Below, piece by piece: positions 1 through 64,000 of a stretch of DNA of 64,000 nucleotides. A program made the translations under genes and the position numbers. The stretch covers positions 257,045 to 321,044 of the forward strand of contig CAVVOD010000003.1 of the NCBI GenBank assembly GCA_963749835.1, read 5' to 3'. The DNA is from an uncultured Acidobacteriota bacterium. Lineage in GTDB: Bacteria; Acidobacteriota; Vicinamibacteria; Vicinamibacterales; 2-12-FULL-66-21. Every line of letters begins with the position of its first letter. Position 1 is the stretch's first letter. The notes beneath the pieces are model-generated. The model ran no database searches and had not been told where the DNA came from. It was given only the letters and a program-made list of their open reading frames with translations.

Positions 1-439
1 TCACGAGGCCGCCGCCTCTCCGCACGTACGCGTCGAGGTTGGCGCGATCTTCCATGCTCAGATACCCGGCATCCCCTTTGTACATGACGACCACATCAGA
101 GCTCGCAAGCTCCTTCGCTGACGGAAAGTGCAGGCCGCCATCGACAAGCGCATTGCGGTTCATCAGCAGCTTGCTCCAGTCGGCAAGGAACTGCGGATAG
201 TCGTGCTGCCCTTCCGAATGCGTCTTCAACCCGGCATAGATGAACACGCGGAGGGGCGGCGTCGAGAACGGGCTGGGCTGCGGACCGCCGCGGCCCTGCT
301 GCGCGCCCGGGGCCTCGGGCGTCTGTTGGACGGCCCGCGTGGTTCCCGGCTGTGCGGCCGGGGCGGCCGCCTGCCGCGCGATGACGGTCGAACCGGCCAG
401 CGCTGTCACGGCGACGAGCAGAGGAATTCGAATCTTCAT
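1..439 (-). CDS. ThuA-like domain protein, exported; N-terminal part only (3' end lies beyond the window start)
   Basis: Absent from the ORF track because it runs off the window. My translation from ATG (complement of 437-439) gives MKIRIPLLVAVTALAGSTVIARQ (signal peptide) ...LRVFIYAGLKTHSEGQHDYPQFLADWSKLLMNRNALVDGGLHFPS...VVVMYKGDAGYLS, with no stop before position 1. The ThuA assignment is from memory of the family. Confidence 0.5.
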   Translation of the reverse strand, partial: MKIRIPLLVAVTALAGSTVIARQAAAPAAQPGTTRAVQQTPEAPGAQQGRGGPQPSPFSTPPLRVFIYAGLKTHSEGQHDYPQFLADWSKLLMNRNALVDGGLHFPSAKELASSDVVVMYKGDAGYLSMEDRANLDAYVRRGGGLV

Positions 440-456
440 GAACATGTCTCCTGGAT

Positions 457-1905
457 CTATTTACCCTGGCGCGCGCTGGTCGTCTGGGACGTGCGCTTCG
501 AATACGTCTTGCTGAATCCGTTGCGGCTGTTCGTGACGGTGAACGTCCCGTTCTGCTCCGCCGACACCTTGATCCAGTAGGCCGGCGTGTGCGCGGCAGC
601 CGCTCCACCGCCGCGGCCTCCACCCGGCGCGCCGGGCGCTGCCGCCGGCGGTGCCGTGGCTCCGGGTGCGGTGCCAGCCTGAGACGCAGCGCCGGCCTGA
701 GCTGCAGTGCCAGCCTGAGCTGCAGCGCCGGCCTGAGGCGCAGCAGCCGGTGGCGCTGTCGCAGGCGCCGGCGATGCACCGGCAGATGGCGCACCGGCGG
801 ATGGCATAGCGGCGGGCGGCTGGCCAGGCGCAGCGGCAGCCGGAGGGCCACCCGCGCCAGGCGCGCCACCGCGTCCGGGTCCGCCACCTCGCGGCGGCGC
901 AGTGAGTACACCTGCGATGGTCGCGGCATCATCGACGTTCGCAATGAACACGCCCGCGCTGTTCTGTTCAATCCCTGCGCCGTATCCCCAGTGCAGCTGC
1001 CAGATATCCTCGAGCCCCGGCGAGGTCCGCATCGTCGGCATCGCCTGCGCCGCCGCACCCTTCCGGGTGCCGTTCTGCATCACCGCCACCCTCGGCTGCA
1101 CGCCGTGCACGAGCACGGGCGATCCTGACTGATCGATGCCGTGATGCGTCACGAAGTACACGTCCACGGTCCCGACCGGGTTGTTCGGGCACATCAGCTC
1201 GAACTCCTTGTTCCACAGGAGATCGCCGAGATCGATGCTCCGGAACTGACCGAACGTGACGACGCTCCCGACGGACTGCGCGTTCTCCGGGTCGTTCGTA
1301 ATCTCCTTCGGCGTGAACGATGCGCAGAGAGCGTTCGGCTTGCCCCCGCCGGGGAGGGGCGTCTTGAGGGAACCGCCCCCCGCGGTCACGATCCGCCAGT
1401 CGAGGCCTGTGATCGGCACGCGATCACCTGGCTTCACGACCAGGTGCCTGGCTTTGCCGTAGAGGTCCGCATACGCCTGCTGGAACCCTGCGACCTGCTC
1501 ACGCTCTTCGACGGTCGGACCATGATCGATGAACGTCCCGATCGGAATGCGCTTCGCGAGCTCCTGCATCCCGCCGACATGGTCAACGTGGTAATGCGTC
1601 GTCAGCAGGTAGTCGATGCGGGTGACACCGGCATCCGCGATCGCGGCCATGATGCGATCGGTATCGCGTCCACCGGGATTGCCGCTGTCGATGAGCAATG
1701 TCTGGCCCGTCGGGGACACGTAGAGCGCGGCCTTGCCCCCTTCGGTGTCCACGACGTAGACGACCAGCGGCTTCGTGGCCGCCGACGTCGTGGCGCGTCC
1801 CTGCGCGCGCGGAACGGCGGGGAACGCAACCGCCCCCGTAACAGCCAGGATCAGGACTGCGAACGAGCACTTCATGCGGGCCTCTCGGAACGGCGCGCGG
1901 AACAT
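457..1905 (-). CDS. MBL-fold metallo-hydrolase, secreted, with a long Ala/Pro/Gly linker and a small C-terminal domain
   Basis: 482-aa ORF. Signal peptide MKCSFAVLILAVTGAVAFPAVPRAQG and MBL motif LLTTHYHVDHVGG. A ~110-aa low-complexity tract includes GGGPGRGG and GGGRGGG. Confidence 0.85.
   Translation of the reverse strand: MFRAPFREARMKCSFAVLILAVTGAVAFPAVPRAQGRATTSAATKPLVVYVVDTEGGKAALYVSPTGQTLLIDSGNPGGRDTDRIMAAIADAGVTRIDYLLTTHYHVDHVGGMQELAKRIPIGTFIDHGPTVEEREQVAGFQQAYADLYGKARHLVVKPGDRVPITGLDWRIVTAGGGSLKTPLPGGGKPNALCASFTPKEITNDPENAQSVGSVVTFGQFRSIDLGDLLWNKEFELMCPNNPVGTVDVYFVTHHGIDQSGSPVLVHGVQPRVAVMQNGTRKGAAAQAMPTMRTSPGLEDIWQLHWGYGAGIEQNSAGVFIANVDDAATIAGVLTAPPRGGGPGRGGAPGAGGPPAAAAPGQPPAAMPSAGAPSAGASPAPATAPPAAAPQAGAAAQAGTAAQAGAASQAGTAPGATAPPAAAPGAPGGGRGGGAAAAHTPAYWIKVSAEQNGTFTVTNSRNGFSKTYSKRTSQTTSARQGK
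673..744. repeat. In-frame 18-nt tandem repeat x4 inside the MBL linker
   Basis: Units are gccagcctgagacgcagc / gccggcctgagctgcagt / gccagcctgagctgcagc / gccggcctgaggcgcagc. On the minus strand they encode the AAQAG(T/A)-type repeats. Confidence 0.8.
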
Positions 1906-2346
1906 CTACTTGATGGCCGAGAAATCGGCGGGGCTGAGGAACACGGATTCGACCTTCGTCGTCAGCGGACCGTCCTTCTCGGAGTCCGCCTTCGCCTTGA
2001 CCCAGTCCGGATCCGCGCGGAACGTAGCCCAGCTCTTCGCCGCCGCTTCACGGCTCGGGTGCGCAAGGAGATAGATGAGAGTGTTGTCGGCAAGTGGCTT
2101 GTCCAGCGGCACCCAGTAGCCGACGTTCGTCATGCCGGTCTTCTCGAACAGCTTGAGCGTGTGGTCACGAAAGCGCGCCTTCAACGCGTCGAGCTTTCCC
2201 GGAGGTGTCGTATAAGTGCGCATCTCGAACACGCGATCGGCCGCCGCGTGCAGCGTCACCTGCGGAGCAAATGCGCCGCGCAGGGCAAAGCCTGCCGCGA
2301 ACGCCGCGACGACGATGAGAATCACAGAGATTCGGTTCAAAGACAT
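1906..2346 (-). CDS. NIPSNAP family protein with an N-terminal membrane anchor/signal
   Basis: The track ORF is 1906..2562. I trimmed it to ATG at complement of 2344-2346, which is preceded by a GGAGGAG SD on the minus strand. Sequence: MSLNRISVILIVVAAFAAGFAL...RVFEMRTYTTPPGKLDALKARFRDHTLKLFEKTGMTNVGYWVP. The extra N-terminus of the longer ORF is Arg-rich junk. Confidence 0.75.
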   Translation of the reverse strand: MSLNRISVILIVVAAFAAGFALRGAFAPQVTLHAAADRVFEMRTYTTPPGKLDALKARFRDHTLKLFEKTGMTNVGYWVPLDKPLADNTLIYLLAHPSREAAAKSWATFRADPDWVKAKADSEKDGPLTTKVESVFLSPADFSAIK

Positions 2347-2491
2347 TCTTCTCCTCCAATGTGAAGTGCTGGTTGATTTCGTGGTGCGGTCAGCGCGCCG
2401 AGTCCCCCGCCTACGCCGCGAAGCGGCTACGGCGCGGCCTCGCCATAGCTCGCCTCCATCGCCCCGCGAGCGGAGGCGGGCGAGTCCCGAG

Positions 2492-3280
2492 TTATCGCGC
2501 AATCCATCCGCCATCGACGACAATCGACGTGCCCGTGACGTACGACGAGGCGCCCGACGCAAGAAAAACGACGGCGCCGGTCAGCTCGTCGACCTCTCCC
2601 CAGCGGCCCATCGGAATCTGCGCGACGAACTCCTTGTACTTCACTGGATCGTCGAGCAGCTGCCGGTTCATCTCGGTGGCAAAGGCGCCAGGGCAGATGG
2701 CGTTCGCGGTGACCCCGGTGCCCGCCCATTCGAGCGCAAGCACACGCGTCAGGTTGACGATGCCGGCCTTGGACGCGGCATAGGGTGCGCGCCCCGGCAG
2801 CGCGATGAAGCCCAGCACGGAGCCGAGGTTCACGACACGTCCCCACCCGCGCTCCACCATGCCCGGACCGAAGGCGCGGGCACACAGGAACGGCCCCTTG
2901 AGGTTCGTGTCGATTACCGCGTCCCAGTCCGCCTCGGTCAGCTGCTGAATGGGTCCGCGGATGTTGATCCCGGCGTTGTTCACGAGAATGTCGACCGGGC
3001 CGAGCTCCGCCTCGACCTCCGTCTTCAGCCGCTCGACGTCGGCCAGCTTGGTGACGTCCGCAGCAAAGCCCCGCGCCCGACGACCGGTCGCTGCGGTGAT
3101 TTTCCCGGCAGCTTCCCGGCACGCTTCGACCGAGCGCCCCGACAGCGCTACGTCGGCCCCGGCTTCCGCCAGCGCCGTGGCCATCGTGAGCCCGAGCCCG
3201 CGCGCCCCTCCCGTCACGAGCGCAATCTTTCCTTCGATTCGAAAACTGTCAAGAACGTTAATGTGTGGCATATCTCTCAT
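2492..3280 (-). CDS. SDR-family oxidoreductase (gluconate 5-dehydrogenase / 3-oxoacyl reductase-like)
   Basis: 262 aa. Contains the Rossmann motif [16 protein letters not shown], and the catalytic motif YAASKAG. Confidence 0.9.
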
Positions 3281-3301
3281 CAGCTGTCAGCTGTCAGCTC
3301 T
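3281..3301. repeat. Heptamer tandem repeat CAGCTGT x3
   Basis: cagctgt cagctgt cagctct. It abuts the SDR start codon and lies between the SDR and mutarotase genes. Confidence 0.7.
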
Positions 3302-3334
3302 TAGCCTTTCAAGTTCTGATGTCTGAGCGCTCGC

Positions 3335-4477
3335 TCAGAACCCCGACGGTCGTACCCAGAAGCTCTCCTGCCAGGCGCCGCCCGGAGGAATGCTCTGCAG
3401 CTCCTTGTAGAGTCCCGTGTGCGCCAGGTTCATCGCGTTGGTGATCCCGGCCATCGGTTCGAAACAGATGTAATTCCGATTCTGATCGCCGTTGCTCCGG
3501 CCCCGTCCGCCTGCCGCCGCCGGCGGCCCGCCTGCAGGCGGAGCCGCTGCCGGTTTGGGCGCGTAAATCACGACCGAACGGTAGTTCGGTCCGAGCAGGA
3601 CGTCCAGCCGCTGCGACTTCCCTTTCAGGCTCATGACCGCACGGCCCGTCTCGTCGCGCACGAGATCTCCGAAGACGTGATCGAGGTCGAAGTCCTTCAG
3701 GAGAATGGCGTGAGGATCCGGCAGCAGCTTTTCGATCGGCTCCGTCTCACCGGTCGGGACCTTGTTCGCCGCCAGCAGCCATTGCGTCTTCGCGCCGATC
3801 GACACGGTCCAGTCCTCGCGCTTCGAATCCGTCAGCTGAAAATACGGGTGAAACCCAATCGCGACGGGCATTGGATCGGTGCTCAGGTTGACGATTCTTG
3901 TTGTGACCTGCAGCACGCCGTTCTGGAGCCGGTACGTCATGTCGATCGTGTGGGCGAACGGAAACTGTTTGATCCAGGCGGGATTCTTGTAGAAGTCGAG
4001 CCGGCTCGTCATCCACGCGCTCTTCCCGTCGGACTTCACCTCGGTGACCTGCCACAGGTTGGTGGTCGTCACGAATCCGTGAATCGGTATCGTGCCTCTG
4101 ACGTTGCCAAGCTGCATGTCGAACGCATAGCGCTGGCCGTTGGCATAGAACGCCTGTTCATCGAGCCGATTCGCCCAGGGTCCCAGAAACGGAATCCCGT
4201 TGAAGCCGCCCGCCCCTTTCGCCTTGAAGGCCTCAACCGATTCGAACGGGAAATACAGAACGTTCTGCCCCTTCACTTTCATCTCGAATGCCTTGTTGCC
4301 GGACGACGGGATGATGGACACGACCGTTTGTGCTTTCGTGTCCTCGAGCCGTACGACATCGCCTTCGCGCACCGCGCGATACGCAGGCGCCGCGACAGCC
4401 TCGGCGCCGCCAGCCATGAGGGATACCGCCAGCGCGAGACGTATCAGGTTGAGTGGCACTGATGTCTGTCCTTCCAC
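3335..4477 (-). CDS. Aldose 1-epimerase (mutarotase) family protein, exported
   Basis: 380 aa. Signal-like N-terminus LALAVSLMAGGAEAVAAP. Family-like segments IPFLGPWANRL, IPIHGF and GFHPYFQL. Contains a PAAAPPAGGPPAAAGGRGRS insert. Confidence 0.85.
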   Translation of the reverse strand: MEGQTSVPLNLIRLALAVSLMAGGAEAVAAPAYRAVREGDVVRLEDTKAQTVVSIIPSSGNKAFEMKVKGQNVLYFPFESVEAFKAKGAGGFNGIPFLGPWANRLDEQAFYANGQRYAFDMQLGNVRGTIPIHGFVTTTNLWQVTEVKSDGKSAWMTSRLDFYKNPAWIKQFPFAHTIDMTYRLQNGVLQVTTRIVNLSTDPMPVAIGFHPYFQLTDSKREDWTVSIGAKTQWLLAANKVPTGETEPIEKLLPDPHAILLKDFDLDHVFGDLVRDETGRAVMSLKGKSQRLDVLLGPNYRSVVIYAPKPAAAPPAGGPPAAAGGRGRSNGDQNRNYICFEPMAGITNAMNLAHTGLYKELQSIPPGGAWQESFWVRPSGF

Positions 4478-4480
4478 CCG

Positions 4481-7114
4481 TTACTGCACCCCACGGCCCG
4501 CGCCCCCACGGCCACGAATCGCCTGCAGCTCCGTGTCCGTCCATGGGCGCGTCCGCGTTTTCGTCATTCCGCGGATCTCCAGGACATCTTCCGCCTCGAC
4601 GGGCGACCCAGTATGCGCCCACTCCCGGCGGATGTACGTCAGGACGGACGCAATCTGCTCGTCATTGAGCGCGCTCCCCAGGGGGGGCATCAAACCGATG
4701 GTCCCCTCTTTGCCGGCAAGCAGCACGCGGGCGGCGGCCCCCGCATCGGGAGCCGTCACGTAGCGTGAGTTCACGAGACTCGGCGCGATCTTCTCTTTTC
4801 CCATGCCGTCCGGCTGGTGGCAACCGACGCAGAGGCTCTTATAGATGTCGGAGCCCGCATCATAGCGCCGCTGCTGCTCTGCGTTCAGTGGAACGGCGGC
4901 CGTCACCACCGCTGCAGGTTTGCCGGTCCAGTCCAGCTTCGCAGCCACGCGCTTCGCCACGCTTCCGGTCTCGTCGTTCACCGCAGCCAGCCGCGTAAGC
5001 TCGAGTGGCTCGGCCGGAAGCGCGACGAGCTTGACGGGCTGCGCGACACCGCGGCCTCCGCCACGCCCTCCGCGTCCGCCGCCCGCAGCGGGAAGGCCGG
5101 TGTCCAGCCCCTGCAGAAGTGCACTCCGCTGCCACGCGGGCGTCGCCTCATCGCCGGCGCGCGCCAGCAGGCGCTGCACCGACGGAACGATCGCGCTCTT
5201 CGCAACGGCGGCTGCCAGCATCGTCACGGCGTCAGCCTCGCCCGCGGCGGGATGCGACTGCAGCACGCGCTCGAGCACGTCTCCTTCCGCGCCCCGCAGC
5301 CCGCTGATTGTGGCATCCACCACAATCTCGTCGCTGCCGTAACGCGAGAGCAGGGTCACGGCAGGCTCGGTCCGCGCGGCCTGCGGCAGTTCACCCAGGC
5401 TCGCTCCAAGCTGGCGCCGCACGGTCCAGGACGGATCGTCCATCAGCTTGAGCACCCCTGCCGTCAGCGGGGCAGTGCCCTCGCGCAGCCAGCGTTCCGA
5501 CAGCCGAATCGCCGCGGCCCGCACGTCAGCGGATTTGTCGCCGAGCGACTTCTGCACGCTCGGCGCGTCGAGCGCGTCGAGGCCGTCCAGCGTCCACAGC
5601 GCGTGCAGCTTGACCCGCCAGTCGGACGTCTGTCCAAGGAGCTTCGTCAGGAGCGGCGTGGCCTCCTTCGCATAGCGCTCGACGATCAGCTGCTGCGCCG
5701 TGTCGCGCCACCAGCCGTTCGGATGCGACAGCGTCTGCACCAGCTGCGCGGTCGTCGCCTTCGAGAGTGCCGGCGCCCGATCGCGCCGCGTCGTATCGTG
5801 GACGATGCGCCAGATGCGGCCGTGCCCGATCGGCTGCTGGAGGTCTCCCGCTTTGATGTAATCCCGCAGATAGTCCGTCCAGTAGATGGCCTCCTGGACA
5901 ACCCCTCGATACATGTCGACGACGTACAGCGTCCCGTCGGGACCTCCGAGCAGGTTCACGGGCCGGAAACGCTCGTCCCATGACGCGAGGATCTCACCCT
6001 TCTTATAGCCGTCCACGGCGGTGAGACGGCCCGCGCCATCGTCCACCACCTTGTATCGATGCACGAGATTCGTCGTCGAGTCCGTAATGAACGCGTCGCC
6101 GTAGAGCTCCTTCGGCAACCGGTCTCCGCGATAGATGACGGGAGTGCCGACGCCCTGAATCGTGACCGAGCTGTCGTCGGGCCGGAAGAACTGATCGCGA
6201 TATCCACGATTCACGCCGCGCGTCGCCCGGATCGGCCAGATCGTCGAGGCCTCGCGCGAGATGAGTGGATCGTACAAACCGCGCGTGCGCGCCAGGTTCG
6301 GGTTCCGTGAGTAGTACCGTGCGGCCACGAAATCGACGAACAGCGGCGCGTCGTTCACATTCCGGTAGATCCGGCCCGCGTCGTCCTGTGTGGCGCCCCA
6401 CTGGCCGCGGCTGAGCGTCGGCTGCGTTTCGAACTTGCCGTCCTTCAGGCGGAGGTGCCAGTCGTGCTCGGACGTGTAGATCGTGTTGTCGAGTCCCCAG
6501 AACAGGCTGTTCGCGTTGTGCTCGATGCTCGCTTCCCCGCGTCCGTAGGTGTTGTTGACCAGTTCCCTGGTGTCAGCCTTGAGATCGCCGTCCGTGTCTT
6601 TCATGAGCCACAGGTTCGGCGGCTCGCCGACGAGGACGCCTTGATCGAGCACCTTCAGCGACCGGGGCAGCACCAGCTTGTCGGCAAACACCGTCCGTGT
6701 GTCCATCACGCCGTCGCCGTTCTTGTCCTCGAGGACGATCACGTTGTTGATCGGCTCGCGCAGATTCATCGCGTTCGCGCCGGCCATGAACCCCGGCATC
6801 TCCAGCACCCAGAGCCGTCCGTCCGCGTCGAAATCGATCGCAATCGGATCCATCACGAGCGGCTCTTTCGCGACGAGCTCCGCATGGTATCCGGGCGGCA
6901 GCGAGAACGTCTTCAACTCCTCCTCTGCTGTCAGCACGGGGGCTTTCGTGGGCGTCTTCCGGACGGGCGGAGGCCACGGTCCGCGCTGCGATCTTGCCCC
7001 GGCGGATCCTGACGCGGGCCGCGAGGCGCGGGCCTGGAACGCGTGCACGACGCCAATCGACGCAACCGCGAGGACAACGAGGCCGGCAGCGACACGGGGC
7101 TTGAGCAAGGGCAT
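4481..7114 (-). CDS. PVC-type haem-binding CxxCH protein with a membrane-bound-dehydrogenase-like N-domain and HEAT-like repeats (paralog 1, no discoidin tail)
   Basis: 877 aa with a signal peptide. N-domain LKTFSLPPGYHAELVAKEPLVMDPIAIDFDADGRLWVLEMPGFM. Also HPNGWWRDTAQQLIV, helical repeats, and a C-terminal cytochrome c motif CVGCHQPDGMG. Contains a GGGRGGRGGGRG insert and an RGRGGAGRG C-terminus. Confidence 0.85.
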   Translation of the reverse strand: MPLLKPRVAAGLVVLAVASIGVVHAFQARASRPASGSAGARSQRGPWPPPVRKTPTKAPVLTAEEELKTFSLPPGYHAELVAKEPLVMDPIAIDFDADGRLWVLEMPGFMAGANAMNLREPINNVIVLEDKNGDGVMDTRTVFADKLVLPRSLKVLDQGVLVGEPPNLWLMKDTDGDLKADTRELVNNTYGRGEASIEHNANSLFWGLDNTIYTSEHDWHLRLKDGKFETQPTLSRGQWGATQDDAGRIYRNVNDAPLFVDFVAARYYSRNPNLARTRGLYDPLISREASTIWPIRATRGVNRGYRDQFFRPDDSSVTIQGVGTPVIYRGDRLPKELYGDAFITDSTTNLVHRYKVVDDGAGRLTAVDGYKKGEILASWDERFRPVNLLGGPDGTLYVVDMYRGVVQEAIYWTDYLRDYIKAGDLQQPIGHGRIWRIVHDTTRRDRAPALSKATTAQLVQTLSHPNGWWRDTAQQLIVERYAKEATPLLTKLLGQTSDWRVKLHALWTLDGLDALDAPSVQKSLGDKSADVRAAAIRLSERWLREGTAPLTAGVLKLMDDPSWTVRRQLGASLGELPQAARTEPAVTLLSRYGSDEIVVDATISGLRGAEGDVLERVLQSHPAAGEADAVTMLAAAVAKSAIVPSVQRLLARAGDEATPAWQRSALLQGLDTGLPAAGGGRGGRGGGRGVAQPVKLVALPAEPLELTRLAAVNDETGSVAKRVAAKLDWTGKPAAVVTAAVPLNAEQQRRYDAGSDIYKSLCVGCHQPDGMGKEKIAPSLVNSRYVTAPDAGAAARVLLAGKEGTIGLMPPLGSALNDEQIASVLTYIRREWAHTGSPVEAEDVLEIRGMTKTRTRPWTDTELQAIRGRGGAGRGVQ

Positions 7115-7178
7115 GGTGACTTGATCTGGCTGCGCATGGGCCGGGCCTGCGATCGAGCAGGCTCGGTCTCGTGGATAT

Positions 7179-8795
7179 CTACTGCACGGGAATCAGGCGT
7201 GCCACCACGCCGGGTGTCGACTGTGACAGGCTCTGGCCGGGCAACTGCATCGTCACGTACAGATATCCGTCGGGCCCGACGATGACGTCGCGGATACGGC
7301 CGAATTGATTGAAGAGCACTTCCTGGTGCGTGACTTTGTCGCCGGAAATCTCGAGACGCCGGAGCTGCTGGCCGGCGAGCCCGCCGACGAAGAGATTGTT
7401 CTTCCATCCGGGATACTTCGTGCCGGAATAGAACGCCATGCCGCCCGGTGCGATCGTCGGCGTGTAGTACACGACCGGCGGGTCCATGCCTTCCTGGGCC
7501 CGCTTGGTGATGCCGGGCTGAAGCCCCATGGTGACGACACCCCAGCCGTAGTTGTGGCCCGGCTCGATGATGTTGATCTCGTCGCCCCCCTGGGGTCCGT
7601 GCTCGGACTCCCACAGCTTGCCGCTGACGGGATCCCACGCAAGCCCCTGCGGATGCCGATGCCCGTAGCTCCAGATCGACGCCACGGCGCCCGCGCGATT
7701 GACGAACGGGTTGTCCTTCGGAACCGTGCCGTCGTCATTGACGCGATGGATCTTGCCGAGCGGATCACCGAGATCCTGGGCGTGCGTCATGTCGTTCTTC
7801 TCGCCGAGCGTGTAGAACAGGTGCCCCTCCTTGTCGAATGTGAAGCGCGACCCGTAGTGCGCGTTCGTCGAGGAGTACAGCTCCGGCTTGGCGCGGAAGA
7901 GGACCTGCTGGTCCGTCCACTCGTTGTTCTTGCTGATCTTGCCGCGCACGATGACCGTCATCGACGGCGGATCGGGAGGGCCGCCACGGCCTCGTCCACC
8001 CTGCGGAGCGGCGGCAGGCGCGGGAGGCGCTGCGGGATCGACCGGCGCGGGGGGGGGCGGCGCGTAGCCGGGCAGCGTCTCGGAGTAGGAGAGATAGATC
8101 CAGCCGTTGCGTGCGTACTGCGGGTGGACCTCGACGTCGAGCAGCCCGCCGTCCTGCTTCTCCCAGACCTTTGGTGTCCCCTTCACCGCGTCCGGCAGCA
8201 TGGCGCCCTTTTCGATGATGCGGAGGCGGCCCGGTCGCTCCGTCACGAGCAGACGGCCATCGGGCAGAAAGGCCAGGCCCCACGGCGTCTCGACATTGCG
8301 CGCGACGATATCGATCTTGAACGTCTGCTTTTCGGTCTTGATGATCTGACCGTTCGGATCGGCCACGTACTGCGGCTTTTCCTTCAGGTTCGCCCCCTGC
8401 ATGCGCAGGTAGGTGACGAGCTGCCAGATCTGCGGCTCGGTCAGCGCGGACTTGAACGCCACCATTTCCGTATTGGGGATGCCGTCGGCGATGATGGCGG
8501 CAATCGACTCATCGTCGGTCGCGCGAGTCCACTTGTCGTCGAAGAGCGTCGGGATCCTGCCACCCTCGAGTCCCGTGCCGTGGCAGCCGGCGCAGGTTTC
8601 GGTATAAAGGGTCGCGGCCGGGTTCCCGCGTCCACCGCCGCGCCCCGAAGGGGCTGCACGCGTCGGTTCGCTGGATGCCGGAGCGGCTGCCGTCGGATTC
8701 TGGGAAGGCGCCGCGGGCGCCTGCGCGAGAGCTGTCAACGTGGCGGCTAGAGTGCCGACGCCGAGAATTCCAGCCGCTGCGAGAAGTCGTTTCAC
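7179..8795 (-). CDS. Cytochrome c domain fused to a PQQ-dependent (soluble aldose/sorbosone-type) sugar dehydrogenase beta-propeller
   Basis: 538 aa with a signal peptide. N-terminal haem motif CAGCHGTG. Propeller segments PWGLAFLPDGRLLVTERPGRL, YGHRHPQGLAWDP and GPQGGDEINIIEPGHNYGWG. Confidence 0.85.
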   Translation of the reverse strand: MKRLLAAAGILGVGTLAATLTALAQAPAAPSQNPTAAAPASSEPTRAAPSGRGGGRGNPAATLYTETCAGCHGTGLEGGRIPTLFDDKWTRATDDESIAAIIADGIPNTEMVAFKSALTEPQIWQLVTYLRMQGANLKEKPQYVADPNGQIIKTEKQTFKIDIVARNVETPWGLAFLPDGRLLVTERPGRLRIIEKGAMLPDAVKGTPKVWEKQDGGLLDVEVHPQYARNGWIYLSYSETLPGYAPPPPAPVDPAAPPAPAAAPQGGRGRGGPPDPPSMTVIVRGKISKNNEWTDQQVLFRAKPELYSSTNAHYGSRFTFDKEGHLFYTLGEKNDMTHAQDLGDPLGKIHRVNDDGTVPKDNPFVNRAGAVASIWSYGHRHPQGLAWDPVSGKLWESEHGPQGGDEINIIEPGHNYGWGVVTMGLQPGITKRAQEGMDPPVVYYTPTIAPGGMAFYSGTKYPGWKNNLFVGGLAGQQLRRLEISGDKVTHQEVLFNQFGRIRDVIVGPDGYLYVTMQLPGQSLSQSTPGVVARLIPVQ

Positions 8796-8809
8796 TGAGG
8801 TTCCTTATG

Positions 8810-8835
8810 GCTGACAGCTGTTAGCTGTCGGCCGA
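8810..8835. repeat. Heptamer tandem repeat GCTGNNN (about 4 units)
   Basis: gctgaca gctgtta gctgtcg gccga. It lies between the stop of paralog 2 and the start of the PQQ dehydrogenase gene. Confidence 0.6.
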
Positions 8836-11598
8836 TCATTTCGTTCCGCCGACCGCCCACACCCGCACCTGCTGAATGCCCCAGGCCTCGCCATTCTGCG
8901 CCGAACCGGTCTGATTGATCCGAATGAACCGGGCCTGCGCGCGAGCAAACGATATCGTGGTCCTTGGAGTTGACCCGGGTCCCTGCGCGACAGGCGGTTG
9001 CCACGTGGTCCCGTCCATCGACACCTGGACACTGTACGCGACCGGCCCGACGGCCGCGGGACCACCGCCCCGGCCGCCGCGGCCGCGGCCTCCGGCGCCC
9101 TGAACGAACGAATCGATCTGGAGATCCGCGATCGTCGCCGGCTGCGGCAGCTCGATCTGGAACCACATGCCCGGCTGCTGAGGCGCGCCCGTGTCCCATC
9201 GCGCGCCCGGCGTTGCGCCGAGGACATTGACCGCCGCCGCCGTGTTGTGACTCGCGCTGACCTTCCATTCCGATGTGTTCGTCAGCGGCGCCGGAACCGT
9301 CGCGAGGAGCTCGGCGAGCGTCCACGGCGCTTTCCGCGGCGTGGCCTTGCGAACCGCCGCCACCTGATCGGATGTCACGAGACCCGCGGAGTTGCCGAAA
9401 CTGTTGCGCACATAGCTGGTGACGTCGGCCAGCCATCCGTCCGTATTGGTGCCCATCGGCACCATGACACCGCCGGGGTAGTTTTTGTCCTCGATGGGCC
9501 CTGTCAGGCCGTGGAGCAGCACCTTGATCGCATACTCGCGATGCCCTGCGACGCGTGGTGAGCCGGCCAGCGATGGCGCGAGCGTCATCCCCTCCGCACC
9601 GCCGGACATCGGCGCCCCCTTGCCATCGGGGGCATGACACGAACTACAGAGCTCCTTGTAAGTGCCTTCGCCGCGGACCATCGATTTCCGCTGGTCCGGC
9701 GAGAAGTTCATGAAGGTGGCTCCCGCGTCGGCGAGCGACGGCCTCTGCCCGAGGTATGCGCCGGGCTTGAGGATCTGCGCGCCGATCTCCTTCACCCCGC
9801 GCACCTGGCTCGCAGCAGCGGTTGCCGCGATGATCTTCGCCGCGTCAGGAACCTTCTGGAGGTTCAGCGTCAGCATCGCCTGGATGATCACGTTCGGATC
9901 GGCGTCCTCCGTCATCGCTCTGTAGTCCGTGGCGAATGACTTGTCCTTCGCCTTGTAGAGCGATTCGCTCGCGCGAATGGCCTGGATCCGGATCTGCGGA
10001 TCCGGGCTCTTCATCAGCTCACGCGCCAGCTTCGCGTCGAACGCCCCCAACCCCTCGAGGGTCCACAGCGCATGAATCCGTGCGAGCTGGTTCGCGGACC
10101 CGCGCGCCATCGTGAGCAGCGCGGGAACGACCGACTTGTCCTGGCCGAGCACCAGCAGCTTCTGGGCCGTGTCGCGCCACCAGCCGTTGGGATGTTCGAG
10201 ATGCGCCACGAGCTGCGCGGGCGTCTCGCTGTACATCCTGGGCGGCGTGAAGCCCGCCGGCTTGCTCTCATGGCTGATCCGCCAGACACGACCCCAGTTG
10301 TGCTGCTTGTCCAGTTCGTACTGATCGATCTTCTTCCGCAGGTACGAATTCGGACCGACGAACTGCGCGTCCTGGATGATACCGGTGTACATGTCCGACA
10401 GGTACAGTGTGCCGTCAGGCGCGTTCGAGATGCTGACGGGACGGAAGAGGGGATCCGTCGAGCGGATGAACTCCGATTTCGGATAGGCGTTCCGAAGCTG
10501 GGTCAGCCCGTCAGTGACCACGACTTTCGCGCGCCTCACGATGCGCCCGACCGGCTCGTTGAAGAAGAGGTCGCCGACGAGATCCGCGGGGAGACGATCG
10601 CCACGGTAAATTTCCACGCCCGACGCCGCCGTGAAATGATTCAGCGTCCCGTCGGGCATCCGCACCCGCCGCATGCCGCCCTGCATGTCCGCGATGCTCC
10701 CGGGAGCGGGCCAGGGGATCAGGAAGTCAGGCTCGAAGTTGTCCGGCACATTGAACGCGCCGTACGCAATCGGAGCCTGGATGTTGACCGGACCGAGCTC
10801 GCCACCGCCGTCCACCCACCACGTCTTCCCGTAATTGTCCTGCGCCGACCACCACTGCCCGCCGTTCGGCTCGGTCTCTTCGCGCAGGATCTTTCCGCCG
10901 GGCGCCATTCGCAGACGGTACGGGTTGTAGGTGGTGTAGATCCAGTTGTCGAGCGCCCACGTCATCCCGCCGGGCTGCCACTCCATGTTCTGGACGCGGC
11001 CGACCCCCTGGTAGAAGAGCTCCTTCTTGTCGGCAACGCCATCGCCATTCGTGTCGGTGTACTTGTAAAGGTCGCGATTGTCGGTTTCGAGGGCGAGGAT
11101 GACGCCGTCGCCCAGCGGAAAGGCAATCCGCGGCATCACCATGTTGTCGATGAACACGGTGTGCTTGTCGTACACGCCGTCTCCGTCCGTGTCCTCGTGG
11201 CGGGAGATGCGGGAGATCGGAGCGCGTGACTCGGAGCCCTCGGCGTCCCGCATGTACGAGCGCATCTCGAGCACGTACATCCTGCCGTTCCCGTCGAACG
11301 TGACGCCGACGGGATCCTGGATCAGCGGATCGGCGAGCACCGGCTCGATCCTGTATCCCTCGGGCAGCAGAAACAGCTTCTGTTGCGTCTCCGGGTCAAG
11401 CCGCACGACAGGTGGTCGCTTGAGAAAATCCGCACCAGCGGTTGCTTCGTCGAATCCGCCGCGGCCGGCCGGTTGCGGCGCGGCCGGTGCAGCCGGCGGT
11501 GGCTGGATTGGCGCCTGGGCGGCCTGCGTGAGAACGAGCGCGCTTGCGGCCAGGAGCACCACGACGAGCAAGCCGAGCCGAGGTCCGAACCGTTTCAT
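8836..11598 (-). CDS. PVC-type haem-binding CxxCH / dehydrogenase-like protein with a C-terminal discoidin (F5/8 type C)-like domain (paralog 2)
   Basis: The track ORF is 8836..11649. I moved the start to ATG 11598 (MKRFGPRLGLLVVVLLAASALVL signal peptide). Contains QQKLFLLPEGYRIEPVLADPLIQDPVGVTFDGNGRMYVLEMRSYM, HPNGWWRDTAQKLLVL and CSSCHAPDGKG. Tail: PGMWFQIELPQ...YSVQVSMDGTTW...ARFIRINQTG, with a GAGGRGRGGRGGG insert. Confidence 0.85.
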   Translation of the reverse strand: MKRFGPRLGLLVVVLLAASALVLTQAAQAPIQPPPAAPAAPQPAGRGGFDEATAGADFLKRPPVVRLDPETQQKLFLLPEGYRIEPVLADPLIQDPVGVTFDGNGRMYVLEMRSYMRDAEGSESRAPISRISRHEDTDGDGVYDKHTVFIDNMVMPRIAFPLGDGVILALETDNRDLYKYTDTNGDGVADKKELFYQGVGRVQNMEWQPGGMTWALDNWIYTTYNPYRLRMAPGGKILREETEPNGGQWWSAQDNYGKTWWVDGGGELGPVNIQAPIAYGAFNVPDNFEPDFLIPWPAPGSIADMQGGMRRVRMPDGTLNHFTAASGVEIYRGDRLPADLVGDLFFNEPVGRIVRRAKVVVTDGLTQLRNAYPKSEFIRSTDPLFRPVSISNAPDGTLYLSDMYTGIIQDAQFVGPNSYLRKKIDQYELDKQHNWGRVWRISHESKPAGFTPPRMYSETPAQLVAHLEHPNGWWRDTAQKLLVLGQDKSVVPALLTMARGSANQLARIHALWTLEGLGAFDAKLARELMKSPDPQIRIQAIRASESLYKAKDKSFATDYRAMTEDADPNVIIQAMLTLNLQKVPDAAKIIAATAAASQVRGVKEIGAQILKPGAYLGQRPSLADAGATFMNFSPDQRKSMVRGEGTYKELCSSCHAPDGKGAPMSGGAEGMTLAPSLAGSPRVAGHREYAIKVLLHGLTGPIEDKNYPGGVMVPMGTNTDGWLADVTSYVRNSFGNSAGLVTSDQVAAVRKATPRKAPWTLAELLATVPAPLTNTSEWKVSASHNTAAAVNVLGATPGARWDTGAPQQPGMWFQIELPQPATIADLQIDSFVQGAGGRGRGGRGGGPAAVGPVAYSVQVSMDGTTWQPPVAQGPGSTPRTTISFARAQARFIRINQTGSAQNGEAWGIQQVRVWAVGGTK

Positions 11599-11799
11599 CC
11601 GTTGAACCTTTCGCACCGGCGGGCGATGAGCGACTGGCCGAACGTGCACAATACCGCCACTCTGCAGGGGGGCGAAGCGCAGGAAGACGTCATTGTGACA
11701 ACAATCCGATGGCGATTACGAGCAAAGGCCGTCGGCCGTTTACCTGCCACGCCGACGGTCCCGGAGTCTTCCTCCGGCTGAAGCCGGAAGCTGCCAGTC

Positions 11800-11889
11800 G
11801 AGTCCCGAATCCCGAACCCGAATCCCGAACCCGAACCCGAGACCCGAGTCCCGAACCGATCCCCGATCCCCGATCCCTATTCCCGAGTT
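11800..11889. repeat. C3-tract tandem array (CCCGAAT/CCCGAAC/CCCGAGN/CCCCGAT units, about 13 C-tracts); G-rich on the minus (sense) strand
   Basis: gagtcccgaatcccgaacccgaatcccgaacccgaacccgagacccgagtcccgaaccgatccccgatccccgatccctattcccgag. It overlaps the stop codon of paralog 3. Confidence 0.85.
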
Positions 11890-14771
11890 TGCGCCGGCTG
11901 ATACACGCGGAATTTCTGGATCGACCACGACGCCGCGTCGTCGGGAGTCGCCGTTTGCGTGATGCGCACGAACTTCGCGGAAACCGGCGCGAACGTGATG
12001 ACGGTCGTCGTCCCCGCCCCCTGTCCTTCTGCGACCGGGCTCCACGAGGCACCATCACTCGATACCTGGACGGTATATGCCCGAGGAAACCCGGAGATCA
12101 TCGTGAATCCCCCGCGGCCGCCGAACTGTCCGGGCCCTGCGGCGCGCGCACCCGCCGGCGCACCAGCTCCTCGTCCTTGAACCGGAGTCGGACCCGGCCC
12201 CGGAGTCCCAGCTGTTCCGGGAGTTGCAGGGGCCGCGCCGCGAGCGCCCCTGCCGCCTGCGGGAGTCGCCGCGGAATCGAACTGGATCTCGGTGATGGAC
12301 GTGGCCGCCGGCAGCTCCACCTGGAACCACATGCCCGGCTGCTGAGGAGCGCCCGTGGACCATGTCCCCGTCGCCAGCGCATTCGCTGCGGCGTCGGGGT
12401 TATGGCTCGCCGTGGCCGTCCATGCTGGCTGCGACGCGAGGAGCACCGGGAGCGAGGCCTCGAGCTCGGCGACGGTCCAGGGCGTGTTGCGATTCGCATC
12501 CGCGGCCCGTGCCCGCGCGACATCCGCCGGTGAGATCAGGGACGCACTGTTCCCAAGGCTGGTCCGAACGTACGACGTCACGGCCGCCATCCAGTCGTCC
12601 TTGTTGGTGCCCATCGGCACCATGACGTCGGTGTAGGTGGTGCCCTGCACGGGCCCCGTCAGTCCGTGCAGCACCGCCTTGATCAGATAATCGCGATGCC
12701 CCAGCACGCGCGGCGAGCCCGTGAGCGGCGGCGCCTTCATCGTCCCGGCCGGCGCTCCATCGACGGGCATGCCCTTTCCGTCCGGTCCGTGACAGGCCGA
12801 GCACAGCTCCGCGTAAATGCCCGCCCCCTCCTGAACGAGCGCCTGCTCCGCCGGCGTCACGGGACCGCCCCGGCCACCGCCGCCGAATCCACCGCCAGTC
12901 GTCGGCGGACGCAGCATCAGGTTGCCGATCTCCTGCACGCCGCGCGCCTTGTTTGCGGCCTGCGCGGCCGTGACTACCTCTTTGAGATCCGCCGCCTTGA
13001 ACAGCTTCAGCGTCAGCATCGCCTGGAGGCTGACGCGCGCGTCCTCATCCTTCGCAAGCTGACGGAAGTCCGCATCGAACGACGTGTCCCCGGCTTTGTA
13101 GAGGGATTCGCTCACACGGATGGCCTGAACCCTGACGAGCGGGTTCAGATCCTTCATCAGGGCGCGCGCCAGCGCCGCGTCGAGTGCGCCAAGCCCTTCG
13201 AGCGTCCACATCGCATGAAAACGTCCCAGCACGCTGGTCGAGTTGCGCGCCATGACCTGCAGCGCGGGCACGACCGACGTGTCCTGACGGAGCACGAGCA
13301 GCTTCTGCGCCGTGTCGCGCCACCAGCCATTCGGATGATCGAGATGCGCGACGAGCTGCGCCGGCTTCTCGTCGAGCATGCGCGGCTGCGTCCGATCCGG
13401 TTCGATGCCGTCGTACACGAGACGCCAGATTCGGCCGTGGCTGATGACTTTGTCGAGCTGAAGCTGGTGAATTTTTGCGCGCAGATACGATCCAGGTTCC
13501 GTCCACTGCGATTCCTGGATGATGCCGTGGTACATGTCCACGATATACAGCGTGCCGTCGGGGGCCGTCGCCATGTTCACGGGTCGGAACAGCGGATCCA
13601 GGCTCAGGATGAACTCGGAATTCGGATAGGGATTGCGCAGCTGCGTGAGCCCCTCGGTCACCACCACCTTCGAGCGTCGAACGAGCCGTCCCACCGGCTC
13701 GGCGAAGATCAGATCGCCACGGAGATCCGCCGGCAGCCTGTCGCCCCGGAATATGTCGGGACCACAGGTGGCGGTGAAATGATTCAGCACCCCGATCGGC
13801 ATCCGGACGCGGCTCATGCCTCCCTGCATGTCGGCGATACTGGGCGCCGGCCACGTCACCTCGAACCCCGGCTCGAACTGGTCCGCCACGTTGAAGGCGC
13901 CGTACACGATCGGCGTCTGGAAATTGAGCGGGCCGCGTTCGCCCCCCGCGTCGACGAACCAGGGCTTGCCGTGATCGTCCTGCGTCAGCCCCCACTGCCC
14001 GAAATTCGGAGCGGTCGGTTCCTTGATCACGCCACCCGGCGTCCAGCGGATCCGGAAGGCGTTGTAGGTGCTGTAGATCCAGTTGTCCAGCGCCCAGATG
14101 AACCCGCTCTGCTGGTGCTCGAGATTCCCACGCCGCCCGGCGCCGCTGAAGAACAGCTCCTTCTTTTCTGCGACACCGTCGCCCGTCGTGTCCGTGTACT
14201 TGAAAATATCGTCCGCGTCGGTCTCCATCGTCAGCACGCTGCCCTTGTCGAGAGGGAGGATGAACCGCGGCAGGACCAGCTTGTCGATGAACACGGAGTG
14301 ACGATCGAAGGTGCCGTCGCCTTTCGTGCTCTCGTGCATGCTGATGCGGCTCACGGGCTCGAACTCGCGGCTGCCGTCGACGTCGAGCATGTAGCTGCGC
14401 ATCTCGTTCACGTAGAGCCGGCCATTGCCGTCGAACGCGATCGCGGTTGGATTGATGATCTCCGGATCGGAGAGCACCAGCTCCATCCGGTAGCCGGGGG
14501 GCAGGATGAAGCGCTTCTGCTGCTCCTCCGGCGTGAGCGGCTGGACGGGCGGTTTCGGGGAAAAGTCTCCAGCCATCGGCTGGTTTCCTCGAGCCGGACC
14601 CTGGGCCGGCGCTCCCTGGCCACTCCGGCCTGCCGGCGCGGGGCCGGACGCCGGTGCGGGCGCCTGCGGTGCGCCTTGCGGCTGGGCAAACACCGTCAAA
14701 CACGCGAGCCACACCAGCGACACGATCGGCACCCACGTTTTCGACAGCTTTTTCGTTTTCATTTCTGGCAT
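11877..14771 (-). CDS. PVC-type haem-binding CxxCH / dehydrogenase-like protein with a discoidin-like tail (paralog 3)
   Basis: The track ORF is 11877..15134. The likely start is ATG 14771 or 14762 (MPEMKTKKLSKTWVPIVSLVWLACLTVFAQ). Contains QQKRFILPPGYRMELVLSDPEIINPTAIAFDGNGRLYVNEMRSYM, HPNGWWRDTAQKLLVL and CSACHGPDGKG. Tail: PGMWFQVELP...YTVQVSSDGASW...AKFVRITQTA, interrupted by a long GGRG/Pro-Ala insert. Confidence 0.85.
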   Translation of the reverse strand: MPEMKTKKLSKTWVPIVSLVWLACLTVFAQPQGAPQAPAPASGPAPAGRSGQGAPAQGPARGNQPMAGDFSPKPPVQPLTPEEQQKRFILPPGYRMELVLSDPEIINPTAIAFDGNGRLYVNEMRSYMLDVDGSREFEPVSRISMHESTKGDGTFDRHSVFIDKLVLPRFILPLDKGSVLTMETDADDIFKYTDTTGDGVAEKKELFFSGAGRRGNLEHQQSGFIWALDNWIYSTYNAFRIRWTPGGVIKEPTAPNFGQWGLTQDDHGKPWFVDAGGERGPLNFQTPIVYGAFNVADQFEPGFEVTWPAPSIADMQGGMSRVRMPIGVLNHFTATCGPDIFRGDRLPADLRGDLIFAEPVGRLVRRSKVVVTEGLTQLRNPYPNSEFILSLDPLFRPVNMATAPDGTLYIVDMYHGIIQESQWTEPGSYLRAKIHQLQLDKVISHGRIWRLVYDGIEPDRTQPRMLDEKPAQLVAHLDHPNGWWRDTAQKLLVLRQDTSVVPALQVMARNSTSVLGRFHAMWTLEGLGALDAALARALMKDLNPLVRVQAIRVSESLYKAGDTSFDADFRQLAKDEDARVSLQAMLTLKLFKAADLKEVVTAAQAANKARGVQEIGNLMLRPPTTGGGFGGGGRGGPVTPAEQALVQEGAGIYAELCSACHGPDGKGMPVDGAPAGTMKAPPLTGSPRVLGHRDYLIKAVLHGLTGPVQGTTYTDVMVPMGTNKDDWMAAVTSYVRTSLGNSASLISPADVARARAADANRNTPWTVAELEASLPVLLASQPAWTATASHNPDAAANALATGTWSTGAPQQPGMWFQVELPAATSITEIQFDSAATPAGGRGARGAAPATPGTAGTPGPGPTPVQGRGAGAPAGARAAGPGQFGGRGGFTMISGFPRAYTVQVSSDGASWSPVAEGQGAGTTTVITFAPVSAKFVRITQTATPDDAASWSIQKFRVYQPAQTRE

Positions 14772-14838
14772 AACCCCTATCGCCGCGCCGACCCGGCGCT
14801 CAGCCTTCGGCACGTCGTCACCGCACAGCGAACGACTG

Positions 14839-14860
14839 TCGATGCAATCGTTTGCATCGA
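14839..14860. promoter_or_regulatory. Candidate LacI-family operator (perfect 9-bp inverted repeat around a CG-centred core)
   Basis: TCGATGCAA-TCGT-TTGCATCGA. The inner 14-mer TGCAATCGTTTGCA fits the generic LacI/GalR half-site pattern TGNAA.CG.TTNCA. It lies in the divergent region between paralog 3 (start 14771) and lacI. Confidence 0.5.
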
Positions 14861-14995
14861 TTTCCACCATCGGTGTACACCCCCGCAGGCAGGTTGTCAA
14901 AGACGTTGCGCTCTGCGAAACGCATGCGATTGCTGGATCAATTTGTGGCTCGCCGTGGCCGAGGCGGATATGATGGCGACGTTTCGGGGGGCCAT

Positions 14996-16000
14996 TTGTC
15001 GAACATTTACCAAGTCGCCAAGCGCGCCGCTGTGTCGACCGCAACGGTGTCCCGTGTCCTGAGCCGCCCCGACGTCGTTTCTCCGGAAACCAGGCGCCGG
15101 GTGATGGACGCCGTAAACCTTCTCGGTTACGCACCCAACTCAGCCGCCAAGCACCTCCGCACGCTCCGCTCAGGCCAGCTCCTCGTCATGGTTCCCGACA
15201 TCTCCAATCCCTTCTTCTCGCTCATTCTTCGCGGTATCGAAGAGGCGGCTCGGAAGGAAGGCTATGCCGTGCTGCTCGGCGACACGCAGCACGACGAAGA
15301 GCGGGAAGAACGCTATGCGCTGATGCTCAAGCGGAAGGAAGCCGACGGCCTGATATTCCTCGGTCACCGGCTGCCCCGGACGGCCGCAGGGCTGGTCCGC
15401 TCGTCGTTGCCAGGATGCGCGCCGATCGTCAATGGCTGCGAATTCAGTCCGACGCTCGGTATTCCCAGCGTGCACATCGACAACGCGACCGCGGCGTCCG
15501 AAGCGATGCATCACCTCTACGAGCTCGGGCACCGGCGCATCGGCGTCGTGACCGGTCCACTCGTCAGTCCTCTCAGCCGGGATCGACTGGAGGGGGCCAC
15601 CAGGCGCGCGCAAATCCAGGGAGCCCAGGACGACGTGTTCGTCGCCCAGGGGGATTTCACCATCGAGTCGGGCTCTCTCGCCGGCGATCAGCTGCTCGAT
15701 CAGCCGGAGCCCCCGACGGCGATCTTCTGTTTCAACGATGAAATGGCGATTGGCGTGCTCGGGAGCGCCCGCCGCCGCAACCTCCGCGTGCCCGAGGACC
15801 TCTCCCTCGTCGGATTCGACGACGTGCGGTACGCGGCCCACACGAATCCGCCGCTGACGACAATTGCGCAGCCCATGCAGGAGATCGGCGAGCGCACCGT
15901 CCGCCTGCTGCTCGACATACTGAACGGCAGAACTGTAGCGCCCGTCTCGGTCACGCTTCCCCACAAGCTCGTGGTCCGCTCGAGCACCGCGCGGATCTGA
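14996..16000 (+). CDS. LacI-family transcriptional regulator
   Basis: The track ORF is 14852..16000. The HTH NIYQVAKRAAVSTATVSRVLS begins right after an in-frame TTG at 14996, which is preceded by GGGGGG. ATG 14924 is an alternative start. A periplasmic-binding-protein-like effector domain follows (LLVMVPDISNPFF, AIFCFNDEMAIG). Confidence 0.85.
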   Translation: MSNIYQVAKRAAVSTATVSRVLSRPDVVSPETRRRVMDAVNLLGYAPNSAAKHLRTLRSGQLLVMVPDISNPFFSLILRGIEEAARKEGYAVLLGDTQHDEEREERYALMLKRKEADGLIFLGHRLPRTAAGLVRSSLPGCAPIVNGCEFSPTLGIPSVHIDNATAASEAMHHLYELGHRRIGVVTGPLVSPLSRDRLEGATRRAQIQGAQDDVFVAQGDFTIESGSLAGDQLLDQPEPPTAIFCFNDEMAIGVLGSARRRNLRVPEDLSLVGFDDVRYAAHTNPPLTTIAQPMQEIGERTVRLLLDILNGRTVAPVSVTLPHKLVVRSSTARI

Positions 16001-16007
16001 TCAACGT

Positions 16008-16041
16008 CGGGATTCGGGGGGGCGGGATTCGGGGCTCGGGC
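16008..16041. repeat. G-tract array (GGGATTCGGG-type), plus-strand G-rich
   Basis: cgggattcgggggggcgggattcggggctcgggc, with five G3+ tracts. It lies between the lacI stop and the beta-helix gene and is the reverse-complement family of the CCCGAAT arrays. Confidence 0.6.
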
Positions 16042-16080
16042 TACGCTGGACCCTTCCACGTCGCCGGATTAACCTCTGTC

Positions 16081-17151
16081 ATGACCACCAGGCCAGATCA
16101 GCGTCGCGCTTTCCTCCAAATCCTGCTTGCGGCGGGGGTGCTTCCCGTCCGGGCTTTCGGTGGCCAGCGGAAGGTCGCCTTCGACGCCGAGAAGACGGTG
16201 CATCATGTCTATCCGACGGGCCGGATCCAGGACGCGCTGGAAGCCGCGGCGGGAGATCCCGTCAACAAGACCGTCCAGGTCCACGCGGGAACGTACCGTC
16301 CGTCCTCCAGGGGACAGGCGCTCATCTGGCTCAATGCCCGGCACGACGGCATCACACTGGAGGCGGTCGGTGAGGTGATCCTCACTGCCGCCAATGCGGA
16401 GATCTCCGACCCCCGGGCGCCCAGCCATCCCGCAATCGTGAACCACGTGGTCTACTTCGGGGACGGCGTGTCACGCAAGACCGTGTTCCGCGGCTTCAAA
16501 ATCACGGGCGCCAAGAACTTCACGACTGGGTCCGGGGAGAAATCCCCGATCGAATCGGACGACATTCGAAAGACCGCGTTCTTCTATACCGACGGCGGGG
16601 CGATCAAGATTTACGCGCGGTCGTATCCCACGATTGAAAACGTCGACGTCTATGAAAACTATGCGAGTCCGTGCGGAGGGGGCGTGTCGGTCGAGCACCT
16701 CGGCGATCCCCGGGATTCCGTGCTCTTCCGGAACTGCATCTTTCGCAACAACGGCACGCAGACGACGGGATCGGCCGTTGATCTCTTACACGGCAGCCGG
16801 GCAACGATCGAAAACTGCCTCTTCGTCGGCAACGTCTCCAACATGGGCGTTGACTACGTCGGGCTGCTGACCGGCGGCGAGTATCATCCGGAGCATGGCT
16901 CCGGCGCGATGACGGTATTCGAGGGATCGCGCGCAACGGTCAGCCGCAGCACGTTCACGGGCAACTGGAACGGCGTGGATGACGGCGGGACCGGCAGCAC
17001 GTACGTCGCGTCGATCTTCTGGATGAACACGATGGCAGGTGGGATCTCCGCTGGCTCCCGCTATGAGCTCGACATCCTCGACGGCGCCGGGGTCAAGGGC
17101 TCGTTCATCCATGGTGACGGTGAACGACCTCAGAGGGACGATCAAAGCTGA
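16081..17151 (+). CDS. Right-handed parallel beta-helix repeat protein with a twin-arginine signal (possible polysaccharide lyase/hydrolase)
   Basis: 356 aa. TAT-like N-terminus MTTRPDQRRAFLQILLAAGVLPVRAFG. Periodic beta-helix rungs: FRNCIFRNNG, IENCLFVGNVSN, VSRSTFTGNWNG. Confidence 0.7.
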   Translation: MTTRPDQRRAFLQILLAAGVLPVRAFGGQRKVAFDAEKTVHHVYPTGRIQDALEAAAGDPVNKTVQVHAGTYRPSSRGQALIWLNARHDGITLEAVGEVILTAANAEISDPRAPSHPAIVNHVVYFGDGVSRKTVFRGFKITGAKNFTTGSGEKSPIESDDIRKTAFFYTDGGAIKIYARSYPTIENVDVYENYASPCGGGVSVEHLGDPRDSVLFRNCIFRNNGTQTTGSAVDLLHGSRATIENCLFVGNVSNMGVDYVGLLTGGEYHPEHGSGAMTVFEGSRATVSRSTFTGNWNGVDDGGTGSTYVASIFWMNTMAGGISAGSRYELDILDGAGVKGSFIHGDGERPQRDDQS

Positions 17152-17330
17152 CATCAACACGTTCGACCCTCCTGATCCTCGCTTCGACGCACAGTTTTCT
17201 CCCCAGGCGCCTCAGTACAGCGACGTGGGATATCGACCCGTGAAGACGTCGGCGGCAGAGCGGCCGACGCGGCGGTAGCGAGGAGCGGCTGCCCACGCGT
17301 CCCGCAGGAGTCCTCGCAATCAGGCGGGCG

Positions 17331-19400
17331 TCACTGCTCGCGGACTTCGATCCGCGAATTCATCTTGATGGGTGCCGGCACGGTCTGTTTCTTCCCGGAA
17401 GGCCAGAGGACCTCGATGCTGTCCACAGCCTCCGCGGCGCCGAGCCCGAAGTACAGCGGGTAGAGGCTGTGCGACAGGTAGCCCGGAGTTGCCGTCCAGG
17501 ACCTTCGTGTAGGTCGCCGCTCCGGCGGTGACCTTGACCACCGCCCCGAGCCCGTCGCGATTCGACGTGGTGCCGGTGAGCTTCACCTCGAGATAGTGCA
17601 CGCCGCGTCTTCTCGGTCAGGTTGCTGACGAGCACCATCGGCGCGGCGTTGAACTCGTTGGTGACGATGTCGAGATCGCCGTCGCCGTCGACGTCGAAGA
17701 TCGCCGACGAGCGCGTGCCGCGCGCGCCCCAGACCGCCACTCGTCCCGTCGCGCCGGCGGCATCCGTGTGGCCCTTGTCCTTGCCGGACGCATCCAGCTC
17801 GAACCACGGCGTCGCCACGCCGCCCTTTGCGCGGCTCGACGCCGAGCACGAACTCCGCGTCGACGAATCGTTGCCCGCGGTCGTTGAGCTTCACCGAATT
17901 GATCATGTAGCGCTCCGGATAGTTCATGCCGGACGCGATGAACGTGTCGTCGTATCCGTCGGCATTGAGGTCGCCGACGCTCGGTCCCCACGGGCAGTAG
18001 TTCTCGACGCCCATGGCGTCAGACGCTTCGCGGAACTTCCCCGGCCCCTCTTTGACGAACAGCGAGTTGCCCCAGATGCTCGTCTTGCCGTCGCCGCGGA
18101 AGGACACCGGCCATTCCATGGTCGACTTCATCCTTCTCGCGCTCGGGGCCGATCATCGTCGCTCATGTCGGAGTGCATGTCGGTGATGAAGATGTCCAGG
18201 CGGCCGTCGTTGTTGACGTCGAACACCTTGATGCCCATCGCGCCCCAGGACGTCCGCGGGAACACCTCACGGCTCTTCTTGACGAAGCGCTTGCCGCCGA
18301 CGTTCTCGTAGTACTCGTCGTCGCCCTGCATGTTCAGCACATACAGATCGAGCCAGCCGTCGTCGTTGACGTCGACCGCGCTCGCGTCGCCCGACCACGA
18401 CAGATCCATGAGGCCCGTCCGCTTCGAGACGTCGACGAAGCGGTTGCCTCCCTCGTTGCGATACAGGATGCTTCGCTCGGCGCGCTCCGGCTTCAGGTGG
18501 CCGTGAGAACGCGTCCTCGAACGCCACGTAGTACTTGTAGCCGTCGCCCGCGATCGTGTTCGTCGTGTACCGTCCGACGTTGACGAGGAACAGGTCGAGC
18601 CGGCCGTCGCGGTCGTAGTCGAAGAACACCGCGCCGACGAGTGCCCGACGTAGTTGAGGCCGGAGGCCGCGGAGATGTCGCGGAAGCGGCCGTGGCCGTC
18701 GTTCTCGAAGAGCATGTTGCCGCCGCGAACGGTCGTGACGTACAGGTCCGCATCGCCGTCGTTGTCGATGTCGGCGAACGAGGCGGAGACGCCGACCTTG
18801 TCCGGCGACCGCCACGCCGGCCGACGCGGTGATGTCCTCGAACCTGCCGCCGCCGGCGTTCTTCCAGAGCTGGTTGCCGCCAACCTGGTTGACGAAGTAG
18901 ATGTCGGACAGGCCGTCGCCGTCGACGTCCGCGATCGCCATGCCGTTGCCATGATCGTAGTGCGCCGCCTTGTACGTCTTGCCGGCATCGTCGACGATTC
19001 GGTGCTTGAAGGTGATGCCGCTCTCGGTCAGGCGGTCCGTGAACTGGAAATCGTGGAACACGGGGAGTGCGGCCACGGTCTTGATCTGCGCGTCCCGAAC
19101 CGCCTGGAGCCCCGGTGTGTCCTCCAAGTCGGGCGGAACGACACGGACGGTGGGGGTCTGAGCGGCGGAGTCCGCGGGTCTTTGAGCGGTGGAGTCCGCG
19201 GTTCCTCGAGCGGCGGAGTCCGCGGGTGCTCGAGCGGCGGAGTCCGCGGGTGCTTGAGCCGTGACCACGGCTCCCGTCGGCCCCACGAGCAGCGCCGCCA
19301 CCATCGCGACGACGATGAAGAGCAAGGTCCAGGCGATGCGCGCGTACGCTGATCGCGTGAGGTGATGGGTCGTGCAGCCCGAGGCCCGTTCTGGAATCAA
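17331..19400 (-). pseudogene. ASPIC/UnbV + FG-GAP/VCBS repeat (CRTAC1-like) protein gene broken by about 7 frameshifts
   Basis: The homologous reading hops between track ORFs 18267..19400, 18128..18988, 17583..18131, 17360..17818 and 17320..17601, then a final frame that I translated myself (GYLSHSLYPLYFGLGAAEAVDSIEVLWPSGKKQTVPAPIKMNSRIEVREQ*, stop at complement of 17331-17333). Repeat motifs: IADVDGDGLSDIYFVN, FADIDNDGDADLYVTT, FFDYDRDGRLDLFLVN, VDVNDDGWLDLYVLN, VFDVNNDGRLDIFITD, GDLNADGYDD, FDVDGDGDLDIVTN. UnbV-like segment: LTGTTSNRDGLGAVVKV. Confidence 0.8.
19160..19255. repeat. In-frame 24-nt tandem repeat x4 in the N-terminal region of the ASPIC/UnbV gene
   Basis: Four gagcggcggagtccgcgggtNNNN units. 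On the minus strand they encode the (A)PADSAA(R/Q)-type octapeptide repeats. Confidence 0.75.
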
Positions 19401-19415
19401 CAGATGCTCCTGCGA

Positions 19416-20186
19416 CTAGTGACCGTGGCCTCCCAGAATGGCCTTTGCTTCGGCGGCGGGGATTTCGCGGACGAAGATGTTGCGGAACCGAATCTCTGAG
19501 CCGTGGGTCTGGAGCTCGATGGGACCACGGGCGACTGGCGGCTGCGCGCGGTCGAAGAAGTTGTCGAGGACCTGCCCCTCGACTGTCGGCTTGTCGTTCA
19601 ACCAGACCCACACGCGTGAGCCCGCCATCCTGATCCGGAGGGTGTTCCACTCGCCGACGGGGTTGTCCGCCTTGACCAGCGGCCACTTGCCGGGGTTGTC
19701 GGGATTGTTGTTCCAGAGCGCGCCCGATCCTTTGGGCGCTCCGTTCCGCACTTCGCGAGGATTGTCGGGGTCCCACACCTGAACCTGCGGATAGCCGCGA
19801 AGGTAGACACCGGAGTCACCGTTGCGGCTGACCATCAGCCAGTCCACCTGAAACTCGAAGTCGCCGTAGTCCTTCTCGGTCGCGAGATGCGGGCTCTGTC
19901 CGTCCGAAACGATCTCCCCCTTCGCGGTGTCGACCTTCCAGTGGGCGTCGCGGGCGGTGTTCCACTCGGCCTGCTTGGCCGCCCGCTCTTCCTTCGTGAA
20001 CTTCGCCTCCTCGGCGGGATTGAAGTTCGGCTGCCGGCCGCGCCATCCGGTCAGATCCTTCCCGTTGAACAGCTGGGTGAAGCCCTTGGGCGTTTTCACC
20101 GGTGCCGGCGCCTGCGCCGAGGCTGCCACCGCACACGTCATTGTCACGATTGCGGCCATGGACCATCGCATCAGCGTCATTCGCAT
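19416..20186 (-). CDS. DUF1080 (3-keto-disaccharide hydrolase family) protein, exported
   Basis: 256 aa with signal peptide MAAIVTMTCAVAASAQA. Family-typical FTQLFNGKDLTGWRG, GDFEFQVDWLMVSRNGDSGVYLRG and ELQTHGSEIRFRNIFVREI. Confidence 0.85.
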   Translation of the reverse strand: MRMTLMRWSMAAIVTMTCAVAASAQAPAPVKTPKGFTQLFNGKDLTGWRGRQPNFNPAEEAKFTKEERAAKQAEWNTARDAHWKVDTAKGEIVSDGQSPHLATEKDYGDFEFQVDWLMVSRNGDSGVYLRGYPQVQVWDPDNPREVRNGAPKGSGALWNNNPDNPGKWPLVKADNPVGEWNTLRIRMAGSRVWVWLNDKPTVEGQVLDNFFDRAQPPVARGPIELQTHGSEIRFRNIFVREIPAAEAKAILGGHGH

Positions 20187-20341
20187 CTCCTCGTCGAGCC
20201 GCGATTGTACATCGGACGCGCGCGGGGTCCGGGATTCACGCGGGCTGCCGCGCTATAATTCCGCGCTCTGGTGGATGCTCATGCGCCGATCGCGAGTCTC
20301 GAGCTCCGCACTTCATCGACGACGACGCGAGGAGAGAACTG

Positions 20342-21397
20342 ATGGGACGTCCGTGGCGAGTGGCGATCATGGGACTGGGACACTGGTACTCCGCGTACAA
20401 CATGGCTCGCGCGCTTCGTGAGTATCCCCGCGCGACGCTCGTGGCTGCGGCATCGCCGGACGGAACGCAGCTCGGCGCATTCACCGACGCATTCGGCGTT
20501 CCCGGCTACGAGAGCTACGAGGAGCTTCTCCAGCGTGAGGACGTGGACATCATCCAGACCGCGGCCCCCGTGTCGGAGCTCGCGGAACTGGCCATCATGG
20601 GTGCGCGGGCGGGCAAGCACCTGATCATCGGCAAGCCGATGGCGATGACGATCGCCGAGGCCGATCGCATGGTCGACGCCGTCACGACCGCCGGCGTGGT
20701 TTGCTTTCCGTTCCAGGGAAACATGCGCCTGCGCGGCGCGGACCTGAAAGAGCGGATCGACAGTGGGGCGATCGGCGAGGTGGCGGTGATACACCAGACC
20801 TGCCGCTGGTCCATCGCGGAGGATGCGAGCGGCTCCGGCACTCCGGGCTGGTTTGCGGATCCCGCGCACGTGCCCGGCGGGGCGCTCATCGACGAGGGGA
20901 TCTACTGGATCGATTTCTTCCGGTGGGTGGCGAACAGTGAAGTCGTACGGGTCGAAGCCAGAATCGCGAATCTCGTGCACAAGGACATCGCCGTTGAGGA
21001 CTGGGGCATGGCGACGTTCACGTTCGACAACGGCATCATTGCGACGCTCGAAGCCTCGTGGACCATCAACTCGCCCCGCAAGACCGGCCCGTCACCGAAA
21101 CACAACAGCGTGGTCCGTCTCGAGCTCGTTGGAACAAGGGGAGAGATTATCGATCAGTGGTTTCGCGCACCCGGTCGCGCCGTCCTCGCCGCCGGTGCGG
21201 CGGACTGGGTGTACGAGCGTCAGTCGGAGCCGACCTACGCGCCGGCGGCGCCGTTCCCATTGACGCACCTCATCGAGTGCCTCGAGCAGAAGCGTCAGCC
21301 GGCCGCAGGCATCGAGGATGCCAGGAAGTCGTTCGTGATCGCGATGGCGGCCTACGACTCGGCCCGCGACCAGCGCCCGGTTGCACTTGAGTGGTGA
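20342..21397 (+). CDS. Gfo/Idh/MocA family oxidoreductase
   Basis: The track ORF is 20102..21397. I trimmed it to ATG 20342 behind GGAGAG. Sequence: MGRPWRVAIMGLGHWYSAYNMARAL... (Rossmann N-terminus). Divergent from the DUF1080 gene. Confidence 0.85.
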   Translation: MGRPWRVAIMGLGHWYSAYNMARALREYPRATLVAAASPDGTQLGAFTDAFGVPGYESYEELLQREDVDIIQTAAPVSELAELAIMGARAGKHLIIGKPMAMTIAEADRMVDAVTTAGVVCFPFQGNMRLRGADLKERIDSGAIGEVAVIHQTCRWSIAEDASGSGTPGWFADPAHVPGGALIDEGIYWIDFFRWVANSEVVRVEARIANLVHKDIAVEDWGMATFTFDNGIIATLEASWTINSPRKTGPSPKHNSVVRLELVGTRGEIIDQWFRAPGRAVLAAGAADWVYERQSEPTYAPAAPFPLTHLIECLEQKRQPAAGIEDARKSFVIAMAAYDSARDQRPVALEW

Positions 21398-21415
21398 GCC
21401 TCCGGCCGCGCCCGG

Positions 21416-24349
21416 CTATGGAATCGTGACGCGGACGGTCCGCTCGGTGATGGGACCCGGGGTTCCGAGCGCGTAGACCACCAGATCGTAGGTTCCCGAC
21501 GGCAGGGGCATCGTGCTGAGATGAAAGCCGCTCCACTTGGCCTGCCCTCCGAAGGCGCTCGCCACGTCGAGCCGTTGGTCCGTCGGCGTTGTTGCGCCGG
21601 CAAAGGTTGGTGCACCTCCGGAGGTGGGATAGGCCCAGACATGAATCGCGCTGACGCCGACAGCGTCCAGTGCTGCCGCCTCGTCCATCGCCCAGCCGGC
21701 GATTGTCACCGCCCCCGGGACGGTGGGGTCCGGCGTCGCGTCGTCGATTGACATCCGGCGCACAGGGGTCGGCGCCGCGACGAACACCCCGCCCGAGAAC
21801 GCTCCATCGTAGGCGTAGAAGCCCGCCAGCTGCTGGACTGCGTCGCCGCGGCCAGCCGTCCACACGCGGACGTGCGGACCTCCGCCAGGACCGGCACCGG
21901 TGATGATCTCAGCGTAGCCGTCGCCATCGATGTCGCCCGCGGCGACGCGCACACCTCCTGCGAACGCCGCGGAGTACGCGAAGAAGCCCAGAAGCTCCGA
22001 GCCGTCGTGCACGTTCCACACGCGAACGTGCGGTCCCCCGCCTGCGCCGGCGCCCGTGACCACGTCGGCATAGCCGTCACCGTTGACGTCACCCGCGGCC
22101 ACATACACGCCACCGCGAAATGCCGGGTCGTAGCTGAAGAACCCGGTCAACTCCTGGAGGCTGCTGACATGCCCCGAGTTCCAGATGCGAACGTGCGGGC
22201 CTCCGCCGGGTCCCGCGCCGGTGATCACATCGGCACGGCCGTCACCATTGACGTCCCCCGCGGCTACGCGCACACCGCCGACGAACCGCGGGCTGTAGGG
22301 CACGAACTCGCCAACCGGCAATGTCAGCTTGCGACCCGTCGGACCGTCGAACACGCGGACAAGGGGCGACCGACCCTCTCCTGAACCCACGATGATGTCG
22401 GCGATACCGTCGCCGTTCACATCGCCTGCCGCCACGAACACGCCGCCGCTGAAGGTCCGCTCGAATGCCGCGAAGGTGCGCACGAGGACGCCGTCCGCAC
22501 CGTTGTAGACCCGCACCGTCGGCTCCGTGCCTCCTCCCGCGCCTGTGACGACGTCAACCACGCCGTCGCCGTTGACGTCTGCGAGCGCCACGCGCACGCC
22601 GCCCGAGAATCCGGGCGGCGCGAGGAAGCTCCCGAGCGGTCCCGCAATCTGCCCGTTCGTCAGGTCGAATGAACGAACGTGCGCGGTCCCGCCCGCGCCG
22701 GGGCCCGTCGTAATCCACCGCGCGGCTCCGACATTGAGCGTGTGGGCCGCGCTGGCGCTGCACGCGCCGTCCTCCACACGCACCGTGAACGAAGCGCTCA
22801 CGTTGACCTGTGGCGTGCCGCTGATGGTGCCGTTGCTCGCGAGCGTCAGGCCCGGCGGCAGCGTCCCGGCGGACACCATGAACGTCGCGATGCTGGTCGC
22901 CCCGCCGGCCGGCACCATCGTGGAATACTCAGCGGCAAGCCGCCCCGCCGGCAGGACACCCCCCGCGACGGTCAGCACGCAGGCCGTCGGCCCCACCAGG
23001 AAACTCTGTGTGGACGTCGGAGCACTGGTGTAGTCCACATTCCCTGCCTGGTCGGCGGCAATCGCGCAGACGCCCAGGGCGAGCACAGTGACGGTGTCCC
23101 CCGAGACGGTGCAGACCGAGGTGGCGGTGGACGAGAACGTCACGGGATTGCCAGAAGATCCGCCGGTCGCTGCGACCGTGAACGGCGCATCGCCAAGAGC
23201 CTTGCTGCTCAAAGCGCCGAACGCGATCGTCTGGCTCGTCATGGGATGGACTGGCGTGACGGCCACCGACGCGGCACTCAGAGGTCCAGTGCCCGTGCTG
23301 TTGGTGGCCGTGACCCTGAATGTGTAGGGCGTGCCATTCGTGAGGCCCGCCACGACGAGGGGACTGCCCGCGCCCGCCGCAGTCAGGCCGCCGGGCGAGG
23401 AGGTCACGGTATACGCGGTGATTGCCGCCCCTCCGTTGCTGGCGGGAGCCGCGAACGCGACACTGGCACTCGTGTCACCGGCGGTCGCTGCGACGGCTGT
23501 CGGCGCACCGGGGACCACGGCGACCGGTGTCACCGCGCTTGACTGGGCGGACGTTGGGCTGGCACCCACCAAATTGACCGCGACGACGGCGAACGTGTAT
23601 GCGGTCCCGTTCGTCAGGCCCGTCATATTGACGCTCGTTGCGGGTGGAAATCCGACCAGCGACACGAAGGTCCCGTTCTGAACACCGCCGATGTATTTGA
23701 AGACGCGGTATGACGTGACCGCCTCCGCGCCGGCCGAGGCCAGCGTCCACGACACCAGCGCGGTCGCGTTGCCAGGAACAGCGGCCACGGCAGTTGGGGT
23801 GGAAGGCGCTTCGACGAAACTGATGGTCGCCGTGCCCTTCGACGCGCTGTTGTAGCCACCCAGGCCGATAAAATAGGTCGTTCCAGCCGTCGCAGTGAAC
23901 AACAACTGCGCATCGAGACCATAAGAGTCGTCGTTCTGGGTGACGAGCGTCGTACCATCGCCCGTTCGAACCTCCAGCGTATTATCCCAGCCGGACGGAG
24001 CCAGAGACGTCGCGCGAACGGCGAATGTCGCCGTGGTGCCTGGCGTCCAGCTCCACCAGGTGACGTTGTTCCACCTTTGGCTCGGCTGTGATGGTGGCGA
24101 TGAGATGCCGGTGCTGTCCCCGATGAACGAGCCAGGCGGCGTGATCGGCAGCGTGACGGCAGTCCCGATCGAATCGCCGCCGTTGAATGCCATGACGAGC
24201 GTCGTGGTGAAGGCTGCGAGTCCAAGCATCACCGCCAGTGCCAGCGCGGGCCCGGCGAACAGACGACGGACGGACATGCGAATACGCATCAGAGTCACCT
24301 TGCTTGTCATGGACGGACGGCTTGACATCCGTTTGCGTGAATTCGGCAA
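21416..24349 (-). CDS. Large secreted multidomain protein: PPC-like domain, 2 x fibronectin type III, Ig-like domains, 7-bladed FG-GAP propeller, C-terminal domain
   Basis: 977-aa ORF. FN3-like segments: TSYRVFKY...GLTNGTAYTFAVVAVN and ITAYTVTSS...GLTNGTPYTFRVTATN. Seven repeats of F(S/A)GGVxVAxGDVNGDGxxDxxTGAG. The start is uncertain (MRIRMSVRRLFAGPALALAV is a plausible signal peptide). Confidence 0.8.
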   Translation of the reverse strand: MPNSRKRMSSRPSMTSKVTLMRIRMSVRRLFAGPALALAVMLGLAAFTTTLVMAFNGGDSIGTAVTLPITPPGSFIGDSTGISSPPSQPSQRWNNVTWWSWTPGTTATFAVRATSLAPSGWDNTLEVRTGDGTTLVTQNDDSYGLDAQLLFTATAGTTYFIGLGGYNSASKGTATISFVEAPSTPTAVAAVPGNATALVSWTLASAGAEAVTSYRVFKYIGGVQNGTFVSLVGFPPATSVNMTGLTNGTAYTFAVVAVNLVGASPTSAQSSAVTPVAVVPGAPTAVAATAGDTSASVAFAAPASNGGAAITAYTVTSSPGGLTAAGAGSPLVVAGLTNGTPYTFRVTATNSTGTGPLSAASVAVTPVHPMTSQTIAFGALSSKALGDAPFTVAATGGSSGNPVTFSSTATSVCTVSGDTVTVLALGVCAIAADQAGNVDYTSAPTSTQSFLVGPTACVLTVAGGVLPAGRLAAEYSTMVPAGGATSIATFMVSAGTLPPGLTLASNGTISGTPQVNVSASFTVRVEDGACSASAAHTLNVGAARWITTGPGAGGTAHVRSFDLTNGQIAGPLGSFLAPPGFSGGVRVALADVNGDGVVDVVTGAGGGTEPTVRVYNGADGVLVRTFAAFERTFSGGVFVAAGDVNGDGIADIIVGSGEGRSPLVRVFDGPTGRKLTLPVGEFVPYSPRFVGGVRVAAGDVNGDGRADVITGAGPGGGPHVRIWNSGHVSSLQELTGFFSYDPAFRGGVYVAAGDVNGDGYADVVTGAGAGGGPHVRVWNVHDGSELLGFFAYSAAFAGGVRVAAGDIDGDGYAEIITGAGPGGGPHVRVWTAGRGDAVQQLAGFYAYDGAFSGGVFVAAPTPVRRMSIDDATPDPTVPGAVTIAGWAMDEAAALDAVGVSAIHVWAYPTSGGAPTFAGATTPTDQRLDVASAFGGQAKWSGFHLSTMPLPSGTYDLVVYALGTPGPITERTVRVTIP

Positions 24350-24665
24350 ACCGGATGAACGGGGGGGATGAATGGCTTCGCGCGCGAGGGCCGATCCGTC
24401 GAGAGCCCGCTATCGATGACTCCGATGCAGCAAGGTGGACGCCGCCGAACCAGGGCTCATTTGGCGGACTTTCGGCGCGAGCCACACGTGATCCGCTCAC
24501 GGCATTCCACGGGTGTGCACTGTGCGCAGTTTCCCAGTGCGGTTACCGCACACCCTGTGGCGGAGGCGGGGCATGAACGCGAAGCCCGGATTGCGAGCCT
24601 CGGTGGGACGGAGCGAACGAGTACGGCCCGGCCGCGCCGGAGAACGGCGAGCCGGGCCGCCGTTG

Positions 24666-25872
24666 TCAGATCACCGGTGTCGGGGTCGTCAGCGCCGCCA
24701 GGACTTCTTTGTAGAGATACTTGGCTCCTTCGACACCGTTCAAGGGACCTTCTTCGTACTCGAGCGCGAAAGTGCCTTTGAAGCCGGCCGCGAGCATGAT
24801 GCGGACCGAGCGCTGGACGTCATTCTTCTCGCCCCACCGATCCCAGGTACTTCGCGTGGACGTTGGTGTGCGAGTACGGCGCCAGCGCTTTCAATCCGCT
24901 CACCAGCATGTAGTCGTACTCCCAGTTGCAGAAGTCCGGCGAAGCCTCGCAATACGGGCTGTTGACTTCGTCGATGATCGTGCGGATGTTGATGGGATCG
25001 GCCGCGAGTCCCCAGTGGTTCTCGAGCGTCACCCTGATGCCCAGGTTCCCGCCGTAGTCGGCCATCTCCTTGTACGACTCGATCGCGCTCTTGAGGTACG
25101 GCATGATCTCGTCGTTCTTCGGATATCCGTTCCTGGGATCGATGGCGGCCTGCGGCCTGATGCTCGGCCCGAGCGCCCGCGGCGAGTTCATGCGCACGGA
25201 CTTCGCCCCGATGATCGCGGCGCCGGCCAGCCACTTCTTGCCCACCTCGACACCGGCTTTGCGGAGCGCCTCATCGGGTCCCGCGAGATCGTTCGGCGCG
25301 TTGTTGGAGATGTGCTGCACCTTCGTGCCCGTCGTCACCAGCTTCGCGGCCAGCTGGTCCAGCCACTTCTTCCCGGACAACGTGGACGGATCGAACGTAC
25401 GCCCTGCGAACATGCTGTCGTCGGTCACGTCCCCGAAGAGTCCCGAAAAGATGTCCATGTGGGTGACGCCCGGGAACGTGTCCTTCGTCCACTGCGGGAA
25501 ATCGAGCATCGTGATCTCGCCGTACTTCTTCTTCATCTCTTCCGAGCTCACGCCGGCATTGACCGGGCCGCGCGCCGGGTTCGGAGCTGGAGCGGGCGGT
25601 GCACCCGCTGCGGCACCCGGCTGTCCCGCGCCGCCTCGCCCCGCGGCGCCTGCACCCGCGCCACGACCGCCTCCCGGGCGTGACTTGAAGATGTACCGGA
25701 TCGGGTAGGAGTTCGACGCGATGCGCGCCAGCCGATCCTTTTCCGCCCGCTCCTGGGCAATGAGCTGCTCTCTCGGCGTCAGCATCAGGCCGGCCGCCGT
25801 CAGTCCGGCGCCGGCGGTCTTGAAGAAGTCACGGCGGTCGAGACCCCGGCCGTTGTCAGTCGTGTCACTCAT
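24666..25872 (-). pseudogene. TAT-exported xylose-isomerase-like TIM-barrel (sugar phosphate isomerase/epimerase family) protein with a 1-nt frameshift near the 3' end
   Basis: The track ORF 24820..25872 has a twin-arginine N-terminus GLDRRDFFKTAGAGLTAAGL. After ...HTNVHAKY the homologous reading continues in another frame (WDRWGEKNDVQRSVRIMLAAGFKGTFALEYEEGPLNGVEGAKYLYKEVLAALTTPTPVI*, stop at complement of 24666-24668). There is one extra base at about 24846. Confidence 0.75.
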
Positions 25873-26013
25873 TGTGTGCGTCCTTCTCTGCCGCTCCAGG
25901 TATCCGGCGAGGCTCGTGTTTTAGAATTCTTACCGTTTCACCGCCGAGGTCAAAGCAGAATTTGTGTTGTATCGTTCATGGAGGTTCGCGGGTTTCTGTC
26001 CTGAGAGGTGTGC

Positions 26014-27216
26014 ATGGCGCTGACTGTCACGAAGGATGTGATCCTCCCGGCCACGGTTACCGGATCGTGGCCGCGTCCGCGGTGGTTCGACATGAGCATG
26101 TGGGCGAAGCCGCTCGACACGTGCATGCAGGACATCCGGTTCCGTGAGAAGTTCCAGGATGCGCTCGCGGTGGTGACGAGCGATCAGGAGCGCGCGGGGC
26201 TCGACATCCTGACGCACGGAGATTTTCACTGCGACGAGGACTTCGGGGGCCGGAGCTGGCACCACTATCCGCTGCAGCGGTGGACGGGCTTCGAAGGGGA
26301 CGCGCTGCAGTCGGAAGAAACCCGCAGCGAGTGGCTGCGGTATCCTCCGGGCACGCTGCTGAACGAGATCTACACCGGCTGGCGATGGCCGCACGTCACC
26401 GGGAAGATCGAGCACCGGCCGCTCGGTTACGACAAGATCTGGCGGATTGCCCAGAGCAAGTCGCGAAAGCCGGTCCGGTTCGGCACCTGCTGCTCGCAGG
26501 TGATGGGCCTGTTCCTCGATATCCATACCGCCAAGTACAAGGACAACCGCGAGGTCCTGTGGGACATGGCGGTGGCGATGAACACCGAGCTCCTCGCGCT
26601 GCGCGATGCGGGCTGCCGGTGCATCCAGATTGAAGAGCCGACCCTCCACTTCATGGCGAACACGTTCGGCGCCAAACACGAGAAGGTCAAGTTCATGGTC
26701 GAGTGCTACAACCGCGAAGTGCAGGGGCTCGACGATGTGGAGATCTGGATCCACACGTGCTGGGGCAATCCGAACATGCAGCGGGTGATGGACGACACGA
26801 GCTACGAAGCCTCGTTCGATCTCTACCTGAACGAGATGCGGGGGGACGTCTGGACGATCGAGACGAAGGATCGGGATTTCAGGAACATCGAGCTGTTCGG
26901 GCGTCAGAAGGGGAAGCTGCCGAAGAAGGTCTGCATCGGCGCCGTCAGTCACCGGACGCTGCAGGCCGATCGGCCGGAGGAGGTCGCCGGAGCCGTCCGC
27001 AAGGCGCTCGAGCACATCGCGCCCGAGCAGCTGATCGTGTCGAGCGATTGCGGATTCGGGCGCCAGGGCTGCAACCGCGAGATTGCGTTTTACAAGGCCA
27101 GCGCCATCGCCCAGGGCTGCAACATCGTCCGCAAAGAGCTGGGCGTGGCGCAGACGTATGTGCCCGCCGCCGATCCCGCCCTGCAGATCGATATCGTCCC
27201 GAAGACGGCCCGGTAA
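26014..27216 (+). CDS. Cobalamin-independent methionine synthase (MetE C-terminal / Meth_synt_2)-like protein
   Basis: The track ORF starts at GTG 26008. ATG 26014 follows GAGAGG. Zn-ligand-like contexts: IWIHTCWGN and IVSSDCGFG. About 400 aa, single domain. Confidence 0.8.
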   Translation: MALTVTKDVILPATVTGSWPRPRWFDMSMWAKPLDTCMQDIRFREKFQDALAVVTSDQERAGLDILTHGDFHCDEDFGGRSWHHYPLQRWTGFEGDALQSEETRSEWLRYPPGTLLNEIYTGWRWPHVTGKIEHRPLGYDKIWRIAQSKSRKPVRFGTCCSQVMGLFLDIHTAKYKDNREVLWDMAVAMNTELLALRDAGCRCIQIEEPTLHFMANTFGAKHEKVKFMVECYNREVQGLDDVEIWIHTCWGNPNMQRVMDDTSYEASFDLYLNEMRGDVWTIETKDRDFRNIELFGRQKGKLPKKVCIGAVSHRTLQADRPEEVAGAVRKALEHIAPEQLIVSSDCGFGRQGCNREIAFYKASAIAQGCNIVRKELGVAQTYVPAADPALQIDIVPKTAR

Positions 27217-27249
27217 ATGGGGACACTCACCTTTACGCTAAGTCATTGA
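27217..27249 (+). repeat. Copy 1 of the conserved 33-nt element / micro-ORF MGTLTFTLSH*
   Basis: atggggacactcacctttacgctaagtcattga. It starts immediately after the TAA stop of the MetE-like gene. Confidence 0.8.
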
Positions 27250-27264
27250 AAACACAGGCACGAA

Positions 27265-27297
27265 TTGGGGACACTCACCTTTACGCTAACTTGTTGA
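27265..27297 (+). repeat. Copy 2 of the 33-nt element (TTG start; LGTLTFTLTC*)
   Basis: ttggggacactcacctttacgctaacttgttga. It forms an inverted pair with copy 3, separated by a 30-nt spacer. Confidence 0.8.
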
Positions 27298-27327
27298 TTC
27301 GAAAGCCCGAAAAATCGCGGTTTGTTT

Positions 27328-27360
27328 TCAACAACTTACGCTAAAGGTGAGTGTCCCCAT
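27328..27360 (-). repeat. Copy 3 of the 33-nt element (minus strand; MGTLTFSVSC*)
   Basis: The reverse complement reads atggggacactcacctttagcgtaagttgttga. It ends 18 nt upstream of the creatininase-family ATG. Confidence 0.8.
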
Positions 27361-27378
27361 TTTCGGGAGTGATGAGAT

Positions 27379-28173
27379 ATGAAGCCAGCGACAGTGTTCC
27401 TCGGCGAGATGACGAACCCGGAGGTCGAAGCGTTCCTGACGTCGAACCATACGGTCATCGTGCCGACGGGCGCGACGGAGCAGCATGGCCCGCACGGGCC
27501 CCTCGCGACGGACGTGCTCATTCCCAACGAAATCGCGCGACGCGTGGCCCCCACGATCGGCGCGGTGGTCGCCCCGCCGCTCGCCTACACGCTCTCGTAT
27601 CCCCACATCGGCTTCACGGGCCTCGTCTACATCCGCATTCCGACCTTCATGGCGCTCATCGAGGACCTCTGCGCGTCGTTTGCCGCCTCCGGATTCCGTC
27701 GGATCATCTTCCTGAACGGGCACTACGACAACACGTACGCAATCGCGTACGCGTGCGCCAACGCGGCGGAGCGGATGCCGAAGGGCGTGCAGGCCTTTCC
27801 CGTCAACTACTGGGATGCGTTGAGCGAGGCCGAAGTCGCCGAGTTCTCAGGACTGAAGAACGGACTCCACGCCAATCTGGCCGAGACGTCCGCCGTGATG
27901 GCCATCAATCCCGACCTCGTCGATCTCGAGAAGGCCAACGCGGAGTTTCCGCCGTTCCCGGAGTTCACCGTGCCGAACATCGGCGCCGTGCACTCCGCGT
28001 TCTTCTTCAGCAACCCGGGGTCGGTTCACTGGGCGACGAAGTCAGGGACGTGGGGGGACGCACGGAAATCAAACCCCGAGGCCGGCGAGCGCTACCTCGA
28101 GGCGGGCGTGCGTTCGACGCTCGCGTTGATCGACAACATCGATCGGACCTTCGCCGCGATGCCCCCTCGCTGA
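27379..28173 (+). CDS. Creatininase (creatinine amidohydrolase) family protein
   Basis: 264 aa. Family-typical N-terminus VIVPTGATEQHGPHGPLATDVLI and NGHYDN. Confidence 0.85.
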   Translation: MKPATVFLGEMTNPEVEAFLTSNHTVIVPTGATEQHGPHGPLATDVLIPNEIARRVAPTIGAVVAPPLAYTLSYPHIGFTGLVYIRIPTFMALIEDLCASFAASGFRRIIFLNGHYDNTYAIAYACANAAERMPKGVQAFPVNYWDALSEAEVAEFSGLKNGLHANLAETSAVMAINPDLVDLEKANAEFPPFPEFTVPNIGAVHSAFFFSNPGSVHWATKSGTWGDARKSNPEAGERYLEAGVRSTLALIDNIDRTFAAMPPR

Positions 28174-28272
28174 CGGGCATGCGTCCTGACGTCCCACAAA
28201 CGGATAGTGGGGTCAGACGCCGGTCGTCGGTTTACGTACTGTCCGGGCCCGGAGCGTGGGCGTCGTCTCGGT

Positions 28273-29196
28273 TTATTTGTCGGCAATGCGCGTTGGTGCC
28301 AGCACGTTCATCCCCGGCACCTTGACCGCCACGTTGATCTTGTCGGACGTTTTCTCCCCCTGGCGCTGCGAATACGTGACAGCGTACTGGTTGCGCAGGA
28401 GCGACTGGGCGAGCTGCTGGAGGCTGCTGACGAGCCCGGCAGCCGCGACGATCTCGTCGCGCGTCCCACCCGACTGCTTGGGCCCCTCGCCGAGCACCTC
28501 ACTGAGATTCATGTTTTCACCCAGGAGCCCCGAGGGCTTCTGAATCGCAACGGTGGACCGTATGGCGGAGCTCGACACCTGGACAACGTGAAGCGCGGCC
28601 CCGCTCCTGCGCAGCTCATTGAGGACGTGATCGGCTGGGAGCGTGCTGTGCTCTTCACCGCCGACCGTCAGGGCCAGGATGATGCCGCGTCGCGGACGCC
28701 CCTTCGCCGTGAAGTCGCGGGCAGTCTCCGAGATGCCTTCGAGGAGCTGACCGCCATCCGCGGTCGCCGGACGCTGACCGAGCCGGGCGATGGCCTCGCT
28801 CAGTTCGCGCCCGTCGCCGGTGTAGTCGACGATCTTCTGCGTCTGGCCCGTCACCTCGCTGATGGCGAACTCGGCATTCCCGTGCAGCTTCTCGATGAAC
28901 TTGCCGACGCCGTACCGGAAGAAGCCCGTTCCGTTGTCGTCGACGATGACCGCGATCCGCAGCGGCGCGGCGGCCGGCTCCGCGCTCAGCACCTCGCGGA
29001 CCTTACCGCCGATCTTGACCACGAAGTCGGCGGGCCCGAGATCGGGAACCGATGATCCGACCTTGTCCGTCACGGTGACGTATACCGTCCGGTAAAGGGG
29101 TTCAACCTGCGGCTGCCCTGCCTGCGGGCCGGCGGCACTCGGGCCGACCAGGGCGAGTTGCAGGACGCCGAACGACAAGGCGAGCATCCACGCCAT
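28273..29196 (-). CDS. VWFA-related 'acidobacterial' domain protein, exported
   Basis: 307 aa with a signal peptide. The N-terminal pattern YRTVYVTVTDKVGSSVPDLGPADFVVKIGGKVREVLSAEP followed by a VWA-like fold is what I remember for the VWFA-related Acidobacterial domain family. Confidence 0.7.
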   Translation of the reverse strand: MAWMLALSFGVLQLALVGPSAAGPQAGQPQVEPLYRTVYVTVTDKVGSSVPDLGPADFVVKIGGKVREVLSAEPAAAPLRIAVIVDDNGTGFFRYGVGKFIEKLHGNAEFAISEVTGQTQKIVDYTGDGRELSEAIARLGQRPATADGGQLLEGISETARDFTAKGRPRRGIILALTVGGEEHSTLPADHVLNELRRSGAALHVVQVSSSAIRSTVAIQKPSGLLGENMNLSEVLGEGPKQSGGTRDEIVAAAGLVSSLQQLAQSLLRNQYAVTYSQRQGEKTSDKINVAVKVPGMNVLAPTRIADK

Positions 29197-29241
29197 GGCC
29201 TGACCCCCAATTCCGCGCGTCCCGCGAGTCGCGGGCCGACG

Positions 29242-30663
29242 TTACCGCGTGCCGGATCCCGCCCGCTCCCCCTGCTCGTCCATCATGAGCGGCGGCGGCT
29301 CCGCAGCGACAAGATACTCGAACTCGCGCCGGAATTCCTCTTCGGTGAGTTTTGCCGTCGATGCGAGCCTGGCGACTTCGTGCGGATCCTCGATATCGTC
29401 GCGCCGCAGCCGGATCATGTAGCGCCGCGCAATCGCGTAGCGCGTGGACGAGACGTCCACCAGCCGCACGGCCGTGCGCCCGGTCACGCCGTCCATCATC
29501 TCTGAGAACGGGATCGGCACGAAGTGCCCTCCCTGCATCGAGATCATCGCGGCGTTGCCGCCCGCGAGCAGATACTTCGCGGCACAGTAGCCCAGGTCGC
29601 GGGTGTACTCCATGTCGAACGGGATCGGATCTGCGCACCGGAGCTCGTACCCGATGTTCTTGGCGGCAATCGTGGTCTTGATGCCCAGCCCGCGCAGCCG
29701 CTCGGTGACTTTCGCCTTGAGAATCTCTCCGAGATTGACCTCCGCGATCCGCAGGTGCCCGTGGGCATCGCGCTCCACGTCGGCCAGTCCGACGAGATCC
29801 TCTTCGGCGACGTCGAGCACGACCCCTTCCGCAATAATCGCCACGCCGTCGCGTCGCCCGCCGGCCATGCGCTTGATGATGCTCGCGGTCAGCGTGTCCA
29901 CAATCGTCTTGAGCCGGATCGGGGAGCCGAACTCCTCGGTGATGAGCGTGACCGTCGCCCCGGCCGCCTTGCCGATGCCGAGCGCGAGGTGCCCCGCCTT
30001 GCGCCCCATGGCAATCACGAAATACCAGCGCGTGGTCGTCTTGGCATCGACCATGAGGTTCTTCACGATATCGACGCCGTAGTGTCGAGCCGACTGATAC
30101 CCGAACGTGTCGACGTGCGCCGGCAGGTCGAGGTCGTTGTCGATCGTCTTCGGCACGTGCACGACACGAATGCGGCCGGCGGCGTGCTGCTCCAGCTTCA
30201 TCGCGGAGAACGCGGTGTCGTCGCCGCCGATCGTCACGAGCTGGGAGACGTCGAGCCGCAGGAGCGACATGACCGTGTTCTCGAGCAGCTGCGGATCTTT
30301 GGTCGGATTCGCACGTGCGATGCCGAGGTGCGAGCCGCCACGGAAGTGAATCCGGCTCACCGCGTCGATCGTGAGGGGCATCACGTGATCGATGTCCCCC
30401 TGCATGAGCCATTCGAAGCCGTCCCGAACGCCGACCACGTCGATCCCTTCGAGCCGGGCCCTGATGGTGGCAGCGCCGATGACGCTGTTGATCCCGGGCG
30501 CAGGCCCGCCGCCGACGAGAATTGCAAGCTTGTTATGGTGTTCCACGAGAGTCCTCAGAATACCCGGCACTTCCGGTCCGCCGGCGCTGTAATCGATTGC
30601 AGGCAGCCGGATTATACCTCTACCGCATGCGCGAAGACCGAACCGATCTCCGGCGCCGCTCAC
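29242..30663 (-). CDS. 6-phosphofructokinase (ATP- or PPi-dependent, long form)
   Basis: 473-aa ORF with a GTG start; the true start is uncertain. Motifs: ILVGGGPAPGINSVI, TIGGDDTAFSA, PKTIDNDL. Confidence 0.85.
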   Translation of the reverse strand: MSGAGDRFGLRACGRGIIRLPAIDYSAGGPEVPGILRTLVEHHNKLAILVGGGPAPGINSVIGAATIRARLEGIDVVGVRDGFEWLMQGDIDHVMPLTIDAVSRIHFRGGSHLGIARANPTKDPQLLENTVMSLLRLDVSQLVTIGGDDTAFSAMKLEQHAAGRIRVVHVPKTIDNDLDLPAHVDTFGYQSARHYGVDIVKNLMVDAKTTTRWYFVIAMGRKAGHLALGIGKAAGATVTLITEEFGSPIRLKTIVDTLTASIIKRMAGGRRDGVAIIAEGVVLDVAEEDLVGLADVERDAHGHLRIAEVNLGEILKAKVTERLRGLGIKTTIAAKNIGYELRCADPIPFDMEYTRDLGYCAAKYLLAGGNAAMISMQGGHFVPIPFSEMMDGVTGRTAVRLVDVSSTRYAIARRYMIRLRRDDIEDPHEVARLASTAKLTEEEFRREFEYLVAAEPPPLMMDEQGERAGSGTR

Positions 30664-30714
30664 GGCGCGGCCGCTGACGCGCAGATCGGCCTGCGCGTCA
30701 GGTGAGCTCCGGGA

Positions 30715-31956
30715 CTACGACCGATACGGCTCGCGCCCGGTCCCCTGAATCGGAATGTCCTGCGCCGCCAGCACCTCGTGCTGCAGCGCATACATGCACG
30801 CCGCCGCCGCATCGACGTGCCGGACGAACGCAATCGATCCCTGGAGGATCGGCTTCACCCGCGCACGATCCTGGAGGCGGGCCGGCGGGTACTCGTGTTC
30901 GACGACGAGGTGCGTGTTGGCCACGTCGAGCTTCAGCAGCTCCCGCGCCGCGAGCTGGTGATCGAACCAGTCGACCGACCGGTTCTGCAGGTAAGCGAGG
31001 GGGTCGTGCCGGGCCGTGCCGGGCAGCTCGTGCTCGGCGAGCACGATCTGCTTCTTCCACGCGTTCAGCTGCTCCGCCGGGTTGTCCGTCGGCTTCCCGT
31101 CCTTCCAGTCACCGCGCTCGACCGTCTGGCCGCCGTAGCCCCACTCGGACACGCCTTTGGCGTGCACGACCTGCCCTTTCACGTGGAAGCCGCCGATGAG
31201 GAAGTTGTATCCGCTGTCCTTCAGAAACTGGAAGATCGACCGCGTGTCCTGCCCCATCAGAATGGCGTGCGACGGATCGTAGTGAATCCGGAACTGATCG
31301 CCCACGCCATGCTTCTCGCAGATGCGGTGCAGCGCGATCCACGTTCCCGGCGTGTAGGCGATGTTGTTGTGCCAGATGTCGCCCGTCGTCCAGCCTGGCA
31401 TCGGGCACTGCTCGACACGGTAGGTGAGGCCGCGCGCCTTCGCGTCCTTGAGGAGCGGCACGAACCACTGCTCGAAGTCGAGCAGGTTCTGGTCCATGCT
31501 GTGCTGGTGGTTGCGCCCGACGAACCCGCACACCGCATCAACCCCGAGAAGCGTCGCGGCGTCGAACACGCGATGCATGAAGTCGTACTTCTTGGCACGG
31601 ATGACCGGGTCGTGATGGAGCAGATTGTCGAAGTACCCGATCTCGGAAATGCCGATGCCGCTGGCGTCGAGCGCAGCCTTGACGCGGCGCACGCGATCCT
31701 TGTCGAACGGCTTGCGCAGATCGAGGGTGTTGGCCACGGGGTCGAGCTGCGCCTCGAGCGGAACGTCGCTCTCCGTCGGGTGAAGCGCCGAGGCCAGCTG
31801 GATGTAGCTCGCACCCAGCTCTTTCGCAAATTCCACCCACTCTTCGATCGCGCGGTCAGGGTCCGCATCGCGGATGTCCCGCGGCGTCAATTCCTGGAGC
31901 GCGGCCGTCAGGATGCCGACCTTCATGAACTTTGGTTCGAACGGTTGAATTTTCAT
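30715..31956 (-). CDS. Xylose-isomerase-like TIM-barrel (sugar phosphate isomerase/epimerase family) protein, long form
   Basis: The track ORF is 30715..32067. I trimmed it to ATG 31956 ([20 protein letters not shown]...). The start is 7 nt after the stop of the upstream Gfo/Idh/MocA gene. Confidence 0.8.
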
Positions 31957-31963
31957 AGCGTCT

Positions 31964-33148
31964 CTAAGATTTGTAAGCGACCGTGGTCCACTGGGATCCG
32001 TTGCGCGCGCTCTCGAGAATGGCTTCGACGACGCAGTTCGCGCGGTACCCGTCTTCGAATGTGGCAAATGCCGGTGGATGAGGATCCGAAGGCTTCTTGC
32101 CGGCGGCGATGAATCCGTAAATATCCCGCATCACGTTGCAGAAGGCGTCAGCCCAGGATTCCTGGTGCCCGCCGGGGAGGTGCGCGTAGCGGCCCGCTTC
32201 GGTGTCGAGCAGCGAAGGATCCTTCGCGAGGACTTCGTTGGCCTTGTCGCGGCGTCCGATCCACAGCTGGTTCTGGCTCTCCTGGTGCCATCTGAGCGAC
32301 GCGCTCGACCCGCAGATCTCGAGCTGCAGATCGTTCTTGTGTCCCGCACAGACCTGACCCACGGAAAAGCTGCCCTTGGCTCCGTTGTCGAAGCGCAGCA
32401 GCACCGACGCGAGATCCTCGACCTTGATGTCCACTTCTTCGACCGCCTGGTCGGCTCCGGCGACCGCAAACGCCTCGCGCGATCCCTTCGGCTTCTTGCG
32501 TATCGGGATGACGGTCGTGATGTCCCCCAGCACGTGCGTGATCTTCAACCCGCTGATGTGCTGAGCCAGATCGCACCAGTGGGAGCCGATATCGCCCAGC
32601 GCCGACGAGGCGCCCCCCTTGTCCGGTTCGAGACGCCAGGAATAGTCCGTGTCCTTCAGGAGCCAGTCCTGGAGGTAATGGCCGACGAGAAACGTCGGAC
32701 GCCCGATGTCGCCGCGCGCGATGGCATTGCGCGCCTGCTGCACGAGCGGGTTGCCGCGATAGTTGAACGTGACGGCGTGGACGATGCCGGCCTTGTTGGC
32801 CTGGTCGAGCAGCGTCTTCGCCTCCGCCGCCGTCATCGCGAGCGGCTTGTCGGAGATGACGTGCTTCCCTTTCGCAATCGCCGCGGCATTCACGGGGTAG
32901 TGCAGGTAGTTGGGGGTCGCATTGTGGACCACCTGGATGTCCGGATCGTCCAGCAGCGCTTCGTAGCTTCCATAGGCCTTTCGCGCGCCGAGCGCTTCGG
33001 CCTTCTTTTCAGCCGACGCCTGGCTGCTGCCGGCCACGGCCACAACGTCCACGTATCCCAGCCTGCGGACCGCGTCCACATGATGGGGTCCGACGAACCC
33101 TGCACCAACGATTCCCATCCCAATCCGTTTCACGGCAAAGTCCTCCAC
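31964..33148 (-). CDS. Gfo/Idh/MocA family oxidoreductase
   Basis: 394 aa with Rossmann N-terminus [25 protein letters not shown]. Confidence 0.85.
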
Positions 33149-33150
33149 AC

Positions 33151-33296
33151 GAGCTATCAGCTGACAGCTATCAGCCCTCAGCTTCGCCTGCAGTTTCGAG
33201 TTCCGCGTCAGTTCCCAGTCTTCCGCTTCCAGGTCCCATTCTTTGGCTACTGGACCGGTTACGGCGCCGCTGATAGCTGACAGCTGAAAGCTCCGA
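33151..33296. repeat. Heptamer arrays arranged as inverted arms (CAGCTAT-type left, GCTGATA-type right) around CAGTTTC-type units
   Basis: Left arm: gagctat cagctga cagctat cagccct cagcttc. Centre: cagtttcgagttccgcgtcagttcccagtcttccgcttccaggtcc. Right arm: gctgata gctgaca gctgaaa gctccga. It fills part of the gap between the paralog 4 stop and the Gfo start. Confidence 0.7.
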
Positions 33297-33468
33297 TGCG
33301 CCGCCCAGCATACACCGCCGTCGCGGCCCCCAGGCGCGCGCGTCCGCGCCCTGGTGTCCTGACCGCATGGTTCGCGACATAACTGCCGGGCGGGGCATCC
33401 CGCCTGGCAGCGTTGCCATGCGGGCGCCGCGCTCCGGGACTTATGCCACGATCCACGCGGTCAGGACA

Positions 33469-36240
33469 CTAGCTTCCCGCTCCTGGTCTGTACAACCGCA
33501 GCCGCAGCATCGACCAGGGCGGAGCCCCCTCGACGGATGCTGTCTGCGTCAGCCGCACGAACTTTGCCTGCACGGGAGAGAACCGGATTGCGGTACTCAC
33601 TCCGGTCCCGGCTCCCCTGGCGACAGTCGTCCACTGTGTGCCGTCTGTGGAAATGTCGACGACGTATTCGCGCGGAAATCCTGAGGTCGGCGGTGGCGCG
33701 CCGGCGCCGCGCCCTCCGCCGATGCGTGACGAGTCGAACTGGATCTCCGTGACTGGCGTCGCCTGCGGAAGCTCGACCTGGAACCACATGCCGGGCGCCT
33801 GCGAAGTGCCGCTGCTCCACGTCGCGAAGTTGAACGCCTGGGCAGCCTTCTCCGTGTTGTGGCTCGCCGTCGCTTTCCACCCGGCATCGGCGGGGAGTGC
33901 GGCCGGCACCGATGCGACGAGTTGATCGAAGGTCCAGTTCGCCGTCCGGCTCGAGGTCGCCGCGCGCACGCGCGCGACGTCCGCGGCCGATACGAACGGC
34001 GCGGCGTTACCGTACGTGTTGCGGATGTACGACGCGATCGACGCAATCCACTCATCGCGGTTGGACCCCATGGGCACCATCACGCCACCGGCATAGGCCC
34101 GGCCGTCCAGGGGACCCGTCAGCCCGTGCAGCAGGGTCTTGATGACGTAGTCGGGGTGCCCGGTGATGCGTGGGTTGCCGACGAACGCCGGAGCCATGAT
34201 CGTGCCGGCTGCCGCCCCCGCGAGTGGCGCGCCTCGTCCGTCATCGCCGTGGCACGAAGAGCACAGCTCTTTGTGAATCGCATCCCCGCGCTGCATGGCG
34301 GCAAGCTCGTCCTCCGAGAACGGGTTGTTGCCCGGACGTCCGTAGGTCAGCGCCGGCGGATTCAGGATCTGCCGGCCGACTTCCTGGACGCCGCGCGCCG
34401 GGTTCGCTGCCTGCGCGGTCGCGACCGTCTCCGCAACTCTGGGCTCCTTGAGGACGTTCAGTGTCAGCATCGCCTGGATCACGACGTCCACATCGGTGTC
34501 CTGCGCGAGCCTGCGGTAGTCGCCCGCCAGGGATCGATCGCCGGCTTTATAAAGCGTCTCGCTCACGCGAATCGCCTGTATCCGCATCTTCGGATTCGGA
34601 TCCTCCAGCTGCTGCCGCACGAGTGCGGCATCGAGCGCGCCCAGTCCCTCCAGCGTCCACATCGCATGGAACCGGCCGAAGAGGCTCGGCGACGAGCGCA
34701 CCATCTTCTGCAGCGCCGGGACCACGGATTGGTCCTGCTCGAGGACGAGCAGCTGCTGCGCCGTGTCGCGCCACCAGCCGTTCGGATGATCGAGGTGAGT
34801 CACGAGCTGCGCCGCGGTCTCGTTCAGCATGCGCGGCTGCGTTCGATCGCGCCCGGTGCTCTCGTGCGACAGACGCCAAATCCGTCCGCGTCGCACGATT
34901 TTCGCCAGCTGATACTGATCGATCTTCGCACGCAGGTAGCTGCCCGGCTGGGTCCACGTCCCTTCCTGGATGATCCCGCGATACAGATCGACGATGTATT
35001 CGGTGCCGTCGGGAGCGGTGGCGATATCGACGGGACGGAACAGATGGTCCGTCGATCGAATGAACTCGGAGTGCTCCCACTGGTGCACGTTCTGGAGTTG
35101 CGTGAGCCCCTCGGTCACGACCGGCCTCACGCGGCGCACGATCCGGGCGACCGGTTCGCCATAGAGATAATCGCCGAGCAGATCCTTCGGCATCCGGTGG
35201 CCACGGACGAAGTCGTTGCCCGCGGATCCCGTCACGCTCACAAGCGTCAGATCCGGACGACGTATCGCGCTCGTGCCCGGCTGAAAATCGCCAACCCCCG
35301 AAACGCCCCAGGGAATCTCGAACCCCGGTGCGAGTTGATCCGGCACTCTGAAGTTGCCGTAGTGAATCGGGAACTGGAAGTACGACGGCAGCCCGCTGGC
35401 GCCTCCCTGAAACCACATCTTGCCGAAATCGTCGTGCGTGATCCCCCACTGCGCGCCATTGGTGCCTGTCGGCTCCCGGACAACGCCGTTCGGCGTCCAC
35501 CGGACCCTGAAGGCGTTGTAGGTGCTGTACAGCCAGTTGTCCATGCCCCAGTGGAGGCTGCTCTGCTGATGCTCGACGTTGCCGGCCCGCCCGAAGTTCG
35601 TGGTGAAGAGCTCCTTCTTGTCGGCCACTCCGTCACCGTTCGTGTCCGTGTACCGCCATACCTCATCCTGGTTCGACTCCATCGTCAGAATGCTGTTGGC
35701 GCCGAACGGCAGCACGAACCGCGGAAACACCAGCTTGTCGACGAAGACCGAATGTTTCTCGTACACGCCGTCGTGGTTCACGTCCTCGTGCACGGAGATG
35801 CGTCCGATCGGATCGAGCTCGCCGGTCGCATCCGCATCCTGCATGTAGGCGCGGATCTCGACGACGAACATGCGGCCGTTGCCGTCGAACGCGATTTGCG
35901 TGGGCTCCTGGACGTCAGGCTCGGTGAGAACCGGCTCCATCTTGTAGCCGGGCTGCAGGACGAATCGCTTCTGCTGTTCCGCGGCAGAGACCGCGACAAT
36001 CGGCGGCTTGGGCGTCAGGTCCGCACCCTCGAACGGATCCGGACCACGCCCTCCGGTCCCGCGGGCGCCTGGCACGGGGGGGGCCCCCTGCGGTGGCGGC
36101 GTCGGCGTCGGCGCAGTCTGGACAGGTGCGGCCGACGGTGCCGTCGGTGTCTGCGCGACCACGACGAAGCAGGCGACATACACGCCCAGCGCGGCGGTGA
36201 GCAGCCGCGCGAAGCGCGAGCGGGCAAGTCTGGCGGTCAT
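33469..36240 (-). CDS. PVC-type haem-binding CxxCH / dehydrogenase-like protein with a discoidin-like tail (paralog 4)
   Basis: The track ORF is 33469..36261 (TTG start). The likely start is ATG 36240 (MTARLARSRFARLLTAALGVYVACFVVVAQ). Contains QQKRFVLQPGYKMEPVLTEPDVQEPTQIAFDGNGRMFVVEIRAYM, HPNGWWRDTAQQLLVL and CSSCHGDDGRG. Tail: PGMWFQVELPQ...YVVDISTDGTQW...AKFVRLTQTA. Confidence 0.85.
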   Translation of the reverse strand: MTARLARSRFARLLTAALGVYVACFVVVAQTPTAPSAAPVQTAPTPTPPPQGAPPVPGARGTGGRGPDPFEGADLTPKPPIVAVSAAEQQKRFVLQPGYKMEPVLTEPDVQEPTQIAFDGNGRMFVVEIRAYMQDADATGELDPIGRISVHEDVNHDGVYEKHSVFVDKLVFPRFVLPFGANSILTMESNQDEVWRYTDTNGDGVADKKELFTTNFGRAGNVEHQQSSLHWGMDNWLYSTYNAFRVRWTPNGVVREPTGTNGAQWGITHDDFGKMWFQGGASGLPSYFQFPIHYGNFRVPDQLAPGFEIPWGVSGVGDFQPGTSAIRRPDLTLVSVTGSAGNDFVRGHRMPKDLLGDYLYGEPVARIVRRVRPVVTEGLTQLQNVHQWEHSEFIRSTDHLFRPVDIATAPDGTEYIVDLYRGIIQEGTWTQPGSYLRAKIDQYQLAKIVRRGRIWRLSHESTGRDRTQPRMLNETAAQLVTHLDHPNGWWRDTAQQLLVLEQDQSVVPALQKMVRSSPSLFGRFHAMWTLEGLGALDAALVRQQLEDPNPKMRIQAIRVSETLYKAGDRSLAGDYRRLAQDTDVDVVIQAMLTLNVLKEPRVAETVATAQAANPARGVQEVGRQILNPPALTYGRPGNNPFSEDELAAMQRGDAIHKELCSSCHGDDGRGAPLAGAAAGTIMAPAFVGNPRITGHPDYVIKTLLHGLTGPLDGRAYAGGVMVPMGSNRDEWIASIASYIRNTYGNAAPFVSAADVARVRAATSSRTANWTFDQLVASVPAALPADAGWKATASHNTEKAAQAFNFATWSSGTSQAPGMWFQVELPQATPVTEIQFDSSRIGGGRGAGAPPPTSGFPREYVVDISTDGTQWTTVARGAGTGVSTAIRFSPVQAKFVRLTQTASVEGAPPWSMLRLRLYRPGAGS

Positions 36241-36261
36241 CTGCACTTCTCTCCCGAACAA

Positions 36262-36294
36262 ATGGGGACACTCACCTTTACAGTAAGTTGTTGA
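36262..36294 (+). repeat. Copy 4 of the conserved 33-nt element / micro-ORF MGTLTFTVSC*
   Basis: atggggacactcacctttacagtaagttgttga. It is divergent from, and 21 nt away from, the ATG of paralog 4. This is the same geometry as copy 3 relative to the creatininase gene. Confidence 0.8.
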
Positions 36295-36320
36295 GCCGTA
36301 TAGGGGAATCTAGGAACGTA

Positions 36321-36350
36321 TCAGCTCTCAGCTTTCAGACCTCAGCTCAG
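36321..36350. repeat. Heptamer tandem repeat TCAGCTC-type x4
   Basis: tcagctc tcagctt tcagacc tcagctc ag. Confidence 0.6.
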
Positions 36351-36419
36351 CGCACGGGGACCTTGGCCCATCATCCGGCGAGCCGTTGTGAGACTTTTCT
36401 TGTGGCCTGCATTCGTTCA

Positions 36420-37274
36420 CTAGTTCGGGAACAACGTGCGCAGGTGACGCAGGCCCTCTGTCGCCAGTGCATCCTGCGACGTGGCAAACGAGCGCCAGAT
36501 CGCGGCGGCGCGGGCGATCGACTTCACCTTGTTGGTGAACGACTCGATCACCATCGGACCCTTGTAGCCGATGTCGCCGCACGCCTTGGCGACCTCGTCC
36601 CAGGGCACATGACCCGAGCCTGGCGCACCGCGATCGTTCTCGCACGTGTGGAGGTGACGCATCCTCGGACCGGCGGCGCGAATCGCGTCCCCGATCGAGC
36701 GCTCTTCAATGTTCATGTGGAAGGTGTCGAGCAGGATCCCGCAGGACTTGTGATCCACGCGGTCCACGACCTCGATCGCCTGCGACGCCAGGTTCAGGAA
36801 GCTCGTCTCGAACCGGTTCAGCGGCTCGACACAGATCGTCACGCCGCGGTCGCCGGCGAATGTCGCCAGCTCGCGCAGCTGACCGACCAGCAGATCCAGG
36901 TCCTGCGTGCGCTCATCTGCGGTCTGCTGCCACGTCCTCCCGACGGCGCTGTACAACGGCCCGACGACATTGGCGGCGCCGAGCGTCTTCGCCGCGTCGA
37001 TGCAGTGCTTGACGTAGTCCATGCCGTTCGTGCGGATGCTCGCGTCCGGATGAATCAGGTCGCGGTCGGGCCCCATCGCGGCGCACACACTGACGGCCAG
37101 GTTGTTCGCCTTCGCGATCTCTCCACCCTTCTTGTAGTCGAGATCCGTGACGCTCTCGATCGGCACCTCGACGAGATCGAACCCCATGCCGGCGATCATG
37201 GGCGCCAGCCGGGCGAGCTCCTCGGTATTGATCGGTGACGACCAGACCCACGCGTTCACACCTATCTGCGCCAT
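36420..37274 (-). CDS. Xylose-isomerase-like TIM-barrel sugar epimerase/isomerase (ketose 3-epimerase-like)
   Basis: The track ORF is 36420..37412. I trimmed it to ATG 37274 (MAQIGVNAWVWSSPINTEELARLAPMIAGMGFDLVEVPIE...). Contains VEPLNRFETSFLN, LLDTFHMNIEE and HLHTCENDRG. Confidence 0.85.
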   Translation of the reverse strand: MAQIGVNAWVWSSPINTEELARLAPMIAGMGFDLVEVPIESVTDLDYKKGGEIAKANNLAVSVCAAMGPDRDLIHPDASIRTNGMDYVKHCIDAAKTLGAANVVGPLYSAVGRTWQQTADERTQDLDLLVGQLRELATFAGDRGVTICVEPLNRFETSFLNLASQAIEVVDRVDHKSCGILLDTFHMNIEERSIGDAIRAAGPRMRHLHTCENDRGAPGSGHVPWDEVAKACGDIGYKGPMVIESFTNKVKSIARAAAIWRSFATSQDALATEGLRHLRTLFPN

Positions 37275-37335
37275 GTTGCACTCCCCGATGAAATCAAAAC
37301 GAATCACTCCTCGCGGATCGTCGCCGCCGAGGCCG

Positions 37336-38211
37336 TCACGAGCCCAGTTTCTTGTACAGGATGTTCCGGTATTCGATCTTGAACGGCGGTCCGACGTGCA
37401 TCTGAAAGCCAAGCAGGCCTTCGGGCACGAAGTTCTTCACGTCCTCGTCAATCGTCATGCCCATCAGCTGACCGTTGATGATCTGTATCAGCACGGGGCC
37501 GCGGGCGATGATGTGATAGCGGTTCCAGCCGTTGATGTTCACGACACCCTTGAGCAGCGTGCCGTCGGCAATCGTCGCCAGCGTCTTGTACTTCGGACCG
37601 TCCGAAATGCGTGTCACCATCCCGCGCTTTGCCAGGACGACGTGTCCCGGCTTCCGTCCGCGCTCCTCGTGCACGTTGCCCAGATACTGACCCGAGAAGT
37701 CGATGTCTGCCTGGTAGCCTTTCAGAACCCACTTGCCGGCGTCCGGCAGCTCGATGCTCCGATACTGGATGCCGCTGTTCGTGCCGCTCAGCCTGAACTC
37801 CACCTTCAGCTCGAAGTCCTTGACCGTTCCGCCGCGCCAGATCAGGAAGCTGTTGGTCTTGACCACTTTCTCCGGCGTGGTCTCGCCGACGATCTCGCCG
37901 TTTTCGGCCCGCCAGAACGTCATGTCCCCGTCCCAGCCCGTGAGCGACTTGCCGTCGAAGATCGGCACGAACCCCGCGTCATCGTCCGGCTCATAGGTGG
38001 GGTAAATGCCGCCGCCCGCCTGAGGGGTTGAGCCCTGCGTCCCCGCTGCCGGTGGCGCACCCGGGGCGGTCTGCGCTCCCTGCCCCGCCGGGGCCTGCGG
38101 CGCGCCTTCCGCGCTCAATCCGACAACGGTGAGGGCCGCAACCAGAATGGCGAATCCGTGCCGGCTGCTACGCCAGGCGCCTGTTCGATGCTGCATGTTG
38201 TCTCCGTTCAT
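37336..38211 (-). CDS. DUF1080 (3-keto-disaccharide hydrolase family) protein, exported
   Basis: 291 aa with a signal peptide and a Pro/Ala/Gly-rich linker. Contains [51 protein letters not shown] and [22 protein letters not shown]. Confidence 0.85.
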
Positions 38212-38264
38212 CGCACACCCTGGCCCGCCTTCGCCGCCAAGCGGCTACAGCCTGGCGCGCCGCT

Positions 38265-38328
38265 GGCACCTTGGCACCTTGGCACTCTGGCACCGTGGCA
38301 CCTTGGCACCCTGGCACTTCGGCGCCCT
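38265..38328. repeat. Octamer tandem repeat GGCACCTT x8
   Basis: ggcacctt ggcacctt ggcactct ggcaccgt ggcacctt ggcaccct ggcacttc ggcgccct. It lies in the divergent region between DUF1080 (start 38211) and xylA. Confidence 0.9.
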
Positions 38329-38373
38329 GTCTGATTGCGCGCAGTCCGCGTCCCCGAGTAATCTAGCGCGTTC

Positions 38374-39616
38374 GTGGCGCTGCATGATACCGCAGCTAAA
38401 CCGTTGCACGGGGCTGAGGCGCATGGCCCCGCAGGAGACCTCGTCCGATGTCCGACCAGGTACACCCCTCGTCCTGAGCACAAGTTCTCATTCGGCCTGT
38501 GGACCGTCAGCAACCGCGGCCGGGATCCGTTCGGTGAAGCGGTGAGGCCGGCTCTTCCGCCCGTTGATGCGGTCGCGATGCTGGGAGAGGTCGGCGCGTG
38601 GGGCGTCAACCTTCACGACAACGACCTGGTGCCCATCGACGCCACGCCGTCCGAGCGCGATCAGATCGTGAAGGACTTCCAGGCCGCCTGCGCGCGCCAC
38701 AACGTCGTCGTGCCGATGGCCACGGTGAATCTTTTTTACGATCCCGCGTTCAGGGACGGCGCCTTCACGGCCAACGATCCGGCCGTGCGCGCGTACGCGA
38801 TCCAGAAGACGATGCGCGCGATGGATCTGGGAGCCGAGCTCGGTGCCAAGACGTTCGTGCTCTGGGGAGGACGCGAAGGGGTGGAGACGGATGCGTGCCG
38901 GCGTCCGGACGAAGCGGTGAAGCGGCTGCGGGAAGCGATCAATTACCTGGTCCGGTACTCGCTCGACAAGAAGTACGGATTCCGCTTCGCGATGGAAGCC
39001 AAGCCGAACGAGCCGCGCGGGGACATCTACATGGCGACGACCGGCGCATATCTGGGACTCATTCCCACGCTCGAGCACCCGGAGCTCGTCGGGGTCAATC
39101 CGGAAGTGGCCCACGAAACCATGGCCGGCTTGAACTTCCTCCACGCCGTCGCACAGGCGCACGAGGCCGGCAAGCTCTTTCACATCGATCTGAACGACCA
39201 GGCGCCGGGCCGCTACGATCAGGACTACCGCTTCGGATCGACCAACATCAAGTGCGCCTTCTTCCTCGTCAAGTTCCTCGAGGAGGTGGGATACGACGGC
39301 CCGCAGGCACTTCGACGCGCACGCCTATCGCACGGAGGACTACGACGGCGTCCGTGATTTCGCCCGCGGCTGCATGCGGACGTATCTGATCCTCAAGGAG
39401 CGTGCGGAGCGCTGGGGCGCGGACGCGGAGATCCAGGCCATGGTCAAAGACCTTGGGAAAGCGTCCGCCAGCGTTCCGCCGATGACGGAATACTCGACGA
39501 AAGCAGGCGACGGCCTCCTCGAGCACACGTTCGACAGAGCCGCCCTCGCCAGCCGCGGGCTCGGCTACGAGCGGCTCGACCAGCTGACGATGGAAGTGAT
39601 CCTGGGAGCGCGGTAG
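38374..39616 (+). pseudogene. Xylose isomerase (short, actinobacterial-type class I) with a 1-nt frameshift near codon ~310
   Basis: Track ORF 38374..39357 reads [25 protein letters not shown]..., [26 protein letters not shown]. The C-terminus continues in ORF 39374..39616 (RTYLILKERAERW...). Reading [23 protein letters not shown] requires dropping one base at 39301-39307. The start is also unclear: ATG 38448 (MSDQ) is out of frame by one base with YTPRPEHKF. Confidence 0.8.
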
Positions 39617-39618
39617 AC

Positions 39619-39798
39619 ATCAGCCGTCAGCAATCGGCTCTCAGCTATCAGCTATCAGCACGGACTGAAGGTTAAGAGCAGAAACCTGAGACCTTGTATT
39701 GCCAGTTTCCAGTAGCCAGTTTCCAGTGGCCGGCCGGGGACTGGGAACCGATGACTGGCAACTGGGAACTGAACTGACCACTGAGAGCTGAGAGCTGA
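39619..39798. repeat. Composite intergenic repeat block: TCAGCTA heptamers, a CCAGTTT/ACTGGGA inverted arm pair, GAGAGCT heptamers
   Basis: atcagccgtcagcaatcggctctcagctatcagctatcagca ... gccagtttccagtagccagtttccagtggccggccggggactgggaaccgatgactggcaactgggaactgaactgaccactgagagctgagagctga. It fills the xylA-xylB gap from 3 nt after the stop to 5 nt before the ATG. Confidence 0.75.
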
Positions 39799-39802
39799 AT
39801 TT

Positions 39803-41297
39803 ATGCCCGTCCTAGGAATCGACGTTGGAACGACCGGCTCGCGTGCGCTGCTGCTCGGTGAAGACGGACGCCTGATCGCGTCGACGACGGCGGACCATGC
39901 GCCGTTCCGGTCGCCGCAGGCGGCATGGGCCGAACAGGATCCGGACGACTGGTGGCGCGCGTCGCAGGAGGCGGTCCGTTCGCTGCTGACGCGGACCGGC
40001 ATCTCCCCCAAGGCGATCTCCGCCGTTGGCCTCTCGGGGCAGATGCACGGCGCGGTGCTGCTCGACGATGGCGGCAGGGTGCTGCGGCCGGCGATCATCT
40101 GGTGCGACCAGCGCACCGAGCAGGAGTGCCGGTGGCTCGATGGGCATGTCGGTCCGGCGCGCCTCCTGGAGCTCACCGCCAATCCGGCGCTCACCAACTT
40201 CACGCTCACGAAACTGCTCTGGGTCCGCACCCACGAACCGACGATCTGGAGCCGCGTGAAGCACGTGCTCCTCCCGAAGGATTACATCCGGTATCGACTG
40301 AGCGGCGAGTTCGCGATCGATGTCGCGGATGCCTCCGGAACGCTCATGCTCGACGTCGTCCGCCGCCGCTGGTCGCAGGACATGATGGAGATCGTCGGCA
40401 TCGATGCCGGTGTGCTGCCGGCGCTCTTCGAGTCGCCGGAAGTGTGCGCGCGCGTATCGGAGCAGGGGTCTGCATCGACGGGAATCCCCGCCGGCACACC
40501 TGTCGTCGCGGGTGCGGGTGACCAGGCCGCCGGCGCCGTGGGCATGGGAATCACGCGTCCCGGCACCGTGAGCGCGACCCTGGGAACATCAGGCGTGGTC
40601 TTCGCGGCTACCGACCGGCCCTTCCTGGATCCCGGTGGCCGCCTCCATACGTTCTGCCACGCGATCCCCGATCGATGGCACGTCATGGGGGTCACGCAGG
40701 CGGCGGGGTCTGTCGCTCCGGTGGCTGCGCGATCAGTACGGACTGTCGGAGGCGGGCGATCGCGCGTACGAATCCATGGTGACGGAGGCCTCCGGCGTCG
40801 CGCCCGGAGCCGAGAATGTCCTGTGGGCGCCGTATCTCATGGGTGAGCGCACGCCACACCGGGATCCGAACGTCCGCGCCGCGTTGCTGGGGCTCGCCGC
40901 CAGCCACACGCGCGGACACGTCGTCCGCGCCGTGATGGAAGGCGTGGCGTTCAGCCTGCGCGACTCGTTCACGATTTTTGCGGAGCTCGGCCTGCCGGTG
41001 GAGAAAGTCCGGGTCGGCGGTGGCGGCGCCCGCTCTGACGTGTGGCGTCAGATACAGGCGGACGCCTATGGGATGAGCGTCGAAACAGTCGAGACCGAGG
41101 AGGGAGCTGGATATGGCGCGGCGCTGCTGGCCGGTGTCGGCGCCGGGTACTGGAAATCCGTGGACGAGGCGTGCGATGCCGTCGTCCATACAGCACAGGT
41201 GACGCCCGCCCGGGCGGACGTCGTCCCGGTCATGAGCGACCGCTACGCCCAGTATCGGCGGGTCTATCCGGCCCTTCGGACGATCTACAACCCCTGA
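39803..41297 (+). pseudogene. Xylulokinase (FGGY family) with a 1-nt frameshift at about 40707-40712
   Basis: Track ORF 39803..40846 reads MPVLGIDVGTTGSRALL..., GLSGQMHGAVLLD. It continues in ORF 40635..41297 from SLRWLRDQYGLSE... through PYLMGERTPHRDPN and VGGGARSDVWRQIQADAYG. Confidence 0.8.
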
Positions 41298-41383
41298 AGA
41301 ATCGACCCCGGCAGGAGTCCTGCCGTTTTATCGCCTGTTTTCGGACTTCCTGGTCTCCTTTATTCAGCCGCGGACGTTGCGGC

Positions 41384-42034
41384 ATGCGGGGGATTCGTTT
41401 TATGATCCCCCTCATGGCTACCTTCAAAGTTCCTCGCTGGATTAACCAATCCGTTATCGGTATCTCGGTCGTGGTCACGCTGACGGCGGTATTCGGCGCG
41501 GGTATGCCACCTGATGTCGACCAGAATGCGGCGCCGCCCGCGGCGGCTGCGAAAGACGGGCTGTGCCCGGCTGGATTCACTGGCTCGCCGGAGACGAAGT
41601 GCGTCGATGTCAACGAGTGCGCGGTCCGCAATGGCGGATGCAACAAGCTCGCGGCGTGCGTCAATACTCCTGGTTCGAGAACATGCGGTGGGTGCCCGGA
41701 GGATTTTGCGGGTAACGGGTATGTGGGGTGCTTCGATGCGAACGAATGCCCCAACGGGGACTGCACCAGCCGTCTGCCGATCGGGTTCGAGACCGCGGAG
41801 CCTCCGACGGTGACGACGTCGGGAGACGTGACCGTCGCTTCGACCTCGGCCACCGGAGGTGTCGCCACGTTCACCGCGACGGCAGAGGACAAGGTCGATG
41901 GCAAGCTATCGGCGTCCTGCTCGCCGGCATCAGGATCGACGTTCCCCGTCGGGAAGACGACCGTCAGCTGCTGGGCCACCAACAGCCTCGGCAAGCTGAA
42001 GACCGCATCGCTGGCGGTCACGGTGACGAAGTAG
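41384..42034 (+). CDS. Small secreted protein with a calcium-binding EGF-like module and a C-terminal HYR (hyalin repeat)-like Ig domain
   Basis: The start is uncertain (ATG 41384, 41402 or 41414) and there is a hydrophobic anchor INQSVIGISVVVTLTAVFGAG. cbEGF-like segment: CVDVNECAVRNGGCNKLAACVNTPGSRTCGGC. HYR-like segment: GGVATFTATAEDKVDGKLSASCSPASGSTFPVGKTTVSCWATNSLGK. Confidence 0.65.
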   Translation: MRGIRFMIPLMATFKVPRWINQSVIGISVVVTLTAVFGAGMPPDVDQNAAPPAAAAKDGLCPAGFTGSPETKCVDVNECAVRNGGCNKLAACVNTPGSRTCGGCPEDFAGNGYVGCFDANECPNGDCTSRLPIGFETAEPPTVTTSGDVTVASTSATGGVATFTATAEDKVDGKLSASCSPASGSTFPVGKTTVSCWATNSLGKLKTASLAVTVTK

Positions 42035-42047
42035 CGCTGCGCGCGTC

Positions 42048-42136
42048 GGGATCAGGGATCAGGGATCAAAATCGTGGGTTCTTCAGAATCCCAATCCCCA
42101 ATCCCGAGCCCCGAATCCCGAGTCCCGAATCCCGAT
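42048..42136. repeat. GGGATCA x3 followed by an AATCCC/GAATCCCGA C-tract array (inverted arrangement) between convergent genes
   Basis: gggatcagggatcagggatca aaatcgtgggttcttcag aatcccaatccccaatcccgagccccgaatcccgagtcccgaatcccga. Confidence 0.8.
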
Positions 42137-42159
42137 ACGCGTGCCGAAGGCGAGCTCCG

Positions 42160-43269
42160 CTATGCGAGCATCTCCTTGGAGATCTGCAGGCACTTCGCCA
42201 CTTCGACGATCGGGTCCCCCGGATACTCGAACTCCACGTTCCCGGGAATGTCCCACTTGTTCTGCTGAAGCAGCTTCAATACCGGCTTGATCGGCGTGTC
42301 TCCCTCGCCCCACGGCACGTTCGCGCCGTGATTCTTCTTCCGATCCTTGAGGTGCAGGTGCGTGATCCGGGCGTGATGCTCCTGGATGTACGGCACCGGG
42401 TCGAAGTTCGCGGCCGTGAAGTGGCCGATATCCAGATTGATCGCGTGGTACTTGGAGGCCGCAAGAATCGTCGCGAAGCTCTCGGGCGTCGCGGTCTCGT
42501 CCGGGTTGTCCAGGTTGTCGTGGCCGTGGAAGGCAAGCAGGATCTTGTGCTTGTCGGCAAACGGCGCGGTCCGCTTCGCCATGCTTACCTGGGTCGAGGT
42601 CGAGATCGCCTTCACACCCAGCGCCCCCGCCATCATGAACGCGTACTCGATCTCATCGTCTTTGGTGTTCTTGACGTTCATGTTGAAGCAGAGGATCCGC
42701 AGGTCGATGCCGGCGTCGGTGATCTTCTTCTTCACCGGCGCGAACGTTGCGGCCGTCGCGGCCATCCGCCACTTGCGGAGGGCCTCAGCGCGAGCGTCAG
42801 CTTCTGCCTGTTCCTCCGGCGTCAGCACCCGTCGTCCGCCGCCCTGCCGTCCGGCAGGTGCGGGCCCTGCTGGAGCGGCACCCGCAGCTGGAGCCGGTGT
42901 CCCGCCAGAGGCCGCAGTGGGAGGCGCAGCTGCGGGAGGTGCCGGGGGCGACCCGCCGGCAGTTCCACGACCGCGGCCGCCTGCCGGCGCCATCGGGATC
43001 GGGGCGCCTGCCAGCATCTCGGCGTGGTTCGACATCAACTCCATTTCGCTCAGCCCGATCGTCACATAGGCGGTGATGATGTCCGCGGGGTTGGGGATCG
43101 AGCGGAAGCTGTAGGTGATTGCGCCGATCTGTACGCCGTTGATCTTCGAATCGATCGGCCCGAAGGCCTTCAGGTTGCCGAGAGCGAGCGTCACCGGCAG
43201 CCCGGCGAGCGCGAGTTTGCCGAAGTCTCTGCGTGAGTACAGAAATTCATCCCTGTCGCTGATGGCCAT
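42160..43269 (-). CDS. TAT-exported xylose-isomerase-like TIM-barrel protein with a ~70-aa GGRG/Pro-Ala insert
   Basis: 369 aa. Twin-arginine N-terminus YSRRDFGKLALAGLPVTLALG. Insert: APAGGRGRGTAGGSPPAPPAAAPPTAASGGTPAPAAGAAPAGPAPAGRQGGGRR. The C-terminal barrel (AFHGHDNLDNPDE, HLHLKDRKKNHGANVPWGEGDTP) has an architecture paralogous to 24666..25872. Confidence 0.8.
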   Translation of the reverse strand: MAISDRDEFLYSRRDFGKLALAGLPVTLALGNLKAFGPIDSKINGVQIGAITYSFRSIPNPADIITAYVTIGLSEMELMSNHAEMLAGAPIPMAPAGGRGRGTAGGSPPAPPAAAPPTAASGGTPAPAAGAAPAGPAPAGRQGGGRRVLTPEEQAEADARAEALRKWRMAATAATFAPVKKKITDAGIDLRILCFNMNVKNTKDDEIEYAFMMAGALGVKAISTSTQVSMAKRTAPFADKHKILLAFHGHDNLDNPDETATPESFATILAASKYHAINLDIGHFTAANFDPVPYIQEHHARITHLHLKDRKKNHGANVPWGEGDTPIKPVLKLLQQNKWDIPGNVEFEYPGDPIVEVAKCLQISKEMLA

Positions 43270-43379
43270 GCCTGCCTTCTCCTGATCTGAAACGAGTGCG
43301 AACGGCGTGCGCAGTCCGGGCGTACCCCGCGCTCCAGACTGCGGATGTTAACACTTCGGACCTCGGCGAGCGCCGTGGC

Positions 43380-44012
43380 TCATCCCTCGGCTCTTCGCCG
43401 GCCAAGCCACATCTTCCCTGCGAGAATCGCCAGACCTGGCAGCGCCAGCGCTCCGGCAAACGTCAGCAGGAACGATCCGGCCTGCATGGAAAACGCGCCG
43501 ACCGCCGAGTACGCGAACGCGATACCGAGATCCGCGAGGGCGGTGAGCCACAGGAAAGGCACGAGCGGGCTTCTCACGAGCCCCGCAAAGACCACGCTCG
43601 ATTCTGCCAGGACAGGAATCGGCCGGCAGATGACGATGGCGAAGAGCCCGTAGCGGTCCATGATCTTCCCGGCGCGCGACAGTCCCTCGGCCCCCACGAG
43701 CCGCCGCGCCGGCACTGCCGAGTACGCGCCGAACACATAGCCGATCAGGCATCCGAGCGTCATGCCGATCCAGACAACTGCCGCCCCCCACCAGAATCCC
43801 AGCAGTACACCGGCACCGGTGGAGACAATGCTCGACGGCACCGGGAGGAAGACGTCGAGCGCGAGCAGCGCGAGAATCGCCGCGGCTGTCGCCCAGCCGG
43901 ACGCGTTCCCCTGAGCCAGCCATGTGGAGAGCTGCTCGAACTGTTTCTCGAACACGAGAAACGGCACGAGGACGATGCCGATGAGAATTGTCCACAGAAT
44001 GGCCCAGCGCAA
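43380..44012 (-). CDS. VTT-domain (DedA / TVP38-TMEM64 family) membrane protein
   Basis: 210 aa, polytopic. Contains ALDVFLPVPSSIVSTGAGVLLGFWWG. Confidence 0.7.
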   Translation of the reverse strand: MRWAILWTILIGIVLVPFLVFEKQFEQLSTWLAQGNASGWATAAAILALLALDVFLPVPSSIVSTGAGVLLGFWWGAAVVWIGMTLGCLIGYVFGAYSAVPARRLVGAEGLSRAGKIMDRYGLFAIVICRPIPVLAESSVVFAGLVRSPLVPFLWLTALADLGIAFAYSAVGAFSMQAGSFLLTFAGALALPGLAILAGKMWLGRRRAEG

Positions 44013-44065
44013 GACTCACCTCTACCCTGACGATGGACGGGGATCGCAAACGTGAAGCCGCTCTG

Positions 44066-46141
44066 TCAGAAATCGAATCGATCGATATTCGTCTTGGTGA
44101 ACATCGTGGGCGCGCCGAGCACGATCTCGGTGCCGCGGATCTGGATCTTTCCGAGCCGGCCGGCGTCGATCGACGTGGTGCCCTGGGGAATCTTGTTCTG
44201 CGCGACGAGCGACCCCGCAAGGACGGCGAGGTAACCGAGGTCTCGTGTGTTCCAGAGGACGACCGTCTGGACCCAGCCGTCGTGCACGTACGGCTTGTTG
44301 ATGTTCGGCAGCGAAAGGCCGATGACGTTGACGTCGCGCCGGTTCGCCTGGCGCACCGCTTCCGCGGCCCCAGGCACGGCAGGCGCCGAGATCGCCATCA
44401 CCAGCCTGACCGCCGGAAAGACGCGCATGATCGTCTGCGTCTCGGCGAACGCCTTGTCCCGATCGTCGTCGCTCGGACGCACGGTGGCGAGCTTCAGGTT
44501 CGGGTATTTCTCCGCCAGGCGCTTCTTGATGAACGCAATCCACTCGTTCTGGTTTGCCGCGCTCAATGCCCCGGTGATGATCGCGAACTCACCCTTGCTG
44601 CCGAGAAGCCGGGCGGCCTCGTCCGTCAGGGTGTTCCCGATGCCTTCTGACGTCGCCTGGTTGACGAAATAGTCGCGTGCATCCGGCTCGGCATCGGCGT
44701 CCCAGGTGATGACGTGGATCCCGCGCTCCCGGGCTTTGCGGAGCACGCTCGAGAGGCCACCGCGGTTCTCGACCGCCACGGCAATCACGTCCACCTTTCT
44801 CGTGATCCAGTTCTCGACCAGCTCGTTCTGTTTCGCGGCATCGAGGCTCGTCGGTCCGTCCCAGATCAGGTCCACCCCAAGCTCCTTCGCCGCCTCCTCT
44901 GCGCCTGCACGGCAGCTGACGAAATAGGGGTCCCCTTTCGCCTTCGGCATGACCGCGATCACCAGGCGTTTCGCGGCCGGCACGGGGCCGGGCGCGGCGG
45001 TGTCTGCCGGCCTGCTCGCAGCGGGAGACAATGACCGCACCAGCCAGACATTCGTCGCGGCCACGATCAGCGACCCGGCGACGATCGCTCCGCACAACAC
45101 GGCAACCTGACTGTTCCTCACGGGCATGTCCTCTGGGTCAACGGCCAGCGTATCCGCTTCCGGTGTCGAATATACCTTGGGGGCGTGCCGCGCGCGGCTG
45201 CGCAGCCGGTCGATCGCGATCGTCGCGACGAGCAGCGTGCCGGTCAGGACGCCGGTCAGCTCGGAGGGTAGCGCCGCGAGATGCAGCCCGTTTCGCAGCA
45301 CCGACAACGCGAACAGCCCGATGAGCGTGCCCCACAGCGTGCCTCTCCCGCCGAACACGGACGTACCGCCGAGGACCACAGCGGTGATGGCGTCCAGTTC
45401 GTAGCCGGTCCCCGCGTCCGACTTTGCCTGGCCCATGTGCGCGACATACACGATGGCGGCGACGCTCGAGACGAGCCCGGCGAGCACATACGCGAGCGCC
45501 ACGCGCCGCGGAACCGGAATCCCGGCGTAACGCGCGCCAGCCGCGCCGAAGCCGATCGCATACCAGGCGCGTCCGATGACCGAGCGATGGAGGAGCACGG
45601 CGTAGACCGCCAGCACAATCGCGAACAGCGGCAGCTGCGCCGGAATCACGCCCCAGAGATATCCCTGTCCGAGTGAAACGAAGCGCGCCGGAAAGCCCGT
45701 GTAGTTGACGGCGCCCTGCGTGAGCCCCTCGGCAATGCCGCGAAAGAGTGAAAACGTTCCAAGCGTGACGATGATCGGGGGGATGTTCAGTCGCGCGATG
45801 AGGACGGCGTTCAAGCCTCCGCCGGCGCATCCCGCGAGCATCGCCAGCGCCGCGGCTCCCGCGATCGGCACGTGCCAGTCCTGGGCGGCCGCTCCAAACA
45901 CCACGGCCGCAAGCCCCATCATCGACCCGACCGACAGATCGATGCCGCCGCTGATGATGACGGGCGTCAGGGCAATCGCCAGCAGTCCGAGCTCGACGCT
46001 CAGGCGCGTGATTTCGAAAAAGTTGCCGAGCGTGAGAAAGTTCCGCGCGATCACCGAGAAGAGCGCGATCTCGGCGAGGAGCGCCAGCAGCACGATCCAT
46101 TCGCCGTTCGGAAACCAGCGCGTCCGCCAGTCGCGGATCAT
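44066..46141 (-). CDS. Sugar ABC transporter permease (RbsC/LsrC-like) in one uninterrupted frame with an LsrB/RhaS-like periplasmic sugar-binding domain
   Basis: 691-aa ORF. Residues 1-~315 are a polytopic permease (TPVIISGGIDLSVGSMMGLAAV). From the internal ATG at complement 45127 the sequence is MPVRNSQVAVLCGAIVAGSLIVAATNVW (signal-anchor-like), then an SBP (VIAVMPKAKGDPYFVSCRAGAEEAAKELGVDLIWDGPTSLDAAKQNELVENWI). No stop separates the two parts. Confidence 0.75.
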   Translation of the reverse strand: MIRDWRTRWFPNGEWIVLLALLAEIALFSVIARNFLTLGNFFEITRLSVELGLLAIALTPVIISGGIDLSVGSMMGLAAVVFGAAAQDWHVPIAGAAALAMLAGCAGGGLNAVLIARLNIPPIIVTLGTFSLFRGIAEGLTQGAVNYTGFPARFVSLGQGYLWGVIPAQLPLFAIVLAVYAVLLHRSVIGRAWYAIGFGAAGARYAGIPVPRRVALAYVLAGLVSSVAAIVYVAHMGQAKSDAGTGYELDAITAVVLGGTSVFGGRGTLWGTLIGLFALSVLRNGLHLAALPSELTGVLTGTLLVATIAIDRLRSRARHAPKVYSTPEADTLAVDPEDMPVRNSQVAVLCGAIVAGSLIVAATNVWLVRSLSPAASRPADTAAPGPVPAAKRLVIAVMPKAKGDPYFVSCRAGAEEAAKELGVDLIWDGPTSLDAAKQNELVENWITRKVDVIAVAVENRGGLSSVLRKARERGIHVITWDADAEPDARDYFVNQATSEGIGNTLTDEAARLLGSKGEFAIITGALSAANQNEWIAFIKKRLAEKYPNLKLATVRPSDDDRDKAFAETQTIMRVFPAVRLVMAISAPAVPGAAEAVRQANRRDVNVIGLSLPNINKPYVHDGWVQTVVLWNTRDLGYLAVLAGSLVAQNKIPQGTTSIDAGRLGKIQIRGTEIVLGAPTMFTKTNIDRFDF

Positions 46142-47097
46142 GCAGGCTCGACCACGGCAGCAACCGTGTGAACATCGCGGCGGGCGCGCACCGCATCGAT
46201 CGCCACGGCGGTGAGGATGATGCCCCCCTGGAGCGCCCTCTCCCAGTAGGCATTGACGCCGAGAAACGTCAGAGCCGGACCGATCGCACCGAGCAGCACG
46301 ACTCCCAGGAGTGTGCCCGCAAGGTTGCCCTGTCCACCCCTCACGGCGGCGCCGCCGACGACGGCCGCGGCGATGACCTTCATCTCCAACCCGATTCCGG
46401 CGTTGCTGGGGATCTGGTTGAAGCGGACCGAGTTCAGGAGTGCGGCGAGCCCGGTCAGCGCCCCGGCCAGCGCAAAGACCGAGCAGGTGATCCGAGCCGT
46501 GTTGAGTCCCGCCAGTCGCGCGGCGTGCTCATTGGATCCGGTGGCGTAGATCGCACGCCCGGCCGCGAGGTTCCGCATGCCCCATCCCAGCCCCACTTGC
46601 AGCGCCGCGACAATCGCGAGAGCCACGACCGGGTACGCGCTCTGCGAAAGGCCGAACCACTGAAATCCGGCCGGCAGATTCTGGACCCACGCGCCCTGTG
46701 TCGCCCAGCGCAGCGCGTCCCTGAGGGCGACCATCGTGGCGAGCGTCACGACGACCGAGGGGATGCGGACGTAGGCGACAAGCGCTCCGTTCAGACCGCC
46801 GAGCGCCGCCCCCACCAGGCACGCGGCCACCGCCGCGACAGCCACCGGCGCACCTGATTTCGCGACAACCCCTGCCGCGACGCCGCAAATGGCGAAGACC
46901 GATCCGACCGAGATGTCGATATGGCCGGTCAGGATGACGAGCGTGGCGCCGAGCGCCACGATCAGCACCGGCATGTTGCCGAGAAACAGATCGCTCAGGT
47001 TGTCGCGCGCGAAATAGCCCGGCGCCGCGGCCGCAAGGAGAATCCCCAGCGCCGCAATCGCCAGCGCGATTGATGCTTCTCTCCGGTGTCTTAGCAT
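46138..47097 (-). CDS. Sugar ABC transporter permease (RbsC/LsrD-like)
   Basis: 319 aa, polytopic. Contains LTGHIDISVGSVFAICGV. It has a 4-nt ATGA overlap with the downstream permease-SBP ORF. Confidence 0.85.
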   Translation of the reverse strand: MLRHRREASIALAIAALGILLAAAAPGYFARDNLSDLFLGNMPVLIVALGATLVILTGHIDISVGSVFAICGVAAGVVAKSGAPVAVAAVAACLVGAALGGLNGALVAYVRIPSVVVTLATMVALRDALRWATQGAWVQNLPAGFQWFGLSQSAYPVVALAIVAALQVGLGWGMRNLAAGRAIYATGSNEHAARLAGLNTARITCSVFALAGALTGLAALLNSVRFNQIPSNAGIGLEMKVIAAAVVGGAAVRGGQGNLAGTLLGVVLLGAIGPALTFLGVNAYWERALQGGIILTAVAIDAVRARRDVHTVAAVVEPA

Positions 47098-47106
47098 CCC
47101 TAGTCA

Positions 47107-47143
47107 CTAATCCCCAATCCCGAATCCCCAATCCCGAGTCCGG
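47107..47143. repeat. C-tract array AATCCCC/AATCCCG x4 (G-rich on the minus strand, 5' of the permease gene)
   Basis: ctaatccccaatcccgaatccccaatcccgagtccgg. Confidence 0.7.
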
Positions 47144-47243
47144 CCAATTACACCACGACCCGTTGCCGTTCGTTGGCGGGCCCGGCGCTGAGGGGTCGCC
47201 GGTGGCCCTGGCACATGGCTCAACCGTCGCGTGTGCCCCGGAA

Positions 47244-47306
47244 GCACGTGGCACGTAGCACGTAGCACGTAGCACGTAGCACGTAGCACGTAGCACGTAG
47301 CACGTG
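47244..47306. repeat. Heptamer tandem repeat: GCACGTG + GCACGTA x7 + GCACGTG (9 units)
   Basis: Counted base by base from line 47221. There are seven identical GCACGTA units flanked by two CACGTG-containing units. The array ends 12 nt before ATG 47319. Confidence 0.95.
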
Positions 47307-47318
47307 AGAGACTCTGCC

Positions 47319-48797
47319 ATGCGCTGGTGCGTCCTGCTTCTCGTGCTCGTCGCCGTTCCCGTCGGCGCCCAGTCGCCGCGCGAGTTCCGCTGGGCGGCGG
47401 ACCCCGAAGGAGGCGCCCCGTACGTCGAGGCGGATGCGGCAGATCCTTCCCGCGTGCAGGGCTTCGAAGTCGAGATTGCCGACCTGATTACACGCGCACT
47501 CGGTCGAACGCCCCGGTTCATCTTCGTCACGTACGCCTCCATCGATCAATCAGTGGCGCGCGGAGACGTCGAGCTCGGCCTGAACGGACTCGAGGACACC
47601 CCGGCCCGCCGTGCCGCCATGGCCGTCACGGTCCCGTACTACGAGTTCCGGGAAGTCCTCTCCGTCAGGACCGCCGACGCCTCGCGGTTCCGCACCTTGT
47701 CGGACCTGAAGGGGCGGCGCGTCGGGACGCTGGGAGGAACCCTCGCATACGAGATCCTGCTCGGCGCCGGCGGCCGGTTTGGCATCGAGGCCGTGTCCTA
47801 CGACGACGACGTGCATCCCTATAGCGATTTGCTGCTCGGGCGCGTGGACGCCGTTTTACTCGACAACGTGATCGCCGAACGCCGCGGACGTCAGATGACC
47901 GGCGTCGCGATTCAGCCGGAGACCGTCGCGATCGGTCACTACGTGGGCGTACTCGCGCCCCAGAACACCGCCATGCGTGATGACGTCAGCGCCGCGCTGC
48001 TCGGCGCCATGCGTGACGGCTCCCTGGAACGCATCCTTCGGAAGTGGCGGATATGGAACGACGATCAGCCGGCACTCCACGCGAAGCTGCTCAGCGGCTC
48101 CGCACCCATCGCGAGCGCCCAGGAGAGCGCGGCTGCCCCTCCCGCCACACGGTGGCAGATAACGCGACGCTATCTGCCGACGCTCCTCCGCGCGGCGGGT
48201 GTGACGCTCGTCCTCTCCTGCGTTTCCATGGCTGCCGCGGTCGTCCTCGGCATGTTGATCGCAAGCGGCCGCGTGTATGGCGCGGCACCTGTGCGGTTCA
48301 TCCTGACGGGCTACGTGGAGCTGATGCGCGGGACGCCCATCCTGCTCCAGTTGTTCGTCATCTATTACGGACTTGCGGCGGCCATCAAATTGCCGGCCTT
48401 CGTGGCGGCGCTGACGGGGCTGGCGCTGAACTATGCCGCCTACGAGAGCGAGATCTATCGCGGGGCGCTCGAGTCCGTCCCCACCGGGCAGCTCGAGGCG
48501 GCGCGGACACTCGGGTTCACCGAGCGGCAGATCCTGACGCTCATTCGCGGCCCCCAGGCATTTCGCCTGGCGCTCCCTCCGATGACGAACGACTTCGTCG
48601 CGCTGCTGAAAGACTCGTCGCTCGTCTCGGTGCTGACGGTCGTTGAACTGACGAAGCAGACGCAGATCTTCGCCGCCAACATCGGCAGCTGGGTCATTCC
48701 CGGGTCGCTCTGCGCCGCCCTGTACCTCGCCATGTCGCTGCCGCTCGCGGGGGCCGCGCGGCGTCTCGAACGGCGGTGGAAGGCCGCGACGTCATGA
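47319..48797 (+). CDS. Polar amino-acid ABC transporter, substrate-binding domain fused to the permease (GlnP/HisM-like)
   Basis: The track ORF starts at GTG 47304. ATG 47319 gives the signal peptide MRWCVLLLVLVAVPVGAQS. There is an SBP-like half, then TM segments and the EAA-loop region ALNYAAYESEIYRGALESVPTGQLEAARTLGF. Confidence 0.85.
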   Translation: MRWCVLLLVLVAVPVGAQSPREFRWAADPEGGAPYVEADAADPSRVQGFEVEIADLITRALGRTPRFIFVTYASIDQSVARGDVELGLNGLEDTPARRAAMAVTVPYYEFREVLSVRTADASRFRTLSDLKGRRVGTLGGTLAYEILLGAGGRFGIEAVSYDDDVHPYSDLLLGRVDAVLLDNVIAERRGRQMTGVAIQPETVAIGHYVGVLAPQNTAMRDDVSAALLGAMRDGSLERILRKWRIWNDDQPALHAKLLSGSAPIASAQESAAAPPATRWQITRRYLPTLLRAAGVTLVLSCVSMAAAVVLGMLIASGRVYGAAPVRFILTGYVELMRGTPILLQLFVIYYGLAAAIKLPAFVAALTGLALNYAAYESEIYRGALESVPTGQLEAARTLGFTERQILTLIRGPQAFRLALPPMTNDFVALLKDSSLVSVLTVVELTKQTQIFAANIGSWVIPGSLCAALYLAMSLPLAGAARRLERRWKAATS

Positions 48798-49474
48798 GCA
48801 CGGTGCTCGACGTGCGCGGCGTTCATCTTCGTCGCGGGGCACGCCGGATCCTGACCGGCATCACCTTCACGGTCCCTCGCGGCGCCATCGTCGCACTCAT
48901 GGGATCGTCAGGGTCGGGAAAGACGACGATCCTGCGGGCGATCGCGGGGCTCGAGCGCTTCGATGAAGGAGCGATTGCCATCGACGGGCTCGAGGTCAGC
49001 GGAGGGCGCAGGCTGTCCGGGCATGCGCTGCGGCAATGGCGAAGCCGTATGGGGTTCGTCTTTCAGTTCCATCACCTGTTCGAGCACCTGACAGCGATCG
49101 ACAACGTGACGCTCGCGCCCGTGCACGTCCACCGCGTGACGAAATCCGCGGCCGAAACCCGGGCGCGCGAGCTGCTGGACTCGCTTGGCGTCGAGCACCG
49201 CGCGGGAGCGCTGCCCCGGGAACTCTCAGGAGGCGAGGCCCAGCGGGTGGCCATCGCCCGCGCACTGGCGCTCGATCCGCCGTTGCTGATGATGGACGAG
49301 CCGACGGCCTCGCTCGACCCCGAGCGTCGCACCGACCTGGGCGTGCTCCTCCGCGCCCTTGCCGCGCGCGGACGGGCGGTCCTCATCTCCACGCATGACG
49401 ACGTATTCGCGCGTGATTTCACGACCGACGTCCGCCGCCTTGCGGATGGTGCGCTCGTCGAACCCGGACCCTGA
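48794..49474 (+). CDS. Amino-acid ABC transporter ATP-binding protein
   Basis: Walker A GSSGSGKTT, signature LSGGEAQRVAIARAL, Walker B LLMMDEPT. ATGA overlap with the upstream permease stop. Confidence 0.9.
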   Translation: MSTVLDVRGVHLRRGARRILTGITFTVPRGAIVALMGSSGSGKTTILRAIAGLERFDEGAIAIDGLEVSGGRRLSGHALRQWRSRMGFVFQFHHLFEHLTAIDNVTLAPVHVHRVTKSAAETRARELLDSLGVEHRAGALPRELSGGEAQRVAIARALALDPPLLMMDEPTASLDPERRTDLGVLLRALAARGRAVLISTHDDVFARDFTTDVRRLADGALVEPGP

Positions 49475-49489
49475 TATCCTTCGGCCGTC

Positions 49490-51711
49490 ATGACTACCTT
49501 GCCCTTTCTGCTTGCTCTGACCCTGAGCTTCAGCGCGCAGGCCGCTCCAGACCAGCCGAAGCCGCAGACCGCTGACAAGAGCGCGATCAATGAAGAGCTC
49601 CTGGACGCCGCACGATCCGGCAACCTGGCGCGTGTCACGAAAGCGCTCGACCAGGGGGCCGACGTCAACGCGGCCAACCGATACAGAGCCACGGCCCTGC
49701 TGGCCGCGGCCGACAAGGGATACATCGAGGTCGTCAAGCTCCTGATCGAGCGCGGCGCGGACCTCAATATCCAGGACACCTTCTACAAGGCCCGCGCGAT
49801 CGACATGGCCGGACAGAACGGCCACACCGCCGTCGTTATGCTGCTGCTCGAAAAAGGATCGCTCGGATCCGGGGACGTGCTGCGGGGCGCGGCCGGCGAG
49901 GGAAACCTCCCGCTCATCCGCGCGGCGCTGAATGGCAAAGATCTGACGAGAGATGAACTGATGGTGGCCGTCGCCAATGCCAGGCGCGGCTCCAACGCGG
50001 AAGCCACGGCAGCGATCGAGAAGAAGCTGGCGTCGATGCCGCCGGATCCGAACGCGATCACGGTTGAGCGAGGTCTGCTGCAGTCATACGCCGGCACCTA
50101 TCGCAACGACCAGACCGGATACACGCTGATCGTCACGCTGTCAGGCGACGAGTTCGGCGCCGCCCCTCCGGGGCGGCCGCCGGGACCGCTCGTCCCAACA
50201 TCGCAGACTTCCTTCAGGATGCTGGGGGCGCCGGTGACCGTCGCATTCTCCGGCCGTGGCGGGATGATCGAGCGCGTCGAGCTCACGCAGGGCACAACGA
50301 CGCAGTCGCTCGTCCGCGTTGCCGAGAGCGCATCCGCATCGGCGGCGCCAGGTGCACCCCCACCGCCGGCCGCCAATGCGCCCGCCGCGTCGCCGCCCGC
50401 ACCCGCATCCTCAGTCCCTTCGCCTGCGCCGGCGAAGCGTGCCGCGGCCATGCCGTGGCCGGCGTTCCGTGGAGCCAACGCGGCGGGCAATGGCGACGGC
50501 CAGGGAGCCGTGAGCGAGTGGAATGTCGACGCCGGAAAGAACGTCCGCTGGAAGACGCCGATCCCCGGCATCTCGAACGCGAGCCCGGTGGTCTGGGGCG
50601 AGAGGATCTTCGTCGTCAGCGCGGTGAGCAGCGCCGGCGACAAAACGTTCCGCACAGGTCTCTATGGCGACGTGAAGCCGGTGGAGGATCTGTCGGAACA
50701 CACCTGGAAGATGTTCTGTCTCGACAAGAAGACCGGGAAGATCCTGTGGGACAAGACCGCGTTCACCGGCCTGCCGAAAGTGAAGCGCCACACCAAGGCG
50801 TCGCAGGCGAACTCCACACCTGCGACCGACGGCACGCACGTGGTCGCACTCTTCGGATCCATCGGGCTGCTCGCCGCCTGGGACATGAACGGCAAAGCCC
50901 TCTGGACGAAAGAGGTCGGCGTACTCGACAGCGGATGGTTCTTCGATCCCACTGTACCAGTGGGGACATTCGAGCTCGCCCATCATTCACGACGGCAAGG
51001 TGATCGTGCAGGCGGACGTCCAGAAGCACTCGTTCATTGCCGCCTTCGACGTGAAGACGGGCGCCGAGGTGTGGCGTACGCCGCGCGAGGAAATATCGAG
51101 CTGGGGAACCCCGACGATCTTCGAGGGACAGATCGTCACGAACGCACCGACCGTGCGTGGCTACGACGTCAAGACCGGGAAAGAACTGTGGAAGCTCGGT
51201 CCGAACTCGGAGGTCACCGTGGGTACGCCGGTCGTCGGCGACGGCCTCGTGTACATCACCGGTGGGTATCCGCCCGTTCGTCCGGTCTATGCCGTGAAGC
51301 CGGGTGCGAGCGGCGACATCAGCATGCCGAAGGACAAGTCGTCCAGCGACGTCATCGCGTGGAGCAACACGTCGGGCACGTACATCCCGACACCGCTGGT
51401 ACTACCAGGGGATCCTCTACACGTGCGGCAACGACGGAGTGGTCACCGCGTATGACGCAAAATCCGGCGAACGCATCTACCGGTCGCGCGTCGGTGGCGG
51501 CGGCGCATTCGCCGCCTCACCCATCGCGGCGGACGGCAGGCTCTACTTCGCAAACGAGGATGGCGACGTCATCGTCGCACTCGCCGGACGGAAGTACGAG
51601 GAGGTCGCAAAGAACTCCATGAAGGAGGTCATCATGACCACCCCGGCGATCTCCGACGGGCTCATCATCGTGCGCACGCTGGGTCACGTTTACGGCATCG
51701 GGGAGAAATGA
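49490..51711 (+). pseudogene. Secreted ankyrin-repeat + PQQ-like beta-propeller protein, interrupted by two frameshifts (about 50950 and about 51400)
   Basis: Track ORFs 49490..51622, 51000..51455 and 51304..51711 carry consecutive homologous parts. They are ankyrin repeats (LLDAARSGNLARVTKALDQGADVNAANRYRATALLAAADKGYIEVVKLLIERGADLN), propeller blades (WPAFRGANAAGNG...SPVVWGERIFVVS), then YQWGHSSSPIIHDGKVIVQAD in frame 2 and YYQGILYTCGNDGVVTAYDAKSGERIY in frame 3. Confidence 0.75.
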
Positions 51712-51712
51712 G

Positions 51713-51790
51713 CAGGGTGCCAGGGGTGCCAGGGGTGCCAGGGGTGACCAGGGGTGACAGGGCGACAGGGCGACAGGGCGACAGGGCGAC
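51713..51790. repeat. G-tract tandem array: (GGGGTGCCA)x3, (GGGGTGAC[C]A)x2, (GGGCGACA)x4
   Basis: cagggtgccaggggtgccaggggtgccaggggtgaccaggggtgacagggcgacagggcgacagggcgacagggcgac. It starts 2 nt after the stop codon. Confidence 0.85.
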
Positions 51791-51831
51791 GGAGTGAGCG
51801 TCGCGCCCGCCCGGTGATTCGCGGCACCTGG

Positions 51832-52890
51832 TCAGACGATGGTCGGTGTTCCGCGATCGTCGAGCACCTCGGCGCGCGTGAAGACTGACAGGAGGCTGCT
51901 GGCCGTGACGAGGACGATCGGGCCGAGCACGAGGCCGATGAACCCGAACGCGGAGACGCCTCCAAGCAGACCGAGAAAGATCACCAGGCCGCTCGACGTC
52001 GTGCGGCCGCTGAGAAGGAGCGGCCGCAGGATATTGTCGATCATGCCGATGCCGACCACGCCGACGACGATGAGGATGACGGCGCGGGCGATCTCACCGG
52101 AGAGCATCAGCCAGATGGCGGTCGGCGCCCAGACGAGCGCGGATCCTACCAGGGGAATGAGCGAGCAGATCGCCATTGCGACGGCCCACAGAACTGGTGC
52201 GCTGATACCGAGCATCCAGAACGCGAACCCGCCGACAGTGCCCTGAACGGCCGCGACGAGAAGACCGGCGCCAACGCTGGCGATCACGAGGTCCCGGGTT
52301 TCGGACACCAGGCGATCGCGCTCCCGCTCCGGCAGCGGAAGCAGATCGCGGATTCGCCGGCCGAGCCCGTGACCGTCCCGCAGCAGGAAGAACAGGCTGA
52401 ACAGCATCACAAACAGGCTGCCCAGCGTGGCGAACGCATCGGCCAGGACACCGCCCGCTCGCGGCGCGAGAAACGTCAGCGCGCGCTGCACGCCTTGACG
52501 GAGGAGCGCCGCGGGATCTTCCGGCAACGCCATCGGGCTCCGACGCCGCACCACCTCCCACGCCCGATCGATTTGCTCCGGCGCGGTGAGCGACGCCTGC
52601 TGGACGTACTCGATCATCTGCGGCACTTCGCGCGCGAGCACGGACACGAGCATCACGGCGGGCGCTACGATCAACACCGCCGTAATGAGTGTCGTCGCCA
52701 GCGCCGCGCCGTTGTTCCCCAGCCGCGCGGAGAGCTGCATGTAAATGGGATGGAGCGTCATCGCGAACACGGCCGCCCACCCGAGCGATGCGAGGAACGG
52801 GCTGAGCACGACGTACGCGAGATACCCCATCAGCAGCACCAGTGCATAGAACAGCACGAGTGCGAAACGCTCCCGAGAGGTTTGTGGCAT
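51832..52890 (-). CDS. AI-2E family transporter (PerM/UPF0118)
   Basis: The track ORF is 51832..53112. I trimmed it to ATG 52890 (MPQTSRERFALVLFYALVLLMGYLAYVVLSPFL...). Polytopic, with a family-like tail GIGMIDNILRPLLLSG. Confidence 0.8.
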   Translation of the reverse strand: MPQTSRERFALVLFYALVLLMGYLAYVVLSPFLASLGWAAVFAMTLHPIYMQLSARLGNNGAALATTLITAVLIVAPAVMLVSVLAREVPQMIEYVQQASLTAPEQIDRAWEVVRRRSPMALPEDPAALLRQGVQRALTFLAPRAGGVLADAFATLGSLFVMLFSLFFLLRDGHGLGRRIRDLLPLPERERDRLVSETRDLVIASVGAGLLVAAVQGTVGGFAFWMLGISAPVLWAVAMAICSLIPLVGSALVWAPTAIWLMLSGEIARAVILIVVGVVGIGMIDNILRPLLLSGRTTSSGLVIFLGLLGGVSAFGFIGLVLGPIVLVTASSLLSVFTRAEVLDDRGTPTIV

Positions 52891-52981
52891 GTTGACAATG
52901 CATTGTACGACCAAGGCGGCCGGCCGCATCACGGGACGCGAGTTGCACGTCAGAGGACGATGTGAACCCGATGCTGAGAGC

Positions 52982-53358
52982 TCAACGCGACCCGCGCTTC
53001 GGCGGACGGGCGGGCGTCCGACGCGCGGCAGCCAGTTCGTGGGCAGAGCGCAGCCGTTCCGCGACCTCTGCCCAGTCCGGCGCTCCATCAAGGTAGATGC
53101 CCACCCACCCACTTGGACCTGCGTACGGCGGCACGAAATAACGATCCGGCGATCGCGTGATCAGCAGGTCCTGCGTGGCATGGGTGGCTTTGCACCACAC
53201 GGCGTGCCGTCCGGCGCCGTGGTGATTGGCGGCGTTCGCGAAGCTGGCAAACATCCTCTTGCCGGCCCAGAAGGTGGGCTCGCCGTGGGACAGTTTCTCC
53301 CACGCGTCCGGCAGGGCAAGGCAGATGCGCCGCAGGCGATCGAGAGGGCTACGCGGCA
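52982..53358 (-). CDS. MmcQ/YjbR family protein (putative DNA-binding)
   Basis: The track ORF is 52982..53485. A TTG at complement 53356-53358 gives MPRSPLDRLRRICLALPDAWEKLSHGEPTFWAGKRMFASF..., the typical family length. The start is uncertain. Confidence 0.55.
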
Positions 53359-53490
53359 AGACACCGACTCCAGCTGTCGGGCGCGTGCCGACCGATCCTG
53401 CCGACCGTTCCGGAAATTGGGCGCATGCCGCCAGTATCCCCGAACGTGTGGTGAAATCGCGGTTGATTCTGACGTATATTCTCACCCGAG

Positions 53491-54075
53491 GTGACTGTCA
53501 TGACGCACGTTCGATCCATTCAACTCGCTGTGCTCTTCGTCGTCTTGAGTGCCGCCCCGGTCGTTGTCGCAAGAGCCAGTGCGCAGCAGATGCCGCCGAT
53601 GCCGAAGCCCGGTCCCGAACACGAGATCCTGAAGATGGATGCGGGCACCTGGGACGCGAGCGTCGAAATCGTTCCCGGGCCGGGAGCGCCCCCGATGACG
53701 TCGAAGGGCGTCGAGGTCAGCACGATCGGCTGTGGAGGCATGTGCCTGATCACGGACTTCAAAGGGGAGCTCATGCCGGGCGTGGCGTTCCAGGGACACG
53801 GCGTGATGACCTGGGATGCGGCAAAGAAAAAGTACACAGGGAGCTGGACCGACTCGATGGCGTCGGGCCTGGCCATCAGCTCGGGCACGTACGATCCGGC
53901 GACGAAGAAGGCGACGGGCACGATGGAAGGGCCCGGCATGACCGGCGAGATCGTCAAGAGCCGGACGGTGGTGGAATACAAAGGCACCGACGAGCGTGTG
54001 ATGACCGCTTACACGCCTGGCCCTGATGGAAAAGAGACGCAGTCGTTACGAATCACGTACACGCGTCGGAAGTAG
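53491..54075 (+). CDS. DUF1579-like exported protein
   Basis: 194 aa with a signal peptide. Contains PEHEILKMDAGTWDASVEI...GHGVMTWDAAKKKYTGSWTDSM. The family call is from memory. Confidence 0.5.
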   Translation: MTVMTHVRSIQLAVLFVVLSAAPVVVARASAQQMPPMPKPGPEHEILKMDAGTWDASVEIVPGPGAPPMTSKGVEVSTIGCGGMCLITDFKGELMPGVAFQGHGVMTWDAAKKKYTGSWTDSMASGLAISSGTYDPATKKATGTMEGPGMTGEIVKSRTVVEYKGTDERVMTAYTPGPDGKETQSLRITYTRRK

Positions 54076-54154
54076 CTGCCGGCTCTGCAGCCGGAATCCT
54101 GCGTCTCAGCACAGCACGGCCGTTCGGGCGAGCGGCGCTCGGGCCTCGATTTCG

Positions 54155-54871
54155 TCAGTGAGTCGGCTGAACCGTGAACACCAGGATGTGCTGCCATGGC
54201 AGCACGTCGATCACGCGGTCGAACGTAAAGCCTTCCGTCTCGAGCTCCATGCGCGCCTCGCGCACAGACATCTTGTGCTCCACGCGAATGGGCACCCAAT
54301 CGCTCTCCTTGCGGAACTCGATCAGCACGAGCCTGCCATCGCGCTTCATCGCACGCTTGAGCGATCGCAGGAACGCCTGCGGCTGCGCGAGCTCGTGATA
54401 CACGTCCACCATCAGGGCCAGGTCGATCGCGCCGTCCGGAAGCCTCGATTCGGTCGGCGTGCCGAGGACGAGCTCCACGCTGGCGCTGCCCTTCCCCGCG
54501 GTCGTCGTCTCGGCGAGCTTTTTTTTGATCAACGCGAGCATCTCCGGCTGGATGTCCGTCGCATAGACGCGCCCGCCCTGCCCGACAACCTCTGCCAGCC
54601 GCACGGTGTAATATCCCGAGCCCGCACCGATGTCAGCGACCGTCTGACCGGCGCGTATGTCGAGTGCGGCAATCGCCCTGGTCGGCGCTTCCTCGCGCTC
54701 CCGCTCCGGACGGTCGAGCCACGCGGCTCCCTGCGCATCCATGACTGACGCGATGCGCCGGCCGGACACCGGATGCGAACCCTGCGCAAACGTGAACGCG
54801 GTCGCGGTGATGGCGGCGGCCGCAAGGACGAGAAGGATCAGCCGCGCGTGAAGAGACCGGCGGGGCGTCAT
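54155..54871 (-). CDS. Class I SAM-dependent methyltransferase with a signal/anchor
   Basis: The track ORF is 54155..55030. I trimmed it to ATG 54871 (MTPRRSLHARLILLVLAAAAITATAF). SAM motif VADIGAGSGYYT. Confidence 0.8.
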   Translation of the reverse strand: MTPRRSLHARLILLVLAAAAITATAFTFAQGSHPVSGRRIASVMDAQGAAWLDRPEREREEAPTRAIAALDIRAGQTVADIGAGSGYYTVRLAEVVGQGGRVYATDIQPEMLALIKKKLAETTTAGKGSASVELVLGTPTESRLPDGAIDLALMVDVYHELAQPQAFLRSLKRAMKRDGRLVLIEFRKESDWVPIRVEHKMSVREARMELETEGFTFDRVIDVLPWQHILVFTVQPTH

Positions 54872-54929
54872 GACCACTGACGCGATGGTAACGCAGACGC
54901 CAGGCGAAGTGCTGATTTGCCGGCGACCG

Positions 54930-55349
54930 CTATTTCCGGGTCGGGCGCCTGATACGGAGGTGGGATACACGTGCCAGGGCGTCGTAGTCGCGGTCCTTAT
55001 GGAGAACCTCGAGACCGTGTCGCATCGCACAGGCCGCGATGAGGCAGTCGACGCCTGACCTGATCGTGACGCCTGCCCGACGCGCTCCCCGATACAACCC
55101 TACCGCATCGTCGAACACCGCGCTCGTGAGGGGGGATTCGACGATGGGCAGGGCGTACATGGCGTCCCGGGCGAGCTGGTAGGCGCCCTCATCGCGAAAG
55201 CCCTGCAACACTTCCTGGATGACGGGAAGACAGGTGACCACGTCCTCGAAGTCTACGACCTGGTCCAGCTTGAAGCGAGAGGGTTTTCGAAAGACGTCGA
55301 TCCAGATCGACGTATCAACGAGAACCACGGCGCCGGGTCCGAAAGGCAC
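54930..55349 (-). CDS. PIN-domain ribonuclease toxin VapC
   Basis: VVLVDTSIWIDVF... and CLIAACAMRHGLEVLHKDRDY. GTG at complement 55328 is an alternative start. It overlaps the vapB stop. Confidence 0.8.
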   Translation of the reverse strand: MPFGPGAVVLVDTSIWIDVFRKPSRFKLDQVVDFEDVVTCLPVIQEVLQGFRDEGAYQLARDAMYALPIVESPLTSAVFDDAVGLYRGARRAGVTIRSGVDCLIAACAMRHGLEVLHKDRDYDALARVSHLRIRRPTRK

Positions 55350-55545
55350 CGCGGTCCTCGCGGACGACGGACAGGTTACCTTCCCACAAGCCGGAGCCTG
55401 CCAGCTCTAGAATGCGCTTCGCCTTGGCGCGACGGACGAAATCCTCCAGCGCGCGCTCGACCGTACGGGAGTACGTGCGCTCACCACTCAGCCTGGTGGC
55501 CTCCTCGAGCAGATCGCCGTTCAGCACAAGATTTGTGCGTCTCAT
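55315..55545 (-). CDS. VapB-type antitoxin
   Basis: 76 aa. MRRTNLVLNGDLLEEATRLSGERTYSRTVERALEDFV. Immediately upstream of and overlapping the PIN gene. Confidence 0.7.
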   Translation of the reverse strand: MRRTNLVLNGDLLEEATRLSGERTYSRTVERALEDFVRRAKAKRILELAGSGLWEGNLSVVREDRGAFRTRRRGSR

Positions 55546-55707
55546 GTGTATTGAGTGTAATCCCCCAACACTACTTCGTCAAACCCGGTGGTCCAGCGAT
55601 CTGCCGTCTCACCGTCGCAGTCCCGTTTCTGAGGCACTTCAAGTCCTATCGTCAGCTCAGCCGCAGGCATCCTGTACGATGGTCCCGCAAAATTCACCGG
55701 AGGGCAG

Positions 55708-58429
<2,722 letters not shown>

Positions 58430-58579
58430 CCCGTCTCGACACGGCCCGCGGGCGTTGCAAAAAAGAGAACTGTTTCGACCGGCGCGGCGTACGGGGTTGC
58501 ACTCACGGATGTTGCAGAGCCCGTGCCACGCGGTTTTCGTGAATGGCGGGCCCACTCTTCTGTCTGGCTCGGGCTTTGA

Positions 58580-58963
58580 CTACTTCGAAGGACGGCGCAG
58601 TGTCTTCTTCTTCGCGGCCTTCTCCTTCATGAGTGCTTCGGCGATTTCGGCCATCGCAAAAGTGCGTTCGTCGTCCAGGGATCGGATGGCCGGTTGATTC
58701 CACCAGGAGCGCCTGGGAGACGGGCTCGTCTCGTCCCAGTGGTTCATCACGGCATCGAACATTCGCCCTTCTGCCAATTCGACAACATCGTCATCGTGGT
58801 AGAACTCGTCGTCGAGCCGCCGTTTCAAGTGAAACGGCACTACCTCCTTCCACCTTTGATCACCGACCTTTCTGTTGAGCGTGCGTCGCATGGTGTCGCG
58901 GAACTCAGCAACGCGTGCCGGGGATCCAAGCACTACCAGGCGATTGAGGTAAGTCACAGACAT
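58580..58963 (-). CDS. Hypothetical protein (127 aa), lower-GC
   Basis: The ORF has codon-like third-position bias. MSVTYLNRLVVLGSPARVAEFRDTMRRTLNRKVGDQRWKEV... with a Lys-rich C-terminus. No family recognised. Confidence 0.45.
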   Translation of the reverse strand: MSVTYLNRLVVLGSPARVAEFRDTMRRTLNRKVGDQRWKEVVPFHLKRRLDDEFYHDDDVVELAEGRMFDAVMNHWDETSPSPRRSWWNQPAIRSLDDERTFAMAEIAEALMKEKAAKKKTLRRPSK

Positions 58964-58980
58964 TCGGTTCTCCGCTTGAA

Positions 58981-58997
58981 GCTGATAGCTGATAGCT
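58981..58997. repeat. Heptamer repeat GCTGATA x2 (+ partial)
   Basis: gctgata gctgata gct. It lies in the divergent gap between the hypothetical gene and vapB. Confidence 0.5.
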
Positions 58998-59035
58998 ATG
59001 TTGACATCTGATGCGTGATGCGAGATGTTAACGAG

Positions 59036-59260
59036 GTGCGGACAACATTGGATATAGAGGACGACGTGCTGCAGGCGGCGAAAGAGATTGCCGCCAGTCG
59101 TGGCGTGACTGCGGGCAGCGTGGTGTCCGAACTGATCCGCAAAGCCCTCCAGCCTGCGGCCGGTGCAGCGCGCGTGCGCAATGGTGTGCCCCTGCTTTCA
59201 CGCCCACCGGGAACGCCGGTGATGACGATGAAGGTGGTCAATGAATTGAGAGACGAGTGA
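59036..59260 (+). CDS. VapB-type antitoxin
   Basis: The track ORF is 59015..59260. GTG 59036 gives (M)RTTLDIEDDVLQAAKEIAASRGVTAGSVVSELI, the usual VapB N-terminus. Confidence 0.7.
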   Translation: MRTTLDIEDDVLQAAKEIAASRGVTAGSVVSELIRKALQPAAGAARVRNGVPLLSRPPGTPVMTMKVVNELRDE

Positions 59261-59703
59261 GGCGTCCGGCGTTGCTCGATGTGAACGTGCTCGTCGCACT
59301 GTTCGATGCCGCGCACGTGCACCACGAAGCGGCCCACGACTGGTTCTCGGACAACCGGAAGGACGGCTGGGCGACCTGCGCGATTACGGAGAACGGATTC
59401 CTGCGTGTCCTGACGAATCCAAAGTCTGGCCTGACTGAACGTGCGCCCGCGATCCTCGACGGCCTCAGAGTCTTCTCCGCCAGCGGCCACCATGTGTTCT
59501 GGCCGGACGTCCTGTCGCTTCGCGACGAGCTATTCGACCTGTCACAGGCCCAGGGTCATCGTCAGGTGACCGACATCTACCTGCTGGGACTCGCGGCAAA
59601 AATGGGCGGCGTACTTGCGACGTTCGACCGATCGATCCCGGTGAAGGCCGTCAGAAACGCGCGAGCCGACACGCTTGCGGTCATCGCATCGGTCGCTGAC
59701 TGA
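59257..59703 (+). CDS. PIN-domain ribonuclease toxin VapC
   Basis: 148 aa. MRRPALLDVNVLVALFDAAHVHHEAAHDWF and VTDIYLLGLAAKMGGVLATFD. 4-nt overlap with vapB. Confidence 0.85.
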   Translation: MRRPALLDVNVLVALFDAAHVHHEAAHDWFSDNRKDGWATCAITENGFLRVLTNPKSGLTERAPAILDGLRVFSASGHHVFWPDVLSLRDELFDLSQAQGHRQVTDIYLLGLAAKMGGVLATFDRSIPVKAVRNARADTLAVIASVAD

Positions 59704-59742
59704 CGCACGACTCGATCGTCGCGCAGGCGGGCGGCTGCTGGT

Positions 59743-59991
59743 TCAGGAAATCACGTCGTCCATCAACCCTTGTATCTCGGAGCGCCATTGCAGGCGCTGC
59801 GTGACGTCGGCTCGCCGTGCGGCGACCCAGGCGAGCACCTGCGCGAGCTCGCACGCATCCTCACACGGTGCTGTGGTTCCCTGGACGCGAACGCGATCCG
59901 TGAGTTTCTGCGCATGCGGGGCCACCCTCTTGTGCGCCGGGGTCCCGTCGTAACCGGATGCAGCGACGCCGGAGACTCGGGCGGCGGCCAT
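59743..59991 (-). CDS. Hypothetical small protein (82 aa)
   Basis: The ORF has high third-position GC and is last in a minus-strand run after vapBC and the 60104..60352 ORF. No family recognised. Confidence 0.35.
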   Translation of the reverse strand: MAAARVSGVAASGYDGTPAHKRVAPHAQKLTDRVRVQGTTAPCEDACELAQVLAWVAARRADVTQRLQWRSEIQGLMDDVIS

Positions 59992-60103
59992 CGGTCCTCA
60001 GGCCGCAGCGACAGGCCCGTCCAATGTGGAAGCCTCATTGAAGGCAGTCTACCGGGAGGCCGTGACAGGTCGGGTCATACGCCCGTTGTTCGCCCGCGCC
60101 GAT

Positions 60104-60352
60104 TCAGGCCTCGGGCTTTGTCTTCAACAGGGCGTCGTTTTCCTTGATAAACGCACGAATTTCGTCAGCCATGGACAGCAGCCTGGTCCACTGCTCCTTG
60201 TAGAGCGTCACCGGGAACCGGCCAAGCCCGTAGACCGAGACGCCGCCTTTCTCGCTCACTTTGAGGCTGACGCTTCGGCCTCGCTGGCTCTTGAGTTGCT
60301 CATTCTCCGCTTTGAGCCGCGCGAGTTCGGCTTTCAAGTCTTCGTCTGACAT
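60104..60352 (-). CDS. Hypothetical small coiled-coil protein (82 aa)
   Basis: MSDEDLKAELARLKAENEQLKSQRGRSVSLKVSEKGGVSVYGLGRFPVTLYKEQWTRLL... It looks like a conserved small protein, but I cannot name a family. Confidence 0.5.
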   Translation of the reverse strand: MSDEDLKAELARLKAENEQLKSQRGRSVSLKVSEKGGVSVYGLGRFPVTLYKEQWTRLLSMADEIRAFIKENDALLKTKPEA

Positions 60353-60397
60353 CTGGGATCTCCAATTGTGTGACGCCGATCAGGGCTCGGAATCTGG

Positions 60398-60805
60398 CTA
60401 GAGAATGCGGCCGTGCAGCATGATGGGCAGAACGGCAGCGAACCGCGTGAAGTCGGCGTCGGCAGTCAGGATCGGAAGGTTACGCCGTTCGGCCGCCGCA
60501 CAGATCAGGAAGTCAGTATTTGATCCCTGCACCCCCTGCGCACGACATGTGTTGAAGTGCTCGGCCGCCCGCTCGAAGTCGGCCGTGTCGAGTGGTTCGT
60601 CGGAAAACGGCCGCAGGTGATGCCGCAACCGCTCAAACGTGTCGTGACTACGGATGCCGCTCAGCAGCTCCTGGCGGATCACGCCGAGCATCGCGACTCG
60701 TCCTTCGTCGATGAGCGACCGGAGCTCGTCCACCGCGGCGCTCGGCTGGGACGTGCGACGACGCAGCGCGAGCGACCATACGGAAGTGTCGACCACGACC
60801 TTCAT
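60398..60805 (-). CDS. PIN-domain ribonuclease toxin VapC
   Basis: 135 aa. MKVVVDTSVWSLAL and GSNTDFLICAAAERRNLPILTADADF. Confidence 0.85.
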   Translation of the reverse strand: MKVVVDTSVWSLALRRRTSQPSAAVDELRSLIDEGRVAMLGVIRQELLSGIRSHDTFERLRHHLRPFSDEPLDTADFERAAEHFNTCRAQGVQGSNTDFLICAAAERRNLPILTADADFTRFAAVLPIMLHGRIL

Positions 60806-61002
60806 CGTCGGCGCCGCTGTTTCTTGTAGTCGTACTTCGGATCGTAGTCCACCGTGCCGAAGAGCCTTGCGACCTGCGCCTGGCGGCGTCGGGCGATATA
60901 CTCCTGCAGCGCCTCGGTGACAGCTTCTTTCTTGGTACGCCGGCCCCCCACTGCCACGGCTTCCTCGACGAGGGAGGGATCGAGGTCAAGGTTGGTTGCC
61001 AC
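60802..61002 (-). CDS. VapB-type antitoxin
   Basis: 66 aa. MATNLDLDPSLVEEAVAVGGRRTKKEAVTEALQEYI. 4-nt overlap with vapC. Confidence 0.75.
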   Translation of the reverse strand: MATNLDLDPSLVEEAVAVGGRRTKKEAVTEALQEYIARRRQAQVARLFGTVDYDPKYDYKKQRRRR

Positions 61003-61110
61003 TCACACATTACACCACACATTTGTCTGTGTGGACAAGTACTGCCAAGCTGGCACGTCGCTGCCAGCTCTTGACCGGCCCGGGGTCTGGCAGCGGTAGG
61101 GGACAGCGCG

Positions 61111-62064
61111 CTATCCCGCCGCCGTGACCTCGTCGTAAGCGGGCCCGAGCGGACGGGCGATCAGCGGGCCGTAGTCCTCGAAGCCTTTGATGATGTCGGT
61201 TGACGCCACGATCTGTTCGCGGGTCTTCCCTGCCTTCACCTGTGAGCGGACGTATTCGAGGAGCGCCGTCAGGTAGGTCGCATGATGATTGAGGTCGGCG
61301 CGGCTGCCGGTCACATCGAACTTCGGGCCTGCGTGGCCGAAGATGTAGATCGTATCCGCGGGCAGCTCCGCCGCGACCTTCTGGAGCACCACCGTCCAGT
61401 TCGCGATCGACGCGCCGTTCGTGCGGTCGATCACCGGGTGCGCGCGGTTGAACATCAAGTCCCCCATGTGCGCGACGTTCGCCCTTTCGAAGACGATCAC
61501 GACATCGCCGCCTGTGTGCGCAGAACCGTAGTGCTTCACAGATACGCGCTCGTCGCCGTGGTCGAATGCCAGGGCGTCCGTCAGCGTCTTGTCTGGAACC
61601 ACGGGCTCCGTCGGCGCAGGTGTTGTCGGCGCCGGTTTCTGCTCCGCGCGCCGCGACATGGCGAGCTCGAAGCTGGACTTCATGTACTTCGGCACGTTCG
61701 CGTGGCCGATGATCTGCTTCGTCTTTGGCCGGAACACGCCGTTGCCGCCGGTATGGTCGCCGTGATGATGACTGTTGACGAGCGTCGCGATGTCGGTCTT
61801 GCCCGACGTCTTCAACAGCTGCTCGACGCATAGCGCCGCGGTGTCGGGAAACTGGCTGTCGACCGCCACCACGCCTGTCGGATTGATGAGCCACCCGATT
61901 GTCCCGCCGCGCGCCGTCCAGTACCCGGTGTTCCGCCTGATCTCTTTGAACACCGGCGTAACCGGTTCTGGTGGCTGCTGGCCAAACAGCGTCAGCCGCC
62001 CGGAAGTGCTGGCCGCGATCGCGGCGGTGGAGGTCGCGAGGAAGTGACGGCGTGAGATAGGCAT
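61111..62064 (-). CDS. MBL-fold metallo-hydrolase with a twin-arginine signal
   Basis: 317 aa. MPISRRHFLATSTAAIAASTSG and NSHHHGDHTGGN. Confidence 0.85.
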   Translation of the reverse strand: MPISRRHFLATSTAAIAASTSGRLTLFGQQPPEPVTPVFKEIRRNTGYWTARGGTIGWLINPTGVVAVDSQFPDTAALCVEQLLKTSGKTDIATLVNSHHHGDHTGGNGVFRPKTKQIIGHANVPKYMKSSFELAMSRRAEQKPAPTTPAPTEPVVPDKTLTDALAFDHGDERVSVKHYGSAHTGGDVVIVFERANVAHMGDLMFNRAHPVIDRTNGASIANWTVVLQKVAAELPADTIYIFGHAGPKFDVTGSRADLNHHATYLTALLEYVRSQVKAGKTREQIVASTDIIKGFEDYGPLIARPLGPAYDEVTAAG

Positions 62065-62077
62065 GGGGGAGATGATA

Positions 62078-62148
62078 CAGCTATCAGACTTCAGCTATCA
62101 GCTATGAGTGGTCAGCCTGAAAGCTGACCGCTGATGGCTGACGGCTGG
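62078..62148. repeat. CAGCTAT heptamers, a perfect 7-bp hairpin, then GCTGA-type units (inverted arrangement)
   Basis: cagctatcagacttcagctatcagctatgag t GGTCAGC ctgaaa GCTGACC gctgatggctgacggctgg. Confidence 0.7.
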
Positions 62149-62152
62149 AGAG

Positions 62153-62706
62153 TCACACCAGCTCGGGCTCCCCTGCCGGCAGTTCGAGGCGGCTGATCGA
62201 GGGCAGCGACGGGACGAGACCCTGCAGGTCCCCATACATGCCGGAGATGTTGAACGTCACCGATTCGATCTGCTTCGTGCGCTTCGCCCACTGCCGCTCG
62301 GCCGCCCGTCGCTCCTGATCCAGATCTCCACGCACCCGTGCGAACGACTCGACGATGGCTTCGACGCGCTGCCTGAACTCGACGCCCGACAGGTACCGGT
62401 GAAGCAGCTCGAGCTTCTCCCCTTTGTTGAGCGCTGCGCTCCGAGTTTGCGAGACCTGCAACAGATTTGACCGGAGCAGGGCCGCCACCGGTGCTGCGCA
62501 GATGAAGTCCGTGACGATGACTCCCTCGATCAGCGCGAACCGGCGGCACCCTTTCGGGAGACAAACTGGGAACGCAGCGCGCGCTCGCGTTTCTCGAGCG
62601 TTTCTTCGTACTGCTCCCTTATGGAGCTCTCGATTTCAGCCCGCAGCGCGCGGGTCAGGGGAATCTTCTTGCCGCAGGATGGACAGGAGATGGATTGTTC
62701 GGCCAT
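62153..62706 (-). pseudogene. DUF2130-family gene remnant (N-terminal zinc-ribbon piece joined out of frame to the C-terminal ~135 aa; middle missing)
   Basis: N-terminal piece from ATG 62706: MAEQSISCPSCGKKIPLTRALRAEIESSIREQYEETLEKRERALRSQF, then a stop. The C-terminal piece in another frame reads FALIEGVIVTDFICAAPVAALLRSNLLQVSQTRSAALNKGEKLELLHRYLSGVEFRQRVEAIVESFARVRGDLDQERRAAERQWAKRTKQIESV. The DUF2130 layout is from memory. Confidence 0.55.
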
Positions 62707-63024
62707 GGCACCTCGCTTCTGGAGCGAGTGTATGAGGGGGCCGTGACAGGGCTGGTCATACGTGTTGTGTTCGCCTCCCACCATCCCTACTTGTGGAGTC
62801 GAGATCAGTGTGCGGGAGAGCCGATTGCCGGTTCATCCACGGTGCTTCTCGACCACGGTCGTCAGCGCGTTGCGCACATCCCCGTCATTTCGGTTCAGCC
62901 GGAGAACGATCGAGATCCCGCCTAGCGAGGGGTCAGGACAGGGCGGGTCATGCGCCCACCTTTCGCCAGACGAACTGGGAGGTATGAGCCTTTCCGACTG
63001 AAAGCGGAAGCCACGTGGCGGAGT

Positions 63025-63744
63025 TCAGGGACGCCGGCAGAGAAAGACTTCGGAGCCGAGTCCCTCGATCACACAGTCGACGTTCTCTGCCCTGAACCCC
63101 ACGCTCGACAGGATCCGCAGCCACGTATCCCTGGCGAAGAGTCCCTCGATGTGCTGATCGTGGTGCACGGTGACCTTGCCGTCCTCTCGAAGGGCGAACA
63201 CGTAGTCGGTCGTGAAGGTGCTGTCGGTCGGATCGGGATCCCAGAACCACTCCACGCACCGAAGAGAACGGCCATCAGCATCCCCGACCAGCAGGTCGCT
63301 CCTCTCCACGAACGTCTCCTTCACGCAGTCCGGCGCGAAGACGGCGGCACCCCCCGGACGCGTGTGCACGAACGCGGTCTCCGCTACGGCCTGGAGATCC
63401 TCTTCGGTGGTGATGTACATGACGGCGTCGTGCACGAAGACGGCGTCGAACAGCCGCCCGAGCCGCAGCGAGCGCATGTCGCCGATGAGGTGCTCGCAGT
63501 CCGGGTTCTGGCGTCGGCTGAGCGCGAGCATGTCGGCCGAGCGATCAGTCAGCGTGCACCGGAACTGGCGCTTCATGTGAAACGCGTTGTTCCCGGCGCC
63601 GCAGCCGAGCTCGAGCAACGTTTCCGCAGCACCCGAGACGCCGCGCACGAGCGCGGCCTCGTAGCACGCCGCCTCGTCGGCATGGTCCTCGACAGGATCC
63701 AGGAGGGGATACCAATGGGCCGCGAGCTCACTATAAATAAGCAT
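63025..63744 (-). CDS. Class I SAM-dependent methyltransferase
   Basis: 239 aa. SAM motif LLELGCGAGNNAF, then FDAVFVHDAVMYI. Confidence 0.8.
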   Translation of the reverse strand: MLIYSELAAHWYPLLDPVEDHADEAACYEAALVRGVSGAAETLLELGCGAGNNAFHMKRQFRCTLTDRSADMLALSRRQNPDCEHLIGDMRSLRLGRLFDAVFVHDAVMYITTEEDLQAVAETAFVHTRPGGAAVFAPDCVKETFVERSDLLVGDADGRSLRCVEWFWDPDPTDSTFTTDYVFALREDGKVTVHHDQHIEGLFARDTWLRILSSVGFRAENVDCVIEGLGSEVFLCRRP

Positions 63745-64000
63745 CTTGCTCCTCGAGAGCGAGTCCTGATGTCGCCACAGCGCACTATCGTAGCCGAGGG
63801 ACGACCGCCGTTCTACCGAGTGGGGAGGAGAGCGTTTTCATCGGCTGCATGAGGCGCAATCTGCACTTCCCTCCACCCGCCGGTGTGGCAGCCGCTGCCA
63901 CTTCAATCTTCTCGTCGCGCGATTCCGTCCTGATCTCGAAGCGCCGAACATGGCCCGTTGTTCGCACGAGTGACGATGCTAGGATGGAGGCGCGATGACG

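Follow-up and report, generated by a model that had tools for sequence, protein, structure and literature searches.

The window, the whole 64,000-nt stretch of DNA that was analysed, contains four copies of a 35-nt unit, and these are members of a dispersed, non-coding, mobile and high-copy repeat family of Acidobacteriota. The family is a known kind of repeat and does not constitute a new category, and no description of this 35-nt sequence was found in the literature searched. The best explanation, to which we assign a probability of roughly two in three, is a mobile non-coding repeat that most likely derives from the terminal inverted repeat (TIR) of a TIRtron and is mobilised in trans by a TIRYT transposase.

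Copies in the window and their flanking genes

The original prediction, made from the letters of the window, placed four copies of a conserved element here and gave them a common 18-mer, and both points were borne out. The 18-mer TGGGGACACTCACCTTTA has four exact matches in the window (27218+, 27266+, 27342- and 36263+), for which 0.01 are expected by chance, and four matches were reached in 0/100 shuffled sequences. A profile search of the whole window found no additional copies. The predicted length of 33 nt needs correction to 35 nt, since metagenome contigs from other loci match 35 nt and then diverge; in this way, copy 1 was delimited to 27215-27249, copy 3 to 27328-27362 and copy 4 to 36260/36261-36294. 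The consensus of the unit is AA-TGGGGACACTCACCTTTA-SSS-TAAGTYGTTGA, with the AATGGGG side as its outer end. The features are:

26008..27216, + strand: Meth_synt_2 (MetE-like) gene, 402 aa, upstream flank; its stop codon abuts copy 1
27215..27249, + strand: copy 1, solo 35-nt unit of AA and 33 nt, whose start overlaps the TAA of the MetE-like gene
27263..27297, + strand: copy 2, left arm of the inverted pair; exact 18-mer match and profile search
27265..27361, no strand: the inverted pair as one discrete insertion/deletion unit, 97 nt; missing from contigs of runs X2 and X1
27298..27327, no strand: spacer (loop) of the pair, 30 nt; not conserved in any other copy
27328..27362, - strand: copy 3, right arm of the inverted pair; outer end toward the creatininase gene
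27362..27369, + strand: TTCGGGAG, in the leader and Shine-Dalgarno region of the creatininase gene, outside the mobile pair
27379..28173, + strand: creatininase family gene, 264 aa, downstream flank
36260..36294, + strand: copy 4, solo 35-nt unit; exact 18-mer match and profile search

Much of the predicted local layout was also recovered. Copy 1 is fused to the stop of the MetE-like gene, with its 33-nt part immediately after the TAA at 27214-27216, and copies 2 and 3 form an inverted pair around the 30-nt spacer. Copy 2 reads TTG where the other three window copies have ATG, because a T replaces the A before TGGGG. The ATG at 27379 is 18 nt from copy 3 and that at 36240 is 21 nt from copy 4, and TTCGGGAG is found within both of these intervals. 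The local GC content is low, at 0.475 over 27200-27399 versus 0.60-0.70 nearby. The neighbours of copy 4 are the start of a DUF7133/cytochrome-c gene (ATG 36240, - strand) and the stop of a xylose-isomerase-like gene (36420, - strand).

A dispersed intergenic repeat family

The proposed search for the 18-mer beyond the window did yield more copies: a genome scan returned at least 42 loci, with nearly all of the matches listed falling in two Acidobacteriota MAGs. In total, 72 copies were aligned, and the family is present in at least two other Acidobacteriota MAGs. Of the 72, 19 were found without requiring the exact 18-mer; most copies were found by exact match, and the invariance of the 18-mer in most copies is therefore partly a matter of ascertainment. 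The shorter sequence GGGGACAC is unchanged in 72/72 copies. In one soil metagenome run (X2), the word depth of bins containing the element was 208-753 versus about 7-8 for the flanking genes, which corresponds to approximately 25-90 times the flanking-gene depth.

Single units, tandem repeats and inverted pairs with outward-pointing outer ends all occur; pairs account for about half of the copies, and solo and tandem units are as common as pairs. Copies are intergenic, and the outer end is directed at the end of a gene 28 times and at the start of one 11 times. The sequence CCGA(A)n precedes the unit in 14/72 copies. In the JANMWI variant the unit is extended to about 75 nt, with CCGGATCG at its end. 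The unit begins (A)ATGGGG, and a GTAG or CGTC tag is found at neither end. Self-folding of a single unit is not significant (-1.2 to -1.4 kcal/mol), and its best internal pairing, TAATGGGG/CACCTTTA, involves 6/8 positions (z = -1.7). The idea of an RNA motif, for which a covariance-model search had been proposed, gained nothing from Rfam 15: no model reached its gathering score anywhere in the window, and the best match, at 27100-27450, had E = 0.19.

Presence and absence in related strains and orthologous loci

A 640-nt contig of X2 joins 27264 directly to 27362 and thus represents an allele without the inverted pair; its ends read TT..TT, leaving a 2-nt ambiguity. A contig of X1 likewise lacks the 97-nt pair, and copy 1 is retained in the related strains of both X1 and X2. 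The X2 strain also keeps copy 4, with the adjacent 117 nt swapped for 28 nt.

At the orthologous locus L043, the flanking genes are 86% and 81% identical in nucleotide sequence to those of the window, a pair is present at the same site, and copy 1 is absent. The arms of this pair are 94-97% identical to those of the window, and so more conserved than the neighbouring genes, but its 83-nt spacer is wholly different. The MetE-like ORF of this 93%-identical ortholog continues into the element and ends at the element's internal TAA. A further 79 orthologous loci are without any element. Other long hairpin-forming repeats were seen at that place in orthologous loci without the element.

Coding and promoter readings of the unit

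The original prediction held that the element always reads as a 10-codon micro-ORF, which is true of the four window copies, each with ATG or TTG, nine further codons and TGA, but not of the family as a whole. A translated 10-residue peptide gene, MGTLTF(T/S)(V/L)(S/T)(C/H), would agree with the possible start codon in all four window copies and with the retention of ATG and of TGA at codon 11 in 51/72 copies. Nevertheless, among the 19 copies found without the exact 18-mer requirement, only 8 keep both; ATG is lost in 11, with ACG in its place in 8. The in-frame stop is lost in 8/72 copies. The proposed check for synonymous bias gave the opposite of a coding pattern, with 75, 82 and 33 non-consensus bases at codon positions 1, 2 and 3, respectively, such that third positions are the most conserved, and the residue class changes at variable codons. 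Additionally, copies 1 and 2 have no preceding Shine-Dalgarno sequence, one arm of each pair is always antisense to a passing transcript, and L043 reads the unit in another frame, as the tail of its MetE-like protein. We regard the probability of a peptide gene as negligible; the micro-ORF is a chance outcome of reading a conserved DNA site as codons. The other function considered for the element, a portable promoter/5'-UTR cassette driving the gene beside the outer end, is suggested by the short distances of copies 3 and 4 from start codons with TTCGGGAG between, and by the CCGA(A)n that precedes some copies. It is at odds, however, with the excess of outer ends at gene ends over gene starts, with a promoter scan that called no sigma-70-like promoter, and with the TTGA tail, which is directed inward, away from the adjacent gene. 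Moreover, TTCGGGAG persists in the X2 allele without the inverted pair, and is therefore, at copy 3, a part of the creatininase leader; in L043 the same position is occupied by TTTGGGGGAG. A promoter cassette is accordingly very unlikely.

Inverted pairs and alternative origins

Inverted pairs were found at 21 sites in MAG loci, in addition to those of L043 and the window, with lengths of 77-177 nt. The spacers between the arms are unrelated in JALZOC-type and window copies. Therefore, pairs are not propagated as a single conserved element, and the replicating unit in window-type genomes may be the 35-mer rather than the doublet. RNA folds of the pairs range from -40 to -90 kcal/mol. The hairpin of the 97-nt window pair has a folding energy of -29 kcal/mol as DNA (z = -8.2) and about -53 kcal/mol as RNA, and is followed by TTTT. 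At least three T are present in the first four bases after the hairpin in 11/22 pairs on one side and 7/22 on the other. A simple terminator scan calls nothing, the loop and stem of the pairs being outside its limits.

The layout of copies 2 and 3 had been described as MITE-like. This description holds in essence, the element being mobile, non-autonomous DNA and the 97-nt pair precisely present or absent between strains; a clear target-site duplication and a conserved spacer are both lacking. A classical MITE, which would have arisen by deletion from a DDE-type insertion sequence (IS630, IS5 or Tn3-like) and would move by cut-and-paste via its 33-35-bp TIRs, would be consistent with the inverted layout, the precise indel and the TA or TTAA-like flanks at some copies, and we take the arm to resemble Tn3-family ends (GGGG...ACGCTAAG). 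Yet the flanks of the 21 pairs contain no regular target-site duplication and simply prolong the inverted repeat (AA...TT), the single empty site shows at most the 2-nt TT ambiguity, and the test for a Tn3-type 5-bp duplication failed. The unrelated spacers and the frequency of solo and tandem units, equal to that of pairs, also argue against this origin. Only one pair of units is separated by over 1 kb, and the gene between them is for an LLM-type oxidoreductase, not a transposase; in about 300 kb of loci around copies, no full-length insertion sequence combining these ends with a DDE transposase was found. The evidence favours a REP/TIR-type element of a tyrosine (HUH-Y1) transposase over a classical DDE-type MITE, which is quite improbable. 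It is likewise unlikely, if a little less so, that the unit is a host-selected functional sequence with no dedicated transposase, such as a bidirectional terminator, an mRNA-stabilising hairpin, or a DUS/USS-like protein-binding or uptake site. Such selection could account for the strongly folding pairs at gene ends, the short T-run after the hairpin in 11/22, the other hairpin-forming repeats at element-free orthologous loci, and an arm conservation exceeding that of neighbouring genes. It does not readily account for the approximately one half of copies that are solo and have no structure of their own, for the empty result of the simple terminator scan, or for presence/absence even between close strains. 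Nor does it explain the specific tie of the core motif to the flanks of RAYT-like genes, and at 35 nt and in intergenic positions only, the unit differs from known uptake sequences.

Probable association with RAYT-like and TIRYT transposases

All eight examined loci of an approximately 310-aa RAYT-like gene (8/8) carry a motif of an A-run, GGGACA[CGT]T and a T-run in inverted orientation, with one copy about 80-95 nt upstream of the gene and one 210-330 nt downstream. In most sampled loci the motif was seen only beside the RAYT-like gene, the exception being arrays in L128. In L032, from a Polyangia MAG, the exact window 18-mer lies at +329 beyond the stop of the RAYT-like gene, which is the canonical downstream position; this gene is N-terminally truncated, and the other copies there are direct rather than inverted repeats. 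L042 comes from a MAG rich in copies. Its contig breaks off within a TIRYT-like gene, of which the C-terminal 66 aa remain; this fragment shows 41% identity to R. baltica rba2408, and a unit follows its stop codon after 18 nt, with the outer end on the side away from the gene, as at other loci. The L032 and L042 genes belong to two different RAYT-like subfamilies, either of which may be the partner of the unit. No intact transposase gene flanked on both sides by the exact unit was found in the window or the acidobacterial loci examined.

In published TIRtrons, TIRs with GGGGWSAS flank TIRYT genes and occur as singles, dimers and clusters, and an acidobacterial TIRYT group has been defined (Di Nocera et al. 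2013, PMC3733652). The sequence GGGGACAC, near the outer end of the unit, fits this GGGGWSAS definition. On this basis, the unit would be derived from the TIR of a TIRtron, a RAYT-like HUH-Y1 transposase gene (TIRYT) between GGGGWSAS TIRs, and would be mobilised in trans by a TIRYT-type enzyme via single-stranded DNA cleavage and joining, a chemistry expected to leave no, or minimal, target duplication. Inverted pairs form REPIN-like hairpins of 77-177 nt. A TAA stop codon is often created or abutted by the A-rich outer end, and the pairs put a strong hairpin between genes, often with a short T-run after it, with possible effects as a transcription terminator or as a stabiliser of the mRNA upstream. 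Reading as a micro-ORF and proximity to start codons are by-products.

A broader proposal, which we hold tentatively and at slightly under even odds, is that TIRYT enzymes (the long RAYT-like subclasses that are catalogued as not REP-associated) maintain genome-wide cognate repeats, in tens to hundreds of copies, in uncultured soil Acidobacteriota. The core GGGGACACTCACCTTTA would be base-identical across phyla (Acidobacteriota and the Polyangia MAG), and the replicating module would be a 35-nt non-palindromic half-site that inserts beside existing hairpins or copies, not the REPIN doublet. If true, REPIN-RAYT-type "domesticated replicator" systems would gain a new enzyme group, a new phylum and a different unit architecture.

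For annotation, units should be masked as repeats and not called as small ORFs or promoters; they also explain odd TAA stops and short C-terminal extensions, such as the L043 MetE-like ORF that ends inside the element. The family supplies a sequence and many loci for asking whether TIRYT-type transposases act on non-palindromic ends. Additionally, the unit is a marker of recent genome change in abundant, uncultured soil Acidobacteria.

Comparison with known systems

Correia elements and DUS inverted pairs of Neisseria are similar to the present family in being intergenic inverted repeats; they can terminate transcription and alter neighbouring expression, as the pairs here may. Correia elements, however, show conservation over their whole length and generate TA duplications, and DUS are 10-12 nt and also occur within genes. 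The class 3 TnpA-Y1 repeats are CnGA-footed hairpins in Acidobacteria and Planctomycetes, and Solibacter usitatus has about 600 of them (Quentin et al. 2018, PMC6006769). These share the acidobacterial host, the high copy number and the tie to a Y1 enzyme, and CCGA precedes some of our units; the unit itself is not a hairpin, though, most copies have no CnGA foot, and no class 3 gene was noticed.

REP/REPIN-RAYT systems of Proteobacteria (Nunvar 2010; Bertels and Rainey 2011) likewise consist of short, high-copy intergenic repeats with inverted doublets as hairpins, are tied to an HUH-Y1 transposase relative, vary in presence between strains, and have arms more conserved than neighbouring genes. 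Unlike a classical REP, the unit has no 5' GT[AG]G or CGTC tag and is not itself a 20-40 nt imperfect palindrome. As in a REPIN, two inverted units and a short spacer form a hairpin (z = -8.2 for the window pair). The doublet spacers, in contrast, are unrelated in window-type genomes, and yet the 97-nt pair behaves as one indel. The approximately 310-aa RAYT-like family ('REP element-mobilizing transposase RayT', NHYH...YVELNP) has comparable inverted flanks of A-run, GGGACA[CGT]T and T-run, and the exact 18-mer in L032. Judged by motifs and length rather than phylogeny, this family appears closest to subclasses 2.3/2.1, long subclasses that are listed as not REP-associated (Quentin et al. 2018, PMC6006769).

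TIRtron TIRs are described as "moderately abundant" families and TIRYTs as "less productive" (PMC3733652), whereas the copy number here is high, and only one flank per gene was seen (L042, L032) instead of two-sided flanking. In other respects the unit resembles these TIRs: it is not self-complementary, has GGGGWSAS (GGGGACAC) close to the outer end, is found in Acidobacteria as singles, dimers and clusters, and in L042 lies beside a TIRYT-like gene with its outer end distal.

Copies of the repeat in the window

The 18-mer TGGGGACACTCACCTTTA has exactly four matches in the window, against a chance expectation of 0.01, confirming the four copies of the original prediction. Each exact match lies within one repeat unit:

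Copy 1, 27215-27249 (+), 18-mer at 27218 (+)
Copy 2, 27263-27297 (+), 18-mer at 27266 (+)
Copy 3, 27328-27362 (-), 18-mer at 27342 (-)
Copy 4, 36260-36294 (+), 18-mer at 36263 (+)

The geometry described for these copies holds as well. Copy 1 directly follows the TAA stop of the Meth_synt_2 (MetE-like) gene, 30 nt separate the inverted copies 2 and 3, and copies 3 and 4 lie 18 nt from the creatininase-family ATG and 21 nt from the DUF7133/cytochrome-c ATG, respectively, with TTCGGGAG in both gaps. GC content falls to 0.475 at the locus, in agreement with the low GC noted there. A search of the window with a profile built from many copies found no fifth copy.

A dispersed repeat family

When one genome was scanned for each species, the element appeared in at least 42 stretches and, among the matches listed, nearly all belonged to JALZOC01 and JANMWI01, both Acidobacteriota MAGs. 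The further copies that the original prediction called for therefore exist; the target-site duplications that were to be sought with them do not appear consistently, as the flanks only prolong the inverted repeat as AA...TT. Candidate insertion targets are GAA|TT and CCGA(A)n. Profile searching gathered 72 copies, most of which came from an exact 18-mer match and 19 from the profile only. Their consensus is AA-TGGGGACACTCACCTTTA-SSS-TAAGTYGTTGA, in which positions 3-11 are invariant. Soil metagenome contigs match 27215-27249, 27328-27362, and 36260-36294 and diverge into unrelated sequence beyond these intervals; thus, the unit is 35 nt long. A variant in JANMWI has a longer unit of ~75 nt that ends in CCGGATCG. 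In soil metagenome run X2, word depth is 208-622 in bins containing the element versus ~7-8 in the flanking genes, and the element is likewise far deeper than its flanks at L042, a locus from a MAG with many copies. The G/C triplet between TTTA and TAAG (unit positions 19-21; 27233-27244 in the window) is hypervariable (CGC, CGG, GCG, GGC, CAG, and others).

Single 18-mer matches elsewhere (n = 3; L004, Alloprevotella; L010, Kroppenstedtia; L018, Pyrinomonadaceae) were treated as chance because they are at chance level, ~17 such matches being expected in 596 Gb by our own calculation. The Pyrinomonadaceae contig also encodes, ~4 kb from its probably fortuitous match, an IS200-like TnpA of the subclass 1.2 type that carries the motif YIANQESHH (~7123-7644, - strand). 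The 17-mer had no matches in a scan of viral contigs, and a literature search for the unit's own sequence matched only unrelated primers.

Mobility between strains

MetE-like orthologues were found in 80 metagenome loci, of which L043, the closest at 93% amino-acid identity, is the only one with the element. There, the same two genes enclose an inverted pair whose 83-nt spacer is unrelated, and copy 1 is missing; DNA identity to the window is 86% and 81% for the genes and 94-97% for the arms. The MetE-like ORF of L043 (2520-2720) has no stop of its own, and continues for nine codons into the element (…SSERGHSPLA*) to end at the arm's internal TAA. The repeat thus rewrites the C-terminus of the MetE-like protein.

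Alleles without the pair were also observed. In a 640-nt contig from run X2 that is ~94% identical to the window, position 27264 is joined straight to 27362, such that copy 1 is present and the 97-nt pair formed by copies 2 and 3 is absent, with pair ends TT..TT and a 2-nt ambiguity. A contig from run X1 provides a second allele without the pair. In the X2 strain copy 4 is kept, and the adjoining 117 nt are replaced.

Arrangement, folding and coding potential

Approximately half of the copies form inverted pairs with their AATGGGG ends outward. These pairs span 77-177 nt, and their RNA folds at -40 to -90 kcal/mol; the window pair, folded as DNA, gives -29 kcal/mol (z = -8.2). Pair spacers are unrelated between copies, and in most pairs the G/C triplets of the two arms do not match, which gives the hairpin a 1-nt bulge. 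A hairpin inside the single unit was dropped as the fold was not significant. Direct tandem copies occur as well (window copies 1 and 2, L011, and L012). In a crude gene call based on GC3, a gene end is found no more than 40 nt from the outer end (the AATGGGG side) in 28 cases and a gene start in 11, and many of the neighbouring stops are TAA codons made at the junction (T plus the AA of the unit). A short T-run follows about half of the pairs, and the hairpin pairs may, judging from sequence, serve as terminators or stabilisers. In five loci without the element (L046, L048, L053, L054, and L056), the MetE-like orthologue is directly followed by simple repeats of other kinds that form long hairpins, for instance GTGAATTGG...CCAATTCAC arms, CAACTCCCAACC...GGGAGTTG arms, or an GCGGAGCACGC tandem; several unrelated repeat types thus occupy this position in soil Acidobacteria.

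The unit had been proposed to encode a 10-codon micro-ORF, and an ATG...TGA reading with the stop at codon 11 does occur in 51 of the 72 copies, mostly those with exact 18-mer matches. Among the profile-only copies, however, this reading is found in 8/19 and ACG in 8/19, and the in-frame stop is lost in 8/72 overall. Non-consensus bases fall at codon positions 1, 2, and 3 in 75, 82, and 33 cases, so that third positions are the most conserved, the reverse of a synonymous bias. The codon-position and start/stop patterns are therefore non-coding, and the peptide is rejected. The alternative of a promoter/5'-UTR cassette is rejected as well: neither a sigma-70-type promoter nor a simple terminator was called at either locus, and TTCGGGAG lies outside the mobile pair. 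Since TTCGGGAG is retained in the allele without the pair, at copy 3 it belongs to the creatininase leader and not to the element. Nor did the proposed RNA motif find a counterpart, with no meaningful Rfam match for the whole window at gathering score or for the locus at E ≤ 1. The status of the element as mobile, non-coding repeat DNA is close to certain.

Association with RAYT-like genes

Searches for transposase genes (tblastn, profile, and phmmer, against the window and every locus translated in six frames) returned only L032, L042, and loci fetched via RAYT homologues. L032 is a non-acidobacterial locus (Polyangia MAG, 50% GC) in which (T)AATGGGGACAC(T/A)CACCTTTAAAA occurs four times around a gene that scores 23.3 bits against Y1_Tnp (cut-off 23) and 50 bits against NCBIfam REP_Tyr_transpos, under the cut-off of 80. 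Compared with its family, this RAYT-like gene is truncated at the N-terminus; the place expected for the N-terminus and the upstream repeat (L032:4554-5742) is taken by a zeta-toxin/AAA gene and a small ORF upstream of it. Homologues of the RAYT-like gene are ~310 aa long with NHYH and YVELNPVRAG motifs, and many are named RayT at source. All eight fetched loci with such genes have an inverted motif (A-run, GGGACA[CGT]T, T-run) on both flanks: upstream, ~80-95 nt before the ATG and followed by a TTGACA-like box, and downstream, 210-330 nt past the stop on the other strand. The exact 18-mer of L032, at +329, is in the canonical downstream position. In L123, L126, L129, and L131, the TTGACA-like box lies 9-10 nt after the upstream repeat, so that this repeat and the likely transposase promoter overlap. 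The unit in the window has a GTTGA tail, which may be a remnant of such an arrangement. In L128 (a 1.68-Mb contig), repeats that contain GGGACACT, spaced ~20-110 nt apart, form arrays on both sides of the RAYT-like gene:

L128, 5745-5930, upstream array, 5 copies
L128, 7150-7830, downstream array, 11 copies

The RAYT-like gene and its flanking repeats adjoin a WYL-domain regulator gene in L131 (1-5578) and L132 (429-1406), and that of L131 is also beside type I-E CRISPR-Cas genes (Cse2, Cse1, and Cas3).

At its end, the L042 contig encodes 66 C-terminal aa of a protein that shares 41% identity with R. baltica rba2408 and 36-39% with gbm2474, two TIRYT proteins (Di Nocera et al. 2013, PMC3733652, Additional file 5). 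Between the stop codon of the fragment and the inner end of a neighbouring unit are 18 nt, and the outer end of that unit is directed away from the gene. One low-depth X2 contig matches the gene fragment, and the adjoining unit has ~700-fold depth.

The geometry of a transposase in a TIRtron is seen in L022 (1712-2915), where two ~75-nt units, inverted and with their outer ends pointing outward, enclose a complete gene for an LLM-class flavin oxidoreductase (336 aa), 64 nt from the gene start and 51 nt from the stop. The 1.2-kb interval was considered as an autonomous element and rejected given this coding content. The oxidoreductase gene may have been captured as cargo, or the units may be two solo copies independent of each other.

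Comparison with known systems

Several known classes of repeat resemble the element in part. Unlike classical REPs, the unit has no GT[AG]G tag and is not palindromic. The class 3 repeats of Acidobacteria are CnGA-footed hairpins (Quentin et al. 2018, PMC6006769); CCGA precedes the unit in 14/72 copies, but the unit is not a hairpin. Long NHYH/YV[DE]LNP proteins form subclasses 2.1 and 2.3, listed as not REP-associated in the same study. Apparent Tn3-like ends with a 5-bp duplication and apparent TA/TTAA duplications were dropped, as both reflect inverted-repeat extension only. attC-like and CRISPR-like identities were rejected on anatomy alone: arm sequence is conserved, not just structure, and the copies form no regular array.

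RAYT-like genes with TIRs instead of REPs on their flanks have been named TIRYTs, and the resulting elements TIRtrons; many TIRs share a GGGGWSAS motif, TIR repeats are found singly, as dimers, and in clusters, and a distinct acidobacterial TIRYT group has been defined (Di Nocera et al. 2013, PMC3733652). The GGGGACAC of the unit agrees with GGGGWSAS, and the other features tested likewise agree with TIRYT-associated TIR repeats, apart from the flanking of an intact gene on both sides: the unit was observed on one flank of a TIRYT-like gene, itself not intact. With a probability of roughly 0.7, the element represents non-autonomous TIRtron ends, which a RAYT-like HUH-Y1 enzyme, whose identity we infer, would mobilise by acting in trans on single-stranded DNA. 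The MITE-like layout originally proposed stands as regards a mobile inverted pair and falls as regards a DDE-type MITE, there being neither a target duplication nor a conserved interior. That intuition is thus upheld in modified form: the kind of repeat is already known, and this member of it is new.

Follow-up and report, generated by a model that had tools for sequence, protein, structure and literature searches.

Oriented heptamer and octamer arrays and the imperfect intergenic palindromes that they form in a Vicinamibacterales-like Acidobacteriota genome

Background

In the window analysed here (the whole stretch of 64,000 nucleotides from an uncultured Acidobacteriota bacterium) short tandem arrays lie between genes, and at four sites the units on one side of the gap are mirrored by complementary units on the other. 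The initial annotation took this to be the way in which the heptamer arrays are organised, and proposed either an expansion that preserves hairpin potential or selection for stem-loops able to pair in several registers. The question raised by this locus is whether the stem itself is what is kept, or whether the arms come to face each other for another reason.

Results

Four palindromic sites and their folding

The four sites (33151-33296, 39619-39798, 42048-42136 and 62078-62148) are indeed present in the sequence, with arms 74-92% complementary. Here the f form of a unit is the one that, read 5' to 3', leads away from the gene and into the gap (TCAGCTN, GGGAYTC, CCAGTTN, CTACGTG, GGTGCCAG or CACGGAGN) and the r form is its reverse complement; arms are given without strand, and paired arms come from an inverted-repeat search.

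At site 1 the left, f-type arm (GAGCTAT CAGCTGA CAGCTAT CAGCCCT CAGCT, 33151-33183) faces a right, r-type arm (GCTGATA GCTGACA GCTGAAA GCTC, 33269-33293), and 33151-33175 pairs with 33269-33293 over 25 nt (92% complementary, 93-nt spacer). In the centre (33193-33262), degenerate CAGTTTC/CCAGT-type units stand against CTACTGGACCGG and form an inner stem in the fold. A 21-nt (3x7) repeat at 33201-33243 overlaps this centre. The neighbouring gene, which encodes a GFO/IDH/MocA oxidoreductase, has a GGAGGA Shine-Dalgarno sequence at 33141-33146 and a putative -10 element, TATGCT, at 33308-33313 on the minus strand; the promoter role is suggested by the conservation of GTATGCT in 11 of 12 upstream regions, this genome's own included. 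As the site 1 hairpin lies entirely between these two elements, it probably belongs to the 5' UTR.

Site 2 is nested. Its outer left arm (TCAGCNN units, 39619-39659) begins 3 nt past the TAG stop of a xylose-isomerase-like gene and its outer right arm (ACTGACC ACTGAGA GCTGAGA GCTGA, 39774-39798) ends 4 nt before the ATG of an FGGY kinase gene; 39641-39658 pairs with 39781-39798 (18 nt, 89%), a longer alternative being 39634-39658 with 39774-39798 (25 nt, 80%). Inside, CCAGTTT/CCAGTAG units (39699-39733) meet ACTGGGA/ACTGGCA units (39734-39771), with 39699-39733 and 39734-39768 pairing over 35 nt (74%) with a spacer of zero.

At site 3 a G-rich, f-type left arm with GGGATCA x3 (42040-42068), 13 nt past the stop at 42034, faces a C-rich, r-type right arm of GAATCCC/GAGCCCC/GAGTCCC units (42086-42141), about 20 nt short of the convergent gene's stop at 42160; the paired segments are 42040-42066 and 42115-42141 (27 nt, 74%). 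At site 4 the CAGCTAT units of the left arm (62078-62108) pair with 62117-62147 (31 nt, 74%) around a perfect hairpin, GGTCAGC-CTGAAA-GCTGACC (62110-62129), found in both sequence and fold. The right arm (GCTGACC GCTGATG GCTGACG GCTG, 62123-62147) ends 5 nt from the stop of a DUF2130-like ORF at 62153.

The RNA minimum free energy of each site was compared with 200 dinucleotide shuffles on both strands, and all values fell below the shuffles (z for the plus and minus strands: -4.2 and -4.7 at site 1, -4.9 and -4.5 at site 2, -6.7 and -3.8 at site 3, -7.6 and -4.7 at site 4). The hairpin potential is therefore real and non-random, and the pairing in several registers that had been proposed is borne out by alternatives shifted by 7 nt at every site. 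No T-run was present at any of the four.

Arrays without an inverted partner

The inverted arrangement describes four of the 11 array-bearing gaps of the window, and to extend it to the arrays in general was an overgeneralisation, because the seven other gaps with 7-, 8- or 9-nt arrays (3280-3299, 11799-11877, 36321-36348, 38264-38317, 47109-47305, 51715-51790 and 58980-58997) have no separate inverted partner arm of at least 12 nt; the few pairs of 12-13 nt listed there overlap themselves or are weak. At 11799-11877 some 12 CGAATCC/CCGATCC units, C-rich and r-type, stand alone; the array adjoins the stop of the gene 11877-14870 on the minus strand, so that in the sense of that gene it is G-rich and f-type. 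AGCACGT x9 (47243-47305), the r-type of the CTACGTG family, stands alone, 13 nt upstream of the start at 47319. The r-type octamer array TGGCACCT x7 (38264-38317), upstream of the xylose-isomerase-like gene, has no convincing partner, the sole overlapping pair (38236-38248 with 38295-38307, 13 nt, 77%) being weak.

Few families across the genome

Approximately 1,600 heptamer arrays were found in this 8-Mb genome, 82% of them intergenic, and period 7 is the top tandem-repeat period of the whole genome (1,708 TRF rows). Few families predominate, namely TCAGCTN, GGGAYTC, CTACGTG, CCAGTTN and the octamers GGTGCCAG and CACGGAGN. Arrays of periods 7, 8, 14, 16 and 21 account for 1.06% of the genome and, counting those that lie between genes, for 5.1% of the intergenic DNA. 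Array-bearing gaps are more frequent among convergent (34%) than co-directional (22%) and divergent genes (16%), some gap types and the start-edge distances being approximate because gene calls come from a codon-usage ORF model built for this analysis; a stop codon lies within 10 nt in 33% of array-to-stop-edge distances. The palindromes at the four sites are thus not special loci but belong to these oriented 7-nt and 8-nt microsatellite families, whose arrays often begin directly at a stop codon or a few bases away.

A polarity rule

In a census of neighbouring arrays of the six families, the order f...r was found 309 times and r...f 15 times, and an independent regex census gave 99 against 5. 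The polarity holds unit by unit (GGGATTC 53:2, TCAGCTA 45:3, TCAGCTG 42:1, CTACGTG 41:0, TCAGCTC 35:1, GGGACTC 35:0) and, in the 26 inverted pairs of octamers, nearly every unit has a single polarity. It does not depend on pairing: 88 of the 309 f...r pairs are cross-family and unable to base-pair, and solitary arrays near a gene edge obey the rule in 264 cases and break it in 85. At the loci of relatives the arms have the same polarity by 14 to 0. None of the properties compared (GC, AT and purine skews, stop and start codons by inspection, computed Shine-Dalgarno likeness) accounts for the polarity across families, and for this reason the rule is a description rather than an understanding.

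Matching of the arms beyond the rule is also clear. Among neighbouring heptamer arrays genome-wide 170 pairs are inverted and 54 direct, and 221 of the 309 f...r pairs (about 70%) belong to one family, against 101 +/- 7.5 expected. To this extent the proposed link between arrays and hairpins has a basis, and something other than orientation favours matching arms; candidates are selection on pairing itself, the copying of an arm to the opposite side, and a palindromic common origin.

Independence of the arms and turnover of the gaps

Neither a hairpin-preserving expansion nor fine-scale selection on the stems is supported. Arm lengths are weakly correlated (Spearman 0.25, Pearson 0.09), and true partner arms are not more complementary than arms of the same unit class swapped between loci (0.548 vs 0.539, p = 0.5). 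Matching of the variable letter is not above chance between TCAGCTN arms (7 of 36 pairs, 10 expected) or GGGAYTC arms (15 of 41, 20.7 expected), and the sense strand of co-directional gaps has no bias of G:U over A:C (60 vs 80). Homogeneity is slightly higher among those units of an array that lie nearer the gene (0.82 vs 0.785, p <= 0.005).

Copy numbers, which derive from MAG and metagenome assemblies where repeats can be misassembled, lead to the same result: in two metagenome contigs (L045 and L046) with flanks about 99% identical the left arm has 4 units in both, while the right arm measures about 81 nt in one and about 35 nt in the other (~6 units). The initial annotation had expected units to be gained or lost on both arms together and had counted independent copy numbers between strains against itself; independence is what these contigs reveal, since they differ in the right arm only. 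The arms of one locus vary separately between strains, and the same is seen at sites 2 and 3.

Across ten species the site 2 gap retains its arrays and their polarity while the arms range from 0 to 14 units; the arms are of differing families in three of the ten and a single arm is left in one. In the site 1 5' UTR, several of twelve genomes have the r-type array alone, as has the G022 relative at site 4. At site 3 the arms count 7 and 3 units here, 4 and 9 in G010, and 4 and 4 in a relative with 94% protein identity in the flanking gene. In G017 and contig L058 this gap is merely 4 nt long and the element is absent, which indicates that it is dispensable. More distant relatives (L049, L051, L082 and L047) have in this convergent gap a canonical stem followed by T6, and in several species the stop of the 42160 gene is followed by a hairpin of some kind, also where the downstream neighbour is a different one. 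At orthologous gaps the unit family, the copy number or an entire arm can therefore change, with polarity the same.

Discussion

Any explanation has to cover the arrangement, polarity, arm independence and turnover that were observed. With moderate confidence we suggest that the palindromes arise from the orientation rule together with local sharing of a family, and that the arms then evolve separately. Each family keeps to one direction with respect to the closest gene edge and, because of this, arrays across a gap face each other; where one family stands on both sides, a long imperfect multi-register hairpin would result. Each arm could afterwards gain or lose units alone, most simply by replication slippage, or be replaced by another family, or be lost. 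The inverted architecture would mostly reflect orientation and family sharing, and therefore not a stem maintained by compensation. Where they are transcribed, the hairpins may act as stem-loops of a generic and dispensable kind, located between cistrons or where transcripts end, and might have a REP-like role, as a 3' exonuclease barrier or weak terminator.

We regard as rather doubtful that the hairpin itself is selected, as an RNA stem-loop that ends or stabilises transcripts (a U-tract-free terminator or a REP-like decay barrier) with tandem units that would make the stem robust to slippage. The folding on both strands, the ranking of gap types, the arms that start a few nucleotides past stop codons and the excess of same-family arms are consistent with it, as are the stem and T6 of distant relatives at site 3 and the persistence of some hairpin behind the 42160 gene. 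However, the compensatory signal is absent in all its forms, G:U bias included, pairing is lost or impossible at site 2 in four of ten species and at site 1 in most, and G017 and L058 lack the element. Moreover the four sites have no T-run, site 1 lies in a probable 5' UTR rather than at a 3' end, and arrays without any stem, solitary or cross-family, obey the polarity too. Canonical terminators are found in 10.5% of array-bearing 3' flanks and 12.3% of the rest, and the two are not mutually exclusive.

It is improbable that the f...r modules represent mobile palindromes of a small, non-autonomous kind (MITE- or REP/BIME-like) that spread as complete units, possibly by means of a Y1 (RAYT/IS200-type) transposase, their polarity being inherited from each family's founder and solitary arrays being decayed copies. 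Descent from one palindrome would fit the near-absolute polarity within a family. Few unit families fill hundreds of gaps, and the multi-family clusters run mostly all-f then all-r, as nesting would produce; the genome has two PF01797 Y1 transposase-like genes, and in 11 of 170 hairpins the tip carries a REP-like CTTCCGGCTAAAGCCGGAAG. Nevertheless, target-site duplications are not above control, sequence outside the stems is not conserved, and the centres are unique save for those 11 tips. The arrays also stay in the same orthologous gaps across a genus while their units change, which resembles evolution in place, and polarity needs no palindromic founder, because the related TAACTGA arrays of Beggiatoaceae are nearly all solitary and still gene-oriented (PMC4679880).

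Finally, a dedicated polar process or reader might write or maintain the arrays; a strand-specific binding protein would be one example, and repeat addition to 3' ends on either side of a break or hairpin tip another. It would leave converging arms as its signature and would explain why six unrelated families without a common compositional rule among the features compared, the 88 cross-family pairs and the GGGAATC and TAACTGA arrays reported in other phyla share one orientation. Arms independent in copy number and variants would be expected if each side grew separately, and gene-proximal units are more homogeneous. Such a process nevertheless seems very improbable, given that the search for an enzyme or template, which covered PF01797, gave no other candidate, that many unit types demand many templates or a template-free mechanism, that the homogeneity gradient is small and that selection on orientation would fit the present results equally.

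Comparison with known systems

Like Rho-independent terminators, the stem-loops lie directly downstream of genes, as does the T6-bearing stem of the distant relatives at site 3; unlike them they have no U-tract, their stems are far longer with a mismatch every few bases, and they occur in 5' UTRs and divergent gaps too. REP/BIME elements of Enterobacteria and Pseudomonas are imperfect palindromes just past stops or between cistrons, in hundreds of dispersed copies, and are believed to shield the mRNA upstream or to attenuate transcription. The present palindromes share these positions and, rarely, the REP-like tips. A REP, however, is one conserved palindrome of defined sequence, some 20-40 nt long, and is mobilised by RAYTs, whereas the arms here are tandem arrays of variable length in which nothing is conserved beyond the unit. 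Mrazek et al. 2007, as cited in PMC4692102 and PMC4679880, reportedly described long simple-sequence repeats with a heptanucleotide excess in prokaryotic genomes, and our intergenic period-7 repeats resemble that excess in being abundant in certain lineages and unexplained.

Gene-relative orientation is already known from TAACTGA heptamer direct repeats in marine Beggiatoaceae, which also occur in some Cyanobacteria and Bacteroidetes (MacGregor 2015, Front Microbiol, PMC4679880). Those arrays are forward (..CTGA) directly upstream of start codons, usually in place of a ribosome-binding site, and reverse after stops; strains differ by indels in 7-nt steps, and in Beggiatoa 169 sets are direct and one inverted (PMC4679880). 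The arrays described here are likewise intergenic, and the r-type GCTGATA and ACTGAGA units of sites 1, 2 and 4 resemble TAACTGA. Unlike the mostly solitary Beggiatoa arrays, about 310 pairs here converge and are predicted to form hairpins.

Earlier work on GGGAATC in Xanthomonas, which with GGGGA(C/T)T in Nostoc represents the G-rich heptameric simple-sequence repeats, had reported inverted pairing, stop proximity and gene-relative orientation (Rehm et al. 2015, PLoS One, PMC4692102). Each genome has 70-75 convergent inverted GGGAATC pairs as potential stem-loops, the G-rich strand being sense up to 50 bp after a stop or antisense upstream of ORFs; the repeats often touch or overlap the stop codon and are under-represented between divergent genes (PMC4692102). 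Our 7-nt units are likewise strongly intergenic, and the GGGAYTC family agrees with GGGAATC in unit type (GGGANTC) and polarity, in a different phylum. G-quadruplexes would not be expected of TCAGCTN, CCAGTTN and CTACGTG and, because these have no G-runs, G4 potential cannot unify the families. Beyond the heptamers of Rehm et al., at least five further families (these three and the octamers GGTGCCAG and CACGGAGN) share the geometry here, and the present analysis adds that the arms are independent and that they turn over at orthologous gaps.

Heptamer palindromes of the window

The initial annotation described long intergenic palindromes made of inverted heptamer arrays at four sites, and the window sequence reads as it stated, all four being present. 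An inverted-repeat search placed the arms of site 1 at 33151-33175 and 33269-33293 (25 nt, 92% complementary), those of site 3 at 42040-42066 and 42115-42141 (27 nt, 74%) and those of site 4 at 62078-62108 and 62117-62147 (31 nt, 74%), the last surrounding the perfect hairpin GGTCAGC-CTGAAA-GCTGACC. Site 2 has outer arms at 39641-39658 and 39781-39798 (18 nt, 89%) and inner arms at 39699-39733 and 39734-39768 (35 nt, 74%, spacer 0). The suggestion that such stems can pair in several registers was borne out by alternative registers shifted by 7 nt at each site, and when folded as RNA all four were far stabler than 200 dinucleotide shuffles on both strands (z from -3.8 to -7.6). The more general statement that the arrays are organised as inverted arms holds for four of the eleven array-bearing gaps of the window and fails for the other seven, whose arrays of 7-9-nt units have no inverted partner pairing them to a separate arm. 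The whole window gave no match in Rfam 15 at the gathering score.

Genes were called with our own codon-usage ORF model and those flanking the sites were named by Pfam. Site 2 fills the space separating a xylose-isomerase-like gene from an FGGY kinase gene, its left arm beginning 3 nt past the stop codon and its right arm finishing 4 nt ahead of the ATG. Site 3 lies between two convergent stop codons. Site 4 is bordered on one side by the stop of a DUF2130-like ORF and on the other by the start of a metallo-beta-lactamase-fold gene. Flanking site 1 are a GTATGCT motif and the ribosome-binding site (GGAGGA) of a GFO/IDH/MocA oxidoreductase gene, and therefore we infer that this site belongs to a 5' UTR and not to the 3' end of a gene. 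GTATGCT (33304-33319) was found upstream of this oxidoreductase gene in 11 of 12 regions, comprising our genome and the orthologous loci L159-L169, a conservation which suggests that it is probably the -10 element of the lineage.

Some neighbouring features deserve mention. Upstream of the site 1 hairpin there is a 114-nt imperfect palindrome (33355-33468; 55-nt arms, 75% complementary, 4-nt loop) which is not built of heptamers and begins exactly at the stop (33469) of a minus-strand DUF7133/F5_F8-type-C gene. On the minus strand at 62072-62101, partly within the r-type units of site 4, a promoter-like match was found (CTGATA, 18-nt spacer, TATCAT). Its TATCAT lies 7 nt ahead of the ATG and is kept in the ortholog of the related genome G022 (GTATCATCCCCG followed by atg), and this position and conservation hint at a near-leaderless transcript. 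Regarding the genes around site 2, the kinase ORF (39803-41297) encodes 347 aa and matches its relatives, whose frames have about 500 aa, up to residue 303, and the xylose-isomerase-like gene (38362-39616) is split across two overlapping frames. Either these ORFs are pseudogenes or they reflect long-read frameshift errors, which this assembly (estimated completeness 91.8%) may carry.

Abundance and placement of the arrays

The genome comprises 8.0 Mb in four contigs with 65.5% GC, the window being C3:257045-321044. Relatives deposited in public collections are MAGs from soil that carry the label Acidobacteriota or Vicinamibacterales. Period 7 is the largest Tandem Repeats Finder (TRF) class, with 1,708 rows, and 82% of the period-7 arrays are intergenic. 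The dominant units are GGGATTC/GGGACTC/GGGGATC, TCAGCT(A/G/C/T), CTACGTG, CCAGTTN and the 8-mers GGTGCCAG and CACGGAGN. Taken together, arrays of periods 7, 8, 14, 16 and 21 make up 1.06% of the genome, while the portion lying between genes accounts for 5.1% of intergenic DNA. The share of gaps with an array is 34% for convergent, 22% for co-directional and 16% for divergent ones, and 33% of the distances from an array to a stop edge are of 10 nt or less from the stop codon. Over the whole genome, the deposited strand carries more C-rich (r-type) than G-rich arrays of the GGGAYTC family, whatever the gap type (e.g. 355 against 277), which may be due to a replication-strand bias.

Orientation of the arrays

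Adjacent heptamer arrays at most 250 nt apart are inverted in 170 cases and direct in 54, with a median spacer of 32 nt. In an inverted pair, we called f the strand form that a unit shows on the left (5') arm; r denotes its reverse complement. These pairs are polar, a given unit being nearly always on one arm: the ratio of f to opposite role was 53:2 for GGGATTC, 45:3 for TCAGCTA, 42:1 for TCAGCTG, 41:0 for CTACGTG, 35:1 for TCAGCTC and 35:0 for GGGACTC. The 8-mers behave alike, with 26 inverted and 4 direct pairs and one polarity in nearly every case. A regex census independent of TRF consensus units gave 99 f...r pairs (f on the left arm, r on the right) against 5 of the opposite order r...f, and the census of six families gave 309 f...r, 15 r...f, 64 f-f and 66 r-r pairs. 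Because f...r reads identically on both strands, this polarity is not an effect of the replication or transcription strand.

The orientation rule reaches beyond the hairpins, as solitary and cross-family arrays also obey it. The cross-family pairs, which are incapable of base-pairing, constitute 88 of the 309 f...r pairs. Where a solitary array lies near a gene edge, its f form runs 5' to 3' away from the gene and into the gap in 264 cases against 85, at stop and start edges alike, and the paired arrays follow the same gene-relative orientation in 244 cases against 25. Moreover, in loci of relatives totalling 760 kb there were 24 inverted and 3 direct pairs, and every arm with a unit in the polarity dictionary of our genome had the same polarity (14 to 0). 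An exception was noted in the divergent gap 47098-47318, where the AATCCCC array at 47109-47135 is r-oriented, the wrong form for the left side; the right-hand array of this gap, AGCACGT x9, obeys the rule.

Inspection of the unit sequences revealed no compositional or coding property shared by the f forms: G versus C, T versus A, purines, a shared TC dinucleotide, start codons and stop codons across all frames each break down for one or more of the major families. Computed Shine-Dalgarno likeness is stronger in r for TCAGCTN and CCAGTTN and in f for GGGAYTC, CTACGTG and the 8-mers. In either orientation class, units at the end of an array nearest the gene are slightly more homogeneous (0.82 against 0.785, p <= 0.005), a small effect.

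Independence of the two arms

The lengths of partner arms are weakly correlated (Spearman 0.25, Pearson 0.09), and in one quarter of the pairs they differ by more than 3 units. Complementarity between true partners does not exceed that between arms exchanged among loci with the same unit class (0.548 against 0.539, p = 0.5). At the variable position of the unit the two arms do not carry matching letters, matches being, if anything, below expectation: identical variants occur in 7 TCAGCTN pairs where 10 were expected (p = 0.17) and in 15 GGGAYTC pairs where 20.7 were expected. The TCAGCTN deficit is not significant, and the idea that arms avoid perfect complementarity was therefore set aside. 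In co-directional gaps, mismatches that would give G:U on the sense RNA are no commoner than those giving A:C (60 against 80).

The gap of site 2 is filled with 7- or 8-nt arrays in all ten species of the genus. In nine of them an f array follows the stop and an r array precedes the start, and G016 has an r-then-f junction in addition. The unit families vary across these species (TCAGCTN, CCAGTNN, GGTGCCAA, TCCCAGC, CTACGTG-type and GCTGGTA), the two arms belonging to different families in three species and the r arm standing alone in one; the arms range from 0 to 14 units. This count, like those from relatives at the other sites, derives from MAGs and short metagenome contigs where repeats may be misassembled. 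Among twelve genomes, site 1 has both arms solely in our genome and in G020; in G016, G010, G017 and G013 there are r-type arrays alone, of 4 to about 26 units, adjoining the ribosome-binding site, and the more distant species have no arrays. Left and right arms of site 3 have 7 and 3 units here, 4 and 4 in a contig whose flanking gene shows 94% protein identity, and 4 and 9 in G010. The element is absent from G017 and from contig L058, where the gap measures 4 nt; the more distant relatives L049, L051, L082 and L047 have a canonical stem followed by T6, and G009 has an f-type array together with a canonical terminator. For site 4 the single relative, G022, has an r-type array alone. Finally, a strain pair, contigs L045 and L046 with flanks about 99% identical, shares an identical 4-unit left arm followed by right arms of about 81 and about 35 nt.

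Origin of the palindromes

The best-supported account of the palindromes is that they are formed by oriented microsatellite families. Oriented arrays would face each other across a gap as the orientation rule dictates, a hairpin would arise where both sides of the gap carry one family, and each arm would then change independently, slippage being the simplest motor. Whether the polarity is the work of a dedicated strand-specific process or reader, and not of slippage and chance, is a separate matter, and we consider such a process unlikely. Repeats might be added separately to each side of a break or hairpin within the gap, or a protein might discriminate between the strands. What brings it into consideration is that the rule spans six unrelated families of 7 or 8 nt, arrays without a partner, and the GGGAATC and TAACTGA repeats of other phyla. 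Were such a process to exist, the convergent heptamer hairpins would mark a piece of bacterial genome or RNA biology that has yet to be described.

Besides the microsatellite account, the hairpins may serve as generic stem-loops at transcript ends or between cistrons. Consistent with this, both arms come from one family in 221 of 309 pairs, above the 101 +/- 7.5 expected by chance, the arrays favour convergent gaps, and their positions are equivalent to those of canonical terminators. A stricter version, in which each hairpin is a maintained terminator, has several points against it. Intrinsic terminators consist of a GC-rich stem-loop and a U-tract, whereas a search for a stem plus T-run gave no match at sites 1-4 and no T-run was found past their right arms. 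In addition, there is no compensatory evolution, orthologous gaps lose arms, and arrays are also found in 5' UTRs and in gaps between divergent genes. Nor do arrays and canonical terminators exclude each other, stem+T structures being present in 10.5% of array-bearing 3' flanks and in 12.3% of the rest according to a crude finder with similar sense (543) and antisense (487) counts. Ordinary stem+T terminators do occur in this genome too, as seen from a canonical-looking one at 41309-41335 (CGGCAGGAGTCCTGCCG followed by TTTTAT), 12 nt past the end of the kinase reading frame.

For an expansion that preserves the hairpin, one of the readings in the initial annotation, no signal of co-evolution was obtained in the length, pairing, unit-letter or G:U tests. 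That annotation had itself held that arm numbers varying independently between strains would refute it, and the strain pair L045/L046 and the orthologues of sites 1-4 do vary arm by arm. On balance, its interpretation is supported in part.

A mobile-element origin of the f...r modules is not supported, since MITEs have terminal inverted repeats with defined ends and target-site duplications, while the direct repeats flanking the hairpins are distributed as in the control, no conserved terminal motif or flanks were found around the arrays, whose spacers and flanks are unique, and the arrays do not share the conserved 20-40-nt palindrome of REP/BIME copies, the centres between arms being unique and a REP-like palindrome occurring in only 11 of 170. 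The palindrome at these 11 hairpin tips is of the GTAG type, CTTCCGGCTAAAGCCGGAAG, and two matches to the Y1 transposase PF01797 (RAYT/IS200-like), at C3:183947-184288 and C3:531488-531727, may be linked to it. As for the nesting of families, multi-family clusters were too few for statistics.

Comparison with known heptamer repeats

In several bacterial phyla, intergenic DNA holds few unexplained features as abundant as heptamer repeats. In Xanthomonas, GGGAATC arrays form 70-75 convergent inverted pairs per genome; their G-rich strand is sense within 50 bp after stops and antisense upstream of ORFs, and they are often near or overlapping a stop and scarce between divergent genes (Rehm et al. 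2015, PMC4692102). TAACTGA arrays take the 'forward' form shortly before start codons and the reverse form after stops, and strains differ in them by indels of 7 nt (MacGregor 2015, PMC4679880); their units resemble the r-type units of our sites 1, 2 and 4.

The question thus shifts from the role of the hairpin to what sets the polarity, whose strength and generality make it directly testable. The conserved property is the orientation relative to the flanking gene, and the arms do not co-evolve. For annotation purposes, these hairpins should not be taken by default as terminators, MITEs or regulatory RNAs.

Inverted arms and gene-relative orientation have already been published for single families, and our genome shares with the type of Rehm et al. 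the intergenic excess of period 7 (1,708 rows, 82% intergenic), the close convergent pairs able to form stem-loops (309 f...r against 15 r...f) and the fixed strand relative to genes, near the stop (264 against 85; 244 against 25). It differs in the G-rich unit with G-quadruplex potential, for which GGGAYTC, at site 3, alone qualifies; sites 1, 2 and 4 are built of TCAGCTN and CCAGTTN units without G-runs. The convergent hairpin-forming layout is thus not bound to G-quadruplex sequences. To the published picture our analysis adds that families without G-runs and 8-mers share the same geometry, that polarity is present without a pairing partner, that the arms are independent, and that orthologous gaps retain orientation while all else turns over.
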